Assembly (NCBI RefSeq): GCF_902728285.1 | Contig: NW_027104472.1 | Coordinates: forward strand, 1,063,681 to 1,127,680 | Source of the DNA: Clytia hemisphaerica | Lineage: Eukaryota | Length of the DNA stretch: 64,000 nucleotides | Direction of reading: 5' to 3' | Shown: piece after piece, positions 1-64,000 of the stretch | Position numbering within the stretch: position 1 is the first letter of the stretch | Layout: every line of letters begins with the position of its first letter | Notes under the pieces: generated by a model | What the model was told of the DNA's origin: nothing | Databases searched by the model: none | What the model saw: the letters and a program-made list of their open reading frames with translations, nothing else | Translations under genes and position numbers: made by a program

Positions 1-389
1 TCATATAAAAGAGTCGAAAATTATTTTGGAAAAGCTTTTGCAGGACTTTTTTCGTAAAATGCCCCAAAAAAGGTCCAAAAATCTTCGATTGGATTGCGTG
101 TTTTCTGGTAGTTCTAGTAGCCAAAAGGAACCTCTGTGCCAAATTTCAGCCACATATTTTCTTTTTTCGTCCCCTAACTGTTGAAAAAAGTCCCTTTTTG
201 AGCTATAAAGCTTTACCTTAACTATACTTTATATTTCCCACTCCAAACTGGCACACAACGTTGTTTCATTGTTCTCCTAACGTTATATGGACGTTGTGAA
301 CATTAGATGAACCTTGAAACAACGTTGTGTGCCAACTGGTATTGTGCAATCACGTCTTCAATTTCATAAGCTTCTTCTATTTCTTTTAG

Positions 390-3300
390 ATGAGATTATT
401 GCTGTCAAAAAAAGGTGCTGAATCACCATTATACTTGAAACTTGCATGTGAAGAAATCCGGTTGTTTGGTATCTATGAGAAAGTATCTGAATACCTTAAG
501 GCGTTGGCACAAACCACGCCTCAACTCATTGAATTTGTATTGAATCGCATTGAGAAAGAATATGGATCCAAAATTGTCAAAAACGTTTTCACGCTGTTAC
601 ATCACAGTCGACAAGGTGAGAAAGAGTCACACAAAACAGTTTATGATTTTACCCGGAGAAGTACAGTGAAATTCCCATAACTCGAACCTCTATAACTCGA
701 ATGGCTCCTTAAATTCGAAAAAGATTTCTTGTCCCTTCAGTAAACAAAACCCTGAACACCAGTCTCCATAACTCGAACAAATTTGTGTTCCCCACAAAGG
801 GTGTTCGAGCTATGGAGACTCCACTGTATATTGTCAAAGAGTCTCCGTAATTTGAGCCTCTACATCTCGAATGTCTCTTTAAATTCGAACAAGATTTCTG
901 GTCCCTTCAGTAAACAAAACCCTGAACACCAGTCTCCATAACTCGAAATTAAAATCTCAAATAACTTTGGGCTCTCCGTGTATGATCGAGTTACGGAGAC
1001 TCCACTGTATCCCAGCGCTTCACTGTAACTCAGATAACCCGCAGTTTTGATCAGAAAAATCGAGGACAGCTCTAAAGTTTGTCGTCCTCAGTCAGTCAGG
1101 ACCTAGACAAATAAGAAGCTAATCGTCTCCGTTGCAAAAAAAAAAAAAACTCGCTATTGTTGCGCTTTTCCGTTGTTGGTACTATTTCAATTCTTTGCAA
1201 TTATAGGTTTAACAGAGGACGAATTATACGAAACTTTGAACTTTTTGGCGAATGTCCAGGAATGGAACGAAACATCTCTCCATGATTCCACGTGTTATTT
1301 TGACAAAGATATGGTGGCCCAGAAAGTACCTCGTGCCACATTTGTTTGTTTGTGTCGTGAAATGAAAACTTTCTTAAACGAAGACATGCAATCAGGGTAA
1401 GTAGGTCACGTGTTACATTGTTAACCAATTAGAATTGTTCCTCATCTCAATTGCTTGCTTGTTGAGAGACAAAGGTGAACATTTAAGACAAATGTGAACA
1501 TTTTAGATTTGAGTGTTTTTTTTTTATCTAAGGAGAATTCTGGCGACGGAATTGGTTGGCCCAAAAAAGTACTTTGTGCATTTTATTCCCCTATATTAAA
1601 AAAATTGCCCCTTTTGAGTATTTAACTAGTAAGCAACTTCAAAATTCAATACGAATCAATCCAAAATTCAAAAAATAAGTATCAATCATTTTTCTTCGAG
1701 ACCAAGATTTATGACAAACTATTCTCAGATAGCTTGAAAAGCCATGGTGCTGAAACCATCGACATCACTAGAATTTCATCTTTACTTAATCTTTCTTCAG
1801 TACGATTACCTTGATGCATAAAGAAATCATCGCTGTCATTGAGAAACGATACGCTTCGGATGCGCGCACTTCATCGCTCATTCATTTCGTCTTGGCTTCA
1901 TTTTATCGTAAACAGTGCGATCCTAACAACGACATGAAATGGCATGGAAAGGATATCAAAGCCCTTACAGAGCTGCCCTTCCATATGGTATGTTTTTTTT
2001 GCTTTGAAGAAGTTAGAGCGCAGTAGGCTTCTGCTCATCCTCTAGCGAAAAGAGTTTCTTATATAGAAAATGTATTATAGAGGTGTGCGATTTAGACTAG
2101 AGATTAGTGGTTATTGCCAAGAAATAGAAAACGGAGTCTGTAACATAAGTAAAAAGTGATAGCCGACCCTTCATCATTGTTTAACACAATGAACCAGTTA
2201 GGCTATCAATTCTTACGCTATTAGTACGGTGAACGGGGATTGAGAATATAAATGTACCAGGGCTTAAATGATGACTGAAAAGAATTTTAAAAAGTTAATT
2301 TTAGTCAAGTACTGCTTAAAGTAAGATTTGATTAACAAAATCTTTTAAATTTGAAGTTTGGTTCTTTGAGCACTCCATAGACTCTGTTGAGGAGCAAGCT
2401 CTGCTTCTCCGCTCACCACAAGCGATAATGCGAAGCTCAACACTCAGTGTTTTGAGCACTCTGGTGACAACAACAGTCTATACTCGCTTACCCGAGCTGC
2501 ACTGATGAGTCCTGGAAAGGACGAAACACGTGTCTGCGGATAGTCGTAGATTTGAAATTAAAAATCAAGGTATTTCTGCTGCAGAAAATTCTCTTATCAC
2601 ATTTAATCTAATGATCGTTTTTTATCTTAGGCTTCCTCTGGTCTCTTATGGGACGATTTCAAAGAAATGATGACGTCAGTCTATTTCATCAAAGCCAAAG
2701 TAGAGAATAATCTAGCACGTCAGCTGCTTGACGATCTTCATCTCAATCTACCTCTTAACAATGCGAAATGGTTGGCGAAGAAGAAAGATTTTCTTGGGAA
2801 CATTGACGTCAAAGATATCACGCAATTCATCACCAATAATTTGGATATTTTAGCAAAGTGAGTGGCTTTATTTACCATCCGCAGGATTAAAAAGGAGAAA
2901 AAATAAGAAAATTCTAATTCTAATTCGTCTGCAGTCTGGACTTAAGAAAATGTGGGTTTACCGTCAGCCGACCGACTATTCTCTAAGCTTGCTGACATAA
3001 ATACGTTTATTGCTATTTCGACGAAGATAATTACAAAATGTAGACCAAAATTCCATGAATGACCAAATTTAAACAAATTTCCGACCGACCGACCCACCTC
3101 CAAAATCTATGGTCGGGTGACGGCAAACCAAGCCAAGTCCAGCCAAATTTCCATTTTTCAAGAGCAAAATGTTCAAATTTTCCGACCCTTAATTGGATTG
3201 ATATTTAATTATCAGATTTTTCTGACTTCCATAAAGGAACCCTCGATATCGAGCATATGCCCTTACCCTTCACTAACCCCCCCTCCGGATTTATCATGGT

Positions 3301-3828
3301 AAAGGAGAGGTAAGAACCATTGACTTCCAAGCCCGAAGGGCTAACCTCGAGACCCCTGGATGGGAAATGAAGCTAGTCATTTCCCATTCAGAAAATGGTT
3401 TGTTTTTACACAAACACCGGCTTGAAAGTAAAATCTATCGTTAGATTGCAGAAAATGCAGTCCTAAAAAGCAAAGGAACCACTAGATACAATCCGTCATG
3501 ATTGCGGCGCGTTCTAGGCGCGTTCTGGATGGGAAAAAAGTGTTTTTTTTTGTCTGGGAAAGGTTAGAGATTCTACTCTACTAGCCCTTCAGGTTTTAAA
3601 TTCAATGGTAATGGCTTTCGCTATTCAAACCATAAACTTTTATCATAATGAATTTATTTTAGATACCCGACATTGCTACTTCAACTTGCCGTCAATTCAC
3701 CAGACGGTAGTTTCATGCAAACAGAATCAGCACAAATCCCTACTGAAGATGTTTTGAGTATCATGAAATGGTTGAATAAACCTGATGAAGTTTCAACATG
3801 CACTCTGTCAATCTCGAATGTTAAAAGT
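390..3828 (+). CDS. Helical (STAND/NACHT-associated HD/winged-helix-like) exons, probably the 5' part of the downstream WD40 gene. Exons approx 390-615, 1207-1396, 1801-1987, 2631-2858 and ?3673-3828.
   Basis: Long ORFs in the supplied ORF track end in canonical donors (caag|gtgaga 616, cagg|gtaagt 1397, atg|gtatgt 1988, aag|gtgagt 2859, agt|gtaagt 3829) and begin after polypyrimidine-AG acceptors. Phases join between consecutive exons (615 ends in phase 1 and 1207 continues ...SRQ-G-LTEDELYE; 1396 ends in phase 2 and 1801 continues; 1987 and 2631 join in phase 0). The peptides are alpha-helical in character (LYLKLACEEIRLFGIYEKVSEYLKALAQTTPQLIEFVLNRIEKEYG; HFVLASFYRKQCDPNNDMKWHGKDIKAL; LARQLLDDLHLNLPLNNAKWLAKKKDFLGNIDVKDITQFI). 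The acceptor for the 3673 exon could not be phased. Confidence 0.5.
664..1010. mobile_element. Two tandem copies of a roughly 170-bp hairpin MITE with termini AGTCTCCGTAACT.../...GAGTTACGGAGACTCCACTGTA. A third copy lies at 27238-27400.
   Basis: Unit 1 664-836 and unit 2 837-1010 share ...cccttcagtaaacaaaaccctgaacaccagtctccataactcgaa...ggagactccactgtat. The 27238-27400 copy shares both ends (agtctccgtaactatagaatgtctcc...gagttatggagactccac). Confidence 0.6.
3316..3648. mobile_element. Hairpin MITE (about 330 bp). A second copy of the family lies at 41321-41617.
   Basis: The arm ccattgacttccaagcccgaagggctaacctcgagacc is inverted at ggttagagattctactctactagcccttcaggttttaaattcaatgg. The 41321 copy shares the internal sequence caatccgtcat...gcctgagaaaggttagagatt and has arms tcaagccgaaggctagaggtcaatctc / gagattgacctctagccttcggcttga. 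Confidence 0.55.
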
Positions 3829-4300
3829 GTAAGTCAAACGTCTGTTAGTTTTGTCTGAATGAGTGAGACCTAAAAATCTACAACGTCATAGTATCTTAAA
3901 TGGTTGAATAAATATGATGAAGTTTCAACGCACACTGTCAATCTCGAATGTTAAAAGTGTAAGTCAAACGTCTGTTAATTTTATCTGAATGAGCGAGACC
4001 TGAAAATTTATGAGCGAGGATGTCTTGGACATTTAAGTTTCTAAAATGGTTGAATAATCCTGGTGGAGTCTCGACATGCACTCGACATGTAAATTTCAAA
4101 TGTTAAAAGTGTAAGAAAAAACTTTTGTTAAATTTGTCTGAATAGGCGAGACAGTCACTAGTCTTTTAACAGAATTCTTTTCAATTTCTTTGATATGGTT
4201 AAACGAGACTTTTATAAACTTTAATTGATGACTTGATCAGCAAGTCAAATGTCAAATTTCTGTTGATTTCGCCTGAATGGGCGAGACAGTCTTAAAATTG
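3758..4300 (+). repeat. Tandem triplication (about 120-145 bp units, progressively degenerate) of the 3' end of the exon ending at 3828 together with its GTAAGT donor and proximal intron.
   Basis: Unit 1 at 3758-3878 is ...tggttgaataaacctgatgaagtttcaacatgcactctgtcaatctcgaatgttaaaagtgtaagtcaaacgtctgttagttttgtctgaatgagtgagacc. Unit 2 at 3899-4010 is the same with substitutions (aaatatgatgaag, caacgcacactg). Unit 3 at 4046-4150 is more diverged. A further remnant (gcctgaatgggcgagacagtc) lies at about 4270. Confidence 0.7.
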
Positions 4301-6071
4301 TAAACCCAAAATCTTATGACCATGTAAGGGGAGTATAATTTCCTAATTTTTGGATCAAGTCAGAGACTCAAAAAAGTAGAGAAAAGGTTTCTTCAGAATT
4401 AGAACTAGGTCACAGTCTGGATCTAAACCACAATGAAACGACCGCCTTCCATCACGCATTACGCTCTCGAAAGAGCGCGCGCACATTATTAACGCCTACA
4501 TGTCATCTCCAGTACATTTTAGATTATTCATTGAAAACAAATTACAATATAGTCATATTTCATGTCTCGATTATTCATTTCCGAATAAAAGACATTCAGC
4601 GAAAAAAAAAAGAGAAACACCTGGGTAATCTAGTTAAAAAAACCGAAAGTAAATGGTAGACGAAGTAATGAGCCAAGGCAAAACGAGATTAGCGTACCAC
4701 TATGAAAGAAACCGCCTCCGGCGGTCGATAATGTTCTATCTTTTTCCTGCTGTACATGATTTTTATACTAGGTCACAGTTTGCTTCAGAGCAAACTGGTG
4801 CGACCGCTGTTTTACAGAGCAATTAACACTTTCTTCAGCAGTCAACAGAACAACATCCATCACAAATCATGTATGATACTTCATAAAAAATGAAAAACAG
4901 CACATGTAAAATGCAATAACTAACAATGTCGAAAATAATTGCAGAGGACCGAGAGAAGTTATAATTCAAAATTACTCCAAGAAGTACATCTAAAAACAAA
5001 GACTACCTCTGAAATCAAAACGCTTGCATCCTAGCTAACACGCTGAACTTTCTAAGCCACCGTACCATCCACCCATACCTCTCTGGGCCACCGTACACGC
5101 GGGATATCTCTTAGATATTTGCGTGGTTATCTCCCTAATATTCAGCCACCAAAAATGAAAATTAAAGATGGTAACTTAAGCTGCACGATTTCACTTTCGA
5201 TTTCAACTTTCAACCTCCCAGACTCCGTAAACAAAAACACGACGGTAAAAAACCGCCTTCAGGCGGTCGATAAGAACTTAAAGCTTCGGGACAAGCTTGA
5301 GTTTTTACAAGCTCTTATTTGATTTGGTTGGTCGTTAACCAGTAATAAAACAATTTTTTTTACTTTTTCTAAAGAACGCGTCATCTCTATCACTTCAAAT
5401 GACCAATTAGTGAAATATCTTATAAAAACTCCAGGTTATCCCAAAGCTTCGATGGCCAAAATATTATACCCAATTTCTCTGGAAATTTCACAAAAATACT
5501 AACAAAATTTTTGAAAATAAGAACATTTTAAAAACATTTCTAGGCTAAAAACTGAAAAAGTTTGGTTTTAAAAAATTTGGATTTTCTTCTACGTACTTTT
5601 CTACCTTATTTTAAGGTTATTTGGGATAAAGGAACTCTTAGGTTGGAAACAATGTTGATTATATTTGAATAGCAGGATAGATTTCCTAAGGATTATACCA
5701 ACTTAATTTCTTTTCCCATCTTCCTAGTTTTTGGGTTTCATTGAAGTAACAACCCATTGAAAAAAATGAATAGCTCTTTCATAATAATTGACGAATGAGG
5801 AAATGGAGTGAAATGAAATTCATAAATAATTGAAAAATCGATTATGAAATTTGAAAATGAATTAAAGTTACAGTATCTAAAGTTGAATTAGATCAGCCCT
5901 TTTTTTCACTTTTTACTTGAAATATAATAATCGAATAAAAATTTTGGAATCTTTTGGAATGGATAAGTAGATTTACTCATTTTTACTGGGAACGCCCAAT
6001 GAAACAATATGGTTTCTGCAAACAGCTCAAAATCTAAAACTGAATTTATTGGGAACGCCTAATGAAGCAAT

Positions 6072-7326
6072 ATGGTGTCTGCAAGCAGCTCAAAATGTAA
6101 ATCCGAAGTTGAAAATTTGAGACTAAAAATCTCCCAACTTGAACAAGACATTGATAAAATCAACAAGTTATCTAACAAAAGATTTGTATGTATCGAGAAA
6201 AGAATTGAGAATAATGGAAATGCCATTCAAGAATTGAATTTTGTACTTGGGCAATATGTTGGGACCCATGAGGACTATTATCGAGATATCAATGATGGTG
6301 ATAGACTAGAAACCGAGACAATAATTTCTGCTGAAGAATCTAAATTCAAGTCTGAGACAAATGACGGTATCAATGATGGCGATAGCAACTATGATCGGGA
6401 TATTGCCATCAGTGGCAAGAGTCGGGAAACCGATACAAAGATGATTGAAAATTCAGAGACAAGTGTCAAGTCAGAGACAAACGACGGTTTTATAGATGAG
6501 AATTACACAGATCGTAATGATGTCACGGAAACTCAAATAAACGGATCGCTACGCAACGATATCAGAAACGAGTCTCAAAAAGGTCGAAAAATTGATATCA
6601 ATCACTACTTGAAGAAAAGTCCTATTTCTTCAAAACGAAATAATTCAAGTCGTTCTCTGAAAAAGACTTTATCGGTGCGAATGTCGAAATCAAACTCTTA
6701 TAATGATCAAGGGATCCCTTTAGGTGCTATTCCTAAGGGCACATACTTTGAGAACCCATTATCAAATGATGTTATTAATAAAGATACTTCGAGGGATGAA
6801 GAAATCAACTCAAATCAATCTGCCCGGTCTTCTGGAAGATCTGATTCTAAAAAGTCAATGTCGCGAACTAATTCAGACGTTCAACTAAATTTTGGAGGCG
6901 TTTTAAGCTCGGTGACGATGTCCAGAAAGAGAGCTAACATTGAAGCCCAATTAGATAAGAACCTTGAAATCATACTTAGTCCGTTACAAACCCGCATGAA
7001 ACACCAAAATGACGAAGAAGGGATCAAACACTTGGAAGAAATCGAAGAGAAAATTCATGAAGAAAAACAAAGTTATGCTGAAGGACTAACCATCCATGGA
7101 GCAAATCGAATCGCGACTGGTAGACCATGTAGTAAAATCATATGGTCTATACTTGTGATTGCCTCACTTACTACTGCAGCTCTGATATCAAAGGAACACT
7201 GGGAGGCTTACTTGAACAAGAAAAGTATATCTAATACCATGATTTTACACCAACAGAGTATTCCCTTACCAGCTATTACTGTGTGCAATTATGATGGGAT
7301 TAACAAGGAGAGACGAAATTTCCAAG
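6072..7326 (+). CDS. DEG/ENaC (amiloride-sensitive Na+ channel, ASIC/HyNaC-like) 5' coding exon: long low-complexity N-terminus, HG motif, TM1 and post-TM1 FPAITVC motif. Probable donor caag|gtgggc at 7327.
   Basis: The 439-aa ORF ends ...GLTIHGANRIATGRPCSKIIWSILVIASLTTAALISKEHWEAYLNKK...SIPLPAITVCNYDGINKERRNFQ. TIHGANRIA matches the DEG/ENaC His-Gly motif. It is followed by a hydrophobic TM1 and the family-diagnostic FPAVTIC-type motif. The true start Met is uncertain (possibly internal, e.g. the MSRKRAN or MKHQNDEEG Met). Confidence 0.7.
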
Positions 7327-7419
7327 GTGGGCCACCGTCATATGTTCGCCCAACGTTGGTCAATTTCCCAAGCATGCACTCTCAGTTTTAAAGGTCTTTA
7401 TTAAGACCTTTTGGGTGTA

Positions 7420-7800
7420 TCAGGTAACGATCCGTTATCGCAGAACGTTTTGGGTCTTGTTCTAAATCAGACCTTAAGGTCTTGATTTTAATAGGACCTT
7501 TATCGCGCCCAATAGAGACTATTCTAGATCCCGAAAGAGACTTCAAGGGTTCTGATTCTATCAAACCTAAAAGGTCTTATTTTAAACGAGACCTTTCGAA
7601 AAAAGTCCGTTATCGCAGAACGTTTAGGGTCTTGTTCTAAATCAGACCTTTAGCGCGCCCAATAGAGACTATTCTAGATCCCGAATAAGACTTCAAGGGT
7701 TCTGATTCTATCATACCTAAAAGGTCTTATTTTAAACGAGACCTTTCGATAAAAGTCCGTTATCGCAGAACGTTTGGGGTCTTGTTCAAAATTAGACCAT
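7420..7800. repeat. Tandem repeat of a roughly 190-bp unit (about 2 copies) built from GGTCTT/AGACCT words. A related roughly 180-bp tandem duplication lies at 8941-9240.
   Basis: The string ccgttatcgcagaacgtttngggtcttgttctaaatcagaccttnagcgcgcccaatagagactattctagatcccgaanaagacttcaagggttctgattctatcanacctaaaaggtcttattttaaacgagacctttcga occurs twice. agcgcgcgaaatngagacctttagaggtct...cattgaaaaggcttgta is duplicated at 8941 and 9118. Confidence 0.65.
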
Positions 7801-9567
7801 ATTAGTGCCTAAAAGAAACTATGTTTAGTACTCGTTTTTGAAGGTCTGTAATTTTCAAAAGGCCTAAATTGTCGAAACAAAACCTAACAATAATTAAGAG
7901 AAGAAGAGAATAAAAATACTCAAGAATTTCAATGTAAAAGATATATTCTAACAAATATCCATTATATTATGTATATAATAGTTCTTTGATATCGAAACGT
8001 ACAAGAGATGTATTGTACGTGTCCAGTTTGTTCATGACAATGATGATTATTCACGACAAAGTCTAGCTGTTTATGTAAGTACGACTGTAAACCAGATTGT
8101 CAAACAAACGTTCGTGTCCAAGAGTTGAAAATTGAATAGACGTTTGTTATGGTGACGGTGACACAAAACTTTAATGAACTGGATAGTTGCGTGCTAACAT
8201 GAAAGCTGGATAGTTGCGTGCTAAAAAGAGATAAAGATCACAAAACTGGTTTTTAGGCCTATTACTTCATCGAAATGTAATTTAGAAAATTTGAAAAATT
8301 CTTTACTTTTGATCCAGATCTTCAAAGTTTTCCAGAAAAAAACAACAAATTGGGCAAAGATACAGTTTATTCAATTCTTACCTCAGCAGAGAGTCGATTT
8401 TGTTCTGGCCATACTTTAAACAAACGTTTAGATAATGTGATGGTGGGATTTACAGCGACAGTGACATGGGCTCACATGATGTTGGGTTAGATTCTCGTTA
8501 ATGTCGAAGCTGAAAAAAATAATATAATAAAAGATTTAAAACGAATATTGCACAAAAAATAAAATAAAATTTCGTAAAAGCCTAGCTAGTAGGATCAATA
8601 AATACAAGCACAAAATTCGATCGAGCCTCGCCAAAACTTTCCATGGGTGTATTTGCAACAATAAAGCTCCATGTTTGTGGAAGAAAAAAGGATTCATCCG
8701 ATCAAAAGATATATATATATATATAGCTCCAGTGAACAAAAAAAGGATTTTAAGAAATTTCATTACGTGAAGATTGTGTTACTTACCTTTTTTTCTTTTT
8801 GCTCTTCAGACCGTCTTCACCCTTTTGGCTCCAAAATTGTTTTGATTTTATTTTTGCACAATTTTGAACTTTTCGAATTTCGAACGACGTTCGAAACATT
8901 CGAAAATTCGAAAGAAGTCGTTACACTGCTCTAGATTTTTTAAAGCGCGCGAAATCGAGACCTTTAGAGGTCTTCATAAAAGCCCTTTTTATCGTGTCTA
9001 TTGGATGTTCACTATCGTGTCTATTGAAAAGGCTTGTAAATGGCAGACCTAAAAAGGTCTTGTTTCAAACCAGTGAGCCTTTAGAAGTCTTGAAGGAGAC
9101 CTTTTTGGCGACCTTTTACAGCGCGCGAAATTGAGACCTTTAGAGGTCTCCATAAAAGCCCTTTTATCTTGTCTATCGGATGTTCACTATCGTGTCTATT
9201 GAAAAGGCTTGTATCAGGCAGACCTAAGAAGGTCTTGTTTCAAACGCGTGATTGAGACCTTTAGAAGTGTTGAATAAGACCGTTTCCAAGAAGAGACCAT
9301 GAAGGTCTTATTTCGAAAATACAAAGGAGACCTTTTTGGTGTATAGAACAAGACCCTTGCTTGAATGGAAACCTTGCAAGGTCTCAATCGGCCACACAAG
9401 AGTTTCAATTCAGACCTTTCATGATATACTGACATGTAAGTAAAAATTAGACCGGCTAAGGTCTCAAAACTAAACCTAAAAGGTTTGAATTCAGACTGAT
9501 AAGGTCTTTCTTCAAATTAGCATCTAAAAGGTCTCATATAAAACCCTAAAAACTGAGAGTGTGAGAG

Positions 9568-10472
9568 CCTGCGGTGGCCTAAACTTAACAAAGTGCAGTG
9601 ACTTAAAGTCGAGACCTATCAAAGTTCAAACTATTTCACATGATTATTCTAAAACTGAATTACAAAATCATTTAGTGGAATTTGATAATACGACTAATTG
9701 TTTTACTATCAAATGTTTGATTCAACCAACACCATCTAGCCTCTTATCCATACAGGCTGTCGTTAATAGTTCAGCGGCTAGTCGTACGAGTGAAATTTAT
9801 ATAAATCCAGCCTCGGAGACATTTCCTGAAACTTCTCCTACAGTCTATTGGGCTAACGAAGGGTTCTACCATGTTAATATTGAAAAGAAAATTATTACGC
9901 ACCTTGGAAAACCTTATACGGACTGTGTGAAGGGAAAAGGATCATATTCTCAAAATAAATTTAAAGGGAACTATACAGTGACTAAATGTGAGAAAGGATG
10001 TTTTTGGGAAAAAGTTTTTGAAAAGTGTGGAGCCATACCTCAAATGTATAAAAAACACATGCGCAAGCCGTATCGATTTGATAACAAAACATTTGTAAAT
10101 AACACTTTCGGCCAAGCGTGTTTAACGTCTATTGAGGGTGATTCAAGCGTTACTCAAAAGTGCCACGCCCTTTGCAAACTACCCCCATGTTACGAAGAAG
10201 ATGTTAAAATGACGTTAAGTTATCACCAATCAACTGCGCCCAATTTTTTCGAACTAGCAATTACTTTCCAATCGTTCTTGATTGAAATCGTCGAGGAAGT
10301 ACCTGCTTACACTTGGCAAGATTTATTCGCCAACTTTGGTGGTTGTGTAGGTTTGATGACAGGGGCTTCCATACTATCTCTTTTTGAATTGTTCATTTTC
10401 TTTGGGTTAATTTTGTTAGACTTTTTTGATATTTATACGAAAGTTTCTACTAAGATTCCGCACCACAAGTAG
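9568..10472 (+). CDS. DEG/ENaC 3' coding exon: thumb-domain cysteines, palm, G-A-S selectivity filter, TM2 and C-terminus (stop TAG 10470-10472). The 5' boundary is uncertain (candidate acceptors at about 9567 or 9746), and intermediate exons may exist in 7330-9560.
   Basis: The ORF 9561-10472 (+) contains ...KPYTDCVKGKGSYSQNKFKGNYTVTKCEKGCFWEKVFEKCGAIP..., a spaced-cysteine thumb pattern. It also contains LAITFQSFLIEIVEEVPAYTWQDLFANFGGCVGLMTGASILSLFELFIFFGLILLDFF. This aligns with ASIC1 ...[49 protein letters not shown], i.e. the pre-TM2 segment plus the G-x-S filter. Confidence 0.75.
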
Positions 10473-12851
10473 TAATGTTTTTGAAGCTTGTTATGCGAGA
10501 CTAATTTGATTAGTTGTTGACTTACCCTGAGATTCAAAAAATCGAAATAAAAATGAAATTGATTTTAGCAGTACATTTTTATTTTCATAGCTTTAGAGAC
10601 TGCCAAATTTTCAAAATCTTCGTAGTTTTTTCAAGGTTTTGAGAATTTCATGTTCTTCAGTTTTTCATTTTATCAATTAATTTGAGCTTTTTATGTCTTT
10701 TAATTTTCTATTTCTTATTTTTGTCAACATGTAGATTTTTGCTGCCTTTTGGAAGATTTTATAGGTGAAATTCTACTTTCATTTTTATTTTTTTCGACTA
10801 CCGACCGACCGACCCTCTTTTTTGGGTAGCTTGGCCCGTAAAACAACAAATTAAATTGGCCTCGCCCTATCGTGAAATATTACCTTTTGATTTTCTTACT
10901 ACAGTATAATATTTGGATCAGATTGTTTCCTTAGAAAATAATGATACTTTTTAAAAATCTTTGACATGTGACAGGTATATTGGGTTGTTCCGAAAAGTTT
11001 CGTACAGGGGGATGGGCGAAACTTTTTAAGTAAAAAAAAAACTTATTGGAAATGTGTGGATACCCCCTGGAAAATGGTAAAGTTTGCAAAAATACCCTTG
11101 GAAATATTCTTTTCATACCTTAAAGCGCGGGTGGACGAACTAAAACCAGTCTTTTACCCACTGGAAATTTTAGAGTATCTTTTTACCCCCTTTGAAAAAT
11201 GAAAAACGACCACCTGGAAATTTGTCTCGGATTACCCTCTGAAAATGTTCGTCCACCCCCTGTATGGATGTAATTTGGAATGGCCCATTAAAGTAAAAGC
11301 AATAGTAATAATTCATATAGTGATACTTCAGTCTTTCTTTCTGTTTAACGATATAAAGACAACTAGCCGTATGCGCAGCGTCGCACGCTGCGTGTCCCAA
11401 TCCAGTGAATCACTACACATCTAAAAAATTCTAACGGAAGAAAGATAACCGCCGATTGATGATTTGATTTTGATTTTAGGAAATAAAGGAGAAAAAAGAT
11501 AACATTGCATTGCAATTTTTAACCACAATTAAATAAATGGCTTAGCAAAAGTATATTTTAGATCTTCTTAGCCAAAAGAAGATTGATTTTAACCCATCAA
11601 GCTCCAAACTTGGTGAATAGAAAATAGTATCTTGGGGTCTCAAAGTTAGTCTAGTGATAGGAAATCTGCTTAAGGTGCAAAAAGATGATGGTTCAACGCC
11701 ATGAAGAGGAGGCTTTGTAGAACTTTGTTAGATTTTCGAAAACTTTTTACAAAAAATTGTAAATACACACGTTTAAGCGTATTAATATATAGATTGACAA
11801 ATATTACTTATCCATCCATCCTTCCATACACTATTAATTCAGGTTTCCTCCCTTCCAATGTCGTTTCCAAGCCCCTGAAAGGCTCTAGCAACCCATAACC
11901 CAGCTGGCACACGACGTTGTTTCAACGTTCATCTGACGTTAAATGGACGCTACGGACGATAGATAGCACAAATATACAGTCCTCATAAAAGATTAGTGAG
12001 GTTAAGCAAGTGTTTATTTAAACCGTTCAATGCGATATTTTAGGCCTGTACATAAGATTTCACTTGCATGGTTTGCTTTGGCAAGTTATGTACAGGCCTA
12101 CGGTATCGCACTTTACGGTCAAAATAAAGCGCTTCGATCGCACTTTTTCGAGCAAAGATTCCACGCCATTGGTCAAGAGAAAAATGAAGCAACTCCATTG
12201 GCGCGATCTGACCAACGTTGATCTGACGTAACAAAAAAGTTGAAATGTGCTCAACTTTGTTTTACGAGTGCGCACCACATTTTTATGACGTAATCTTTTT
12301 TCCAAGCAAAAAGGATTGAAGCAAAAAAGTGCGATCGCAGCGCGAGTAAGTGGAGACCGGCCTTAAAAATTTTTAATTGAAATTAAATTTCATACTTCTG
12401 TAAAAGGGCATTGTTTGACAGTTCACGCTTTTTTATATAAGAACATACTTTATAAGAATATTTATGATGAAATTGGCCAGAAAATTAAAAATATGACAAG
12501 AATACCACCACCATGGAATTTGGTAACTGAGCCTAAGAATGTCATTTTTTGAGCATTTTACCATTAACTTGCCAATTATTACCCAGCAATGCTAAGAGGT
12601 TCAACAAAAATGCCAAATTTTTGCTTGACGTATGTTTTACATGCTAGATTTTGGCTGGGATTAGATCCAAACCTAAGAATACCGTAAAAATATTTCAAAA
12701 AAGTTGAGAATATTCATGATCAATTTGAAAAAAACACTTATTATTCTTATAAAAAAAAGAAGCTTGTATTCTTCTTAGTCAACTGTTTGTACTAGTAAAA
12801 ATTCTAACAGATTGCAAAGGGGAATTTCAAGTTTCCTTCTTTTTCATTTTA

Positions 12852-15800
12852 GTCCATTTTGAGCATTTCGTTATCACGTGACGGAAAACATGTGGCTTGT
12901 GGAACTGAAGATGGTCACGTGTTTGTCTATGATAAAGAGTCCAGCAAGGTACGTACTTTACTTTCAAATGAGCACTCTGTATGGTATGTTTCCACTCAAG
13001 TGAGGAAATTACTCTAACGTCCCAAATAAACGGGAAAAATCGGAGGGGTCCCAATTCTTCTTAGATTTTGAAAAAATTTCGGACTCCCCTTCCCTGCTAT
13101 TCGAAACTTTAGAGTGGCGAAGGAAAAAATATTTGAAACATGAAATTTTGAAACAATTTTTTTTGGACCTACCCCGGTGGGGTGGAGGTCCTATAAATTA
13201 ACCTGTGTTAATCCGTCCGTCCGTCCGTTCGTTCGTCTGTTACCAACTTTTCTCAGGATTGAATCATAGGAATCTTTTGATTTTTGTTACAAAGGTGCAA
13301 AATGGTAGTGGCCAAAATGTGACGGAGCCCGATTTTCGAAAAAATAAAATTTTTTTAGGCAAATTTGGGCCAAAAAACGGCTAAAAAACGGGTTTTTTGG
13401 ACTGTGTGAAAAATTGGATCATTAATTTTTTCTGTTTTTTTGCATGAAAGTAGGCTAACATCATTGGTAAAAGATGGCTCAAGCAGATTTTTGCAAAAAA
13501 ATTTTGTTGGCTCAAAAAACACATGTTTATCTATAAGAATTACTATTAATAAGCATACATCAATGTTCTTATTCAAATTACTCAATTTTTTTATGAGATA
13601 CATGCTTTTCTTGCTCACGAGGGCTTACTTTTGAAGAATATGTGTGTTTAGACATGAAATTTTGGTTGCTTGGCGTGTTTTTATAGAAAAACTGGCCAAA
13701 TTCAATATTTTTTTATAAGCACATTATCAACTACTTACGTATTAGCTTTTCTCGAGATTGGTTCTTTCATTCTTTATGATTTTTTGCACAAAGATGCATA
13801 ACTATAAACCCTCGAATGTGACGGAGCCCGATTTTCGAAAGAAAATGTTTTTGGGCAAATTTGGGCCAAAAAACGGCTAAAAACAGGTTTTTTGGACTTT
13901 GTGAAAAATTGGATCATTAATTTTTTGCATGAAAATAGGTAAAAGATGGCTCAAGCAGATTTTTGCAAAAAAAATTTGTTGGCTCAAAAAACGCATGTTT
14001 ATCTATAAGAATCACTTTTAATAAGCATACATCAATGTTCTTAGTCAAATTACTCAATTCTTTGATGAGATCGATGTTTTTTGCTCACGAAGTCTTGAAT
14101 ATGAAAGAATATTCCACGATCATGAAATTTTGGTTTCTAAACGTTTTTTTTTTATAAGAAACAAACGACTAATTTTAATAGATCGTCACTATTTGTGTTC
14201 TGAATGATTTTTTAACGTATATATCAATTATATGTGTTAAATTTATAACCAGGTAGGTCCATAAAAGTATCACTTGTTCGATTTCTTATAATCCCTTCGT
14301 ATGATAAAAGATACAAAGGAAGACACAAAGGAAGCTTGATTTACTAGGATGTTTATATAACGTAATTTTTTTTGCTCTCTAGAAATTCTATTTTGAAATT
14401 ATTCCACCTACAGTTTTCGGGTTGGTCTAAAAAGCAGGGTAGCCAATTGGGGTAGCCAATTGGGCTAGGTTGTGGGGTACCTAAATATTATACAGACCAG
14501 AATAGAAATACCGAAAATGAATGCATAGAACCACATTTTACTGACCAGGGAGCACGAATCTGATTGATACTTAGATTGATCATGTATGATTACAAAGATA
14601 AACAAAGATATAAATTACCACGTGTTAATGCACGAGGAGTAAGAAATAGCGCTTCATTATAATAGAGCTATTTCAAAAGACTTTTTGTACCTATTATAAG
14701 CTGCAATATTAAAAAATTTTGAAAGGAATTAATTGTTTGAAACATCTAATCATGATATAAATTAAACAATAGATTCAATAGCAAAGGATTGTTAAGATAT
14801 GACAAGATTAGAGATCATATGGCCCAAAGGCGATTCCAAAGCTATTATCATCGAATTACAGCTTCACGGAAATAACAATTAAAAACATAAATAAAATCTA
14901 AATCTAAAATATTAAAAACTGTTTTGTATATATATATTTTTTATTCGGGTCTGTAAATTTTCAAACGAAGCCAAGAAGGAAGACAAAATGGCGCCAGGTC
15001 TCTTGAGAAGTAACAAAGTTCAGTACCTTTGGAAAAAAGGCTATTGTGGCTGAAATTCGAAAGGAATCTTAAATTTTATTACATGGAATCATTAACAAGA
15101 TGTTGTATAGTTATTTCCACATGAAAACAGGTTTCAGATTTCAAAAGTTTAGGCAAAAAGAGGTACCCCATAACCTAGCCCAATTGGCTACCCCATTGGC
15201 TACCCTGCTTTTTAGACCAACCCACAGTTTTCTTATTTTGAATCAAAGAAGTCTTATAACGCAGGGTTGCCACGTCTGCCGAAAATGTCTAGAATTTAGT
15301 AAAAGTCTGGAAATAGCGTACCTGTCTGGAAAAAGTCTGGAAAAATTCTCAAAATAGATTTTTCAGTCTTATATATAAACAACAATTATCTTTGTTAAAG
15401 ACAACCTTAGAATTTTGGTTTTTGCACGTTTTTTTACTTGTATATACTTTGTCACTTATAAAAAAGTCTGGAAAATATTGGTGTTTTTTACCTAAAGTCT
15501 GGAAAAATTTGGCGATTTTAAGCAAAAATATCTGGAAAAATTGAGGTTTTTGGGCAAAAGTCTGGAATTTTGAAAGTTTCCTACCCGTGGCAACCCTGTA
15601 ACGTTTTCTAATTTATCCAAGTAAAATGCTAGACTTATGTATATATACACTGTCTTTTTTTGCGCTCATGTGATTTCTTCATATTTTTAGGAGATACATT
15701 CGTTTTCGGGTCATTCGGGCGCCATTACCGCTTGCTGTTACGCAGGGGATAAGCTCTGTTCAGCATCCACTGACTCTAACATTTCCATTTGGGATTTGAA

Positions 15801-18800
15801 CACTGGACACAGGTTAGTGACTAAACATTGAGAATACTAGAATAATCGTTTTTGTGACTTGCCTGTTTCATGGTTCATGGTTGTGAATTTACTGTATTCA
15901 GTAATTTTTTTAATCGACCGTGATGCATAAGGGGGTTTGGTTCGATCTTAGTATGATCAAATAACGCTATTAATTATTTGTATCGACAACTATTTTAATT
16001 TCCTGTAACCGTGAATATGGCAATGTAATATCATAAACACCCCCTTCTCACAGACCCACAGGGAACCCTTCCCACTGGAAAAATTAGCCAGAATATCGTC
16101 CCCGGTGGAAAATTATACACCAATTTTTGTCCCCGCTGAAAATAATCAGATTAGCAAATCCTCACTGCAAAATATTGTGCTATTTTTTCCACCCCGCTGA
16201 TTATTTTTGTCCTAAAACAATGTAATTGAAGTCCCCAACCATAAAAATATTGCGTTGTTACTAAAAGTGGTAACACAGGGTAACACATGGTAACAGGGGG
16301 TAACACTAGGGTAACAGGGGGTAACACATGGGTAACACATGGGTAACAGGGGTAACACTAGGGTAACAGGGTAACAGTTTGAAAATGGTGGCTCTGAGGG
16401 GTCGGAAATTTGAAAATTGACTTAACCAATGTTGTTGGTGAATACAATGATAGAATGAATGATGCTGGTCAATGCAATGATGGAATCGATGTTGCTGGTG
16501 AATGCAATGATGGTGTTACTGGGGAATGCAATGATGGAATCAATGGTGCTGGGGAATGCAATGGTGGAATCAATAGTGCAGGTGACTGAAATGATGGAAT
16601 CGATGTTACTGGTGAATGCAATGATGGTGTCACTGGTGAATGTAATGATGGAATCAATGGTGCTGGTAAATGTAATGCTGTAATCAATGGTGCTGGTGAA
16701 TGCAATGGTGGAATCAATAGTGCAGGTGACTGAAATGATGGAATCGATGTTACTGGTGAATGCAATGATGGTGTTACTGGTGAATACAATGATGGAATCA
16801 ATGGTGCTGGTGAATGCAATGGTGGAATCAATAGTGCAGGTGACTGAAATGATGGAATCGATGTTACTGGTGAATTTACATTCAGCAGTAACATCATCAT
16901 TGCATTCACCAGCAACATCGATTCCATTATTTAAGCCCTCTGCACCATTGATTCCACCATTGCATTCACCAGCACAATTGATTCCACCTACAGATACCAG
17001 CACTATTGATTCCATCATTGCATTCACCAGTAACCATCATTGCATTCACCAGTAACATCGATTCCATCTTTTCAGTCACCTGCACTATTGATTCCACCAT
17101 TGCATTCACCAGCACCATTGATTCCACCATTGCATTCACCAGCACCATTGATTCCATCATTGCATTCACCAGTAACACCATCATTGCATTCACCAGCAAC
17201 ATCGATTCCAACATTGAAGTCACCTGCACCATTGATTCCAGCATTACATTCACCAGCACCATTGATTCCATCGTTGCATTCACCAGTAACACCATCATTG
17301 CATTCACCAGCAACATCGATTCCATCATTTCAGTCACCTGCACCATTGATTCCAACATTGAATTCACCAGCACCATTGATTCCAGCATTACATTCACCAG
17401 CACCATTGATTCCATCATTGCATTCACCAGTAACACCATCATTGCATTCACCAGCAACATCGATTCCATCATTTCAGTCACCTGCACCATTGATTCCAAC
17501 ATTGAATTCACCAGCACCATTGATTCCAGCATTACATTCACCAGCACCATTGATTCCATCATTGCATTCACCAGTAACACCATCATTGCATTCACCAGCA
17601 ACATCGATTCCATCATTGCATTGACCAGCATCATTCATTCTATCATTGTATTCACCAATAACATTGGTTAAGTCAATTTTCAAATTATCGACCCCTCAGA
17701 GCCACCATTTTCAAACTGTTACCCTGTTACCCTAGTGTTACCCCTGTTACCCATGTGTTACCCCCTGTTACCCTAGTGTTACCCCCTGTTACCATGTGTT
17801 ACCCTGTGTTACCACTTTTAGTAACAACGAAATATTGGGAATATCAATACCCGTCGAGTTTAGGTCCGTTATTTTCACCCCACTGGCTGGAAAAATCCCA
17901 CCGGGTCTGTGAGAAGGGGGTGTTCATAATGACTTCAAACATTTGAATTCAATAGACACTGGTAAAGTCGAACTTCAAACTTGATTCAAAGGTTGACCAT
18001 TTCCAAAAAAACTTTGTCTTTCCGGCTTTCAGATTACATTCACTGAGCGATCACAGAGAACCAGTAACTGGATGCGTTGTCACAAGAGACGGTAAACTTC
18101 TCGTCACCGTATCATTAGACAAGACGGCTCGCTTATGGAACGTTAATGACGGCTCGGCTGCCGGTTTTTTAGCTGGGCTCGATAGCCCGTTGAATTGCGT
18201 TGCCATGGATACGGAAGATAAACATGCAGCGTTAGGAGGTTGGAATAAATGTATTGTCATCTGGAATATCTTGGAAAACAAGAAAATTGCAGTGAGTATC
18301 GTTTGAATTCTTTTTATGACATTTAGCTCGGTTTTGACCATATACGGTCATAGAAGATTTTTGTCCCAAGGGTGATGGGTCAAATAATTTTCAGAACTGT
18401 ATTTGATTATCTTACACTCATTTTACAGTCAAAATTAGAGCCTTGTTTTTTTTTTGGAAAAAAGAAAGTGACTAGAGAATCTCCCCATGTGACCATATGT
18501 TTTCCTGACTTATTTATATCCCGACATACCCTTAAAAGGTATCTACAAAATCTTTCTACGTAGAGAGATTGATGGTTTTCTTCTTATTACACTTTACAGA
18601 GCTACAACAAAGGACATAAGAGTTCCGTCAGAGCATTGGCTTATTCTCCCAACGGATCTTATTTAGCGTCCTCCGGTTTGAATGGTGAATTGTTGTTGTG
18701 GTCCACCCAGAGTGGAGCTATGGTGAGTTGTCGTGTCTTAAAGGTTTTGTTTTTAAATAAGAGTGATTTCGCTTGCTTGCTCACCAATTTTAAGTCGCAA

Positions 18801-21800
18801 GCATTTTCACATTGGATTGACACGGATGTGGAGCAAGACTGATCAGAAAGAGGAAAAGAAAAAACATTTTTTTGCTTATATCAGCACAATATAACAATAG
18901 ACAGACACTGTCTGATATGAAACGGGAACACTTATGTAAAAATAAAACCTTTAACGTCTGTCGAAAAGCTATTGTCATGATAATGTTGATGTATCAATCA
19001 GAAAATCACCTCTTTGCCTTTATGAATGAAATTGAGAAAAACTGGTTGGATAGGCCATAAATGAAAATGTCATAAAAATTAACACTTTAGGGCAATTGTA
19101 CACCCATCTCGATGGACAGTTGCTTCACCATATACCGTCACTTTGCTCTAGTTTAGACGGCCGACTTTCTGCCCTGCCTATTCTAATTGTTAGAGTAGGC
19201 AGAAAGAGGGCACAAAGTTGGTTGTTAAAATCTTTGCTTGGAAAGGTTTGAAGAAGACATTGCATTGACGTCAAAAGAGGGCTATGCATCGACTTTAGAC
19301 AGCCCACTTTATGCCCTCTTTAATTCACAATTAGAATAGGCAGGGCAAAAAGTGGGCCGTCTAAACTAGAGCTTTATCATATTTGAATTGATTTGGGTTA
19401 ACTCGCATGAGATTTAGATTGATAGAGTCGATATTTTACGTGGATAGACCAGCAATCTAGAAGTTTTTTGATACTCTTTCGATTGACGGTTCGGCTATCT
19501 TTGAACTGAACTGAACGGAACATTGGAAGGAGCAGGAATTCGAATCGGGATCCCCTGGTGTCAGGCGCTGGCACCCTGACCATTCGCCCTTCGCTTCTTT
19601 GAATAGACCTTATTGGAGTTTTTGATTTTTCTAAAAAACGATGCATTGTTGGATTCTTTCGAGTGTATTACAATAGAAATCTCTTAGGAATTCCTCAAGG
19701 GAATTCTATTGTAATACACTCGAAACAATCCCACAATGCATCGCTTTTTTAGAAAAATCAAAAACTCCGATAAGGTCTATTGCTTTCGTTTAAAACACCT
19801 CGTATGAATTTTGCATGAATTATCTTTCCATCGTAGATTGGACAACTGTCCGAATTGAAACACCACGTCCGACATATATCTTTCTCGACTGATGGATTAC
19901 AGCTGTTTGGAGCCAGCGATGATTCTAGTATCAAGGTAAACTAAAGTTTTTCTCTGGGTTTCCTTTAGTTGGTTCCTAAAGATATCTTTGACGGAGTCGA
20001 ACACTTTAAAGTGTAAAAACAGCAAATGAAGCCACTGCTTCGGTTGAAATTTTCGTCATCTTTTACGTAAATTTGACTCTCTCTAATTTTATTTTCTCTA
20101 ATTCGAATTCTCTAATTCGAATCTTTCTGTAATTAGAACTGAAACATTGGTCCCCTAAATTGGAAAGGGGTTCAAAATACTCTCTATAATTCGAATTTTC
20201 CCTAGTTCTAAGAAAAGTGTTAGTCTATTGAAGATCGAATTAGAGAGAGGCGACTGTAACTCCATCAACATATAGCTCAACAAAAAATGATATCCTTTTA
20301 TAAGAGAAGCTAGGAATTTGACAGAGTCGATATTTTACGTGGATGGCTCAGTAAAGAAGGACTTTTGAACAGTCTTTTCATTGTTTTTATGACAAATTCA
20401 TGACAAATTAGTCCGGCTGTATGGATGGAACCTTAGACCGTTCGGCCATTTACCAACGGAGAAGCAACTCAATATAAACTTCGGAAATACTTTTTTATTT
20501 GTACATCGTACATCGTAGGAAATGAGAAATGGCGAGCATAGAAAGAGATCTTTAATGGTCTACTATAACATAAGAATTTATGACGATATACAAATTTTTT
20601 TGACCTTTTTAGATTTGGTCCGGAACCCTTGGTTGTCCTGAGCGACAAATAGACGACATGGATGAGGATGACGGAAATACTGACGTCAGCAAACAACATA
20701 ACGAATACGCGCTTTCTGTTTGTGTTAGCGACCATCTTGTTGCCATTGGTTACAACAGTGGAAAAGTGTCCGTGTACCGAAACAAGGGATCGAGGTATCA
20801 TGTAGCAGGGCACGAAAGATTGATTTCAACATGGAAAGCTCATTCGTCAAGTGTACGCTCTATGTGCTTCTTGAGGTAATTATTTATTATTTCATTCTTT
20901 GACCAATATATAAGGAATTCGATTATTTATTTGTAGTCTTTGATCAGAATTTGAAATATAATCTTCTAAAATTTGCGATGAAACTGAATTCAAAAACTTT
21001 TCAGCATTGAAAATGGTTGAATACACCAAAAAGCTTCCTGTTCTTTACAAAACTTGTCGCGATACCATTTATTTTATATTCAATTTGCAGAAAAACATTT
21101 TGAGAAGAAACTAATTTGATACCTAAACTTAAATTCCCCTCGTTCGATTTCTGATGGCTGTAATAATACCCTAGGCCTTTTCATAAATTACGTCACGAAC
21201 ATCGCTTGCCGTACTCTAACAATTACCATGGTGATTATGTCCCTTGAGACATTAAATGATTTTTTTATGAATAGAAAGTAGTTTTAATAAAATCCGCTGG
21301 GAGTTAATCACCATGGCAATAATTTCAAAACGAGGCAAGTGACGTTCGTGACGTAATTTATAAAAATGTCTACTTTCTGTATAATTTTAGAAGTCATTTT
21401 TTGCTTTAGTCGGAAAGGACACCAAGCTCAGGTTGTCGGCGCCCAACTATGAATCCGTATTAAGACTTTTTGTATATTCCCTTTAGATCGGACAGTTCTG
21501 AATACAAAAAAGATTTGGTCACAGCATCAGATGATTACAAGATTATTCAATGGGCGCTGAAAGGCCGAGATCACAAACAAGCACGACTTCTTGAGGGCCA
21601 TACCAACGGTGTCACGTGTGTACGAGCCAAAGAAGCGTGAGTCTCGATTACTTGGTTTTATTTATCACTCTTTTTCTTGGAAGACAAATGAATCAGTCCT
21701 TTTGAAGAGTATGGTGTAGCTGTCCACAAATTATGGCAGATTCTTTTACGGAGCAGTGGCCTTAAAGTCCGGTCTCTACTTGCGCGCGTTGCAATTGCAC

Positions 21801-24800
21801 CTTTTGGCTTCAATCCTTTTTGCTTGGAAAAAAGATTACGTCATAAAAATGTAGCGCACGCTCGAAAAAAAAATTGAACACATTTCAACTTTTTTCAACC
21901 GTTACGTCAGATCGCGACAATGGAATTGCTTAATTTTTCTTTTGACCAATAGCGTGATAGCTTTGCTCGAAAAAGTGCGATCGCAATAGTGGAGACCGGC
22001 ATTTAGAATAATCAAAATCTGCGCTGAGATAACGCCGAAGAAGAAATAGTAATAAATGTGTTTAATGGTTTTTAGTATGTATTTTATCCAGATCTATGAG
22101 AATTTAGCTAAGGGTTTAAATATTTGGATCGCTAATTTTTTTCTTTTTCTATTCACTTAGTTACATCATCTCATCTTCAAAAGATTGCAGTCTTCGCGTC
22201 TGGAACGCCATTTCCTTTGAAGCGGTTGGTCACCGTGGCAACAGAGGACAACAACCACAACAAGAAAGCAGTGTGGCCACTCTACATGGTCACACAGGGA
22301 TTGTGACTGGTTGTGATTTATCACCATGTGAAACTAAAGCTATATCGTGTGGTCATGATAGGGTAAGTTAGTCCCTATTCATGCCAACCCAAAATTTCCA
22401 TTCGATGGAAAACCCTCTCTAACGAAAGATGGGGATCTACTTTAAGGGCAGAAAGTTTCGGGAGACCGAAAAATCGTTATATTTTGCGGATTTTAGTTTT
22501 GAACAAAGTTTACTGAACAAAACGATTTTCTAAAAATCTCTATTTTTAATGGAAATAACTTTCGCGAATTTTCCGCTTTCCTTCTTAGCTGGCATAAACT
22601 TTAGCGAAAGAACGCTAAAGTTGCGAAAACCTCAAAACTTAAAGTAGATGTTTTAATTTTCTTGCTACAATTTGGTGGCTCATACAAACTTCAGTAAAGA
22701 ATCTATGTTTCTTTGTGTTTATGGGCTTATTTCTGACAAACGACAAAGCTTACCTTAGCAACCAATCTCAAACCAATGGAGCTTACTAACGACTGAAAAT
22801 GATGCAAACTCATTTCGGGTTTCTCTCTTTTAGGCTCTCTTCATTTGGGATTTAACTAACTTCACATCACTCTGTGTGGTTCATAACGCTCACGGTGACG
22901 GCATTACGGCGTGTTGTTGGTCTGACGTCGGCACGTACGTCGTGACGGGGTCAAACGATTTCAAGTTGAAACTATGGAATACAAAAGTGTTGATTGAAAA
23001 TAAAGATGAAATGTCGAAGTTGAAAGAACGAAGCACCTTCATTGGTCACACTACTACTATAAATGATGTCAAGTACAAGGTATTAAATAGGCCATTTTTT
23101 ATGCCCTTTTAGCGTCCGGTTATTGGACGCTGCCCCTCCTGAACTCACTACAATTTTGGTAAAAACAGCCTTTTTAGTGGAAAAACACTAGAAAAAGTGC
23201 TCTTTTTGGCCACCAACGGACGCTGCCCTGCCTTTCTAAAATATGGCCTGTTGAAATCATTTGGCAAAGTCGAACCCAATCCCTTTTTTATGATTCCGAT
23301 TATACCAACGCCCATCGGTAAATAAAAAGTATGGTACAAGTGATTCTGGGTGTTCATGATATGCACCACTGGAGAGTCTTCTGAGATTTTCCACCCAATA
23401 CTTTACTTAAACAATAGAAAAAGTGACGTATTGGGTGAAAGAAAAACAGAAAAATTGCATAATTTCGTGAAGTCATTGCATATCATGAATTGTCCGTAAA
23501 CAGACCCGATATTTACAAAAAGACGACTTCTATCCGTGAGATACACTCTGGTACAGAGTAGCCTGGGTATGAGATGGATTTTTCGAAGATTATGAAAAAT
23601 AAAAAATCGATCAACTATAGATGTCTCTTTTCCAAAAGTCCTGCCCAAACCTCTTAGAATTTGATTTTGAAAGTACTGCGACGATTCAGTAAAATTAACA
23701 AAAGTTGTTCTGAATACTAATGGGGGTCGGAGTTTGTTTCTTATCGAAGTTAGATCACTTACTTACTTGTTTTCTTAAATGTTATATTTTTACATAAGTA
23801 TTCCCTTTTTATATCAGACACATATTTCATATTAGGAAAGTGTCTGCCTATTGTTATATTATGCTGATATGAGCAAAAAAATGTTTTTCTTTTCCTCTTT
23901 CTGACCAATCTTGCTCCACATTAGTGTCAATTCAATGTGAAAAAGCTTGTGAATAAAAATTGATGAGTTAGCAAACGATACCACTCTTATACAAAAACAA
24001 AACCTTTAAACGACTTACGGTTTAGGTCACATACAAGCCAATCGAAAATGAGCTCGGAGCTTAAAACTTTGGAGAAAAGGAATCAATTTTTCAGTAAACT
24101 ACTTTAAAACTTATTGAATTTTCATTCTTTTTCGTACTTAGTTTGGTTGTGTAGTATCCAGCAGTGCGGATGGTCACGTCAAAGTATGGAATCAGAATGG
24201 TGTAGAGATAACAACATTCCAACCACACAAAACAAGGATCAATTCTGCAGATTTGTGGGCTCCTGGTGTCAGCATTGAGGACGAAGAACAAGGTGAATTT
24301 TTGAAAATTCTTTAAAATGAATGCTCCCAGAACACTATCAAGACAGTCAATAAAATCGCTCATCGATTATAGCTAATCGAGGTAAAAATAATTGCGAATA
24401 TCGATAATCGATCGATTAGCTAACTATTGAAATCGATTAGCAATAGATTATTTTCGATGAGATATCGATTAATATCGATTACCTTGCGGTATCGACTTTT
24501 ATCGATTATCTATCGATGAGCTATCGATTGTTATCGACGAACTATATATTGTTATCGACGAACTGTCGATTGTTATCGACGAACTATCGATCAATATCGA
24601 TTACCTTACAGTATCGATGATATCGATTGATAATCGATACAAAACATCCATCGATTAAATATCGATGACAGCGATTGGATTGATAGCAATCGATAGCTAA
24701 TCGAGGTCAAAAAATTGTGAATATCGATTAGCTATCGATTTAAATCTATGATCGATTTTATTGATTACGACTGTCATGAACGATTAAGTTTAGGGTTAAT

Positions 24801-27800
24801 CTAGGAGTAGTTAAAATTGGAAACGACCAGAAAGAAAGTCTGCAGATTAAACGTCGAGAAGGTTAATTCTGACAACTTTTCAGGAAGTGTAAACCGTCTC
24901 AAGTAAGGTAACAAATCTTAATGTTCAGGGTATATCCTCTAACACTTGACGCTAATGCAATGATTTTTTCAATCTTTAATCGAGCAAAGATTTTAACTAC
25001 CATCTTTTCTGCCCACGCTTTGCCTTCTCTAACAATTAGAATTTGCAGAGCAGAAAGTTGGCCGTCTAAACTAAAGCTTACAAAGATATAAATACTCACT
25101 AATAAATTCGTCTCATTTAACTTTAAGGTACTGCATGGTCAACACGCACCAAAGACTTGACTTCCATTCAGCAACGTGTTCGAGCCAAAACACCAAAGAA
25201 TCTCCAAGATATTCTATTGTTCACAGCCAGTGATGATGGTACCACACAATCTTGGAGACCTTTCAAGGTAATCTTAATAAGTTTGAGTTTAGAATTAAAC
25301 ATTTAGTTGTCAACAAGTAAAAAAATACATTACTGTCAGTTTCACCCGAAGGATTATCAAATGTAAAATGATTAACTTCTACGCCCCTTCTACTTCGAAA
25401 AAATTTCTCAATGTACACACAAAATCCCATCGGGAGTATATAATTAACACTATTAACATAGGAATAAAATGATAACAGAAAGTCGTAAAAGTTGGGTTGT
25501 AAAAATTAGGTTGTAAAGATTAATCTTCCGGGGGGGGCTGCTTTAAAGTACCATATCGGGGAAAAAAATGTCGGGGGAAAGTGACGAAAATTTTGAGGGG
25601 GTGACGAAATTTTCCTCCGACGAATTTTTTCCCCGATATTTTATCACCCGACCAAAACTTTTACCCGATTTTTTTATCCCCGACCATAACTTTTACCAGA
25701 TTTTTTTATCCCCGACCAAAATTTAAATCTAAATTTTTCACCTCTTTATTAACCAAAATTAGTGCTTTAAACGTCGAATTACAAGATCTTTTTTCGAGCT
25801 AGTGAAGGAAACCATTTTATTTGGACAATTTAGTTGGGTAAAAGTGACTAAATCGTAAATTTCGTCGGAAAAAAGTGATGAAAATGCCTCTAGGTGACGA
25901 AATTTTTCCCCTAAGAAAAAAACCCCGACTAAATAAAACTCCGACATTTTTTTCCCCGATGAGGTAATTGAAATAAAATTTATTTAAGTTTGAGTCACAG
26001 TGGAAGTCAATCGTGGCTCAGATCACGAGATTCATGTTTGACTATAACGTTTCGAGAGATTCTTCTTCCATAAAAAAATAGGGCAAGGTGGAGGATGTTT
26101 TCATACAAACGTAAATCTCGTGATCCAAGTCACTTTCTAAACTTTCAAGGTAGGTGCAAAATGAGTAAAGAAAGGGTCTAAAATATTAATGACGAAATGA
26201 CTCTACCAATTACCATTTATTTTGTTCCAATTTTTGATCGGTTATCGAGAAAACTGATTTTATTTAATTATGTTTTTGTTTGTGAATAGATTTTGGTGGA
26301 AATTCAATTAGGTGGATGAAGGGTCTTTTTGGCATCACAATGCTTTTTGATATCACAATGTGGTCCCCCCTACCCTTGCATTAGTAAACTACGCTGATCT
26401 CTCATCCCATCTTTGGGAGTTTGGGAGTGACATTTCAAAGCGATGTTTTAGGGTGGATGGACAAGAATGAATGGGTTTGAAATTAAGGGGAGAAATATCA
26501 AAATTCTTTCTTTGGAGTACTACTATTAGTTACACGGTCTTCTCGAGGTGGGATACGGGATATACAGGGTCAGTAAAAACCGTATTGGTGGCGAGGCTTG
26601 CCGAGTTTGGCACAAACATTCTCAATCACTGATTTACCCTTTTTTTATTCTTTCTGTCTTTTCAAAACAAAACATTCGAATTTTGACCAAAACATTCGAA
26701 AGCGCATTCGTCAATATGCAATGTCTTCTTTTTTTTCTCAATCGAATGCGAGGAAGACAGATACGGTTTATATCCCACCTCCACGTGATGTCTTTCGACC
26801 AATGGAATCGCGAGAATCTTACTGATGCCGGATAAACTATGTTATACGTTAGATACATTCTGGTACAGAGTGAGGGGGGGGGCGGGCCTCACTTTTTTTG
26901 CAGACCATACTTATGTACATTGAACCAACTTTAAACTGACCAAATCAAATCTTAACTTAAAAACTGTTTTTGGGTATCATTTTTCCCCCAAAATATTGAA
27001 CCCTCCACTCCAAATGGCTCACCTGTGAGCCCGTGGAGATACCAGACCAGACCACAAATTTGTATTGAAATATTCTCCCTATCTATTTCCTCATAGCCGG
27101 ACTTGTTGAACGCACTATACGGTCATTCCAACGTTGTCAGTGAAGTGAAACAAGGATCTAATGGAGAACTGATCAGTGGTAGTTTGGACGAGACCATCAA
27201 AGTCTGGGATTTCAAGGTTTGTTATGTTTTTTGTACAGTAAAGTCTCCGTAACTATAGAATGTCTCCTTAAACTCGAGCATGTTCTGGATCCCTTCAGAG
27301 GCACCAAAGCCTTATAAACACGACAACGTTTCCATTACTCAATTACTCGAACAAATCTGCGTTCCCCGTGAGAGTTTGAGTTATGGAGACTCCACTTTAA
27401 TTTCTTTTCAATCAATTTTTTAAAAGATGGACCTCTTGACCAGGCTTCTTGAAAGATTAGAGTGTGACCGCTAGGGAGTTCTCATTATGGCTGCAAGCCT
27501 TTTGCTTTTTACTTGCCTTGTAAGGTTTCTTCTAAAAGTTAAGTTAGATCCTGGTTACAACGAAAGTATTTTGCTGCTGTCCTTTAGAGTAGAATGTGGA
27601 GCTACTGTAATGGGATTAGGTCCCCCCCCATTGAAGACAAGAAGCGAATCTTGAACCTTTCTCAAGCAAGGAAAAGCTAAGCCTTAAATTTGTGCCTGTT
27701 TTGAATGACTGTTAGAATCTTGCACTTCCTTTATTTTTCTCATTTTACATTTTTCAAATTTTGCCGGTAAAATGTTACTTCCAATCCAGCCTTTTCAATG

Positions 27801-30800
27801 AAAACCAAGCTGGCCGCGTAATTTATATAGGAAATAAGTGGCTTCAAGTCCTAAATTGGAAATACGATTCTCGCCTAAGGCTATACCTAATTGCCCCCCC
27901 CCTATCCGAAATGCTAAAAACCTATATAATTTTCATCCGTTCGTTCTTCAGCTCTCAAAAGAAGAAGATAACGGACCTGCCCATTCAGGTGAAGTCACTT
28001 CCATCGCCCTTCACAATAATGACACCATTGCTACAGCAGGGCGGGATGGGCGTATCAACCATTACATCAAGAATGAGCTAACCATGACATACGTAACACC
28101 TGATTTGTCACCAGTAACCACCCTTGCGTTTAGACCTGATGGTAAGCGTGTTTACTTTGGCACGAGTAGCGGTCGTATGGAATGGCTGTCGACCGATAAC
28201 ACGGATCATTGTGAATTTTATACCCGTGCAAACTGTCCAGTGTTGAGTATGGCGACGCAAGGGAGTTTGGTTTTCGTCTGCACCACAAGACAGTTGTACA
28301 TCTTCACCATCAATGGGAATACATTGTAAGTCTAAGATCTTATAGTGTAGCAAGCTAGATGACTAATTCAGACATAGTAGAAATAAAGCAAAAAGTAATG
28401 AAGGGAATTTTAGCCTTATACAAACTAAATCCCGTAACAATAATCGTATTACCATATAATGCCTATACTACTGTATTATACGTATTATAAACGACTCCAG
28501 TCTAAAGATCTTATAAAATCCATAAGTTACGCGATTCCTTTATAAGAAATAGTAAAATTTTCATGCTCAACTGCTCTTAGGAAATTTAGTGAATGCTTAA
28601 TAATTTATAGGGTTTAGTCACTATATTATGATTTGCGTATACATTTTTTTATAAGAACATTCAAAATGTTTGAAGCCTTCGGATGTTCTTAACTTTTTGA
28701 GTTTTTTCCTTCACCCGCATTCCGGAAACACTACATTTTTTTATTTTCGCCTTACTTATAATTAATATTTCGGCCATTGAAGCCTCACGCTCTTATATAG
28801 TTTGTTATTATAAAAAAACGTGACGATCTTGTACTTCTTTTTTCACCAGGTCCAAAACAAGAGAACTGTGCGTTAGTTCTCCGCACACGGAGGGTGACTT
28901 TGACAAAATCACTCAGATGCAGCCTCTACACAATAACATCCTGGCAACTAGTTTCAACAGAAGTTTGGTATTCTCACCTCAAATATTGATCAAACAAATG
29001 GACCGAATGCTGGTAAGATAGAGTCGATTAATTTTGCCGACGCCCCAATAATCTAGGACTTTTAGACAGTTTTTTGCTTGTTTTAACGGGGTCCACGAAA
29101 CTTAGCTTATCTCGCTTTTTGTAATGTCACGTGATGGCACGTGCGACACTTTTTCAACCAAAAGCACTCCATCTAGCCCTTCCTAAAGAAGTGAAGGTAG
29201 GTAAGGCTAGAAATGCGACTAGAAATGCAACATCCGAGCTGTTATAAGATTTTAGGCCTTGATTGTACGTTGTTTTTTTTTTCAGTCTAGATGTGTGATG
29301 TTTTGACGATTTGAAATTATAAGATGTCATTCGTTTGAATTTTTTTTTAGGTCGAATATTTTCATAATCCACAGACAATCTTCGTTGACAGAGATAGAGA
29401 CCACCAATCAACAGATGCTGCATTTTCATCGGCATGTTTGCAAAATGATGGGTATTATTTGATCTATACTGGTCAAGAGAGTGGATGTATTTCACTCAAG
29501 GTCACATCTGACACTGAAATGTCGAAAAAAACTCAACAGGATATTCTAAACGAGCCTTCACAATCTCGACGAAAAGAACGTGTTGAAAATGTCGATTTTA
29601 ACGGCTCTTATGGAGGGCGTGGTGGGCGTCGTGGTAGAGGCGGATTTGGAAGAGGTCGAGGTCGAGGTCGTGGTGGGCGTTTGTATAGTCCGCCAAGTTC
29701 AGATGCTGATGAGTGGGATAGAGGTGAGTTTCCATTAAAGTTTCTTATACAAATAATTTACATATTTTGATATTTATGTATAGACAACAGTGTATCGAGA
29801 ACTAACTGATAATTATCATTATTATTACCATACTGATGCCCGCAATGCAGTTGTAGATATATTTCATCGTGAAGCGGTTATAATTTGGTTCCTTATTGGG
29901 CCCCCGGCGGTTTGCGTGAATGCGTGAATGGGCTTTTTCACTTGCGTGAATGTGTGAAAATTGAATTGGAAAACTTTGCTTGAACAAAAATTGCTTGAAT
30001 TGCGAAAAAACATCGTGTGAATGCGTGAATAGACGATATCGGCTTAACGTGAAAACTCAGATTTGATCCCCGTATATTGCCCACAATGCTTTGCGCGAAA
30101 AAAAGTTCACGCTGAAATTTTTTCCGCACAAAGCATTGTGGGCAATATTCGGGATCAAACCTGGGTTTTCACGTTAAGCCGATATCGTCTATTGGGAAAG
30201 GAATTTGCTTGATTGCGTAAATTGAAGGTCCGCTGCAACGGACTCCTTATCACTCGAATTTCTTGTGATTCCATTTATTTGATTAGACAACAGTTAAAAA
30301 AAGTTTGCCTCCATACACACAGATTTCTCTGAAAAATACTCTTTTCACTAACGCCTGTAGGCCCAGTGGAAGATGACTGGGGCCCGCCCAACCCTATAGA
30401 TGATGGGGACTGGGGACGAACGGATGAAGAAATCAAAAAACAAGATGAGCTTTATGAACGTGATCTTGAAATGGAAGACCTGTGCAATTCATCAAGAAAG
30501 GTTTGTTGAATAATTGTTTTTACAAACATTTTTTTTTACATTGGCTTTGATCACTGACCTTTATATATTATATAAAAAGTTCAGTGGCTTTGATAGAGTA
30601 AAGAAAAGTTTTTCAAATGATTATCCAGATGATAGTGAACAGCCTATAGTTATGTAATATTTCCATTATGGAAACACGCCCCTTCTCGCAGACCCGGTGG
30701 GATTTTTCAGCCATTGGGGATAAAACTAACAGACTGAAACTCATTTTATGGCTGGGGATTTCAATTCTTTTGTTTTCAAGTCAGAAAACTCAGTGGGGAT

Positions 30801-32186
30801 GGGAAAAAATATTGAATATTTTGCCTTGAGGATTGGTTTATTTGATTATTTTCAGTGGGGAACAAAAATTGGACAATAATTTTCCACTGGGGACGATATT
30901 TTGGCCATTTTTTTCAGACTTTCCTCACGCTCGATTGTGTTTCACTTCTCGTGCAAATTCGTTAAAAATTAGAAACAATGTAAGTTGTTCCCGGGGGAAA
31001 AAAATTCTTGAAAATTATTTTATGAAAAGGAGTCCTTTATAATGGAACTTAATTCAAAGAAGAAATGAATTCCATAGTGTGCAAGGGGGTTCCAGGTCCC
31101 ACCTTAAAATTCAGGTCCCACCTAACTCTAAAACTCCCAGACTCCCAGATCCCAGCTAAAAATGCTATCCCCACGAAAAATTATACTAATTCGATGAACG
31201 AAATAAAAATTCTTACAGTATGATAATAAAAAGGAGAAAGGTTTATAGTAAAGGAATTATTTATATGATACAAAATTTACCCACCTTAACTTGTTTCTCC
31301 CACATAAAACCTGAAAATTTCCAAATCCCACCTGGAAATTTTCGACCCAAAACACCGAGCCTCTCCCCCCCCCACTATTCTTCTGGGGGAGTGCACGCTA
31401 TGAATTCAGTGGAACGACAATCGAGCCAATCGGATATTACCTAGAACTCCGTTTGTCAAAGACCTTCTAATTAGTAGCATCTCCTTTGTTTTGTATTTCA
31501 GATCCACGATAGTGCCGTGACCGGGATTCTCATTTATGATGACGTCATCGTGACATCATCAAAAGATGCAACAATTAAAGTTTGGAAATATGCGAGTAAT
31601 GCGAACCGGAATCTTGAACACATTCACCAGGTTTGTTAATAAATCTCATGTTTAAAATGTTTTGTCAATGGCTAGAGGTATTAAGAGTTTAACTCAAACC
31701 TTCGGCAGTAGCGTAGCCAAGAAGGGCGCAAAATTTGTGTAGAAGAGCAGATTTTTATGACACTGTAATTATCTATTACTACCATAAATATGGGGACGAA
31801 ATGGAGTTTTTACAAGCTCTTATTAGATTTGGTTTGGTTGGTCGTTAACCAGTAATAAAACAATTTTTTTACTTTTTCTAAAGAACACGTCATTTTTATT
31901 AGTTCAAATGACCAATTATTAAAGTATCTTATAGAAACTCCATCTCATCTGCAATCTGGATTCTAGAAGCAGTAAGGAAATTTGAAATATTATTATTCCT
32001 AGTTCTAAAGGTTCTGTAGTCCGAAAAATGAACTGAAATTTTGTTGTTGATTGTCATTCACAGATTGGTTTGTTCTCGTGTCGTTCATCAGTCATTTCTA
32101 TGGCAGGATATGGCGATTCAGATGGAGTTCATCTGATTGTTGGTGATCGTATTGGGAATGTAGAGTTTCTGAAATTAAATATTTAA
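12852..32186 (+). CDS. WD40-repeat protein C-terminal region (TEP1/NWD1/APAF1-like, about 20 WD repeats, about 1090 aa). Exons: 12852-12947, 15691-15812, 18033-18291, 18600-18722, 19837-19935, 20613-20875, 21487-21636, 22161-22362, 22834-23079, 24142-24292, 25128-25267, 27097-27216, 27952-28325, 28850-29012, 29351-29723, 30361-30500, 31502-31630, 32064-32186 (stop TAA 32184-32186).
   Basis: Every exon is bounded by Y-rich..AG and GT(A/G)AGT-like signals. Intron phases are consistent across all 17 junctions (0,2,0,0,0,2,2,0,0,1,0,0,2,0,1,0,0). The translations carry classic WD signatures: DGKHVACGTEDGHVFVYD, GHSGAITACC..SASTDSNISIWDL, LVTVSLDKTARLWNV, GHKSSVRALAYSPNGSYLASSGLNGELLLWS, LFGASDDSSIK, VTASDDYKIIQW, SSSKDCSLRVWN, GHTGIVTGC, VVTGSNDFKLKLWN, SSADGHVKVWN, FTASDDGTT, GSLDETIKVWDF, ATAGRDGRI, SSKDATIKVWK. 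The supplied ORF track covers several of these exons (18636, 20658, 22876, 27838). Confidence 0.8.
14405..15240. mobile_element. TIR element (about 835 bp) with about 70-bp terminal inverted repeats. It abuts a second MITE at 15270-15600 that carries internal AGTCTGGAAAA tandem repeats and CAGGGTTGCCACG termini.
   Basis: cagttttcgggttggtctaaaaagcagggtagccaattggggtagccaattgggctaggttgtggggtacc (14410-14478) matches the reverse complement of ggtaccccataacctagcccaattggctaccccattggctaccctgctttttagaccaacccacagtttt (15172-15240). For the second MITE, acgcagggttgccacg at about 15262 is inverted at cgtggcaaccctgtaacg at about 15585. Confidence 0.6.
16020..17940. mobile_element. Foldback-like element. 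It is a roughly 1.9 kb near-perfect palindrome whose arms are built from a GGTAACA-type microsatellite and a 30-bp minisatellite (unit GAATGCAATGATGGAATCAATGGTGCTGGT). The outer ends are shared with a MITE family (CACCCCCTTCTCACAGACCC...GGGTCTGTGAGAAGGGGGTG). It lies in the WD40 gene intron.
   Basis: The left arm 16020-16865 is the reverse complement of the right arm 16875-17940. The ends are cttctcacagacccacaggg / gggtctgtgagaagggggtg. Inner matches are ggtaacacagggtaacacatgg... vs ...gttaccctgttaccctagtgttaccc, and 14 forward vs about 26 inverted copies of the 30-bp unit. The same end sequences flank 270-bp MITEs at 61520-61790 and 30670-30930. Confidence 0.75.
21776..22000. mobile_element. 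Roughly 225-bp MITE with GGTCTC..GCAATTGCAC / GTGCGATCGCA..GTGGAGACCGGC ends. An inverted-orientation copy lies at about 12105-12364, and a fragment at 43060-43140.
   Basis: The reverse complement of 21776-22000 aligns along its length with 12110-12364 (e.g. catttttatgacgtaatcttttttccaagcaaaaaggattgaagc and gcactttttcgagcaaag). Confidence 0.6.
24350..24740. repeat. ATCGAT-rich satellite with degenerate 10-30 bp units (tatcgattgttatcgacgaactatcgat...) in the WD40 gene intron.
   Basis: There are dozens of ATCGAT/ATCGAC palindromic cores spaced 8-12 bp apart, and a higher-order repeat gttatcgacgaactatcgattgttatcgacgaactgtcgattgttatcgacgaac. Confidence 0.7.
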
Positions 32187-34189
32187 AATTTGAAATGTTT
32201 GAATGTTTTTTGGTGTTTTAGGCTATCTTTTTATCTGGCTTAACGCATTTTTTTTTATATAGACCAGATCGCTAAACTCGAGTCCTAAATATTTTTCCCG
32301 AGATTTCTCGTAAATGAAAAGCTCTTTATATAATGAAACTGTCGGAAAGGACAGACTTCAAGCCAATGTGCGAAAATACTAGTTCTTAAAGATGGTCGCA
32401 GTTCTTAAAGCGAAATGTTTCTTACAGAAATTTGAACATATACGGTATTGAGTTTTATCCAACGAATAATTTAAAGCAAAATACTTGATTTATAAAATCG
32501 TACAAATTTGTTCTCGTTTAATCATATTTCTTTAATTTGTTTCCACTTTAGATCAAATTTATATTAAGAATATATCAAACATTCATAAGCACATCTAAAC
32601 CACTTAGAAAATTGAAATTAAATATAATTTATAAATTCTGACCAATACAGAATAAACTAGTCTGTACACAGACCCGATATCTACGGCTAATTTCAAAATT
32701 CATTGCCGTATAGGGTCTGTTGTCATTGTATTTTCTGATTTAAGATTTTCCAAACCAACCGCTGTGATGGTGTGAGAGGGGGGAGACTATGAGGAAAGTG
32801 TTGCTATTTATAAATCAAACGTCATCGCAGAGGTTTCCGTACGGCAATATTTTTCATCAAACAGACCATGCGCACAGAGTGTACTACGAATGAATTTTAC
32901 AGGAAAAATTTAGAATTTTTGTGACACTTTTATAATTTTTTTGTATTTTTTTGTAAATTCTGTTATGTTCAGTCTTTTTGTATTGGAATTAATATATAGG
33001 TGTTGATAGACCTTTTTCATAAATTACGTCATGAATATCACTTGCCTCGTATTCAAACAATTGCCATGGTGATTACGTCCCTTGAGACATAAAATGATTT
33101 TTTTATGAATCTAGAAAGTATTTTTGATAAAATATCCACTGGGAGTTAATCACCATGACAATAATTTCGAAACGAGGCATATGATGTTCGTAACGTAATT
33201 TATGAAAAGGTCTATGTATTTTCTAATTGATTTTGTACTTTTGTAGGTCGTGGCGTCAAAATATTGCACTAAATTATGATTTTCAATTTAGCTTATGTCT
33301 TTTTCTTATTGCGAAGCGAATATACATGAGCGAAGCAGTTTTGCTATAGTGTGTGCGTACCTTTAAACTCTATATACCAGGGAAGCGCAAGACGAAAACG
33401 AAAATTTAGTTCCCATCTGTTAAATGTAGATAAGTATTTCGTTCAAGGTTGTGTTTCTCGTCCAAATAAAGGTATCAATCTCGGTTTGGTAGATGGTTTC
33501 GTTAATAAAAAATTTATCTTGACGGCACCGAAAATGTTCGAGTTAGGGCTTTTTGCTTTTTTCCAAAAGAGACATTTCGTCGTTTCCGTATATTTTGTAT
33601 CTCTTCCTTCACCTATGAGACAGCTGATTGGTTGATACTTTCGTACTATCAGACAACTGATTGGTTGATTTTTTCGATCTTTTTGTTTTTATTTATCGAA
33701 ACCATTTTGTGAATTTTTTATACGAAGAATATTTCCTGGAAGAATTTTATCGACCTGGAAGCTTTAGGAAAACTCTACCAACTACAGTTTAGTGAATTTA
33801 TTGCTCTGCTGTAGCGATTATCATTTGGAAAAATCATATAATCAGTTTCATCTACCATAACATTTTGGATTCAACAAAACCCAACACAACACATAACTTT
33901 GTGCACCAACAGGGAAGTATATATTTGTTGACTTTTTCCTCAATCACTTTTAGCAGTGGGAAGGAAATTGCACTCCACCTTTTACAATCATAGTTTTCTT
34001 TTCACTTGAGAGAAATTTTTCTTGACACAAGAGTTACATTTCCCAACATCCTGTCTGTCTGTCTGTCTGTAACTATCTGATCTGATTAAGAAATATCAAC
34101 ACTGACACTTTTTAAATAAAAAATTTGACGTCCGACTAAAACAGAACAGTCCTAAATATCCACTATTTCTATATTTCTCTCATCGTGTT

Positions 34190-34740
34190 CATCAAAATGT
34201 CAGGACAATCAAGACTTTTTCCACTAGGGCTAAAAAATTTGGGCCAAAATGTCTGCTTTTTTAATTCTGTTATTCAAGCATTAAAAATATTCTGTCGAAA
34301 GTTTTCGTGACTTTGTTTATAATTTTGACATTAACTGTGGTAACCCAGGAAAGTTAATGATTAGGGAATTTTTTATCGCTATGACATCATCAATGCACGG
34401 ATTGAAACATACCATTTGATTCCTTCTTTTTGTCTTGGGCCGGATTATGATCACAGTCGCTTACAACAGTTTGATGCTCAAGAATGTCTAATATATTTGC
34501 TGTACCAAATTTATGATTTAAATCTAAGTTCTGCACCAGAAGAATCTGTTTTTACCACATCTAGCTTAGAGTCTATATTATGTCAAACATGTTACAATGC
34601 TTCAGAGAAAACTACATATGAAACTATCTGTCATATTGAATTTCCTAATCGTTTTAACCATCATTCAATAAAAAATGAAGTTTCAAGATTAGTTAATGAC
34701 CCACATGGAGAGTTGCTTCAAGACGCACAATAGCTACGAA
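34190..34740 (+). pseudogene. Decayed ubiquitin-specific protease (USP/UCH2 family) fragment with a frameshift between the Cys-box and the QQD-box.
   Basis: One frame at about 34197-34300 gives GLKNLGQNVCFFNSVIQALKIFC (USP Cys-box, G-L-x-N-x-G-N-T-C-[YF]-x-N-S). The ORF 34416-34733 in another frame gives ...HSRLQQFDAQECLIYLL (QQDAQEFL box). Multiple stops and shifts follow. Confidence 0.5.
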
Positions 34741-36740
34741 AAGTAAAACAATTATCAACATATCTGAATATTTGATTGTCTCACTAAAAATATTTTGCTA
34801 TGATCAGGCATCAAACACTTCAAGAAAACTAGTTCCCAACCTCAATATTGAAACTCATTTTGAAAATGCATTACTAGGGAATCTAAATTTGTTTCTTGAT
34901 TGCGAAAACAGGACAATTTTATAACTTTCACTGACTTAGGTTAGTTTTAACTCAACCTTGGAGCAAAATGGACTGATTGATAATTGGATTTCACTGAGTT
35001 CTTCTTCTTCTACAACATTGACTTAATTGGCAAGTGAAAACGTAAATTAGAAAAAGGTGAACCGGGGGATGGAAACGAGGTGAACTCATCTGGTAAACTG
35101 GCTGAATCGAGGAAAACCCAGCTTCTGCAGAACTTACTTTGAAATGTTCTTTGTGCATTTTGAACGTGGAAAAGTTTTGTTGTCAACATACTTGAAAATT
35201 TTCTTAACTTTTGCCATGAACCTTTGAACCTTCTTTGACATGCCTTTTGTAAAACATGGAAAATTTTTTGTCATCAACTATAAAAATTTTCCTCCATATC
35301 TGTTTAAAATGTGAAAAACCTTTGTTGCTTATGAGTTAGTTCATCTAATCTTTACAGTTCACCCAAATAGAGACTTATTCGCATGCATAATTTTGCGTTC
35401 TTTTAACCACATGTAGTTAATTCCTGTTACAAAAAATGATGAATGAATCTGTAGGGGTGGTACAGTCACTTTCGGTCGGGGTTGTGGATGGCAAAATATG
35501 TTGTTCTTTGATTAGTTAGGGTTTGTTGTTCTTTTTTTGTTGCTTTTTGATAGATATTTGTCGTTCTTTTTAGATGGACTGGAAACGTTAGATTAAAACA
35601 GTCTCTTTTCTCCTTTTTTTCGCATACCTTACAAATGTGGAAATAACTTCTGTCTTGAACTTGGTACTATATAATTGTGTTTTCAATGTGGAAAGCTGTC
35701 AATTTGGAAATTTCTTCCACGTTTGTCTAATACTCTTGGTTAGTCGGGGGGTTTGGAATAAGCAGGGTGCAGGGGGGTAGGAAGAAATCTCAAATTTTAA
35801 TAAACGAATGGGGGTTGGAAAATTTTGGAAAAATTAATTAGCAGCCCCACCTCCCGGCTACCGTAACTTGGTCTAATGTCAACATCCCTCCACTAATTCC
35901 GACACCCTTTTTATGGCATGTCGATATTAGACCAACTTACGGTATTAGGTATCCGAGAGTATGGGAAACTTTTGTTGTCGACTTGAAGTTTTCTTCCACA
36001 TGCGTTTTTTTCCCTTTGGGCATTCTTTCAGATTACAAAAATGTTTCCCATAAGATTTTTTCCCTCTTTGCAATCTGTTGGAAATTATGAATATGAAATT
36101 GCTTTTTTCTGTTTTGAAAGTTTTTTCCTTTTTTTAACATTATTTGTATATTATGATAATGCAAAATGACTTTTTTGTGAAGGTGAAGCGTGACGCTACA
36201 GATCAAATCTGTGTTTTGACTGGACTCACCAACCTTTATGCTTATAAGGGAACAGTTTGTTTTTCATTATTTTTAATTCAAAATGCCCTGAATGTGTTAC
36301 TGTATGTAGTGTTTTCATCTTACTTTTCTTATATTGTTGTTTTTAAACTTTTTGCTATTTATTCTAGAAAATGAAAAATAGAACGGTTGAAGCTTCATTT
36401 TTCATCAATGAGAGAATCTACAGATGTCATTTTTATAGAGAGGGACTATAAAATTTTTGCGAATGATAGGATATTCGGAAAGACTGCAACGAATGTATTA
36501 AGTAAAACTTCACAAATGCCATTGAATATACAGTGTTTGTATGTCTTAAATTTTTTTGCTTGCAACTTGCGAATCGAGGAGGCTCTGGATCGCTTCGCAA
36601 CTTTTATATATATACGGCTTGTTGATTAATTTTCCCCATTAATTTATTATATATAAATAAAACCTGAAACTTAATTTTCTCCGCCAAACAATGGACTTTT
36701 CATCTTACCTTGACAATAGACCTTATCGGAGTTTTTGATT

Positions 36741-39700
36741 TTTGCGAAGCGAATATACATGAGCGAAGCAGTTTTGCTATAGTGTGCATGTACCTTTAAA
36801 TTCTATATACCCAGGGGAGCGCAAGACGAAAACGAAAATTTAGTTCCCATCTGTTAAATGTGGGTTAAGTATTCAGATCCCGGTTGTTTTCGTCCAGATA
36901 AGAGGCGTTACAATATCGGTTTGGTATATTGTATTTAGGATGGCTTCGTCGAGAAAAAGAACCACTCTACGGCGCCGAAAATCTCCGAGTCAGGGCAACT
37001 TCCATAAAAGATATTCCGTCGTTCCCGTACATTTTTAGCTTCTTTACTCCCGCTCCATATCAGAAAGCTGATTGGTTCGGAAAACCAGCGCGCGGTCGAA
37101 GCGTTCAAAAAACTCAAACTCTCTCTCTGCTCTCATGGTGCCCCCTTTTAAGAAGTCGCTGCATTGACTCGAGCATTGAAAACACAGACACATTCGAACC
37201 TTCGAATCTTTCCAATTTCGAATGTTTACTTTTTTGTGAGAAATAAAAATGAAACGTTGAATGTTTTAAAAAAGTTGAAGAGGTGTAAGATGTTGGTTGA
37301 AAAGAAGAAGCTGAAACTGTAGCAAAGAGAAAGAACAGAAGAAAGAAGATCGAAATTTTTATTGTTTCGTCTGGTTTCATTGACAAGACAGGCTCAACAG
37401 AGTTGTTGTGTCATTTCCAGAAAAGGAAAGCTGAAAAATGACCTGCATACGTGGTGAAAAAACCTTTTTTGCAAAGCAGCGAATATAACTATAAGAGAGT
37501 GAGCAAGAACATGAACTTGGCCTTTTTGCATGCTTTGAAATGGGGACGAACATATTCAAGTTATGGATAATCTGGAAGAATTTATCCCTCCTCTTATTCA
37601 GTGGAAAAGAGAACTGATTGTTTGTCGTTGTTCTTGAAATCTTGACTTGGCTGCTCGAAAATATGTGGGCTCTGGTTGCTTGCTGTTATAAATATGCATT
37701 TGATGGCCAGGATAAAGTAACTATTGAGGAAACATATGATTGTAAAAAGGATTTTAGAAATTGCTGGAAATGAAAATGACTTTAAAATATCAAAATATGT
37801 GTCCATGAACAAATCTTGACAGTTATCATCAAAACATGATATTATGGATATTTATGATGTACTTTTAACTGTTTTAAATTTCTGTTATTCTAATGTGAAG
37901 AGTTTGCTCCTAAATCAATGGTAAAACTGTCAAACATTTGTCTCCAGCAGATTTAAGATTAAAAACCCTATAGGCTTCACCACTTTGGAAAATACAGCCA
38001 TTATAAAAATGTTGAGGTTTTTTGCTTAGTTGTTGAATCAAACCCTGGTCGAAGGAATTGTAGGAATCTTCTTAAATTTTAGTTCTTTTTCTCTGGTTTT
38101 TCTTTATATTTATCTTTAGGATTTTATACCACTAATAGTTTTATTATAATTATAGAACCTAAACTTTTTGCGAAGCGAATATACATGAGCGAAGCAGTTT
38201 TGCTATAGTGTGCATGTACCTTTAAATTCTATATACCCAGGGGAGCGCAAGACGAAAACGAAAATTTAGTTCCCATCTGTTAAATGTGGGTTAAGTATTC
38301 AGATCCCGGTTGTTTTCGTCCAGGTAAGAGGCGTTACAATATCGGTTTGGTAGATTGTATTTAGGATGGCTTCGTCGAGAAAAAGAACCACTCTACGGCG
38401 CCGAAAATCTCCGAGTCAGGGCAACTTCCATAAAAGATATTCCCTCGTTCCCGTACATTTTTAGCTTCTTTACTCCCGCTCCATATCAGAAAGCTGATTG
38501 GTTCGGAAAACCAGCGCGCGGTCGAAGCGTTCAAATATCAGAAAGCTGATTGGTTCGGAAAACCAGTGCGCGGTCGAAGCGTTCAAAAAACTCAAACTCT
38601 CTCTCTGCTCTCATGGTGCCCCCTTTTAAGAAGTCGCTGCATTGATTCGAGCATTGAAAAAACAGACACTTTCGAACCTTCGAATCTTTCCAATTTCGAA
38701 TGTTTACTTTTTTGTGAAAAATAAAAATGAAACGTTGAATGTTTTGAAAATGTTGAAGAGGTGTAAGATGTTGGTTGAAAAGAACGGAAAGAAGCTGAAA
38801 CTGTAGCAAAGAGAAAGAACAGAAGAAAGAAGATGGGAATTTTTATTGTTTCATCTGGTTTCATTAACAAGACAGACTCAACAGAGTTGTTGTTGGTTGT
38901 GTCATTTCCAGAAAAGGAAAGCTGAAAAATGACCTGCATACGTGGTGAAAAAACCTTTTTTGCAAAGCAGCAAATATAACTATAAGAGAGTGAGCAAGAA
39001 CATGAACTTGGCCGTTTTGCATGCTTTGAAATGGGGACGAACATATTCAAGTTATGGATAATCTGGAAGAATTTATCCCTCTTTATATTCAGTGAAAAAG
39101 AGAACTGATTGTTTGTCGTTGTTCTTGAAATCTTGACTTGGCTGCTCGAAAATATGTGGGCTCTGGTTGCTTGCTGTTATAAATATGCATTTGATGGCCA
39201 GGATAAAGTAACTATTGAGGAAACATATGATTGTAAAAAGGATTTTAGAAATTGCTGCTGGAAATGAAAATGACTTGTAAAATATCGAAATATGTGTCCA
39301 TGAACAAATCTTGACAGTTATCATCAAAACATGATATTATGGATATTTATGATGTACTTTTAACTGTTTTAAATTTCTGTGCTACAGCTGATAAAATTAT
39401 TCTAATGTGAAGAGTTTGCTCCTAAATCAATGGTAAGACTGTCAAACATTTCTCTCTCAACCCTATATATAGGCTTCACCACTTTGGAAAATACATCCAT
39501 TATAAAAATGTTGAGGTTTTTTGCTTAATTGTTCAATCAAACCCTGGTCGAAGGAATTGTAGGAATCTTCTTAAATTTTAGTTTTTTTTTCTCTGGTTTT
39601 TCTTTATATTTATCTTTAGGATTTTATACCACTAATAGTTTTATTATAATTATAGAACCTAAACTTTTAAATTTTTGTGTATAAATAATGATGTAACTTG

Positions 39701-41293
39701 ATACAATATTTCTAACTCGTAACTGGGTATGGTTATTAAAGATTAAATTCTTCAGTCCAGTATTTCACATCCCTGTCTCAATAGACCAACTGGTGTTTAA
39801 ACCGCAAAGTGTTTGACCCCAAGGATTCTTTTGTTTTGATTGGGTTTTGGTTGTATGCAAGGGACTCTAAAACAAAGACTAAATTTGATATCAACATTTA
39901 CATGTAAAAATCTTCGAAACCATGAATACTATCATCGAGTCACCAATCATTTACTGAGGAAATTCTGTCTACCCTGGAATTCTAACAAATAAAAAACTAT
40001 TTATGGCAGGGGGGATTCGAATTTTTGTTTTTATTGAAACATTCGAAATTCAAAAGATTCGAAAGTTCGATTTTCGAACACGAGGAATTTAAAACCGGAA
40101 GTAAAATGAGTCAAAATAAAAACCAAAATTAAAAATAATTTACTTTTTAGGTTTAGGTGGAAAAGCTTTCCCGAACAGAAGACGCGATTTTAAAATTTTC
40201 TTAGAATATTTTTTACTTACCTTACATGAGTATAAGGAGACGTGTAATTAAGTGAATTAACACGAATTGAGAAATTTCATGTTAATTTCAAGGCCGTTAA
40301 ATACCATACTTATATTCATGTAATAAGGTATAAATCATTTTTGTTTGGTGAGACCCCTATAGTATAACGTTAGAAAAAAGAAATTATCGGGCTCATTCAA
40401 TACTTTCTATCTTTTTGCTTGCAACTTGCGAATTTAGTGACCTGCCGCGATCGCTTCGCAACTTTTATATATATACGGCTTGTAAATTTTTGTGTATAAA
40501 TAATGATGTAACTTGATACAATATTTCTAACTCGTAACTGGGTATGGTTATTAAAGATTAAATTCCTCAGTACAGTATTTCACATCCCTGTCTCAATAGA
40601 CCGACTGGTGTTTAAACCGGATAGTGCTTGACCCCGAGGATTCTTTTGTTTTGATTGGGTTTTGGTTGTATGCAAGGGACTCTAAAACAAAGACTAGATT
40701 TGATATCAACATTTACATGTAAAAATCTTCGAAACCATGAATACTATCATCGAGTCACCAATCATTTAATGAGGAAAGTCTGTCTACCCTGGAATTCTGA
40801 CAAATAAAAAACTATTTATGGCAGGGGGGATTCGAATGTTTGTTTTTATTGAAACATTCGAAATTCGAAAGATTCGAAAGTTCGATTTTCGAACACGAGG
40901 AATTTAAAACCGGAAGTAAAATGAGTCAAAATAAAAACCAAAATTAAAAATAATTTACTTTTTAGGTTTAGGTGGAAAAGCTTTCCCGAACAAAAGACGC
41001 GATTTTAAAATTTTCTTCGAATATTTTTTACTTACCTTACATGAGTATTAGGAGACGTGTAATTAAGTGAATTAACACGAAGTGAGAAATTTCATGTTAA
41101 TTTCAAGGAAATACTTTTATATTCATGTAATAAGATATAAATCATTTTTGTTTGGTGAGACCCCTATAACGTTAGAAAAAAGAACTTATCGGGCTCATTC
41201 AATACTTTCTATCTTTTTTGCTTGCAACTTGCGAATTTAGTGACCTGCCGCGATCGCTTCGCAACTTTTATATATATACGGCTTGTTTTTAAA
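36741..41293. repeat. Nested tandem segmental duplications: two copies of a roughly 1.43-1.50 kb unit (36741-38164 and 38165-39667) followed by two copies of a roughly 0.81 kb unit (39668-40487 and 40488-41293). A partial extra copy of the first unit lies at 33310-33680.
   Basis: Long near-identical stretches are visible (ttttgcgaagcgaatatacatgagcgaagcagttttgctatagtgtgcatgtacc... at 36741, 38165 and 33315; aaatttttgtgtataaataatgatgtaacttgatacaatatttctaactcg... at 39668 and 40488). Copy 2 of the first unit carries an extra 50-bp internal duplication (atcagaaagctgattggttcggaaaaccagcgcgcggtcgaagcgttcaa x2 at about 38486-38585). The repeated ORFs 36929/38355 and 37114/38592 are copies of each other. 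Confidence 0.8.
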
Positions 41294-42364
41294 AAGTGAT
41301 GCATTGTGGGAATGTTTAGAGTGTATTACCATTGAGTTTCAAGCCGAAGGCTAGAGGTCAATCTCCTTGGTAGGATTTGAAGCCAACAAATCCTACCAAA
41401 GTTGCGCGGCCTTGAGCGACCCGCCTGGTTTTTACACAAATGACAGATTGAAACTAAAATTTACCGCTTCATTTTGAAAAATATATCACTCGAAAACAAA
41501 GGAATTGCTAGATTCAATCCGTCATCAAAAATACGGCGCATATTTTAAGGCTTCAATTTTTCTTGCCTGAGAAAGGTTAGAGATTGACCTCTAGCCTTCG
41601 GCTTGAAACTCAATGTGTATTACAATAGAATTCCCTCGAGGAATTCCTAAGAGATTTCTATTGTAATACACTCGAAACAATCCCACAATGCATCGCTTTT
41701 TTAGAAAAATCAAAAACTCCGATAAGATCTATTCATCCTCTATCTCCATAAATTGTTTAACGGTACAAATGAAGACGTAGACTGGCACGCCAGTCGGGCT
41801 GGAACGGTATCACGCGGGAAAAGTGAGCGTAGGAGTTAGGTAAGCGTAGGAAGAAATTTTGTCGGCGGCGAGGGCTGAAAGCCCGACTGGAGCGAAACCC
41901 CAGGAAGGAAAAACGGCTAAGCTGAAGCCCCAATCTTACAACGCCAGATTTCGGCGTTGTAGAAATGAATGAACTTTGAGAAATTCGTGAAATGAGAAAT
42001 GAAAACTTCCATCAAAGTCGCAGATCGTGTTGTTTTGATTTTTGAGGAGTGAGTGATTGGAAGAAAAATGGCTGACTTCTAGTGGAAATTTTTATTTAAG
42101 AATAGATGTTTTGTTTCTTGTTTCTTATTTGTATATCAGCAGCCTCTCACCAACTTTTGCTCGCTCTCCTACGCAGCTCCTATTCTAGCAAACGCCCGCC
42201 GACTTTATGTTCCCGCCCTCTGACATGATTAATTTACAGACTAGTTTGCTAGTCTAATGAAGACGCTGAAATATCTTGGCAACCTTCACTACTTTGATAC
42301 CGAGATTTGAAGATTTCATTTATTTCGAGAATAACCTTTAAAGAGACTATAGGCCGGTCTCCAT

Positions 42365-43040
42365 CAGTCGGGAACACTATATGGAAAGGGCAACTATTGC
42401 CTTAACGGGAAATATTTCCCGAACGGGAAGGTGGAAAACTTCCCGAAATGGCTAGACCTTCACTAAAGTCTATTCACGATAAGTGTGCACTATTTTTTCT
42501 TTTACCTATAACTTTCGAAGGAATTCTTCAATCTTCACAGTGATGACCTCCTAAGATCAAAGAATCTCTCCAGTGAAAATAAAAGTTATAGCACTTTTCT
42601 ACAAGATCTTCATTTTTTTGTTCTTCATCAGATTTTTTTATTTCAAATTGTTCCACTCACTAATATCTTTCCAATGATACCAAATTTAAAAAGATTGAAG
42701 AATTCCTTCAAAAGTTATAGGTAAAAGAAAAAAGAGTGCATACTCATCGTGAATAGACTTTAGTTTCCCGATTGGGAAAGTGGCCTCTGAGCACTCTGGA
42801 AATGCCTCCTGTGGAAACTTTTTTTCTCGATCGGGAAACAAAAAATTTGCTTTGTCTACAAAAATTCTATTTCCTGCTTGGGAACGATGAAAAGTTCTTG
42901 ACCAAAACGGGAAACAGAAAAGTGATGAAATTTTCAATCTGGAAACAGTTTCCTTTTCGGGTTATTTTCACTTTTCCGTTCGGGAAATACTTCCCGTTAA
43001 GGCAACAGTTGCCTTTTTCATGTAGTGGACCGACTGTCCA
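42365..43040. mobile_element. Foldback/MITE element with about 45-bp TIRs (cagtcgg...ccgactg), an internal 75-bp inverted duplication and GGGAAA/TTTCCC-rich subrepeats. A partial copy lies at 56990-57200.
   Basis: The left end cagtcgggaacactatatggaaagggcaactattgccttaacgggaa matches the reverse complement of the right end ttcccgttaaggcaacagttgcctttttcatgtagtggaccgactg. The internal arm 42462-42535 is the reverse complement of 42690-42765. Confidence 0.65.
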
Positions 43041-43418
43041 CTTTCATGCGAGATATGGGCGACAGTTTTTTTCGACCAATGACCTTACAAAAATGTCAAA
43101 AAAAGTTTTCGCTCATGTCGCGCGAAAGTGGAGACCAGCCTTATTAAACGTCAAATTGCTTTTTCTTGAAAAACGACGATTGATTTGGTAAATATTCATA
43201 TTATTGTGAATGTCCCTGAACTTTCATTCTTTTATCATCCTCCTCTCGTTGTTATATAAATTGAAAGTTTTCGTTTCAAAAACATATTCTCTTCATTTGT
43301 AATATCAACTCTTAAATCTTAAAACGTAAAACTGTAAATTGTGAACTTAGAAACTGGTTGCGAGATTGATTCAAATTCTTGTTTAATTAATTGCAAAATC
43401 GACTATCACTGCTGAAAA

Positions 43419-44366
43419 TTGTTCAAAGTGGATGAATACAACGCAACAAGCACAGATTACAGCAACATTTTGTATTTCAAAATACTACCTTTATTTTGGA
43501 CATTACCAATACTAGTGTTGATGTTAATACCGAATATTCTGATGCTTACTGCACTCGTCAAAACAAAGAAGGAGTGTAAAATCTCTGGCAATCTATTTAT
43601 CGGGTTGTGCGTTTCCGATATACTGTGTCTGTTGTTTTACTACGGCACCGTTCTAGCTCCTTTGATTTTTCCTCCCAACTTTGTTGCTGACGCTCTACTT
43701 ATCATGTTTTGTATTGGAAATTTAGCACAGACTTTTGGAACACAAATATTTTTACTGATAACATTTTTAAGATGCTGGTCCCTGGCAAAACCTTTGATTC
43801 CAATCAGAAAGAGATACATTTATGGATATTAAAGTGTAGTCCTTGTTTTTGCTATTCTATTTCTAGTCATCTATATCACATTCTATTATATGGGACGCTA
43901 TTACGATTCGAAAGCAAAATTCGAGGTTTTAGGTGGTATCTCGTATGGTATTTTCATATTTTTAATGCTGGTTGCAAACTCGGTATCTTATATTGTCCTC
44001 AAAGGCTTAAGACTCTGCCATCGAAACAAACCATTGAAAGCATCACTGGATCCTGAGAAGGCTCATAAGCATAAGTGTATGGAAACTAATCTTGACAGCT
44101 CTGGAAACTCTCAAACGAAAAATGGTGATTTTGATAAGCGCTTAACGAATCTTGAAGACGCGAAATCACGCCGAAACAAGGTTAAAAGTGTAAACACAAT
44201 TTTCATGATAACATTGCTTTATGTAACCTGCATATTTCCAAGAAGTATATTGATGATTATCATTTACCCGATAGATAGTACTTGGAGCATTGTTTTGGGG
44301 AACATATTTTTAGCTAATACGTCGCTCAATTCGATTGTGTACATTTTAAGGACCAGAAAAATTTAA
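43419..44366 (+). pseudogene. Intronless class-A (rhodopsin-like) GPCR paralogue interrupted by a single in-frame TAA at 43830-43832 between TM3 and TM4. It is otherwise a full-length 7TM.
   Basis: The ORFs 43419-43832 and 43890-44366 are in the same reading frame and are separated only by the TAA. Read through, they give ...IRKRYIYGY*SVVLVFAILFLVIYITFYYMGRYY... The protein is collinear TM1-TM7 with the intact paralogue at 48518-49393 (e.g. LVKTKKECKISGNLFIGLCVSDILCLLFYY vs LVKTNNKTSGKLFIALCICDVSYLSLYFIL, and NTSLNSIVYILRTRKI vs NSSLNSVIYIIRTKNI). Confidence 0.7.
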
Positions 44367-45056
44367 GAAAGTTTTATTGTGGTTTGGTAAGAAAATTATG
44401 CGTTCCATCATGATAAAAAGCGTTAACTATATTTGGGCAATTACCGAAGAAGCCCAAGAATAAAGTGCCTTAAGGGAACTAAATTTTGCAGTTTTTGCAG
44501 ATTTAGGCCCAAACCGTAAAATTAACTTTCCGCAAAATTTTTCGAATGCGAAAAACTAAGGTCGAATAATATACAGTACGACTCTAATTTTCTTTTAAGT
44601 GAGAAATCAGCAAAATTAAGTTCCCGCAAATATTAAATATTAAATCTTGAACTGCGAACCGCAAAAATTAGTTCCCGCAAAAAATAGTTCCCTTAAGGTA
44701 AAAGAATTGATTTTAGTAAACATATTGCCTTGGGCTTTTGTGAGGAAGGGAATATATCAAGCTTTACTGTAATTCCGATGTAATTGAAACTTTCGAAGAT
44801 TTCACGTTCAAGTGAAAAGGCCGATGGGTAATTAAGAAGAGGTATATTAAACATCTTACCAGTAATTGCTTGTATAAATGTTGAAATAAACTATTAAGAT
44901 GTATGTAACCTTAATTAAAAGTAAAATTAATCACAAATATTATTGACTTTTTTCAAATCAAAATTTACGAATTCATACTACCTGAGCAGCTGGAATGCCC
45001 TCTCCCCAGTGGCTTGCGTGAATGCGTGAAAAATTTTCCTGATCCCAAACATTCTA

Positions 45057-45560
45057 ATGATTGTTGCTATGGTGAGGACTAACAAACATAAAAAAATGTC
45101 GGGCAAGCTTTTTATAACTTTATGCGTTTATGACATAGCTTCTTCTTTATCGTTTTATATTATTCCCAAATTTATTCCAGCAAGACCAATGAGCATAATG
45201 CTGTTTTATCCCCATAGGGTTGAAGGGGTTCGAAATACCCTCAAAATTTTTGCTGAATCCTAGAATCCCGAAAATTGAAAAATAATAACACAGTCACACC
45301 GGTTTGTAGAGGATAAAATACCGGCATAATGACAAAAAATAAGGCTAAATACCGTCACCGTCTGATTTTAAAATACCGTTTTCCCGTCTTTTTTTTCGTC
45401 AAATCCCGTTATACCGTACTAAAATAGGGCCAATCCCGTCACACCGTAAAAGTACAACCCCCTTTTTTATCTGAAGTTTTCTATTGGAGCTTTGGGAAGT
45501 TCATTCCAATTTTTCGCAGGAAATATATTCTTACTGATAACTGGTTTCAGTAGCGTAGAC
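45057..45560 (+). pseudogene. GPCR remnant (TM1-TM3 only) of the same family, truncated and degenerate.
   Basis: The ORF 45057 gives IVAMVRTNKHKKMSGKLFITLCVYDIASSLSFYII (compare IIALVKTNNKTSGKLFIALCICDVSYLSLYFIL). The ORF 45492 gives FQFFAGNIFLLITGFSS (compare NFFQFLGVDLFLLITIL). No TM4-7 follows. The position where TM4-7 would lie is occupied by a minus-strand retroelement ORF. Confidence 0.55.
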
Positions 45561-45743
45561 AGGGCTGAAGAGTATCAGCTACCCCCCGAAAAAAACTCCC
45601 GTCTTCACGTTTGTTCCTCACTTAGATGTATGTATGTATGTAATAGTTTATTTCAAGTTGACGAACAGGTAGCAACAAAGGCTAATAAAAGTCAACGCTA
45701 CTTTACAATTTGTAAGGTGATTACAGTTGAGGCACAAGGGCCT

Positions 45744-46818
45744 CTAAACCGTTCTTTTACAAAAAATCTTTTTAAAATATAATTTTTCACGAGGGCTTCC
45801 TCGTACCCTCCATTTAAAATCGTCATTCGATCTGGCTTTATTCATCTCGTCTGCTCTCTTTTTCCACTCTTTGATTTGTTCCCTCTCCATTTTTGTCAAG
45901 TCGTCGGTGATACTTAATTTCACGTACTTCTCGTGTTGTTTCAATTCAGTCAACTTCTTCATGAACCTGTATTTGTTATGACTGTCTTTGAATACAACTT
46001 TGATTGGGCGCATAACCTTAGATTCTTTTCCAACACGAGAGACGTAGGTTGGTTGAGTCTTTAAATTAACGTCATTCAGAAGCTCAGTAACGAAATCGAT
46101 ATCTTCTTTATTTTCATTTTCATTTACCCCATGGATAATGATATTTGCGTCTGTCGATAGTTTCCTTTGGTCCTCAATTTGTTCGTCGATTTTTTCCTCT
46201 CGTAGTAGCTGTTTCATGCTATTTACGCTTAATTGATCATTGTTTTTAGTCGCTTCAGCAAAACTTTTCTTACGTGGTTGCGGTTTGATTTTTTGCAGTC
46301 TTGTTATTCAAAGTCTCTTCTATCTTGGATGTTAGTTTTGTTTCTAGCGTGGAAAACTGGCTCTGTATTAGATTGGTAACTTGATTTTTATCCTTGATGT
46401 ATTCTTGATATCTTGCCTGTAAATCTTTGATCATTGTGTTTAGACTTTTTTCACTCTCACTTTTGACTTTTATTATACTTTCGCACGATTCGATTTCTTT
46501 ATAACTGTGCGTGCAGCTTTTAATTCTTTCCACTTGATTATGAACTTTTCTACCGAGTTCTTTTGCCGGAGAGCAACAAGTTATACACACGTATTTTCGG
46601 TAACCTTTATTTAAAAACATATTTAACTGGTATGGTGGTAGTCCAGTGCAGGCATAATGTAGCGTTCGTTGGCATTTATGACATTGAATTCTCATTTTTT
46701 CATCGTCTTTTATACAATTATGCTCGGTACATCGATTGTTGTCACTCGCATCTTCATCAGGGATCAGGATCTTGCCAGGTGATGTCGTTTTTGGTTGAAA
46801 TTTGGCTATTTTTTCCAT
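45744..46818 (-). mobile_element. Non-LTR retrotransposon ORF1p-like coding region (Cys/His zinc-finger, coiled coil, L1 'Transposase_22'-type RRM/CTD), split by a frameshift at about 46217-46270. No ORF2/RT follows.
   Basis: The minus ORF 46818-46270 gives CTEHNCIKDDEKMRIQCHKCQRTLHYACTGLPPYQLNMFLNKGYRKYVCITCC (zinc-finger) followed by a heptad-like coiled coil. The minus ORF 46217-45744 gives ANIIIHGVNENENKEDIDFVTELLNDVNLK...RVGKESKVMRPIKVVFKDSHNKYRFMKKL...KLSITDDLTKMEREQIKEWKK. This parallels the L1 ORF1p sequence NLRLIGVPE...RPRHIIVRFTKVEMKEKMLRAA...IRLTADLSAETLQARREW. The two ORFs are in different frames. Confidence 0.5.
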
Positions 46819-46902
46819 ATTTTTAAAATTTTATTGAAAATTCTTCATTTTGAAAAATAAACGAAGAGCACAACCTTTCTGATGAAACTCGTCTTAGACT
46901 AC

Positions 46903-47917
46903 TTTAATGGGATAAACTTTCGTGGGGATTAAATATCGCGGATTTCGCGGATTTGGGTGTCATCCGCGAAAATCCGTTAAATTAAGTTCCAATGGAAATT
47001 TGGAAGGGCCTTATCCGCGAAATATTTCTAAACAAAACTCAAAATACGTCAAATAAATACTATTTAAGGGCTCTGACCATAGTGAATTTTTCATAATTGC
47101 CGTGTTTAAAATGTGTTTTCTGACTGATGTAACCAACAAAACTATGGCATGTTATACATTTTCTGTTAGACAAACTATTCCTGAACCTGAAAATTCAAAA
47201 ATTGCATTGAAAAAATTTGATGAAGAAGAAAATGAAGACTTTTGCGAGGAAGAGTATTTCAACTTTGAAGAGCTTAGTTTCGGCGAAGAAAAAACATTTT
47301 GAAATGATTTTCGCAGTAGATGGTGTATCTTTTACCGAACAATAAAAATTTTTGCGGAAAATTTTTGTAAATGCTTCTTTGTCTCGAAATCTTCAAAATA
47401 GTGGTTTTTCATCAATTTTTCATCTGGATTTTGCTTAAAAAAACAGTCATAACTTTTGACACATCTTTTTAGAAAAATTTTCCGCAAAATTTTAAATAGT
47501 TCAATTCTTTGTGGACAGTGTAAAGAAATTTTGAAACAAAAAAGTTAATTACCCATTAAAACTAAGCACTTTTTGTAAAAGAGGGTGATGCAACATATTA
47601 TTAACATCTTTTTAAAGTTCATAACGTCATTTTTGCAATTAAATTCTTAATTACTCTTAAGGCATTCGATTAAAAAGCAATTTATAAAGGCAATTCTTTG
47701 TTAAAAGTGTTAAGGAACATGAAATAAAACTTTTATGTTCAAATACCAAAATCAATTTTTCGACTATGGTCAGAGCCCTTAAATGGTTACTTTGCATCAA
47801 AGAGGCGCAAATAATGTGTACTTCAACAACTAACTGCATGGTTTGACAGTAAGAGTCACAAAATAGTGCCAACCGCGAAATTTAATCCCCGCGAAATAGT
47901 TTATCCCATTAAAGTAT
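46903..47917. mobile_element. Roughly 1 kb non-autonomous DNA-transposon-like element with about 40-bp TIRs, lying between the retroelement ORF1 and the intact GPCR.
   Basis: The left end ctttaatgggataaactttcgtggggattaaatatcgcgg matches the reverse complement of the right end ccgcgaaatttaatccccgcgaaatagtttatcccattaaag. A second internal inverted pair is aagggctctgaccatagtg / cgactatggtcagagcccttaa. Only a 66-aa ORF lies inside. Confidence 0.6.
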
Positions 47918-48517
47918 AACATAGTCTACTGTTCGTGGTATGAAAATATAATTACTGTGTCGTTGTGCCGAGAGATTTTCTCAATGTTTTAGCGCGTAGT
48001 ATTACTTATAGCAAGGAACTTGCTTATAGCCTGAATATATCCCCAGCCCTGAATGGGGGCGTGTTATGTTTATGCTTAGGAAAGTTGTAAATCTCTGAAC
48101 ATTTTAGTGTGTAGTATTTTGAACATACTGCTAATATTCCAGTATATATTTCAATCATATGCTAATTATGATGATTTAAAATGCAAATATACATTTTTGT
48201 TTAGATTGTAGACTGATTAACAATATATATGAGAACCACCTGCGAAGCACGAAGAAAGTCATAATAAAACTCTAATGTTACCTGTTCAAGAAGAGAATAA
48301 CAATAGCTAATATAGGAGATATGAGGAAAGATTTCGCGATTTTCGCATATTCTTGCCCTTTTTAATGAATGTTAAAGTATCGAGTTTTTTCTTATGTATT
48401 TTCAGTTTGAAGCAATTCAAAGCCATCTGGAAGCCGTCAAAGACTTTGCTGGTAAAAAAATTGGTGAAATTGCTAAGTAAAAGAAACAGAGCAATATCAA
48501 AATCAGGACAAGCAGGA

Positions 48518-49393
48518 ATGGAGAATCAAAATACCACTGACATCTTTTTTAACCAATTAGAAGACCGAATGATCCCGCTATACGCTCATATATTGGTATT
48601 GATACTCTCAATCATTACAAATGCTATCATGATTATCGCATTGGTCAAAACGAACAACAAAACATCTGGGAAACTGTTCATAGCATTATGCATATGCGAT
48701 GTTTCATACTTATCTTTGTATTTCATTTTGAGCTCAGAGAGTTTTCACAAAGACAATTGGCTAACGATTGCGATTTTCAATTTGGGGAATTTTTTCCAGT
48801 TCTTAGGCGTCGATTTATTTTTACTAATAACAATTTTAAGATATCTTTCCTTAATCAAACCTTTTAGACCTTTAGGGTCGAAATTCGTCCGGGTATTTAT
48901 CGCCGTATCGTGTTTACTTAGTTGTGTGTACCCAGCTCTTTTTGACGTCATGTTAGCCCTTGAGGCTATGGAGCTGATGAATGTCATCGAGGTAATATCC
49001 GGGGCGCTCCTATTTCTAACTTTGGTGGTAATAGTCACTTTGAATATGTTATCGTATTTCCATCTTAGAAGACTTGGAAAGTGTCAAAATCCATCCATCA
49101 CTGCTAATGGAAAAAACATTAACATCCAAGAAGAAAAGTCAAGGAGTCAAAAGTTGAAGAGCATCAAGACTTTATTACTAATCACCTTTTTCTACGTGGT
49201 TTGTTATTTTCCGAACACTTTTGGAATGGTTTTTAAGATACCTTCAGCTGAGGGCATATTTGGTGCATTGTTCGGAGTGGCCCTCATGATAAACAGTTCT
49301 TTGAATTCAGTGATTTATATCATTAGAACTAAAAACATTCGAACATTCTATCGCACTTGGTTTTTGAAATGCATACTACATTATAAGCGATAA
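48518..49393 (+). CDS. Intact intronless class-A GPCR (7TM), 291 aa from the MENQNTTD Met. The ORF is open upstream to 48353.
   Basis: Seven hydrophobic helices are present: ILVLILSIITNAIMIIALV; LFIALCICDVSYLSLYFIL; FNLGNFFQFLGVDLFLLITILRY (DRY-position LRY); FVRVFIAVSCLLSCVY; ISGALLFLTLVVIVTLNMLSYF; IKTLLLITFFYVVCYFP; GVALMINSSLNSVIYIIR (NPxxY-position NSVIY). There is an N-terminal N-glycosylation sequon NTT and a basic IL3. Stop TAA at 49391-49393. Confidence 0.75.
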   Translation: MENQNTTDIFFNQLEDRMIPLYAHILVLILSIITNAIMIIALVKTNNKTSGKLFIALCICDVSYLSLYFILSSESFHKDNWLTIAIFNLGNFFQFLGVDLFLLITILRYLSLIKPFRPLGSKFVRVFIAVSCLLSCVYPALFDVMLALEAMELMNVIEVISGALLFLTLVVIVTLNMLSYFHLRRLGKCQNPSITANGKNINIQEEKSRSQKLKSIKTLLLITFFYVVCYFPNTFGMVFKIPSAEGIFGALFGVALMINSSLNSVIYIIRTKNIRTFYRTWFLKCILHYKR

Positions 49394-49838
49394 TCTACTT
49401 AAACAAAAATTATTTACACTAATTTATAACATGAAATAAATCATATGAAATAAACTTGACATTAATCCTAACACCATTTTCAAAGGTAAATCAATCACAG
49501 GGTATTCAGGAAAAAGGTTGTAAAATCGATTAGAAATTTTCCAAATTTTACAAGTAGAATTGCAGTCCCATTTCAAAAAGAGCCATTTTATTCGCAAATT
49601 TTGGAAAGAGAATTAACAGGAAATGAGTTTCGTACACGCTTTTTATTTATAAGAATGGTGTAAATTCATTTCATCATGGATATTCTTAACTTTTTTGGGA
49701 AAATCATCCTAAAATGTTCTTACAGCATTCTTAGCATTATTCTTAATTTTTTGGCCATTTTCATCATGGATATTCTTATAAAGTGTATTCTTATAAAAAA
49801 GCGTGTATTGCAGATTACCCGCTTTGTAAATCAATTAC

Positions 49839-50822
49839 CTAATTCATAGATCCAACAACAATCGTTGCAATATCCTCAGGTAATAAATTTCGTCCTTTTT
49901 CACTCACAAAAGAACGTTTCTCCACTATCTCATAAATCCCTCTCCTTTGTTCATCAGTCCATTTCTCAAAAGGTTTTTGCGTTTGAAACGAAAAATATGG
50001 CAGCGGTGTACCATTCTTGAGATAGTCAGTCACATCATAACATAGAACCTCATCTTTATTTATCTCACATTTATAAGGTATGTTCAGGTCATCCAGCTCA
50101 CGAATAATACCAAGATGAGACAAAGCGTAGTTACTAGTCTGTTCTCTGAATTCTATTGATGATGTTTGAGCCATTAAGGCATAAAGCTCAGCACCGACTT
50201 CTTCAGTTTGATTGAAAATAATGATTCGACCTCCCTGACTAAGCATTGATCTCGCGTTTTGAATTGTCAAGCCTGGATAGTCAACGTAATACAACACACT
50301 GGCCATAAGAATTACATCGAACATACCTATAGCTCCTTGGATCATGTCGGAAGAGGAAACAAATCGTTCACCAGGTATAACTTCTTCATTTCTACCGTTT
50401 TGATCATTTTCCTTTAAAGATTCAGTCGAGCCATCTGGATATGTCACAAGTATATTTTGAGGTGGAGAGTAATTTTCATTGAAACTTTTTTTTTCAATAG
50501 CATAAGGTACCTTCCATGTTTTAACATTTTCTTCCAGTTTCGAATGATATTCCGTTTCAACAGGATCGACAGCATAATACAGTGTAACGTCTAACTGGCT
50601 TTCTTTAACCAGTATTTCATCAAGTATTCCGTCACCAGGACCAATTGATAGGATCTTCAATGCTTTTTTATCCAAGTTGTTACTTTCCAGAATGGATTTA
50701 AATTTTGTTTGTTTTATGTGACCAGCATTTTTCTTCCGATTTTCACTGTTTGCTACCGATGACCAGTGATCCCAATGACCATGATCAGCCACCTCGTGTA
50801 TCTGATTACCATTATCAGCCAT
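49839..50822 (-). CDS. Histamine N-methyltransferase-like class-I SAM-dependent methyltransferase, single exon, 327 aa.
   Basis: The complete minus ORF runs ATG 50822 to TAG 49839. Motif I LKILSIGPGDGILDEIL matches HNMT IKILSIGGGAGEIDLQIL. The later block FDVILMASVLYYVDYPGLTIQNARSMLSQGGRIIIF matches HNMT [45 protein letters not shown] lies about 45 nt upstream of the ATG on the minus strand. Confidence 0.7.
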   Translation of the reverse strand: MADNGNQIHEVADHGHWDHWSSVANSENRKKNAGHIKQTKFKSILESNNLDKKALKILSIGPGDGILDEILVKESQLDVTLYYAVDPVETEYHSKLEENVKTWKVPYAIEKKSFNENYSPPQNILVTYPDGSTESLKENDQNGRNEEVIPGERFVSSSDMIQGAIGMFDVILMASVLYYVDYPGLTIQNARSMLSQGGRIIIFNQTEEVGAELYALMAQTSSIEFREQTSNYALSHLGIIRELDDLNIPYKCEINKDEVLCYDVTDYLKNGTPLPYFSFQTQKPFEKWTDEQRRGIYEIVEKRSFVSEKGRNLLPEDIATIVVGSMN

Positions 50823-51323
50823 CGCATTTATTAATGTGTTTTTTTAATATCACTGAAAGTGAAAATAAATATGAAAGCCCATTACAGTTTTTTAAACATT
50901 AAGTAATTGATATGGTTAGAGAAGAAGCAGAAAATTTTAGAAATAAACCTTCAGAATAAAGATCTTTGAAAATGAATGAGAAGAAGCCACGCCATTGAAT
51001 TTGATCAAAAATCAGGTTCTTGAAGCTTCTGAGAAAGCGACATTAACATCACTCAATACGGTAAAACATGCAGTTAAGTCCATCAAGAAAAATAGAAAAT
51101 GACAATATCTTGACATAAATATCTAAGTTCTATTCAAGGTTTATAAGCGTAAAAAGATGTAAATGGGTTTATTTCCTCATTATGCTCTGCTGGAAGTAAA
51201 ATTATTACAAAATAATAAAAAAACGTTTAAATTGTCAGAAAAATTATATGATTCAATACATAACTTTTCCAATAAAAAAATGAAAAATTTGAATTTTCTT
51301 TTCAAACACAGTTGTTGCTGTTT

Positions 51324-52844
51324 TTACTTCTTACGGCCGTTTCGTTCGTTATAGATTTCTTGTTTCTCATCACCGTCATGTTGGCGGAGGGTGGCTTCGT
51401 GTTGGCTTTTCAACAACTTGTGGCGGTCAATAGCTTCCTTGTGGCGGTTGATGGCATCGTTGTGGAAAGAGATTTCATCATCGTGATACAATGCTTGTTC
51501 TTGATGTTCACGTTTGATCTTGGCTAATAAATCAGCTTGCTACAAAAATGAAGCGCAAATCAGAAATGTAAATGGACATTGCTTTTGACATTTGTTTATT
51601 ATTTTAATGGGACAAAATCTTACGGATTTCAGTCCCAACTGAAAAGAGCTCATCGGCGAAATACATTTAGCAAAGTTCTAAAAACTCTCAATGGATATTG
51701 ACTTTAAAGGGACAGTAAAGTAGTAAAATGTAAACACTGCGCGAACCACGTGTCATTAAAGAGAACAATTAAAATCACGTGTCCAAAACAAACTTGTAAA
51801 ACAATTGAACAATCAAATTTAGCCATATTTGGTTTGATTTTTTTTTGACATGTGACATTTGTATTGATTTAGTATCCGCTGCATACAGTTTGTTTACAAA
51901 TTTCGCAAGAAGCATTAAATTTCAAATTTTCGCAGTTGAGCCAGGTTGAGCTCTAACTTTAATGCTTGAACTGTGCCAGCAAAACCTTGAGAAAACGAGC
52001 GAATCAGAGAAGAAATCGTAAAAAAAGAATTTTGTGACTGTAAATTAATTACGAGTTTTCTGAAGTATTGGTCTTCGTGTGCAGCTTCCATCTTACCAAA
52101 TGCACCTCCTGCATCTCTGGAAAGAATTAAATTAATAAAGAAAATTACTTATCAAAATATTCAAAGAATTAAAAAAACATCTATTCAACAAAACTTAAAT
52201 TCTAATTGGCTCTTATACATAGCAATGTGCATTCATAATCATAAATAAATTTGGGTCAATCTCGAATTTAAAGTCAGCAACAAAAAGAATTGCTCAGATT
52301 TGAACTTTGAGAAGATGGAAATATTTTTAAATAGATTTCAAACAGCACATTTGTTAAAACCTTAGCCATATCTACAAGCAGAATCAACACTTTTTTAAAC
52401 TTTGAAAAGGCCTCAACAAGATTTTAATAGAAGATAAACACCATACCTGATAGAGCCACCACTGCCGCCACCCTAAATAAGAACAAAAAACGAAATTCAA
52501 ATGTTAATAGAGTTAAACTATATTAAAGGAAGAAATTTTGGCGGGATTTGGTCATTTGGTGTTTTTTTTCTCCATTTAACAACACAAATGAGCTAACATT
52601 TATGCAACAGAGACCTTGAGAAATGAATTTTCACTGTTAGCACGCCTTTTTTAATTTTTGAGTTTTCTTCAAAATGGCTGTCACCGACAGTTAGTCACAC
52701 TAGGAAATCAAGCTTTCAGAAAAACAACATCAGTCATCTACAGGATTTATTTGCAACAACAAGGATGAGAGTTACCTGAATCAAGATCAAATTCCCAAGA
52801 CAATTTAAAAAATTAAAACTTAAAAACTTAAAATGAGACAACAT
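51324..52844 (-). CDS. ATP5IF1: Mitochondrial ATP synthase inhibitor protein IF1 homologue. Minus-strand exons (plus coordinates): candidate presequence exon 52776-52844 (weak), micro-exon 52447-52472, 52053-52116, last exon 51324-51538.
   Basis: The spliced minus-strand translation is GGGSGGSIR|DAGGAFGKMEAAHEDQYFRKL|QADLLAKIKREHQEQALYHDDEISFHNDAINRHKEAIDRHKLLKSQHEATLRQHDGDEKQEIYNERNGRKK*. Human IF1 reads [71 protein letters not shown]. Splice signals on the minus strand are ag|GGTGG...ATCAG|gtatgg, ccag|AGATGC...AAACTC|gtaatt and ttgtag|CAAGCTG. The first exon (MLSHFKFLSFNFLNCLGNLILIQ|gtaac) is only a guess. Confidence 0.7.
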
Positions 52845-53734
52845 GACCTTATGCTGCACGCAAGCACTTAAGATAAAGTCCCGTTTTTGGAAGTTTGCAA
52901 AAAAGTGCCACATAGAAGATTTTTCAAATTCAGTATGTGAATAGAGCACTAAAAAATACAACTTTTCTATTTTTCCTTTTGTTATAATAGGGATAATGAT
53001 AATTGAATACTATCCACTGATGATCCGCGGCACTGTCGTAAAGCTAGAATCGCTTGACATTCTCTTCGCTTGAGAAGATGATTGACAGATATTAAAGTTT
53101 TTCACCCGGGAGCTTGTTGGCGTTCTGCGAGTGTTCTCGGCTAAATCTTTGGACTGCGCTAAAAATGGTAGACTCAGCTGTGACAGATCATTTCGATGGA
53201 AGTTGTTGGAATGTTTACAAGACTCTTGACAGAAAATCCTTTGTTTTATTGTCAATGATAATGAATTTCCAAGGCAATTGAATTTAAAAAGGCAAAAAAG
53301 AATGGAATTTCCAATGCATTTTGCAAAAGTATATACATGGATTTTCATTGGAATTTCCGACCACCACTGGAAAAGAAAAATTATGTCCGAGGCTAGGAAA
53401 AATTAAAAAATGCACATCGTCCGACGGGGGTAACAAAAATTTTTTGGAATGGCCCAAATTTCTGGAGTTTTCCGGATTAGCTAAAAAAACGCTATTCCAG
53501 AAAGTTCTGGAGCTTTTTCGGTGCTTCCGTAGCAAGCTGCTCCGGAGCACGGAAAAAATGACACTTTGTTCTGGACGTTTTTCCGGAGCGCCGGGACGCA
53601 GGAGGGTCTTTAACAATGCTAATGACTTCTTGATTTTGTAAAGAAAAAAGATAACAACTTGTTCTTAGCAAGGATTTGAAGAGGTCCAGATACACTGAAC
53701 TTTTTGTGAAGAAAGAAGAAAACTAAAACAAGGA

Positions 53735-54935
53735 CCCTGCCGACGCACCGGACTTAACGAACACCGGACTAGCGAAAAAAGTCCGGTGTGTAAAATGAGA
53801 ATTTTTTTTACCACCGGACAATTTCTACACCGGACTTAAGGAAGTCGGATGGCCGGTGTTGGAGAAGGATATGTTTTCCTGCCGGACAATCAAAACACCG
53901 GACATGACAAGTCCGGTGCGTCCGGTGTTTCTTAATTTTTTGTTTCATAAATGTAGGGTGCGCACTCGTCGGGATTTTTTGCGCGGAACGAGGAAGAATT
54001 TACAAAAATGAACTTCAATGCATTAGTACTTACCTTTAAATCATCCAAATCTGTTCATTCTTTTTTTAAATCAATCAGGAATTATCAGGGAAACAAGTAA
54101 AAAAAACTGCATCCAGGTATCTATTTTCTTTCCAAATATATTCATGTTTTTCGATGTCAAGGTGAAAACGCGATTTAGCGCTGACCACGGCACCGGAAAA
54201 TTCTCGACCCACATCGAAACAAATGGCTGTCGATATTGAGCTGGTTCATCTTTTCAATCGCGGTTTTTTTAGTAAACCCAGGGTAAGGTTAGGCTACAAT
54301 CTATCACAACCTGCTTTATTTGAAAATCTACAGGCCGTCTGGAATTTGAAAAATAAGAAGAAATTGTGATTTTTTAACAAGATTGCGGATTTTTTCTTTT
54401 AAGCAGCATACACCATTTGAAAGCTGAGGGTTTCAGCTTTCTAGTGGTGAAATTTGTTTTTAGCTATCATTTCCAGCTCATTAGCGATAAGCTAAAGTTT
54501 AACAGTCATCGGGCCGATTTTCAGACCGCACCAGCAAAACTCCCCACACCCCGCCACACGGAAGACTAGATTTCATCCGCCATTTTTGGCGCGATTTTGG
54601 TGCTTCCGAAAATTATTTCTTGCTGGCGTGGTGTAAGGAGGCGATTCTTTGAAAAGGTGATTTTTTTGTGTTTTGAAAATGGAATAACTTTGGGAATACT
54701 TAACCAATTCTAATAAATGACCCCTCGTTTTTCTCACAAAGGTAAGGACTTTCAAATAAAATTAGTTTGGTTTCTAAAAATTGAGGGGAAAATTTTGGCC
54801 TGTCCACCCTAATAAATGTCCGGCGTTCAAAATTCCCTGTATGCAACACCGGACTTATTGCGTCCGGTGTAGCGAAAGGATACTTCATGCCACCAGACAA
54901 ATACATCGGACAGTCCGGTGCGTCGGCAGGGTCCT
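53735..54935. mobile_element. Roughly 1.2 kb element bounded by 22-bp TIRs and rich in the palindromic octamer CACCGGAC/GTCCGGTG.
   Basis: ggaccctgccgacgcaccggac at about 53737 matches the reverse complement of gtccggtgcgtcggcagggtcc at about 54912. Multiple caccggac/gtccggtg copies lie inside both ends. Confidence 0.5.
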
Positions 54936-57900
54936 CCAAAACATTGCAAACAACAAAATGGCTGACTGATTGGTTGTTTGGAAAAATAAAAATGGTAGGT
55001 ACCTTTCCAGACCCTGAGCCTGCCTCTGAAGACATCATTCTTGGTAGTATAGTTGGCACGAAATTCTTGGCGAAGCTGAAAGTTCGAAGTGCCATTACGA
55101 GATTATGTATGTGGTAGTTTTGACTGCAAATTTGAAAAAAGGATTTTCTTGAAGTTCGACTGCCAGCAATCGCATAAAAAATCCACTGGACAGCCATGAG
55201 ACTGGGACGACTAGGCTATATTGAATTTCTCATAAGGATCGAAAATCGGAATATTATTCTTGGAGCAAATGAAACGTTTTTGTGCGCTGAACGTTACTAA
55301 AGAGATAAATTAGAATAAGGTAAGTAGTCTTGCGTCATTGAGCCGGTTGAATTTCGAATAAAGGCGGGATAGATTGGGCGTGTCCGTCGAGGGGCGTGTT
55401 TTAGTCATACCCCGTCAATTCTCTTCTCCAATTATTCGAACTTCTACTAACTATTCCTATTCAAATCTTTCCATAATTTGAACTGGAATATACTGCTCCC
55501 CTCTCGGCTGAAAGAGTATGAAAATTCTTACCCTTTGATGGGCGCATAGTCTGTTAGACGAAAACTGCTTTTTTATTTTGTCGCGATTTAACGTTTGTCA
55601 CTTTTTGCCGCGGAATCGAATGTTTTTGGACGGGAAAGTACGTCTAAGATTTTTTCTTCGGCGCAGCTCATTTTGCCGTGACTTTGGACAAGCTACACTC
55701 CATCGCGTGTGCTATTTTTTCGATTTTTAAGAAGTCGTTGCATATATAATACTTATATACTTTCACTTTATGATGTTTCTGTATGACTGTCTGTGTATCT
55801 AGTCCAACCAACCACCGTTAAATGCCTCCGGGAAGGTCCCTCCTAACTTGGAAAGCCAGAATTGGAGCTATTTCACCAAACCACTGGAGCGTAAGTTATT
55901 TAGGCTATCACAACTGCATGAAAAAGTTGAACGTGCGCATGTAAAGTTAAACGAATGTAAACAAACTATTTTCACGTTTTTGAAATAGATTTACCACACT
56001 GAAAAAAACATCGAGGTAAATGTATTTTGAAGACCAAAAGAAAAAAATTTTGTTTACATTGATTGACATTCAACATTCATTCAACTACTTTTGGATTCAA
56101 CTTTACATATGCATACATTCAACTTTTTTGTACTTTGCCGGTATCTTGTTTTATTAAGTTAAGAGGGACTTTCTCGAGTTACGACCATATGATGGTATTT
56201 AAAGCTCAAGAAGCTCTATAAACAATAAAGGTAGTTATTAATAAAATAACAGACAAATAAAAATTAGAGTTTGAACAAAAATATCAAATATACATTTGAA
56301 AACTTGACCAAATTTTTTTAAAGATTCCGGAAAAAGAATTGAAATCATTGTTGAAGTGAACTTCTGCCTAAATTACAGTAGTAAGTATTCAGTTTCAAAG
56401 ACAAGGAACAAAATTTGACATTACAAAACACTTTTTCCAGCTCATCATCGTAACCAGTCTGCCAATTTGTTTGTTTTGATTTGCACAAGTATTATTGTAA
56501 TTCGTGTTATATCATACACTGTTATAATTTGCATTTATAACACTCGCTTCAGCTTTTCAAAGCTAAATCAAAACTAATAAATTGTAATATGTAAATGGTA
56601 ATAGCATATAACGTAATATGAAAATATGTATACTACCGTCCCGAAAAAAAAACAGAACATCCCGTGGACTCTTTTGTTTTGATTTTATGCACGGAACTCA
56701 AAAATTAAGACTAGATTGGACTTCGACGCACAACCTCTTCATCAGGAAATCCTATTCGATTGTCCATTCCAGTCATTATTATATTTGAGCTCCGTGTTTT
56801 TTCACCTTTATGCACTCCGCACGGAACCGACGACACCCTCCACCGCATTGTGATAACTTTCGAAGTAGCTTTCGATAACGCTTCAAAGTGTAACTGACCA
56901 TAAAACAAAGAAATCATTTGGTTTGTGGGAAGGCACTGGCTAATGGGCGGCGTCAGCCAGTCGATACCACTACTCTACATGAAAAAGACAACGATTGCCT
57001 TATAATGGGAAATATTTCCCTAACGGGAAGGTGAAAATAACCCGAAAAGGAAACTGTTTCCAGATTAAACATTTCATCACTTTTCTGTTTCCCGTTTTCT
57101 GGTCAAGAACTTTTCGTCGTCCCCGAACGGGAAATAGAATTTTTGTAAACAAAGCAGATTTTTGTTTCCCGATCGAGAAAAAGTTTCCAAATAGGGACGT
57201 TTTTAATCGAGAAATGGTAGTATGTGGAGGCTTAGTTGTAGAAATATATTATGCAGAATGAGGCTAAACTATTGTTGTTTGGTTTTCATCAAATGTTTTG
57301 TAAGTTTGAAGAACAAATTTAACGAACAAAAAGTTCATTGTTTTCAAACACGACTCATGGTCTGAATCAAAAACACAAAATATAAGAAATTCTAATCACG
57401 GAGAGAGTATAAAAAAACCAGCGAAATTTTGCAATTTTGTAATTGCTGTTAATAAAGTAATATATAAGGATGTTGAATTTTGTACAATCTGCACATAAGG
57501 GTGTGACCTTCTGCTACAATCATGGTCGTAATATTTAAAAAAAAGGGAAATCCACCGGGAAGTTTTGAAACAACAATCGATTTGTAAGTGCTATAAAGTA
57601 GGTTTGAAGGTTACCTTAGGATCTGAGGATCCAAAAGTTCAAAAATAGTCCAATAAGGCTCAGAATATAGCCTGGAAGTCAGCCAACCCCTCCCAAATTG
57701 AAATATTCGATTAAGTTAAAGAGATAGCCCAAAACCGGAATTCTCATTCTTTTTCGACCATGATTGTAATCTTCACTCTTTTTTATGATAAAACATCCAA
57801 AAAGTATGCCTTCACACATTCTTAACTTTTTGAGTTCTTAGTCTAACCGAATTTATTATACTATGGTCTAACAATGCTCTTAACATGTTCGTAATCTTAC

Positions 57901-58066
57901 AATTTTTTGCAGTACTTTTTGCAATTTCCTAAAAGAATGGGCGTTTTAGAGTCCACGAAGTCTTAAAATGTTTTTAACATATTTTTAATATTCTGGACAT
58001 CGAAGCCTGATCTTCTTGTATAGTTCTTTCTAAAAAAAACGTGCAGATCAAAAGAAAAAATTCAAA

Positions 58067-59867
58067 ATGAAACCAATGATCCTCTTGGTCACAATCTTAC
58101 CGTTCCTACATGGTTTGATGAAAGATAACAATACTGGTGAAGCTTGGGGATATGTTGATGTCCGAGAAGGTGCTCATATCTTCTGGTGGTTGTACGGTCA
58201 ATCTGCAAACACACCAAAGAATCCTACAAGACCACTGGTCATGTGGCTACAAGGTGGTCCTGGTGCGTCATCAACAGGTAAAAGATTATGAAGAAATCTC
58301 TGTTTCAAGTTTCAAGAAGACACACCAAAACGTCAAAAAAATTTCTCTCAGGGTCGGAAATTTGAAATGTGAAAGGCCTTTTTTACCAAAAAATAAGTCC
58401 CTTCGTGGCGCCAATTCTTGAGTAGAGAATAGGATTTGTTTTTTATTTGAATGTCGATATTTTGATCAATAGATAATGTAATTTTTCTGTTAAACCCTCA
58501 TTACCCATTTTTATAGTTCTTTCGTTGCACCTTAATACAATAAAACTTTTAGTACTTCTTCTTAAAGTGATTTTAAATGATTAATCCAAATAAGGGCCAA
58601 TCAATTCACCAATATACCTTCTATTCCTAGTGTTGGTAAAGCCGTTTATACATCTTTTCGACCGTAGCCGCCAATTGCTCCAGTCCTTTTTTCGCACATA
58701 TAGACAATAGAAAAATGTGTCAAAAAAGGATTGGATCGAGTTTAGGGGGATAATTAAATAATTAAGTGGCACGCGCCTGACTGCACGACTACAGTCAAAA
58801 AGGTGTATTACTTCCCAACAAATATCTTATACAATTTCTATTACTTATACTTTTTAGGATTCGGTAATTTAGCAGAAGTTGGCCCTCTTGATGAGAACCT
58901 ATCACCTCGATCAGGACCTTGGACATCACTGGCTGATATGCTGTTTGTAGATGCACCTGTAGGCTCTGGATTCAGCTACGTCGAACCACCTGACACTTAT
59001 ACTTCAACTGAAAGCCAAATTGATGAAGATTTATATCAATTCTTAAAGAAATTTCTTTCCGAAATGCCAGAATATCAGAACACACCATTCTACATATTTG
59101 GAGAATCGTACGGTGGTAAAATGGGAGCGTCGTTTGGAGTACGTCTTCAAGGTGGCATACAATCGGGCGACGTTCGTGCTAATTTACGTGGCTTGATTTT
59201 AGGCGATGCTTGGATTTCACCAACTGATTCTGTAGCTACTTGGGCGCCGTTCTTAAAGGACGCCAACTTAATTTCGCCGACCGGATTCGAAGCTGTTTCT
59301 CAAATGACTAAACAAACAGTTGACGCGGCGGATAGTGGGCGGTACCAAGAAGCAACTGAACTCTGGAAACAAACACAGGGCGTTATTTTTCAAAACACAA
59401 ACAATGTTAATCCGTTTAACATCCAACAACATAATGCACCATCTTGCAACAAAGAATCAACCAATGCTCTGATGAATGGCCAAATCAGACAAAAGCTACA
59501 AATCATCCCTCCCAACGTCATTTGGGATTCACATCGTAATGACGTCTTTGCAGCTCAGTCTCAAGAATTTATGAGACCGGTTATCAATGAAGTAGGACAG
59601 CTCCTATCCTCAGGACTCAAGGTAGTGATCATTCAAGGACAATTAGACTTACTATGCGACAGCCCTGGTACAGATGCTTGGATCAAGAAATTACCTTGGG
59701 GTGATTTGCCACAATATTTAGCAGCACCTTTGACGACAATGTCTCAAGGGAAAATGAGACGATATAAGAATTTGATATATTATGATGTGAGTAATGCCGG
59801 ACATATGGTACCGATTGATAAACCCTCTGCTGGATTGGAAATATTACAATTAGCGATTTCAGATTGA
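58067..59867 (+). CDS. SCPEP1: Serine carboxypeptidase, peptidase S10 family (retinoid-inducible serine carboxypeptidase SCPEP1-like). Exon 1 58067-58277 (signal peptide plus start of catalytic domain), exon 2 58858-59867.
   Basis: Signal peptide MKPMILLVTILPFLHGL. Exon 1 ends ...LVMWLQGGPGASST|gtaaaa (phase 1). Exon 2 begins after tttttag with G-FGNLAEVGPLD... and contains FYIFGESYGGKM (catalytic Ser in GESYGG) and ...NAGHMVPIDKP (catalytic His). It is collinear with human SCPEP1: LVMWLQGGPGGSSTGFGNFEEIGPLD...FYIFSESYGGKM...KAGHMVPSDQ. Stop TGA at 59865-59867. Confidence 0.85.
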
Positions 59868-59903
59868 TAGTTTATATCGTTAAACCATAAATTGAATATA
59901 AGA

Positions 59904-59909
59904 AATAAA
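59904..59909 (+). promoter_or_regulatory. AATAAA polyadenylation signal about 40 nt downstream of the carboxypeptidase stop codon.
   Basis: A canonical hexamer agaAATAAActtttg sits at the expected distance from the TGA. Confidence 0.35.
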
Positions 59910-61408
59910 CTTTTGTTGTATTGTTTAGAAAAACGTTTTTCTTTTTCAAGATTTTGCTGGCACACAACGTCTTTTCAGTCGTTTCAACGTTTATTTAACG
60001 TTCACAAGGTCCATATAACGTTAGATGAACGTTGAGACAACGTCGTGTGCCAGTCGGGCCAAATCAAACCATTCCAGCTTTGGTGAATATGAATCATTCG
60101 TTTTGGTTCATTGGAAAACGCTTCTTAAGATCTTTCCTATATCCCTTCCTCAGTGACCCGGTGAACGCCAGTAAAAATAAACGAGCTACAAATGCTGACT
60201 AAAAAATATAACCGGCATGTAATGGGTTGGGATGGTTTTAACTTTAGCGAAGTTTTCTAGTAGGTTAGGGGCCCAATCGGATCTACGAAAAAGGGCTTCA
60301 TTTATTATGGTTGCGAGACAGTCTCGTATCCAGAGCCACTTGTACCACCTTTTGATTTTACTGATGGACGTGGGCGCTTCCATAAAAAGCAAGCTAAAGG
60401 ACTGGGTTCGAGTCATCATTAAGGCATAGAGGGGTCTATGTAACAAATCCTGCATTACTAAAAATAGACAAAAAGAACGACGAATTTCATAAAGAACGAC
60501 AAATTTCGTTGTTCATTACCCCGACCGAAAGTGACTGTACCACCCTATGGATTCATTCTTCTTTGTTTATTACGGGAATTAACTACATGTGGTTTAAAAG
60601 AACGACAAATTACGCATGTGTGTTACAATGGCAGGATTTGAAAGACGAACCTACTGCATAGCTACTGGTAGTACTTATATTATCGAATATTTTTAGATTA
60701 GGGGTCAAAGTCCATTCGTACGAGAAACTGAACAGGAAACATATCGTGTTTGAAATATGAACCTTTCAGAATCAGAAAAAAAATTCCCTGAGAGTAACAA
60801 AATGTTGAATATCTTTAAGATTCAAGTGTATGCGTTTTGGATCTCTCTCAGATAGTTTACAATTTTTCTAGAAAGTAAGAAAAATATTCCATGTATGCTG
60901 ATCAATGTTTTTATTTACAAAAGGTATCAAATTTTAACACAAGAAAGATAGATGTACTGTTTGGTAGAATATTTTTGATGCGATTTATGTTTTGTTATTG
61001 ACCTGTTGAGTCAGCCAGCAGTCAAACATTAAAAGAGAAAAGAACAAATTTTTTTCATGATTTTTATTTGCAGTAGGAGGATGGTATTATCGATTTGCGC
61101 TTTCGAAATATTGGCAACACTATTTTAACTTTCATCAAAGAAATTTTGTTGGTGTTTAAGGAGGAAGCAGTTTCCCGAATTTTATTTAGGATAAAGTGCT
61201 TATTTTTGGAGCTGGATTTGTTGAACTTTTTCACATTTTCAGTTTTTGAGGAAGAAGATTCGATGCTAAGTTGAAAAATCTTTAAATTTTATGGTATTGT
61301 ATTCAAATCAATCAATCAAGTAGTATTTTCACTGACGCGTTCAGATGACTATGCAGAATTGCCGTTTGGAAATATTAACGGGCTTTATTTACAAGAAGAA
61401 GCATCATA

Positions 61409-64000
61409 ATGACATTTTTTAAGCAGATAGTTTCCTTCCGGACATGTGGAATCATTTTATTGGTGTCTTTGGCAACAATGCTCCCCTTTGTTTACGGTAA
61501 GTTAAGATTATTCTTTCGCTTTAGACACACCCTTCACACAGACCCGGTATAATCTTTCCAGCCAGTGGGATTAAAAATAACGGATTGAAACTCGGTGGGA
61601 ATCGATACTATCATGAATTTTTATTGGCTCGAGATTGGTTTATTTGATTATTTTCAGTGGGGCAGTAACATTGGAGTATAATTTTCCACCGGGGCGATAT
61701 TTTGCCGGTTACGATATGTTGGTAAATTTTTACTAATGGAGAGGGGTCCCAGTGGGTCTGTGAGAAGGGGGTGTCTTTAGGGTTTAGAGTGGAGGGATAG
61801 TAGGAGCCACATAGGAATGTTAATGACAAGTTCCCTTACCCTTGCTGCCGGTAAAGCTAGAACTGGAAGAATTTACATCAAGGCTTCAACTATGACCCAC
61901 CGACACTTATTCTTAAAAAAAAAGTCAAAAGAAATTACCCATTACATCCCTTCAGAACTTTTGCAAATTCACACAAACTACGCTCTACAATTTGATACAC
62001 TTCCTTATTCGATGAAAATCCAGCAATTCCCCTGGAAAATCTAGAGGGTGTCAACTGTACCGGAAAAAAAATATAGGTAGTATTAGGCAGATACTGACAT
62101 TTGAAGATTTGCGGAATTTTTAACAAAGACACACGCACGCATAGGTATCATAAATTAATTTGATATATAGATATGATATACAGAAATATTTCATTGGAAT
62201 ATAAAGTTTCATAATCAAAACATTGCAAAAGCACATACTAAACCTGCTTTCGATATGAAACGTCAATAGTCATATCAATGGTATTAAATTTTTTTTGCCT
62301 CGGATTTCGATATAAGTTAAAAGTTTTCAGCTATATGGCTAAATTACCATAGGTGTAAGGTAATCATTCTTTGATGTTATGAGATTGTTCTGATCATGTT
62401 CTGATTTTAATTTTGAGTCTTTTTTAGAATGTTGGGGATCCAAAAATATTCTGTATAATTGACGTTTTCTTATTCGATTTCCAAAAGGAATTGAATTTTC
62501 AACGAATAAGGGAGCGTATCGAATAGTAGAGTGTCGTTTATGAGTGTTTCTAGTTGACGGTGCGGCTCTAGATATTATCGAATAATAGGCGTATCGAAGA
62601 GCAGAACATCGAATTGGAGAGCGTCCGTTTCTAAAATTTGCTGTCGAATTGAAAACAGTATTATTTTTACATAAGTGTTCCCATTTCATATCAGACACAT
62701 ATTTCATATCAGGACAGTGTCTCCCAATTGTTATACTGTGCTGATATAAGCAAAAAATGTTTTTCTTTTCCTCCTTCTGACCAATCTGTTCTATTACGCA
62801 AGTCTTGCACCCCTCTTGTCTACGCTTCTGTCCTCGGTAATCTTTAAAAGTTGAATTTTGAATTTCTATTACTTTATCCAAGTATTACTTAACCCAAATA
62901 TTAACAATTACCAAATGTTCCTTCACGCAACTACACAGGAGATGAATGCAATTTCGGAAAGATCAGTTCTGAATACCGGTGGAGACCATGTCCTTCAATA
63001 AATCGAACGACAGTAGAAGATTGCATCGAACAAAACTGTTGCTATAACAATACAATCAACTCTCAATTCAATTGTTGGAAGAAACAAAAAAGGTACACGT
63101 TTTTTTATAAGAACATCCAAAGTTTTTGAAGCCTTCGGATGTTCTTAACTTTTTTAGTTTTAAGCCTAAAAATGTTCTTAACATGTTCTTATTTTCACCG
63201 TTTTTAAGCATTTTTTGTCCATTTTCCTAATAAATCGGGTGTTTTAGGAGTCAGCAAAGTCTTAAAATGTGCATAACATTCTAGCCATCGAAGCCTCATG
63301 TTCTTATATAGTTTGCTCTCACATAAAAAAACATATATTACGTATACCTACACCGTATACGACACCTTTTCGACCGTAGTCACGCGGTCAGACGAGTGCT
63401 ATTTAATTATTTAACAATCCCCCTAAACTCGATCCAATCCTTTTTTAACACCTTTTTCTATTGTCTATAGGTGCAAAGAAAAACTGGGACGGTTTAAGGG
63501 TGATAAAACAGACGCAAAAATGCCCGCGTGGCAATTGGCGACTACGGTCTAAAAGGTGTATTCTTTCGACTTCAATTTCTTTAATACCAACTGTCTCTTC
63601 TTTATTATTTCAGTGAGGCAGGCATAAAAAATGGCACCTGCTTACCATACACCGGCACAGTATGCGCTGACAATTTCAACCAAAGCATGTTAACGAATAC
63701 ACGCAGATTATTTGATCGGAAATATCAAGTCAACGTTACCGATAGAATCATGATCAAACTTTTCGAGATTTTCCAAAAAATACGTATAGATGCCAAGTGT
63801 AAAAATCTCCTTGAATCTATAGCATGTCCCTTTGTTATGCCAGAGTGCACCTCTGACGACACATTTTTTGCACCGTGCCGAGAGGACTGCGAATATTTAT
63901 CAGCAAACTGTAATAAAGGCTCTCAAACAGCCTATGCACTTGGACAGATAGATTTGATTCTGTATAATGAAGGGTATGACTTTTACCATTTGAACCCGTC
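61409..64000 (+). CDS. 5' part of a secreted protein with a trefoil (P-type) domain followed by a Frizzled-type cysteine-rich domain (FZ CRD). Exons 61409-61496 (signal peptide), 62939-63092 (trefoil), 63614 to at least 63973. It continues beyond the window.
   Basis: Exon 1 is MTFFKQIVSFRTCGIILLVSLATMLPFVY then g|gtaagt. Exon 2 (phase 1) is GDECNFGKISSEYRWRPCPSINRTTVEDCIEQNCCYNNTINSQFNCWKKQK. This fits the trefoil pattern C-x10-R-x-x-C-x10-C-x4-C-C-[FY]-[DN]-x8-C-[WF]. Exon 3 (phase 2) is SEAGIKNGTCLPYTGTVCADNF...AKCKNLLESIACPFVMPECTSDDTFFAPCREDCEYLSANCNKG. This fits the FZ CRD spacing C-x8-C-x6-C and P-C-R-x-x-C-E-x5-C. Junction phases are consistent. Confidence 0.6.
61520..61790. mobile_element. 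Complete roughly 270-bp MITE of the CACCCCCTTCTCACAGACCC TIR family, in intron 1 of the trefoil/FZ gene. A related copy lies at 30670-30930.
   Basis: The ends are cacacccttcacacagacccggt ... cccagtgggtctgtgagaagggggtgtc. The internal sequence (ttggtttatttgattattttcagtgggg...aattttccac) is shared with the 30670-30930 copy. Confidence 0.65.
63094..63560. mobile_element. Two abutting short TIR elements. Family A (63094-63330) has copies at 28630-28822 and 57770-58045. Family B (63340-63560) is palindromic and has a copy at 58640-58810.
   Basis: Family A shares ...ataagaacat(c/t)caaa...gaagccttcggatgttcttaactttttgagtt...gtcttaaaatgt...catcgaagcct..cttatatagtt...aaaaaaacgtg. Family B has self-complementary ends ttttcgaccgtag...ctacggtc(t)aaaaggtg and an internal ggattggatcgagtttaggggga core. 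The 58640-58810 copy is in the opposite orientation. Confidence 0.55.

Follow-up and report, generated by a model that had tools for sequence, protein, structure and literature searches.

The 3' half of the Clytia hemisphaerica TEP1 gene, with a probably disordered propeller insert and an intron-nested, disrupted DEG/ENaC copy

Positions 390-32186 of the window (the whole 64-kb stretch of DNA that was analysed) are identified by sequence as the 3' half (aa 1308-2729) of a single annotated gene of Clytia hemisphaerica, TEP1 (telomerase protein component 1). The splice model consists of 23 exons with 4,269 nt and one terminal stop, and all 22 introns are GT-AG. Its translation of 1,422 aa is 100 % identical to residues 1308-2729 of XP_066933704.1 (UniProt A0A7M5VD52), a protein of 2,729 aa with the title "telomerase protein component 1-like [Clytia hemisphaerica]". 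The exon junctions are based on this identity to the annotation, on collinearity with orthologues and on splice-site quality. Taken together, the locus very probably comprises the 3' half of Clytia TEP1, a probably disordered insert and an intron-nested, disrupted DEG/ENaC copy. As judged from database identity, a gene with exactly this structure is already carried by RefSeq and UniProt; the arrangement is known, and represents no new family or architecture. The features are as follows.

390..615, +, TEP1 exon, start of the winged-helix/helical region after NACHT (aa 1308-1382); identical to P0001 and P0300; Pfam HTH_NWD1
1207..1396, +, TEP1 helical exon (aa 1383-1445); splice model
1801..1987, +, TEP1 helical exon (aa 1446-1508); splice model
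2631..2857, +, TEP1 helical exon 4 (aa 1509-1583), in which P0001, a transcript model from EukProt, terminates
3663..3828, +, TEP1 helical exon 5 (aa 1584-1639); donor AGT/GTAAGT, phase 0
3829..12852, +, TEP1 intron 5, 9,024 bp, host of the DEG/ENaC gene; orthologue P0150 continuous across the junction
6072..7376, +, 5' part of the DEG/ENaC ORF, encoding a long N-terminal tail, the HG motif, TM1 and the beginning of the extracellular domain; Pfam ASC
7377..9561, +, 2,185-bp insertion with 41-nt terminal inverted repeats (CACTCTCAGTTTT...) and TG/TG flanks
9562..10472, +, 3' part of the DEG/ENaC ORF: extracellular domain, GAS motif, TM2, stop codon; Pfam ASC
12853..12948, +, TEP1 WD exon 1 (aa 1640-1671); orthologue alignment, splice model
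15691..15812, +, TEP1 WD exon 2; orthologue alignment, splice model
18033..18291, +, TEP1 WD exon 3; orthologue alignment, splice model
18600..18722, +, TEP1 WD exon 4; orthologue alignment, splice model
19837..19935, +, TEP1 WD exon 5 (99 nt); splice model
20613..20875, +, TEP1 WD exon 6; orthologue alignment, splice model
21487..21636, +, TEP1 WD exon 7; splice model
22161..22362, +, TEP1 WD exon 8; splice model
22834..23079, +, TEP1 WD exon 9; 57 % identity to P0150
24142..24292, +, TEP1 WD exon 10; orthologue alignment, splice model
25128..25267, +, TEP1 WD exon 11; orthologue alignment, splice model
27097..27216, +, TEP1 WD exon 12; orthologue alignment, splice model
27952..28325, +, TEP1 WD exon 13; splice model
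28850..29012, +, TEP1 WD exon 14; splice model
29351..29723, +, TEP1 WD exon 15, a blade and then the start of the lineage-specific linker; donor AGAG/GTGAGT, strongest in the gene
29606..29680, +, RGG/RG box SYGGRGGRRGRGGFGRGRGRGRGGR (aa 2561-2585, net charge +9); in frame, mixed Arg and Gly codons
30361..30500, +, TEP1 WD exon 16, with the acidic, Trp-rich linker segment; helix predicted at aa 2621-2641
31502..31630, +, TEP1 WD exon 17, start of Pfam Beta-prop_TEP1_C; Pfam, splice model
32064..32186, +, last TEP1 exon, with the stop codon; Pfam, splice model

The initial annotation had described five helical exons at 390-3828 and 18 WD40 exons. The splice model contains both sets, which are both covered by the identity to XP_066933704.1, and the first WD acceptor lies at 12853, one position from the 12852 given before. 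The WD block, estimated earlier at about 1090 aa, spans aa 1640-2729 and thus 1,090 aa. The 3' end of exon 5 and its donor are tandemly duplicated at 3757..4007 (+) as 1.9 copies of a 130-nt unit, of which the second copy is frameshifted.

That the two exon blocks form one STAND-type gene was also supported, and Pfam, orthologue collinearity and RefSeq identity name this gene as TEP1 itself. The NTPase domain had been expected upstream of the window, and the upstream part of XP_066933704.1 indeed contains NACHT as well as TROVE and DUF4062. In Pfam, TROVE (P0001, the N-terminal part) scored 310 bits and DUF4062 53 bits, and the DUF4062 region matched the human TEP1 crystal chain 11gz_A with E = 6e-60. 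Human TEME is aligned with Clytia TELE, the catalytic glutamate of DUF4062 being conserved, and NADase activity is predicted. In the NTPase region, the nSTAND1 (28.0, cut-off 27.1) and NPHP3_N (26.4, cut-off 24.8) profiles matched, the NACHT profile itself scored 24.5, slightly below its cut-off of 26.7, and the Walker A motif GKSGSGKS is present. Within the window, HTH_NWD1 (30.6, cut-off 27) spans exons 1-2, and the propeller exons match Beta-prop_TEP1_2nd (195 bits, cut-off 89) and Beta-prop_TEP1_C (108 bits, cut-off 32). APAF1_C matched weakly (20.1, under its cut-off). The canonical xxDxxxxxW motif terminates 11 WD blades and 8 blades passed the Pfam per-repeat WD40 score, the remaining blades being degenerate; judged from the length, a total of about 20 repeats is plausible.

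The Clytia gene has the same order of TROVE, DUF4062, NACHT, helical region and WD propellers as TEP1 of human (Q99973), echinoderms, amphioxus and vertebrates. The protein is collinear along its full length with proteins named TEP1, the orthologues being 2,500-2,750 aa long and 33-43 % identical when the DUF4062-to-helical region was used as query. Proteins named TEP1 from a crinoid, a sea urchin, amphioxus, a lizard and opossum were among the best library matches. STAND proteins of the NWD1/NWD2/APAF-1 type likewise have a NACHT or NB-ARC NTPase, a winged-helix/helical region and C-terminal WD40 propellers. However, they do not have TROVE and do not match the TEP1-specific propeller families, and with these features in the Clytia gene an identity as NWD1 or APAF1 was rejected.

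Intron 5 contains a DEG/ENaC channel gene in the same orientation, as the initial annotation had stated, but the intron is 9,024 bp long, not about 8.5 kb, and the channel gene is not complete-looking: its ORF is split by the 2,185-bp inverted-repeat element, which has no canonical or good cryptic splice sites. Pfam ASC matches were found in both halves of the ORF and cover positions 1-84 and 230-455 of the profile. The stretch between these is missing throughout the paralogue family, and a missed exon is not the cause. As in other hydrozoan DEG/ENaC channels (HyNaC-like, in the Clytia annotation 'acid-sensing ion channel 4-like'), there are an HG motif (in LTIHGANR), a GAS selectivity motif (in MTGASILS) and two transmembrane segments. 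Compared with its closest Clytia and Clytia-like paralogues, the copy shows 52-70 % identity, with 46-50 % for the two most distant matches, and its low-complexity N-terminal tail of about 330 aa is common to P0304. It differs from these paralogues in having the 2.2-kb inverted-repeat element in the ORF.

The ends of the terminal inverted repeats coincide exactly with 7377 and 9561; over their 41 nt they are 78 % complementary, the 13 bases at the tips matching exactly, compared to a chance expectation of 0.03 matches. AAAGGTCTY motifs occur subterminally in the element, and tandem repeats occur internally. Inspection showed no long ORF inside the element, and no second copy was present within the 64-kb window. 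A homologous gene on scaffold L001 is intronless and has one continuous ORF over the insertion site, which thus represents an empty site, with a 2-nt TG overlap. This TG is the only target-site evidence flanking the element, and it could be microhomology rather than a target-site duplication. From the repeats and the empty site, the element appears to be a transposon-like DNA insertion, probably non-autonomous.

It is conceivable that the 2,185-bp segment is spliced out as an intron ('introner'-type transposon or non-canonical intron) and that the nested channel is functional. Neither half of the ORF is damaged, the point of insertion is perfectly preserved in sequence, the HG and GAS motifs are retained, and the 3' half is 87 % identical to L001 as protein and only 83 % as DNA, suggesting recent constraint. 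However, the segment has CA...TG boundaries, and GT-AG, GC-AG or AT-AC ends do not arise in any of the three registers permitted by the TG overlap. Reading from the ORF into the element, a TAA stop is reached after four codons. The best in-frame GT-AG pair across the element totals 7.5 with an acceptor of -1.1 and would cost 38 residues, whereas the 22 TEP1 introns total 9.0-16.3 and every acceptor has at least 3.0. In addition, a collection of 5.8 billion protein clusters contained no match of at least 90 % identity to the copy, whereas several Clytia paralogues were present there. An uninterrupted or spliceable channel coding sequence was thus not found at this locus, and we consider a functional channel quite unlikely. 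As the ORF is disrupted by the inverted-repeat DNA element, the copy is most likely an intronless paralogue from a family expanded in Clytia, present in this assembly as a recently inactivated gene or as an insertion allele.

The RGG box reported earlier in exon 29351-29723 is present, in frame, at 29606-29680. By the definition which Thandapani et al. 2013 are said to have given, an RGG/RG motif has at least two RGG or at least three RG with a spacing of 0-4 residues; GGRGGRRGRGGFGRGRGRGRGGR has RGG-x3-RGG followed by RGRGRGRGG. The tract is directly followed by an acidic, Trp-rich segment with a net charge of -13, and together they form a Clytia-specific insert of about 120 residues in the linker before the last two blades. 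According to the alignment, the length of this linker in other TEP1s ranges between 0 and about 45 aa, and the closest orthologue, P0150, has about 14 residues and does not contain the insert. The claim that RGG boxes are unknown in these families did not hold, since RG/RGG-rich tracts occur in TEP1 of Mizuhopecten, Mya, Elysia, Heterostelium and two further orthologues. These are located after TROVE or at the N-terminus, not in the propeller, and the post-TROVE tract of some molluscs is absent from the Clytia protein.

The main mRNA might skip the RGG/acidic segment by the use of an internal donor at 29500 with the acceptor at 31502, with the loss of 363 nt, the annotated insert then being a minor isoform or a prediction artefact. 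This joining would be in frame and the product, GCISLK/IHDSAVTG, would be similar to P0150. However, the donor at 29500 is weak (3.9) compared to that at 29723 (11.2, the best in the gene), and the insert is present in both the RefSeq and the UniProt entries. The skipped segment has 121 open codons, while only 0.8 % of intron windows of equal length are stop-free, and only 1.1 % reach its codon-usage score. This score is exon-like, 0.26 per codon in the correct frame compared to 0.11-0.44 in the other exons. The two pieces, 223 and 140 nt, are divisible by three only jointly, and synonymous codons are mixed across the RGG tract, unlike in a pure microsatellite. Skipping in the main mRNA is thus very unlikely.

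The retained insert is most likely a disordered accessory segment. In an AlphaFold2 model which is poor overall (mean pLDDT 52.6), the pLDDT across the RGG tract was about 30-40, with modelled strands flanking it. Like the RGG/RG motifs of FUS, hnRNP U, FMRP and the nucleolin GAR, the tract is dense in RGG/RG with interspersed F and is predicted to be disordered. Unlike these, it is located in a beta-propeller loop, not beside RRM or KH domains, and abuts an acidic segment (-13) which could neutralise it. Our best guess is that the insert would bind RNA weakly or make an intramolecular contact based on charge.

The gap 3829-12852 can be called a true intron, because the 2,571-aa orthologue P0150 crosses the junction collinearly, reading ISNVKS/SILSISLSRDGKH with zero residues missing. 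The joining of the 3828 donor to the 12853 acceptor, proposed earlier from 3828 and 12852, was supported by this collinearity, by splice scores (the two form the highest-scoring phase-0 donor/acceptor pair) and by RefSeq identity. It is extremely improbable that a TROVE-NACHT-helical gene stops after 3828 and a separate WD40 gene begins between the channel gene and 12853, leaving the DEG/ENaC gene intergenic and not nested: the EukProt transcript model TCONS_00049092 (P0001) does stop in exon 4, short of the WD exons and the 9-kb intron, but exon 5 ends in phase 0 at a good donor without a stop codon, the 12853 exon has a strong acceptor and no start codon upstream in its open frame, Pfam finds TEP1-specific propeller families downstream and TROVE/DUF4062/NACHT upstream, orthologues hold both halves in a single protein with a gapless junction, and the joined 2,729-aa protein is in RefSeq and UniProt.

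For the single TEP1 gene, the architecture is that of a STAND-type protein: TROVE for RNA binding, a vWA-like region, DUF4062 as a TIR-like NADase, the NACHT NTPase, a helical region resembling that of APAF1, and approximately three WD40 propellers. By analogy with APAF-1 and from work on human TEP1, the propellers probably act as the sensor or docking part, which inside the vault would govern both the oligomerisation of NACHT and the NADase activity (bioRxiv 10.64898/2026.05.01.722283). Mammalian TEP1 resides in vaults and binds vault or telomerase RNA (bioRxiv 10.64898/2026.05.01.722283). The variable loop ahead of the last two blades is enlarged in Clytia to about 120 residues, with a basic RGG/RG tract, an acidic Trp-rich segment and a short helix. 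As an alternative to neutral growth of low-complexity sequence, the RGG tract and its acidic Trp-rich tail inside the last propeller might form a functional module. This module could give the presumed sensor domain of the STAND-type, TIR-like NADase a second site for RNA binding, which methylation or charge could switch; we regard this as unlikely. If it were true, the insert would replace the RG tract adjoining TROVE in mollusc TEP1s, and there would be a direct coupling between RNA binding and the WD40 'sensor', which presumably gates the oligomerisation of NACHT in vaults.

The result is mostly a clean-up: the gene first described as large and 'STAND-like' is Clytia TEP1 as already annotated, with only modest lineage-specific curiosities. 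The DEG/ENaC copy, the transposon and the matching empty site provide a tidy case of recent gene disruption, for which a two-exon gene model would be wrong. RG/RGG tracts recur at differing positions in invertebrate and slime-mould TEP1s, which is consistent with an RNA-binding role of TEP1, and they could be natural variants with which to probe sensing by the WD40 region of TEP1, a vault NADase recognised only recently.

A search with the concatenated exons led to the transcript-derived EukProt protein TCONS_00049092 from Clytia hemisphaerica (P0001; 1,582 aa), which is near-identical across the helical exons and terminates within exon 4. The 90%-identity cluster of P0001 includes XP_066933704.1 / UniRef100_A0A7M5VD52 (2,729 aa), named 'telomerase protein component 1-like [Clytia hemisphaerica]', and our splice model was 100% identical to its residues 1308-2729. 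In Pfam searches, the part of the protein upstream of the window gave TROVE (310 bits), DUF4062, nSTAND1, NPHP3_N and HTH_NWD1, with NACHT just under the cut-off; the NTPase that had been predicted upstream of the window is thus found there, as NACHT-type domains in the same protein. The window exons gave Beta-prop_TEP1_2nd (195 bits, cut-off 89) and Beta-prop_TEP1_C (108 bits, cut-off 32). The Clytia DUF4062 region matched the human TEP1 crystal chain 11gz_A with E = 6e-60, the catalytic-Glu region being conserved. Two word-indexed homologue searches were dominated by bacterial WD40 and DUF4062-NACHT proteins and returned no eukaryotic TEP1, which was resolved by a full HMMER scan of 1.84 billion representatives. 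This gave 2,618 relatives at E <= 1e-30; the top matches were proteins of 2,300-2,750 aa, and several matches carry the name TEP1 (crinoid, sea urchin, amphioxus, lizard and opossum). Judged from its sequence, the window gene is a TEP1 orthologue, as the Pfam domains, the 11gz_A match and the named relatives indicate. The locus is an ordinary gene, annotated already.

The window DNA is AT-rich (G+C ~35%), and helical-domain and WD40-like peptides are encoded by + strand open frames where the initial annotation had placed them. GT donors and AG acceptors were scored between consecutive open frames; the scoring was validated by its recovery of the four junctions of P0001, and it gave one consistent chain of 23 exons.

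Features of the window
390-3828, + strand: TEP1 helical exons, five (splice model)
7377-9561: DNA element inside the DEG/ENaC ORF, 2,185 bp
12853-32186, + strand: TEP1 WD-region exons, eighteen, including a 99-nt exon at 19837-19935 (splice model)
29606-29680: RGG tract SYGGRGGRRGRGGFGRGRGRGRGGR, within exon 29351-29723

All 22 TEP1 introns (22/22) were GT-AG, and the coding sequence in the window was 4,269 nt with a single, terminal stop. The initial annotation was correct on the two exon blocks, on the donor at 3828, on exon 29351-29723 and on the length of the WD block (1,090 aa), all of which the 23-exon model reproduces; only the start of the WD block, originally set at 12852, was off by one. 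Neither the Rfam nor the tRNA scan gave a match in the window. Intron 7 holds, at 16262-17813, a palindromic minisatellite of ~1.5 kb, in which arrays of 30-nt units run in one orientation at 16427-16875 and in the opposite orientation at 16895-17664. Arrays of the GGTAACACAG type and their complement flank these units, and the minisatellite gives long spurious ORFs on both strands.

We strongly infer that the 9,024-bp gap between the exon blocks is TEP1 intron 5, based on three observations. The closest TEP1 orthologue, P0150 (2,571 aa, 43% identity), is collinear with every window exon, its residues 1548-1609 aligning to exon 5 and 1603-1633 to the exon at 12853 with none missing between; 3828 and 12853 form the top phase-compatible donor/acceptor pair; and the RefSeq/UniProt protein includes the sequence across the junction (...SISNVKSSILSISLSRDGKH...). 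As P0150 runs continuously through this junction, no extra exon is needed in the gap, and missed TEP1 exons were rejected. A TEP1-like fragment at 4014-4103 was also rejected as an exon, since it is the end of exon 5 duplicated in tandem, with a frameshift. The tandem duplication itself (3757-4007, 130-nt unit, 90% identity) covers the last 72 nt of exon 5 and the donor; its intronic copy is frameshifted, yet retains an identical decoy donor, AAAAGT|GTAAGT.

Within this intron, ORFs 6072-7391 and 9561-10472 matched positions 1-84 and 230-455 of the Pfam ASC profile, and were 52-70% identical to the closest Clytia and Clytia-like DEG/ENaC paralogues (46-50% for the two most distant matches). 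No protein at least 90% identical to the locus was present in the protein collection. The unmatched ASC positions 85-229 could be read as a missing middle exon, which was rejected because the paralogues pass directly from ...NFPSM to RACGG.... In the window, 2,185 bp separate these two points, and the 5' ORF, read into the intervening element, meets a TAA after 4 codons. On the ENA scaffold L001 (marine metagenome, 2,921 nt), a homologous gene is an uninterrupted 670-codon ORF which aligns with both flanks, the 2,185-bp segment being absent; it thus presents the empty site of the element. The hydrozoan gene on L001 shares 83% DNA identity with the 3' half of the window copy, which indicates that this metagenome sample contains Clytia-like DNA.

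The element starts with CACTCTCAGTTTT and finishes with its reverse complement, giving terminal inverted repeats of 41 nt (chance expectation 0.03 matches). It also has subterminal AAAGGTCTY motifs and, internally, two blocks of tandem repeats (150-bp and 175-bp). No long ORF was seen in its interior, and it is probably non-autonomous. The possibility that 7377-9561 is an intron was rejected: no GT-AG, GC-AG or AT-AC ends occur in any register permitted by the 2-nt TG overlap, and the best in-frame cryptic splice pair totals 7.5 with an acceptor of -1.1, compared to totals of 9.0-16.3 and acceptors of at least 3.0 in all 22 TEP1 introns. The nested gene, within the TEP1 intron, is an intronless DEG/ENaC paralogue whose ORF is interrupted by this terminal-inverted-repeat DNA element. 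The description of a complete-looking channel gene was therefore only half right, as the gene is not intact.

Further ORFs were seen downstream of TEP1. Two on the + strand (43419-44366 and 48353-49393) resemble seven-transmembrane receptors, one with a weak 7tm_1 match (19 bits, below the cut-off) and the other with no Pfam match, and may be fast-evolving cnidarian GPCR-like genes. Adjacent lysine-/glutamate-rich ORFs of 157 and 182 aa (45744-46818, - strand), one with a Cys/His cluster, had no Pfam match and may be a mobile-element remnant. An intronless 327-aa ORF (49839-50822, - strand) contains a class I methyltransferase domain (Methyltransf_23, 31.6 bits), and a large exon at 58803-59867 (+ strand) codes for most of a serine carboxypeptidase (Peptidase_S10, 223 bits).

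Several observations argue that the RGG tract is coding. Its Arg codons (CGT, AGA, CGA) and Gly codons are mixed, with slippage-like units short only, and the donor of its exon, AGAG|GTGAGT, is the strongest of the gene. The 121 codons beyond the orthologue's length are all open, as in only 0.8% of equal-length intron windows, and the codon-usage log-odds of the insert (0.26 per codon; 0.11-0.44 in other exons) is matched by only 1.1% of intron windows. In-frame skipping of the insert, which an internal donor at 29500 would allow, is a minor alternative, as this donor is weak.

Alignment of TEP1 C-termini (orthologues trimmed) placed the insert after a conserved blade (…GxxxGxLxx) and before the 73-residue TEP1_C unit, in the linker that joins them. 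In other species the equivalent linker has 0 to ~45 residues and is frequently charged and Trp-containing. The Clytia linker runs from RGG (net charge +9) through an acidic Trp-rich stretch (net charge -13, DEWDRGPVEDDWGPPNPIDDGDWGR...) to a predicted helix. An AlphaFold2 model of aa 2257-2729, used only to judge insert structure and poor overall (mean pLDDT 52.6), gave pLDDT ~30-40 across the RGG tract, and the insert does not appear confidently structured. Since P0150 is without it, the RGG/acidic insert is lineage-specific.

RG-rich tracts are nevertheless not foreign to TEP1. Dense tracts were found in 6/150 relatives (P0153, P0169, P0170, P0162, P0187 and P0279; two more met the lower threshold of the scan), and four of the six are named, the molluscs Mizuhopecten, Mya and Elysia and the dictyostelid Heterostelium. 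In these the tract either immediately follows the TROVE domain or is N-terminal, whereas Clytia TEP1 has none there and one in the last propeller instead. The two features first regarded as unusual amount to a low-complexity, lineage-specific insertion within a variable loop and a nested paralogue broken by a transposon-like element.

Human TEP1 DUF4062 is an active TIR-like NADase within vaults, and TEP1 shares its STAND layout with APAF-1; the authors of that work speculate that NACHT oligomerisation is driven by an unknown signal sensed by the WD40 domains (bioRxiv 10.64898/2026.05.01.722283). The domain content and order of Clytia TEP1 are established here, and the protein would work like human TEP1. 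The RGG/acidic insert would then be a disordered appendage on the sensor propeller, which may contribute RNA contacts or a charge-based interaction within the molecule.

What the first reader, a model, noticed from the sequence alone, without database searches (positions are those of the whole stretch)
6072..10472. DEG/ENaC channel gene with an unusually long Ser/Asn/Asp-rich N-terminal extension and a 5' tandem duplication
The family hallmarks are all present (HG motif, TM1, FPAITVC, thumb Cys pattern, G-A-S filter, TM2). However, the first ORF carries about 330 residues of low-complexity, repeat-containing sequence (KSETNDGINDGD / KSETNDGFIDEN) ahead of the HG motif. The ORF start is also covered by a roughly 60-bp direct tandem duplication (5983-6043 and 6044-6104) whose first copy has an in-frame stop. 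The ectodomain between FPAITVC (about 7300) and the thumb (about 9800) is about 100-130 residues short unless additional small exons lie in the repeat-rich 7330-9560 interval.
Basis: partly seen in the sequence, partly recalled or inferred. Interest (0 to 1): 0.5.

Follow-up and report, generated by a model that had tools for sequence, protein, structure and literature searches.

The report
Jellyfish sodium-channel gene split by transposon
This is a Clytia hemisphaerica (jellyfish) DEG/ENaC ion-channel gene with a long N-terminal tail, and the 2.2-kb gap read as an intron with missing exons is a DNA transposon inserted into a normally intron-less gene.

Summary
The window is Clytia hemisphaerica DNA: a neighbouring gene is 99% identical to a Clytia protein. 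ORF1 (6072-7391) and ORF2 (9561-10472) are the two halves of one DEG/ENaC (Pfam ASC) gene.

The closest relative is an uninterrupted 670-aa ORF on a metagenome contig, about 83% identical in DNA. It reads ...NFPSMRACGGL... straight across the gap. Its DNA aligns to window 6981-7376 and to 9562-10472, and the two matches overlap by 2 bp (TG).

The 2185 bp between them (7377-9561) have:
- perfect 13-bp terminal inverted repeats, CACTCTCAGTTTT...AAAACTGAGAGTG;
- a TG target-site duplication;
- dense subterminal AAAGGTC/GACCTTT motifs;
- no coding capacity.

This is a non-autonomous, CACTA/CMC-like DNA transposon, not an intron.

The repaired CDS (6072-7376 + 9564-10472) encodes 737 aa. Its HG-to-GAS spacing is 360 residues, against 355-361 in 11 homologues. 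No exons are missing.

The N-terminal extension is real. 341 residues precede the HG motif: a helix, about 220 residues predicted disordered, then helices. The orthologue has it too (dN/dS 0.02-0.42), and nothing outside this subfamily matches it. The 63-bp tandem duplication at the start codon is real and lineage-specific.

Verdict: an ordinary gene-family member carrying a probably inactivating transposon insertion. Interest is modest.

The parts
5982..6044 (+). First copy of the 63-bp tandem duplication. It holds an in-frame ATG at 6009 that opens a 17-codon upstream ORF ending at TAA 6060-6062 (followed by TGA 6063-6065).
   Evidence: TRF: period 63, 1.9 copies, 89% matches. Direct comparison 55/63, and upstream translation. 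Not alignable in the orthologue L001.
6045..6107 (+). Second copy of the 63-bp duplication. It contains the presumed start codon, ATG 6072.
   Evidence: ATG 6072 is the first in-frame ATG after the stops at 6060-6065.
6072..7376 (+). CDS part 1 (codons 1-435): N-terminal extension, HG motif (7095-7100), TM1 (about 7128-7196), LPAITVCN (7266-7289) and the first approximately 60 ectodomain residues, up to ...NFPSM.
   Evidence: Pfam ASC 1-84. Colinear with P0001 to the last codon. blastn L001 1448-1843 = window 6981-7376.
6081..6266 (+). N-terminal long helix (residues about 4-65), a coiled-coil candidate. A comparable helix-like segment opens most paralogues.
   Evidence: AF2 single-sequence model, pLDDT 84-97 for residue blocks 11-60. 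dN/dS 0.18 (residues 13-51) and 0.016 (residues 52-75) against L001. Alignment A1 columns 170-210.
6267..6920 (+). Low-complexity, probably disordered linker (residues about 66-283), including the small KSETNDG repeat (6346-6368 and 6466-6488).
   Evidence: pLDDT <50. Composition and self-blast. dN/dS 0.42 with in-frame indels only. No homologues among 1.84 billion representatives.
7375..7376 (.). Left copy of the 2-bp target-site duplication (TG).
   Evidence: L001 carries a single TG at this point. The two blastn segments overlap by exactly 2 bp.
7377..9561 (.). 2185-bp non-autonomous DNA transposon (CACTA/CMC-like) inserted in the coding exon.
   Evidence: Absent from the orthologue L001 and from all 13 homologous proteins. 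TIRs. TSD. 17 copies of AAAGGTC/GACCTTT against 0.27 expected. No Pfam hit above noise (one at E 0.7) in its ORFs.
7377..7417 (+). Left terminal inverted repeat: perfect 13 bp CACTCTCAGTTTT, extending to 41 nt at 78% complementarity.
   Evidence: (I1).
9521..9561 (-). Right terminal inverted repeat (perfect 13 bp at 9549-9561).
   Evidence: (I1).
7474..7798 (.). Left subterminal 150-bp tandem repeat (2.2 copies, 92%) carrying the AAAGGTC/GACCTTT motifs.
8938..9285 (.). Right subterminal 175-bp tandem repeat (2 copies, 88%) carrying the same motifs.
9562..9563 (.). Right copy of the TG target-site duplication.
9564..10472 (+). CDS part 2 (codons 436-737 plus stop): RACGGL..., the rest of the ectodomain with the Cys-rich thumb, GAS filter (10362-10370), TM2 (about 10341-10433), TAG stop at 10470-10472.
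   Evidence: Pfam ASC 231-455. blastn L001 1842-2752 = window 9562-10472. Alignment to ASIC1/ASIC2.

Best explanation
The locus is a single-exon DEG/ENaC (ASIC/HyNaC-type, Pfam ASC) channel gene of Clytia hemisphaerica. It belongs to a hydrozoan subfamily that appears to lack introns.

The encoded protein is 737 aa. It has a cytoplasmic N-terminal extension of 341 residues: a long helix, about 220 disordered Ser/Asn/Asp/Lys-rich residues, then two helices before the HG re-entrant motif. A complete two-TM channel core with a Cys-rich ectodomain follows.

In this assembly a 2185-bp non-autonomous cut-and-paste DNA transposon has inserted between codons 435 and 436, duplicating the dinucleotide TG. 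It has CAC...GTG termini, 13-bp perfect TIRs and subterminal repeat arrays.

No canonical splice-site pair can remove the element precisely. The most likely consequence is therefore a truncated product: 435 residues plus HSQF and a stop, ending about 60 residues after TM1. That would make this a recent null allele or young pseudogene.

Shown: family membership, colinearity, the empty site in the orthologue, TIRs, TSD, and selective constraint on the extension.

Inferred: transposon superfamily, recency of the insertion, loss of function, and start codon 6072.
For: **Family.** Pfam ASC hits both ORFs. phmmer matches ASIC1/2, FaNaC, ENaC and PPK26 chains, with the HG, post-TM1 and GAS motifs aligned. 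An AF2 model of the repaired core matches full-length FaNaC and ASIC chains in Foldseek at E about 1e-13.

**Organism.** The neighbouring ORF 58803-59867 is 99% identical to C. hemisphaerica XP_066933687.1 / EP00111 TCONS_00049089.

**Insertion.**
- P0001 reads NFPSMRACGGL without a gap.
- L001 nt 1448-1843 align to window 6981-7376, and nt 1842-2752 align to 9562-10472, giving a 2-bp overlap. The junction sequences are printed.
- The TIR CACTCTCAGTTTT lies exactly at both breakpoints. With up to 1 mismatch allowed, 0.17 matches are expected per window. The TIR extends to 41 nt.
- 17 of the window's 25 AAAGGTC/GACCTTT motifs lie inside the element, against 0.27 expected.
- The element's ORFs have no Pfam hit above noise (one at E 0.7).
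- CAC..GTG termini and 2-5 bp TSDs are hallmarks of the CMC/CMCT clade (PMC12730594, PMC4079192).

**Completeness.** The HG-to-GAS spacing is 360 aa, against 355-361 in 11 homologues that include the GAS motif. All 13 homologues are colinear across the junction. L001 and L002 are uninterrupted ORFs on contigs without poly(A).

**Extension is coding.** dN/dS against L001 is 0.18 (residues 13-51), 0.016 (52-75), 0.42 (76-300) and 0.09 (301-335), compared with 0.05 for the core. All indels are in frame.

**No annotated protein for this locus.** The search found no Clytia protein more than 58% identical, and the best hit from any source is 68% identical. NCBI, UniRef and EukProt Clytia proteins are all in the database.
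Against: - No transcript data were available, so splicing of the element through cryptic sites cannot be excluded. 22 GT/AG pairs near the ends keep the frame. One pair, inside the TIRs, would leave only a 12-nt footprint.
- Only one copy of the element is visible. There is no second copy in the 64-kb window and no hit in JGI metagenomes. Its mobility and superfamily therefore rest on structure alone.
- L001 and L002 are taken to be genomic from their record names (L001's says METAG) and the lack of poly(A), not from metadata I could read.
- The AF2 core model is of only moderate confidence (mean pLDDT 66.7, pTM 0.55).
- The orthologue L001 lacks an in-frame ATG in front of the conserved N-terminal helix. 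The start-codon assignment is therefore not cross-validated.
Confidence: 0.8

Rival explanations
1. This is a two-exon or multi-exon gene with a spliceosomal intron 7327-9567. Further small exons may be hidden in the repeat-rich interval. The ectodomain would be shortened.
For: AAG|GTGGGC at 7326/7327 resembles a donor site. AG|CC at 9567/9568 keeps the frame. The Pfam profile leaves positions 85-230 unmatched.
Against: This splice removes 18 residues (GGPPSYVRPTLVNFPSMR) that are encoded in frame on both sides and are conserved in the orthologue and paralogues. The HG-to-GAS spacing is already complete at 360 aa without any extra exon. The homologous genes are uninterrupted on contigs that look genomic. 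The interval has TIRs and a TSD and no ORF with family similarity.
Confidence: 0.04
2. The transposon behaves as a newly born intron. It would be removed from the pre-mRNA through cryptic sites in or near its ends. One candidate pair is GT 7385 in the left TIR and AG 9558-9559 in the right TIR, which leaves +12 nt (+HSHV). The channel would remain functional.
For: In-frame GT/AG pairs exist. Both halves of the ORF are still free of stops and frameshifts, with a strongly constrained dN/dS of 0.03 and 0.06. From my own knowledge, not tested here: maize Ds/dSpm elements and 'introner' DNA transposons are known to be spliced out.
Against: The candidate donor TCA|GTTTTA and acceptor GAGAG|TG are poor matches to the consensus, and there is no pyrimidine tract. 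No register of element plus one TSD has GT-AG, GC-AG or AT-AC ends. No Clytia protein model or transcript-derived protein for this locus is in the protein database. The low dN/dS reflects the long history before the insertion, so it says nothing about what has happened since.
Confidence: 0.1
3. Assembly artefact. The 2.2-kb block was mis-joined into an intact gene, or is present on only one haplotype.
For: There is only one copy to inspect. The neighbouring gene is 99%, not 100%, identical to the annotated protein, so allelic variation exists.
Against: A mis-join would not produce a 2-bp target duplication flanked by perfect inverted termini exactly at the breakpoints. If the annotated assemblies carried an intact allele, a 737-aa protein about 99% identical should be in NCBI, UniRef or EukProt. 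It is not.
Confidence: 0.06

Closest known systems
Clytia hemisphaerica DEG/ENaC paralogues (e.g. UniRef A0A7M5XAU2 = P0003; NCBI 'acid-sensing ion channel 4-like' = P0004), part of the 37-gene Clytia expansion described in PMC9822975
   Same: 51-58% identity in the best local alignment, which spans the channel core and 53-66% of the query. The HG-to-GAS spacing matches (357-361 against 360), as do the conserved motifs: YAEGLTIHG, P(A/S)IT(I/V)CN, FANFGGCVGLMTGASILS. Most paralogues also open with a helix-like N-terminal segment.
   Different: The window protein has 341 residues before HG, against 54-182 in the paralogues. Its gene is interrupted by a transposon, and no annotated protein corresponds to it.
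P0001 / L001, an uninterrupted orthologue-like gene on an ENA metagenome scaffold (ERZ23498720)
   Same: 71% identity overall and about 90% in the core. It has the same long N-terminal extension and an identical junction peptide, NFPSMRACGGL. DNA identity is about 83%.
   Different: It has no transposon and a single TG at the site. It lacks the 63-bp duplication. Its low-complexity segment is diverged with in-frame indels. It has no in-frame ATG upstream of the conserved helix.
ASIC1/ASIC2, FaNaC and ENaC (solved structures 2QTS, 6L6P, 7YVB, 6WTH)
   Same: The HG motif, the post-TM1 motif and the GAS/TM2 region align. The predicted fold matches over the full chain.
   Different: Identity is only about 15%. 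By my recollection of chicken ASIC1 numbering (H29/G30 to G443-A-S), the ectodomain is about 50 residues shorter. This was not computed here. The N-terminus is about 10 times longer than in ASICs. Gating ligand and ion selectivity are unknown.
Non-autonomous CACTA/EnSpm-Mirage-Chapaev (CMC) DNA transposons
   Same: 5'-CAC...GTG-3' termini, a short TSD (2 bp; the clade makes 2-5 bp), and subterminal arrays of a short motif in both orientations (PMC12730594, PMC4079192).
   Different: There is no transposase to classify. The TSD is TG rather than the 3-bp TSD of classical EnSpm or Chapaev. No further copies were available for study.

Membership tests
DEG/ENaC (Pfam PF00858, ASC) | Significant match to the ASC profile above the gathering score | tested here: met
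   ORF1 scores 49 bits and ORF2 81.7 bits against a cut-off of 23.6.
DEG/ENaC (Pfam PF00858, ASC) | HG motif just before TM1, and a post-TM1 FPAxTxCN-type motif | tested here: met
   LTIHG (residues 339-343) aligns to TLHG of ASIC2. LPAITVCN aligns to FPAVTLCN.
DEG/ENaC (Pfam PF00858, ASC) | Two transmembrane helices flanking a large Cys-rich ectodomain, with a G-A-S filter in TM2 | tested here: met
   Hydropathy peaks at residues 353-375 and 695-725, with GAS at 702. GASILS aligns to GASILT of ASIC. Conserved Cys columns are seen in A1.
DEG/ENaC (Pfam PF00858, ASC) | ASIC-like subunit fold | tested here: met
   Foldseek against the PDB: 7YVB, 5WKU and 2QTS at E about 1e-13, TM about 0.47-0.5, over more than 430 columns. 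The model has only moderate confidence (pLDDT 66.7).
DEG/ENaC (Pfam PF00858, ASC) | Intact, expressible coding sequence | tested here: not met
   The CDS is interrupted after codon 435 by a 2185-bp element. Read-through gives HSQF and a stop. Expression is not testable here.
DEG/ENaC (Pfam PF00858, ASC) | Trimeric amiloride-sensitive cation channel activity | not testable with these tools
   Needs heterologous expression of the repaired CDS.
CMC (CACTA/EnSpm-Mirage-Chapaev) DNA transposon, non-autonomous derivative | Terminal inverted repeats ending 5'-CAC...GTG-3' | tested here: met
   CACTCTCAGTTTT at 7377-7389 and its reverse complement at 9549-9561. The definition comes from PMC4079192 and PMC12730594.
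CMC (CACTA/EnSpm-Mirage-Chapaev) DNA transposon, non-autonomous derivative | Short target-site duplication (2-5 bp), verified against an empty site | tested here: met
   TG at 7375-7376 and at 9562-9563, with a single TG in L001.
CMC (CACTA/EnSpm-Mirage-Chapaev) DNA transposon, non-autonomous derivative | DDE transposase with C(2)C and H(3-4)H motifs, or clear derivation from an element that encodes one | tested here: not met
   The element has no ORF longer than 87 aa and no Pfam hit above noise (one at E 0.7). No autonomous partner lies in the window. The superfamily assignment is therefore by structure only.
CMC (CACTA/EnSpm-Mirage-Chapaev) DNA transposon, non-autonomous derivative | Multiple dispersed copies in the host genome | not testable with these tools
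   Only 64 kb of the genome is available. There is no second copy in it and no hit in JGI metagenomes.
Spliceosomal intron | GT-AG, GC-AG or AT-AC boundaries whose removal restores the homologue-colinear frame | tested here: not met
   The three possible registers start and end TG..TG, GC..GT and CA..TG.
Spliceosomal intron | Presence at the same position in related genes | tested here: not met
   L001 and L002 are uninterrupted. All 13 homologues are colinear.

The most novel reading that the evidence does not exclude
The transposon is a very young intron in the making. Cryptic GT and AG sites inside its inverted termini (7385 and 9558-9559) would let the spliceosome remove all but 12 in-frame nucleotides, so the channel would survive with a 4-residue insertion (HSHV). 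This would be a metazoan example of intron birth from a CACTA-like DNA transposon in a previously intron-less gene.
Probability: 0.07. Interest if true: 0.6.

Novelty: new member of a known kind. Interest (0 to 1): 0.27.

Why it matters
The main value is as a correction. It gives the true gene model for an unannotated member of the large Clytia DEG/ENaC expansion: 737 aa from 6072-7376 plus 9564-10472. It shows that the apparent missing ectodomain is an artefact of reading a transposon as an intron.

There are three lesser points:
- This hydrozoan subfamily appears to lack introns. It carries a variable cytoplasmic N-terminus that usually opens with a helix. This locus and its orthologue stretch that N-terminus to more than 300 residues. 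That gives a candidate regulatory, scaffolding or oligomerisation module, which could be tested by expressing the repaired CDS with and without it.
- The locus provides a cleanly delimited non-autonomous element with CAC..GTG ends and a 2-bp TSD, useful for annotating Clytia repeats.
- A coding-exon insertion in a laboratory model offers a natural allele for asking whether the gene is dispensable, or whether the element is spliced out.

Tried and rejected
Both are in frame. I rejected them because they delete conserved residues.
- **Hidden exons in 7377-9561.** tblastn with the repaired protein finds nothing there. The ORFs have no Pfam hit above noise (one at E 0.7).
- **Paralogues or a second transposon copy in the window.** None found. 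The one-mismatch TIR match at 46452 has no associated motifs and is most likely chance.
- **Homologues of the N-terminal extension.** Among 1.84 billion cluster representatives there were only two weak hits, which look compositional.
- **JGI metagenome scans.** One scan for the transposon end and one for channel relatives. Both were empty.
- **Genomic loci of the annotated Clytia paralogues P0004 and P0011, to check exon structure.** They are not on record in the contig index. The intron-less inference therefore rests on the metagenome contigs L001 and L002.
- **Rfam and tRNA scans of the window.** Nothing found.
- **Literature search for Clytia-specific CMC elements.** Nothing relevant.


Full report
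**What is in the sequence**

Two long ORFs lie on the + strand: 6072-7391 (439 aa) and 9561-10472 (303 aa). Both match Pfam PF00858 (ASC, the amiloride-sensitive sodium channel family). ORF1 covers profile positions 1-84 and ORF2 covers 231-455.

A phmmer search of solved structures returns ASIC1, ASIC2, FaNaC, ENaC and Pickpocket-26 chains. In those alignments the window's LTIHG aligns to the HG motif, LPAITVCN to FPAVTLCN, and GASILS to the GAS filter. Hydropathy peaks lie at residues 353-375 and 695-725 of the repaired protein.

**Organism**

A neighbouring ORF (58803-59867, serine carboxypeptidase S10) is 99% identical to a Clytia hemisphaerica protein (EukProt EP00111 TCONS_00049089, NCBI XP_066933687.1). 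The window is therefore C. hemisphaerica DNA.

Clytia has been reported to carry 37 DEG/ENaC genes, far more than Hydra (PMC9822975, read).

**The gap is a transposon, not an intron**

The protein search returned 13 relatives. The best is P0001, with 670 aa and 71% identity overall. It reads ...RNFEGGPPSYVRPTLVNFPSMRACGGLNLTKCS... without interruption.

RACGGL... is the start of ORF2.

P0001 is encoded by one uninterrupted ORF on a 2921-bp metagenome scaffold, L001. That scaffold has no poly(A) tail and looks genomic. blastn aligns:
- L001 1448-1843 to window 6981-7376;
- L001 1842-2752 to window 9562-10472.

The two segments overlap by exactly 2 bp, TG (junctions printed).

The intervening 2185 bp (7377-9561) have the following features:
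- **Termini.** They begin with CACTCTCAGTTTT and end with its exact reverse complement. This pattern has 0.17 expected matches per window even with one mismatch allowed. The inverted repeat extends to 41 nt at 78% complementarity.
- **Motifs.** The 7-mer AAAGGTC/GACCTTT occurs 17 times inside the element, against 0.27 expected. All 17 copies lie in the two subterminal blocks. It occurs 8 times in the other 61.8 kb.
- **Tandem repeats.** The subterminal blocks contain a 150-bp repeat (7474-7798) and a 175-bp repeat (8938-9285).
- **Coding capacity.** None is detectable.

TIRs, a target-site duplication, an empty site in a related genome and subterminal repeat arrays together are the signature of a non-autonomous cut-and-paste DNA transposon.

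CAC...GTG termini and 2-5 bp duplications are described as hallmarks of the CACTA/EnSpm-Mirage-Chapaev (CMC/CMCT) clade (PMC4079192, PMC12730594). Without a transposase the superfamily call is structural only.

No register of element plus one TG has GT-AG, GC-AG or AT-AC ends. Precise spliceosomal removal is therefore impossible.

**The gene is complete once repaired**

Joining 6072-7376 to 9564-10472 gives a 2214-nt ORF of 737 codons. This protein is colinear with all 13 homologues across the junction.

The distance from the HG motif to the GAS filter is 360 residues. P0001 has the same spacing, and the 11 homologues that include the GAS motif range from 355 to 361.

A second relative, P0002, is also a single uninterrupted ORF, on a 2250-bp contig from another sample. 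The subfamily therefore appears to lack introns.

An AF2 model of the repaired core (mean pLDDT 66.7) matches full-length FaNaC and ASIC chains (Foldseek E about 1e-13, TM about 0.47-0.5).

- 18 residues were lost to a wrong splice site;
- the finger/palm region of this subfamily is divergent and somewhat compact, so the Pfam profile does not align to it.

**The N-terminal extension**

341 residues precede the HG motif. In the paralogues the figure is 54-182. P0001 has 274 or more.

The extension is shared with the orthologue and is coding. Nei-Gojobori dN/dS against L001, with dS about 1.1 and all indels in frame:

| Residues | dN/dS |
|---|---|
| 13-51 | 0.18 |
| 52-75 | 0.016 |
| 76-300 (low complexity) | 0.42 |
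| 301-335 | 0.09 |
| Channel core | 0.05 |

A single-sequence AF2 model gives a confident helix for residues about 4-65 (pLDDT above 90 for 11-50). Confidence is low for 66-283, which is consistent with disorder. Helices reappear at 279-340.

Most paralogues also open with a helix-like, heptad-patterned segment. I read it as a candidate coiled coil, which is an inference.

An exhaustive HMMER search of 1.84 billion representatives with residues 1-330 found only two weak hits that look compositional. The extension is therefore lineage-specific.

The KSETNDG repeat is a 23-nt match, 21/23 identical, 120 nt apart.

**The 5' duplication**

TRF reports a 63-bp unit with 1.9 copies at 5982-6101. The copies 5982-6044 and 6045-6107 share 55/63 bases.

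The period is 21 codons, so the first copy's ATG (6009) is in frame with ATG 6072. It is closed by TAA and TGA at 6060-6065, which gives a 17-codon upstream ORF.

Homology to L001 begins only at about 6106. The duplication is therefore specific to the Clytia hemisphaerica lineage.

L001 keeps the conserved helix in an open frame but has no in-frame ATG before it. A nearby ATG is one base out of frame. That may be an assembly error or a real change. Either way, the start codon is not cross-validated.

**Consequence and status**

As assembled, translation from 6072 would end at HSQF-stop, 4 codons into the element. The product would end about 60 residues after TM1 and would lack most of the ectodomain, TM2 and the pore.

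Both halves are otherwise intact. The TIR cores and the TSD are perfect, which suggests a recent insertion (inference).

The search found no Clytia protein more than 58% identical, and the best hit from any source is 68% identical. Yet NCBI, UniRef and EukProt Clytia proteins are all in that database. This fits a locus that is not annotated as a protein-coding gene.

I cannot exclude cryptic splicing. 22 GT/AG pairs around the element preserve the frame. Another lies inside the TIRs (7385 and 9558-9559) and would leave a 12-nt footprint. All have weak consensus matches.

**Verdict**

This is a genuine but ordinary member of the expanded Clytia DEG/ENaC family. It has an unusually long, partly conserved cytoplasmic N-terminus, and its single coding exon has been hit by a CACTA-like non-autonomous transposon.

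The interpretation of intron, hidden exons and a short ectodomain is not. Interest is modest.

Noticed in passing
L001 nt 560-740 (orthologue scaffold): The conserved N-terminal helix is in an open frame from nt 608, but there is no in-frame ATG before nt 740. An ATG a few bases upstream is 1 nt out of frame. This could be an assembly error, a real frameshift or a different start.
   Followed up: partly
L001 740-2752; L002 114-1730: Members of this hydrozoan DEG/ENaC subfamily are single uninterrupted ORFs on contigs that look genomic. The subfamily therefore appears to lack introns, which by my recollection is unusual for DEG/ENaC genes. This may point to a retrogene origin followed by expansion.
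   Followed up: partly
window 5999-6100: Besides the 17-codon in-frame uORF (6009-6062), each copy of the 63-bp repeat carries a second ATG (5999 and 6062) in another frame. The one at 6062 overlaps the main ATG at 6072 and ends at TAA 6098-6100. If transcribed, these could damp translation.
   Followed up: no
window 7385 and 9558-9559: A GT inside the left TIR and an AG inside the right TIR would, if used as splice sites, leave exactly 12 nt (+HSHV) in frame.
   Followed up: partly
window 58803-59867 (+): A long exon of a serine carboxypeptidase (Pfam S10, E 1e-65). It is 99% identical to C. hemisphaerica XP_066933687.1, which identifies the organism.
   Followed up: yes
window 49839-50822 (-) and 48353-49393 (+): A 327-aa ORF with a class I methyltransferase domain (Methyltransf_23, E 1.6e-7) lies next to a 346-aa ORF with no Pfam match. 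Both are unusually long uninterrupted ORFs for this genome.
   Followed up: no
window 16400-17700: This is the most GC-rich block of the window (GC 0.417). It has overlapping ORFs of 120-220 aa on both strands, which suggests a repeat or a low-complexity coding region.
   Followed up: no
window 27838-28329 (+) and 43890-44366 (+): A WD40-repeat fragment and a weak 7TM/GPCR-like ORF. They are probably exons of neighbouring genes.
   Followed up: no

Follow-up and report, generated by a model that had tools for sequence, protein, structure and literature searches.

The analyzed locus is intronic and belongs to a TEP1/NWD-like WD40-repeat gene of Clytia hemisphaerica, in a stretch of 64 kb (the window; all coordinates refer to it) whose sequence contains no runs of N. 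The species is borne out by the ORF at 49839–50822 (reverse strand), whose product is 100% identical to a UniRef protein of Clytia hemisphaerica. The first-pass annotation placed the locus in an intron, and this is borne out by the GT..AG intron at 15813–18032 and by the spliced host exons, which score 62.9 bits with the WD40 model (PF00400). The features of the host gene are:

15691–15812, forward strand: upstream WD40 exon of the host gene, with the donor CAG/GTTAGT at its end and a continuous spliced translation.
15813–18032, forward strand: host intron, 2,220 bp, GT..AG, phase 2.
18033–18291, forward strand: downstream WD40 exon, with the acceptor TTTCAG/ and the donor /GTGAGT.

The intron is reduced to 327 bp once two nested elements and one copy of the outer target-site duplication (TSD) are subtracted. 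The outer element is a MITE, present here in two parts, with two further copies in the window:

16031–16036, no strand: outer TSD, copy 1, TCATAA.
16037–16252, reverse strand: outer MITE, left part (216 bp), inverted with respect to the copy at 61525–61774.
17838–17923, reverse strand: outer MITE, right part (86 bp), whose terminal inverted repeat (TIR) occupies 17903–17923.
17924–17929, no strand: outer TSD, copy 2, TCATAA.
30673–30917, forward strand: third MITE copy, without the insert and with one TIR missing.
61525–61774, forward strand: second MITE copy, 250 bp, without the insert; TSD CTTTAG at 61519–61524 and 61775–61780.

The body of the outer MITE (~302 bp) has 21-nt TIRs (ACACCCCCTTCTCACAGACCC), subterminal CCCCRSTGAAAAT-like motifs, and the 6-bp TSD TCATAA; within its left part are the TIR at 16037–16057 and subterminal motifs, four or five in number, that resemble CCCCRSTG(R)AAAAT. 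Both ends carry the terminal 20-mer CACCCCCTTCTCACAGACCC without a mismatch, and it is found again at 61526 and 61754; the shuffles of the window that served as a control gave zero matches. The outer termini are thus common to a dispersed MITE family, as previously claimed, the 20-mer being found at the second window copy and a truncated copy lying at 30673–30917. The family comprises three window copies and copies on 13 hydrozoan metagenome contigs. Other copies are 250–306 bp long, AT-rich and non-coding, lie in introns and UTRs, and occupy varied AT-rich target sites. The 6-bp TSD is perfect in five of the seven full-length copies examined (both window copies, L035, L017, and L044), and five of its six bases match in L028. 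Short (<600 bp), non-coding, and multi-copy, with TIRs and a TSD of fixed length, the outer element corresponds to the definition of a MITE, and its size (about 250–306 bp over the family) is that of generic MITEs. The family is often seen in transcribed UTRs. One MITE-bearing contig, L048, encodes an integrin whose best named matches are from Hydractinia and Hydra (52–53%); identity to a Clytia integrin, possibly a paralogue, is 48%, and the 90% cluster of the L048 protein contains no Clytia protein. By these matches, the MITE-bearing contigs stem from a hydrozoan other than Clytia, and the outer MITE family is common to Clytia and at least one other hydrozoan.

The superfamily of the outer MITE was sought by its TSD and termini. 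Dada elements have TSDs of 6–7 bp and insert into snRNA or tRNA genes. They are described as having a short TSD (7 bp in the example given) and no TIRs, and as targeting small-RNA genes (Dada; PMC3706591), which is ruled out for the outer MITE by its 21-nt TIRs and varied AT-rich insertion sites. For IS3EU/GingerRoot elements, with a 6-bp TSD and TA..TA or, occasionally, TG..CA termini (PMC10045372), the TSD length fits, but every MITE copy has ACAC...GTGT termini. The combination of a 6-bp TSD with ACAC...GTGT termini matches none of the superfamilies checked.

Between the two parts of the MITE lies the inner element, with its own flanking repeats:

16245–16252, no strand: inner TSD, copy 1, AAATATTG, the target site within the MITE.
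16253–17829, no strand: inner foldback-type element, 1,577 bp, palindromic to its ends, with no loop and no coding capacity.
16253–16270, forward strand: inner left terminus, 18 nt, CGTTGTTACTAAAAGTGG.
16269–16376, forward strand: left subterminal array, 11 GTAACA-containing units of 8–11 nt each.
16377–16434, forward strand: left unique spacer, 58 nt (GTTTGAAAATGGTGGCTCTGAGGGGTCGG...).
16435–16875, forward strand: left minisatellite, 16 units of 30 or 24 nt, with 114/144-nt higher-order repeats.
16876–16879, no strand: center of symmetry, the 4-nt spacer TTAC between the 16-nt stems 16860–16875 and 16880–16895.
16880–17658, reverse strand: right minisatellite, about 27 units.
17659–17716, reverse strand: right unique spacer, mirror of 16377–16434.
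17717–17812, reverse strand: right subterminal array, 10 GTAACA-containing units, one 11-nt unit short of the left array.
17812–17829, reverse strand: inner right terminus, exact reverse complement of 16253–16270.
17830–17837, no strand: inner TSD, copy 2, AAATATTG.

A large inverted repeat is indeed present where the first-pass annotation had put it; it is not, however, the perfect 1.9-kb palindrome described there, the arms being 626 bp (16 units) and 951 bp (about 27 units) long. Paired segments of the arms up to 362 nt are 89–93% complementary, and the gapped alignment of arm against arm gives 96.6% identity over 701 aligned positions; the ~325 surplus bases of the right arm are looped out in three bulges. 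Outside the minisatellites, the outer arm parts are equal at 168 of 171 aligned positions (98%), apart from an indel of one 11-nt unit. The arms contain 11 and 10 copies of GTAACA, where chance would give 0.12 per 128 nt, and at the left terminus TGTTAC (16256–16261) forms a mini inverted repeat with the adjoining GTAACA (16270–16275). The order proposed earlier, a GGTAACA-type microsatellite followed by a 30-bp minisatellite, is found in both arms, the microsatellite arrays lying at 16269–16376 and 17717–17813; the 30-nt repeat is likewise confirmed, with 15.6 copies at 16427–16875, 26.6 copies at 16895–17657, and higher-order periods of 114/144 nt. The right minisatellite contains two identical 144-bp higher-order repeats (17300–17443 and 17444–17587); repeat counts within the palindrome may be subject to assembly error. 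Folded as single-stranded DNA, 16292–17790 is predicted to form one long hairpin (−677 kcal/mol, raw energy), and Rfam returns only plant miRNA hairpin models at the palindrome center, all below threshold.

The inverted repeat does not run to the ends of the 1.9-kb unit, as had been supposed. Beyond 16253–17829 it consists of the 21-nt TIR only, and the subterminal parts between TIR and insert (195 bp on the left, 65 bp on the right) are different halves of one MITE. Nor do the MITE TIRs belong to a single foldback element: with the insert removed, the MITE body of ~302 bp is complete, and the palindrome has exact termini and an 8-bp flanking duplication of its own, which marks it as an element in its own right that lies nested within the MITE. 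The foldback-type architecture recognized earlier therefore applies to the inner element, with long TIRs that reach its own termini and consist of tandem subrepeats, arms of variable length, and a flanking TSD, whereas the full 1.9-kb unit has 21 nt inverted at its ends in place of long TIRs.

The nesting can be read directly from the comparison with empty MITE copies. The 8-bp direct repeat AAATATTG abuts the exact inverted termini on both sides of the insert, and empty copies contain it once only. Homology to these copies ends at 16250–16253 and restarts at 17829–17830; the flanks share 8 nt when aligned with L028 (968–975), and their overlap on the MITE profile covers positions 210–218. When 16253–17837 is cut out, the remaining 302 bp align end to end (positions 1–302) with empty copies, at identities of 85% for L028, 81% for L010 and L035, and 68% for L017. 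All other MITE copies that reach the insertion site are free of the insert (about eight of the 13 metagenome contigs and the two other window copies). Because six of the eight bases of AAATATTG (AATATT) are self-complementary, the flanks taken alone offer only two positions at which a direct duplication can be told from a prolonged palindrome; the argument for the inner TSD thus leans on the empty-site comparison. The insert-free copies differ from each other by 15–32% and the arms by ~2%, so the short form is old and widely distributed, while the insert has a young look.

Six overlapping open reading frames (ORFs) cover 16422–17671. Their earlier interpretation as by-products of the repeat period, and not as genes, agrees with the absence of Pfam domains above cut-off in all six, the search giving sub-threshold rpo132 noise only; the one ORF compared with 5.8 billion proteins (17006–17671) has no homologue there. 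A second copy of the inner element is found neither elsewhere in the 64-kb window nor, by homology, in 63 metagenome loci, and an exact 23-mer of its terminus gives zero matches in the same metagenome collection in which the MITE was detected on 13 contigs. Scans of viral contigs with the minisatellite consensus, the inner terminus, and the outer TIR give zero or seed-only chance matches. The expectation that the terminal sequences are shared by dispersed copies thus holds for the outer MITE and not for the inner termini. No transposase or autonomous partner was found in these searches, the window included; with neither a second copy nor a transposase, the inner element is left unassigned to family and superfamily.

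Long TIRs with internal repeats are the defining feature of foldback elements (PMC4079207). Comparison with known systems places the inner element close to foldback transposons in architecture, a structural class that takes in FB, Galileo, Tetris, and Tm1. hAT elements have an 8-bp TSD, short TIRs starting with YARNG, and reiterated subterminal transposase-binding motifs. The 8-bp TSD and the reiterated subterminal GTAACA of the inner element fit this description, while its CGTTG terminus departs from YARNG, and its TIRs are very long. FB elements of Drosophila melanogaster, with arm subrepeats of 10, 20, and 31 bp and 9-bp TSDs, are assigned to the Mutator/MULE superfamily. Similar to FB, the subrepeat unit of the inner element grows inwards (8–11 nt, then 24/30 nt) and the arms are unequal, and many FB copies also have no central loop or coding sequence; the TSD differs (9 bp in FB, 8 bp here), and the sequences are unrelated. 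The 9-bp TSD and MULE-type transposase of FB are not seen in the inner element, whose TSD is 8 bp and which has no ORF for a transposase; it may nevertheless belong to Mutator, given the tentative placement of Tetris-like foldbacks described below.

Galileo has 7-bp TSDs. It shares long, internally repetitive TIRs with the inner element (PMC3688188, PMC3573991), although its autonomous copies, unlike the Clytia element, encode a P-like transposase; in this member of the P superfamily, the THAP domain of the transposase binds repeated sites within the long TIRs (PMC3688188). The foldback transposon Tetris of Drosophila virilis/americana has TIR ends in common with the MITE DAIBAM, and Tetris-like foldbacks with 8–10-bp TSDs have been tentatively placed in Mutator (PMC4079207). 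Both Tetris and the inner element are non-autonomous, lack an ORF, have long TIRs of tandem repeats whose number varies between arms or alleles, and are linked to a MITE both physically and in their evolution; the TSD of 8 bp falls within the 8–10 bp of Tetris. The differences are that in Tetris the MITE has the outer TIR of the foldback and is taken for its deletion derivative, whereas the Clytia MITE is an independent element that hosts the foldback and has a 6-bp TSD of its own; that the repeat unit is ~220 nt in Tetris and 24/30 nt here; and that the inner element has no middle domain, shows no sequence similarity to Tetris, and resides in a cnidarian.

Taken together, we interpret 16037–17923 (1,887 bp) as two nested non-autonomous DNA transposons, an inner foldback-type element within a MITE, with a probability of roughly 0.7. 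The foldback-type element would have inserted into the MITE at AAATATTG, duplicating 8 bp. It consists of just two long inverted arms joined head to head, each arm being built, in order, of the 18-nt terminus, 10–11 GTAACA units, the 58-nt unique spacer, and the 24/30-nt minisatellite. If Galileo and FB are a guide, the GTAACA units are candidate multiple binding sites for a transposase, a role in which the minisatellite may share; the enzyme would be supplied in trans by an autonomous partner that is absent from the window. Repeat numbers would have changed independently in the two arms by slippage or unequal exchange, either after the insertion or already in the donor copy, which would give 16 versus about 27 units and the perfect 144-bp duplication. 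The foldback may have entered a resident MITE, or a MITE that already carried it may have moved as a unit.

The two elements could also be one composite, an unlikely reading in which the 1.9-kb unit moves whole by means of the MITE TIRs and the MITE's transposase, the short MITEs being internal-deletion derivatives (like DAIBAM of Tetris) or the MITE having captured the palindrome once. The perfect outer TSD TCATAA is compatible with arrival of the whole unit in one event, Tetris and DAIBAM show that a foldback element and a MITE can have ends in common, and deletion from one AAATATTG repeat to the other would yield exactly the structure of an empty MITE. The composite does not account for the insertion signature, i.e., the exact palindrome termini abutted by an 8-bp direct duplication, nor for the lack of the insert in all other MITE copies that reach the site; moreover, the outer ends lie outside the long inverted repeat, and an old short form stands against a young-looking insert. 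Derivation of the MITEs from the long element by deletion is less likely than insertion, because the insert has its own TSD and its arms look young relative to the divergence of the MITE family.

Formation of the palindrome in situ, with no transposon involved, seems very unlikely. Here, a one-sided array of microsatellite and minisatellite already present in a MITE copy would have been duplicated in inverted form when replication or break repair switched template or was primed from a fold-back, and the identity of the 8-bp flanks would be coincidence or microhomology. A near-zero central spacer is typical of snap-back products, and the stems of 16 nt are indeed separated by almost nothing (4 nt); the failure to find a second copy and the palindromic AATATT of the flank, which weakens the TSD argument, point in the same direction. 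An inverted duplication, however, predicts CAATATTT at the right flank, where AAATATTG is observed in direct orientation; on either side the palindrome breaks off at the identical nucleotide of the repeat, the 8-mer is single in empty MITE copies, and none of these contains the sequence of either arm. A false inverted arm could finally have been produced by a chimeric or fold-back read, or by collapse and mis-joining of a tandem array. Palindromic tandem repeats are difficult to assemble, and unequal arms with identical 144-bp duplicates could reflect a mis-assembled repeat number; still, an artefact is highly improbable given the precise symmetric termini, the 8-bp duplication, the intact MITE flanks that run into a coherent intron and exons, and a sequence uninterrupted by N runs, while palindromes from chimeric reads normally invert the flanking unique sequence too.

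The ORFs at 16422–17671 should not be called genes, and masking should treat the locus as two elements, one nested in the other, not as one. The inner element is ordinary selfish DNA, of an unremarkable kind though apparently unnamed in this animal group, and nothing here would surprise a transposon specialist; in the literature searched we found no description of foldback-type elements in cnidarians. The palindrome may affect DNA stability, splicing, or small RNAs. We give very little weight to a further-reaching scenario, in which the intronic hairpin of ~590 bp in the pre-mRNA of the WD40 gene would give rise to endo-siRNAs, as a transposon-derived hairpin-RNA locus expandable by its minisatellite, or alter splicing or stability of the host transcript, and the inner element would be the first representative of a foldback family active in cnidarians, with a minisatellite able to seed satellite DNA, as Tetris did in Drosophila virilis.

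The locus provides a clean hydrozoan example of a foldback-type element with an empty-site control, and adds a MITE family, present in Clytia and another hydrozoan, whose 6-bp TSD is unusual. The inner element may be mobile as a family; if so, its termini and GTAACA arrays would help to find the autonomous partner, and its unequal arms make it a candidate unstable or recombinogenic site in the genome of a model jellyfish.

The inverted repeat is very large, as the first-pass annotation had described: arm pairs reach up to 362 nt at 89–93% complementarity, and aligning the left half, with gaps allowed, to the reverse-complemented right half yields 96.6% identity across 701 aligned positions. 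Tandem Repeats Finder recovers both reported arrays in each arm, GGTAACA-type repeats at 16269–16376 and 17717–17813, and a minisatellite of 30-nt units (15.6 copies at 16427–16875, 26.6 copies at 16895–17657) with higher-order periodicities of 114 and 144 nt; the six overlapping ORFs called in the palindrome are also present. The original description is partly confirmed and its interpretation partly supported, with the main correction that the palindrome is imperfect and the structure is nested. The best-supported reading is a nested pair of non-autonomous cut-and-paste transposons, a foldback-type element within a MITE.

The location had correctly been called intronic, because a GT..AG intron, 15813–18032 (327 bp without the inserted DNA), encloses the feature, and the + strand exons on either side splice into an unbroken translation scoring 62.9 bits against WD40 (PF00400; cut-off 27), which also matches the TEP1 and NWD2 beta-propeller models. 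The WD40 exons, at about 12853–28326 (+), and an upstream ORF at 390–680 suggest a TEP1/NWD-like gene; if so, a channel gene, DEG/ENaC-type by eye (ORF 6072–10472, +), would sit between its parts or else between two genes of this kind. At 24447–24655, two reading frames encode a periodic peptide string, IDELSIVIDELYIVIDELS..., which indicates that a further tandem repeat lies within an intron of the WD40 gene. Elsewhere in the window, two intronless GPCR-like proteins (43419–44366 and 48353–49393, both +) and a serine carboxypeptidase-like one (58803–59867, +) are seen by eye, and ORF 49839–50822 (−) is 100% identical to C. hemisphaerica UniRef A0A7M5V6R4. ORFs 37114–37386 (−) and 38592–39050 (−) share a near-identical segment of ~85 residues, MKPDETIKI.IFFLLFFLFATVSAS...KRGHHESRERV, hence a local duplication ~1.4 kb apart; two adjacent ORFs at 45744–46818 (−; 157 and 182 aa), one of which includes a zinc-finger-like segment rich in Cys/His, look more like a mobile-element remnant than a host gene.

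The outer MITE is split into two different halves, 16037–16252 (216 bp, left) and 17838–17923 (86 bp, right), both matching 61525–61774 and 30673–30917 over their full length, beyond the TIR alone. The terminal 20-mer CACCCCCTTCTCACAGACCC has exact matches at 16038 (+) and 17922 (−) and, in line with the reported recurrence of the termini, is found again at 61526 and 61754; it has no match in any of 100 window shuffles. Four to five subterminal CCCCRSTG(R)AAAAT-like motifs lie in the MITE body. A 17-mer from the outer TIR, scanned against public metagenome contigs, yielded 63 loci, 13 of which carry the same MITE, while the other 50 match the seed alone, i.e., by chance. Once 16253–17837 is deleted, the 302 bp that are left align over their positions 1–302 with four of the contig copies. 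The TSD of the family is 6 bp long.

MITE copies: identity to the insert-free 302 bp (aligned 1–302) and outer TSD
Window 16037–17923, copy with the insert: TSD TCATAA
Window 61525–61774, full-length copy: TSD CTTTAG
Contig L028, 762–1063: 85% identity; TSD 5/6 match
Contig L010: 81% identity; TSD 4/6 match
Contig L035: 81% identity; TSD ACAGAA
Contig L017: 68% identity; TSD ATAAGT
Contig L044: TSD ATTACA

The MITE-carrying contigs (L010, L011, L017, L023, L025, L028, L033, L035, L041, L044, L047, L048, L057) are transcript-sized and of marine metagenome or metatranscriptome origin. In several of them the MITE adjoins a long CDS and hence lies in a UTR; in L048, an integrin-beta mRNA (CDS 25–2400), it occupies 2847–2902 in the 3' UTR. 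Their source is probably a hydrozoan other than C. hemisphaerica, since the best named relatives of this integrin-beta are Hydractinia and Hydra proteins (52–53%) and its 90% cluster contains no Clytia protein. Another dispersed family in the window (63094–63331, 5471–5559, 28644–28822, 49622–49752) has 68–85% identity to L011 103–366. A short repeat (242–342, 11899–11952, 59956–60053) matches L017 1415–1516 on both strands and is therefore palindromic; it probably represents a second family of small MITEs.

Homology to the empty MITE copies, i.e., those without the insert, ends at 16250–16253 and restarts at 17829–17830; in L028 the flanks share 8 nt (968–975), and in the family profile HMM they overlap at positions 210–218. 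The junctions read AAATATTG / CGTTGTTACTAAAAGTGG ... CCACTTTTAGTAACAACG / AAATATTG. The inner 18-nt termini are exact reverse complements of each other, with no further occurrence within the 64-kb window, and empty copies have the 8-mer region once, as AATATATG, AAAATATG, or GAAATATG. Given these breakpoints, termini, and the single 8-mer, the junction sequences are the signature of insertion with an 8-bp TSD. Because the central six bases of the TSD, AATATT, are self-complementary, this argument rests on the empty-site comparison; in the flanks alone, just two positions can tell direct duplication apart from an extension of the palindrome.

A palindrome made by in-situ snap-back duplication would fit the virtually spacerless centre and the single-copy status; however, inverted duplication predicts the right flank CAATATTT, while the direct AAATATTG is seen, and the arm sequence is absent from every empty MITE copy. 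A single composite family or a deletion relationship, as in Tetris/DAIBAM, is possible but disfavoured, as the insert ends in termini of its own and has a separate TSD, it is absent from every other MITE copy that extends to the insertion site (~10), and MITE copies diverge by 15–32% among themselves, compared to ~2% between the palindrome arms. The precise symmetric ends, TSD, and intact flanks make an assembly artefact unlikely, although the repeat counts themselves could be inaccurate.

The inserted foldback-type element (16253–17829; 1,577 bp) has arms of 626 and 951 bp, the right-arm surplus forming three bulges on folding, so the palindrome is not perfect; nor does it reach the ends of the 1.9-kb unit, inverted repetition outside the insert being the 21-nt TIR only. 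Inward, each arm comprises the 18-nt terminus, GTAACA units, a 58-nt unique spacer, and the minisatellite. TGTTAC (16256–16261) and the first GTAACA (16270–16275) form a mini inverted repeat at the left terminus. The GTAACA-containing units, 8–11 nt each, number eleven on the left and ten on the right, against a window-based expectation of 0.12 GTAACA per 128 nt. In the minisatellite, a 24-nt unit alternates with three to four 30-nt units, yielding higher-order repeats of 114 or 144 nt; where the arms join, 16-nt stems enclose a 4-nt spacer, TTAC (16876–16879). Outside the minisatellite, the outer arm parts agree at 168 of the 171 positions aligned and differ by the indel of a single 11-nt unit. 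Both arms have the same first three minisatellite units; deeper, unit number and order differ, and the right-arm 144-bp blocks 17300–17443 and 17444–17587 are 100% identical, which points to a recent arm-specific expansion. As single-stranded DNA, 16292–17790 is predicted to fold into one long hairpin (−677 kcal/mol). The element has neither loop domain nor coding capacity: the repeat ORFs show no Pfam domain above cut-off, and the one searched against 5.8 billion proteins gave no homologue. All its Rfam hairpin matches are sub-threshold; at the centre (16745–16932, −), of the plant miRNA precursor models, MIR397 scores 33.5 bits (gathering score 55) and MIR4359 is also below threshold, a generic hairpin effect and not a miRNA gene.

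Published accounts define the foldback architecture by long tandem-repeat TIRs, arms of unequal length, short TSDs, and the lack of an ORF (PMC4079207). The inner element shares this architecture. Three of the four features that define the class are seen in it; for the fourth, multiple dispersed copies, no second copy was found in the 64-kb window or in the 63 metagenome loci. It is an unnamed, new example of a known element type; in the literature searched, no paper describing cnidarian foldback transposons was found. The element does not belong to the Drosophila FB family, whose TSD is 9 bp and whose transposase is of the MULE type; the sequences are also unrelated. The closest analogy is Tetris/DAIBAM, although the Clytia MITE is the host element and not a derivative of the foldback. 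Superfamilies that accommodate an 8-bp TSD include hAT, P, and some MULEs, among others; the inner termini do not fit the hAT terminus rule. For the outer MITE (ACAC...GTGT, 6-bp TSD), both IS3EU, with TA..TA termini (PMC10045372), and Dada, with no TIRs and small-RNA gene targets (PMC3706591), were rejected.

In the inner element, the GTAACA array may be a transposase-recognition module, by analogy with Galileo, where repeated motifs within long TIRs bind the transposase THAP domain and are proposed to confer transposase specificity (PMC3688188). The transposase would be provided in trans; none was found. The foldback could have inserted into a MITE that was resident in this intron, or the pair could have arrived together, by transposition of a MITE that contained the foldback beforehand. 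By inference only, the structure may affect DNA stability, splicing, or the production of small RNAs. The result, while not surprising, is useful for annotation and transposable-element studies in Clytia.
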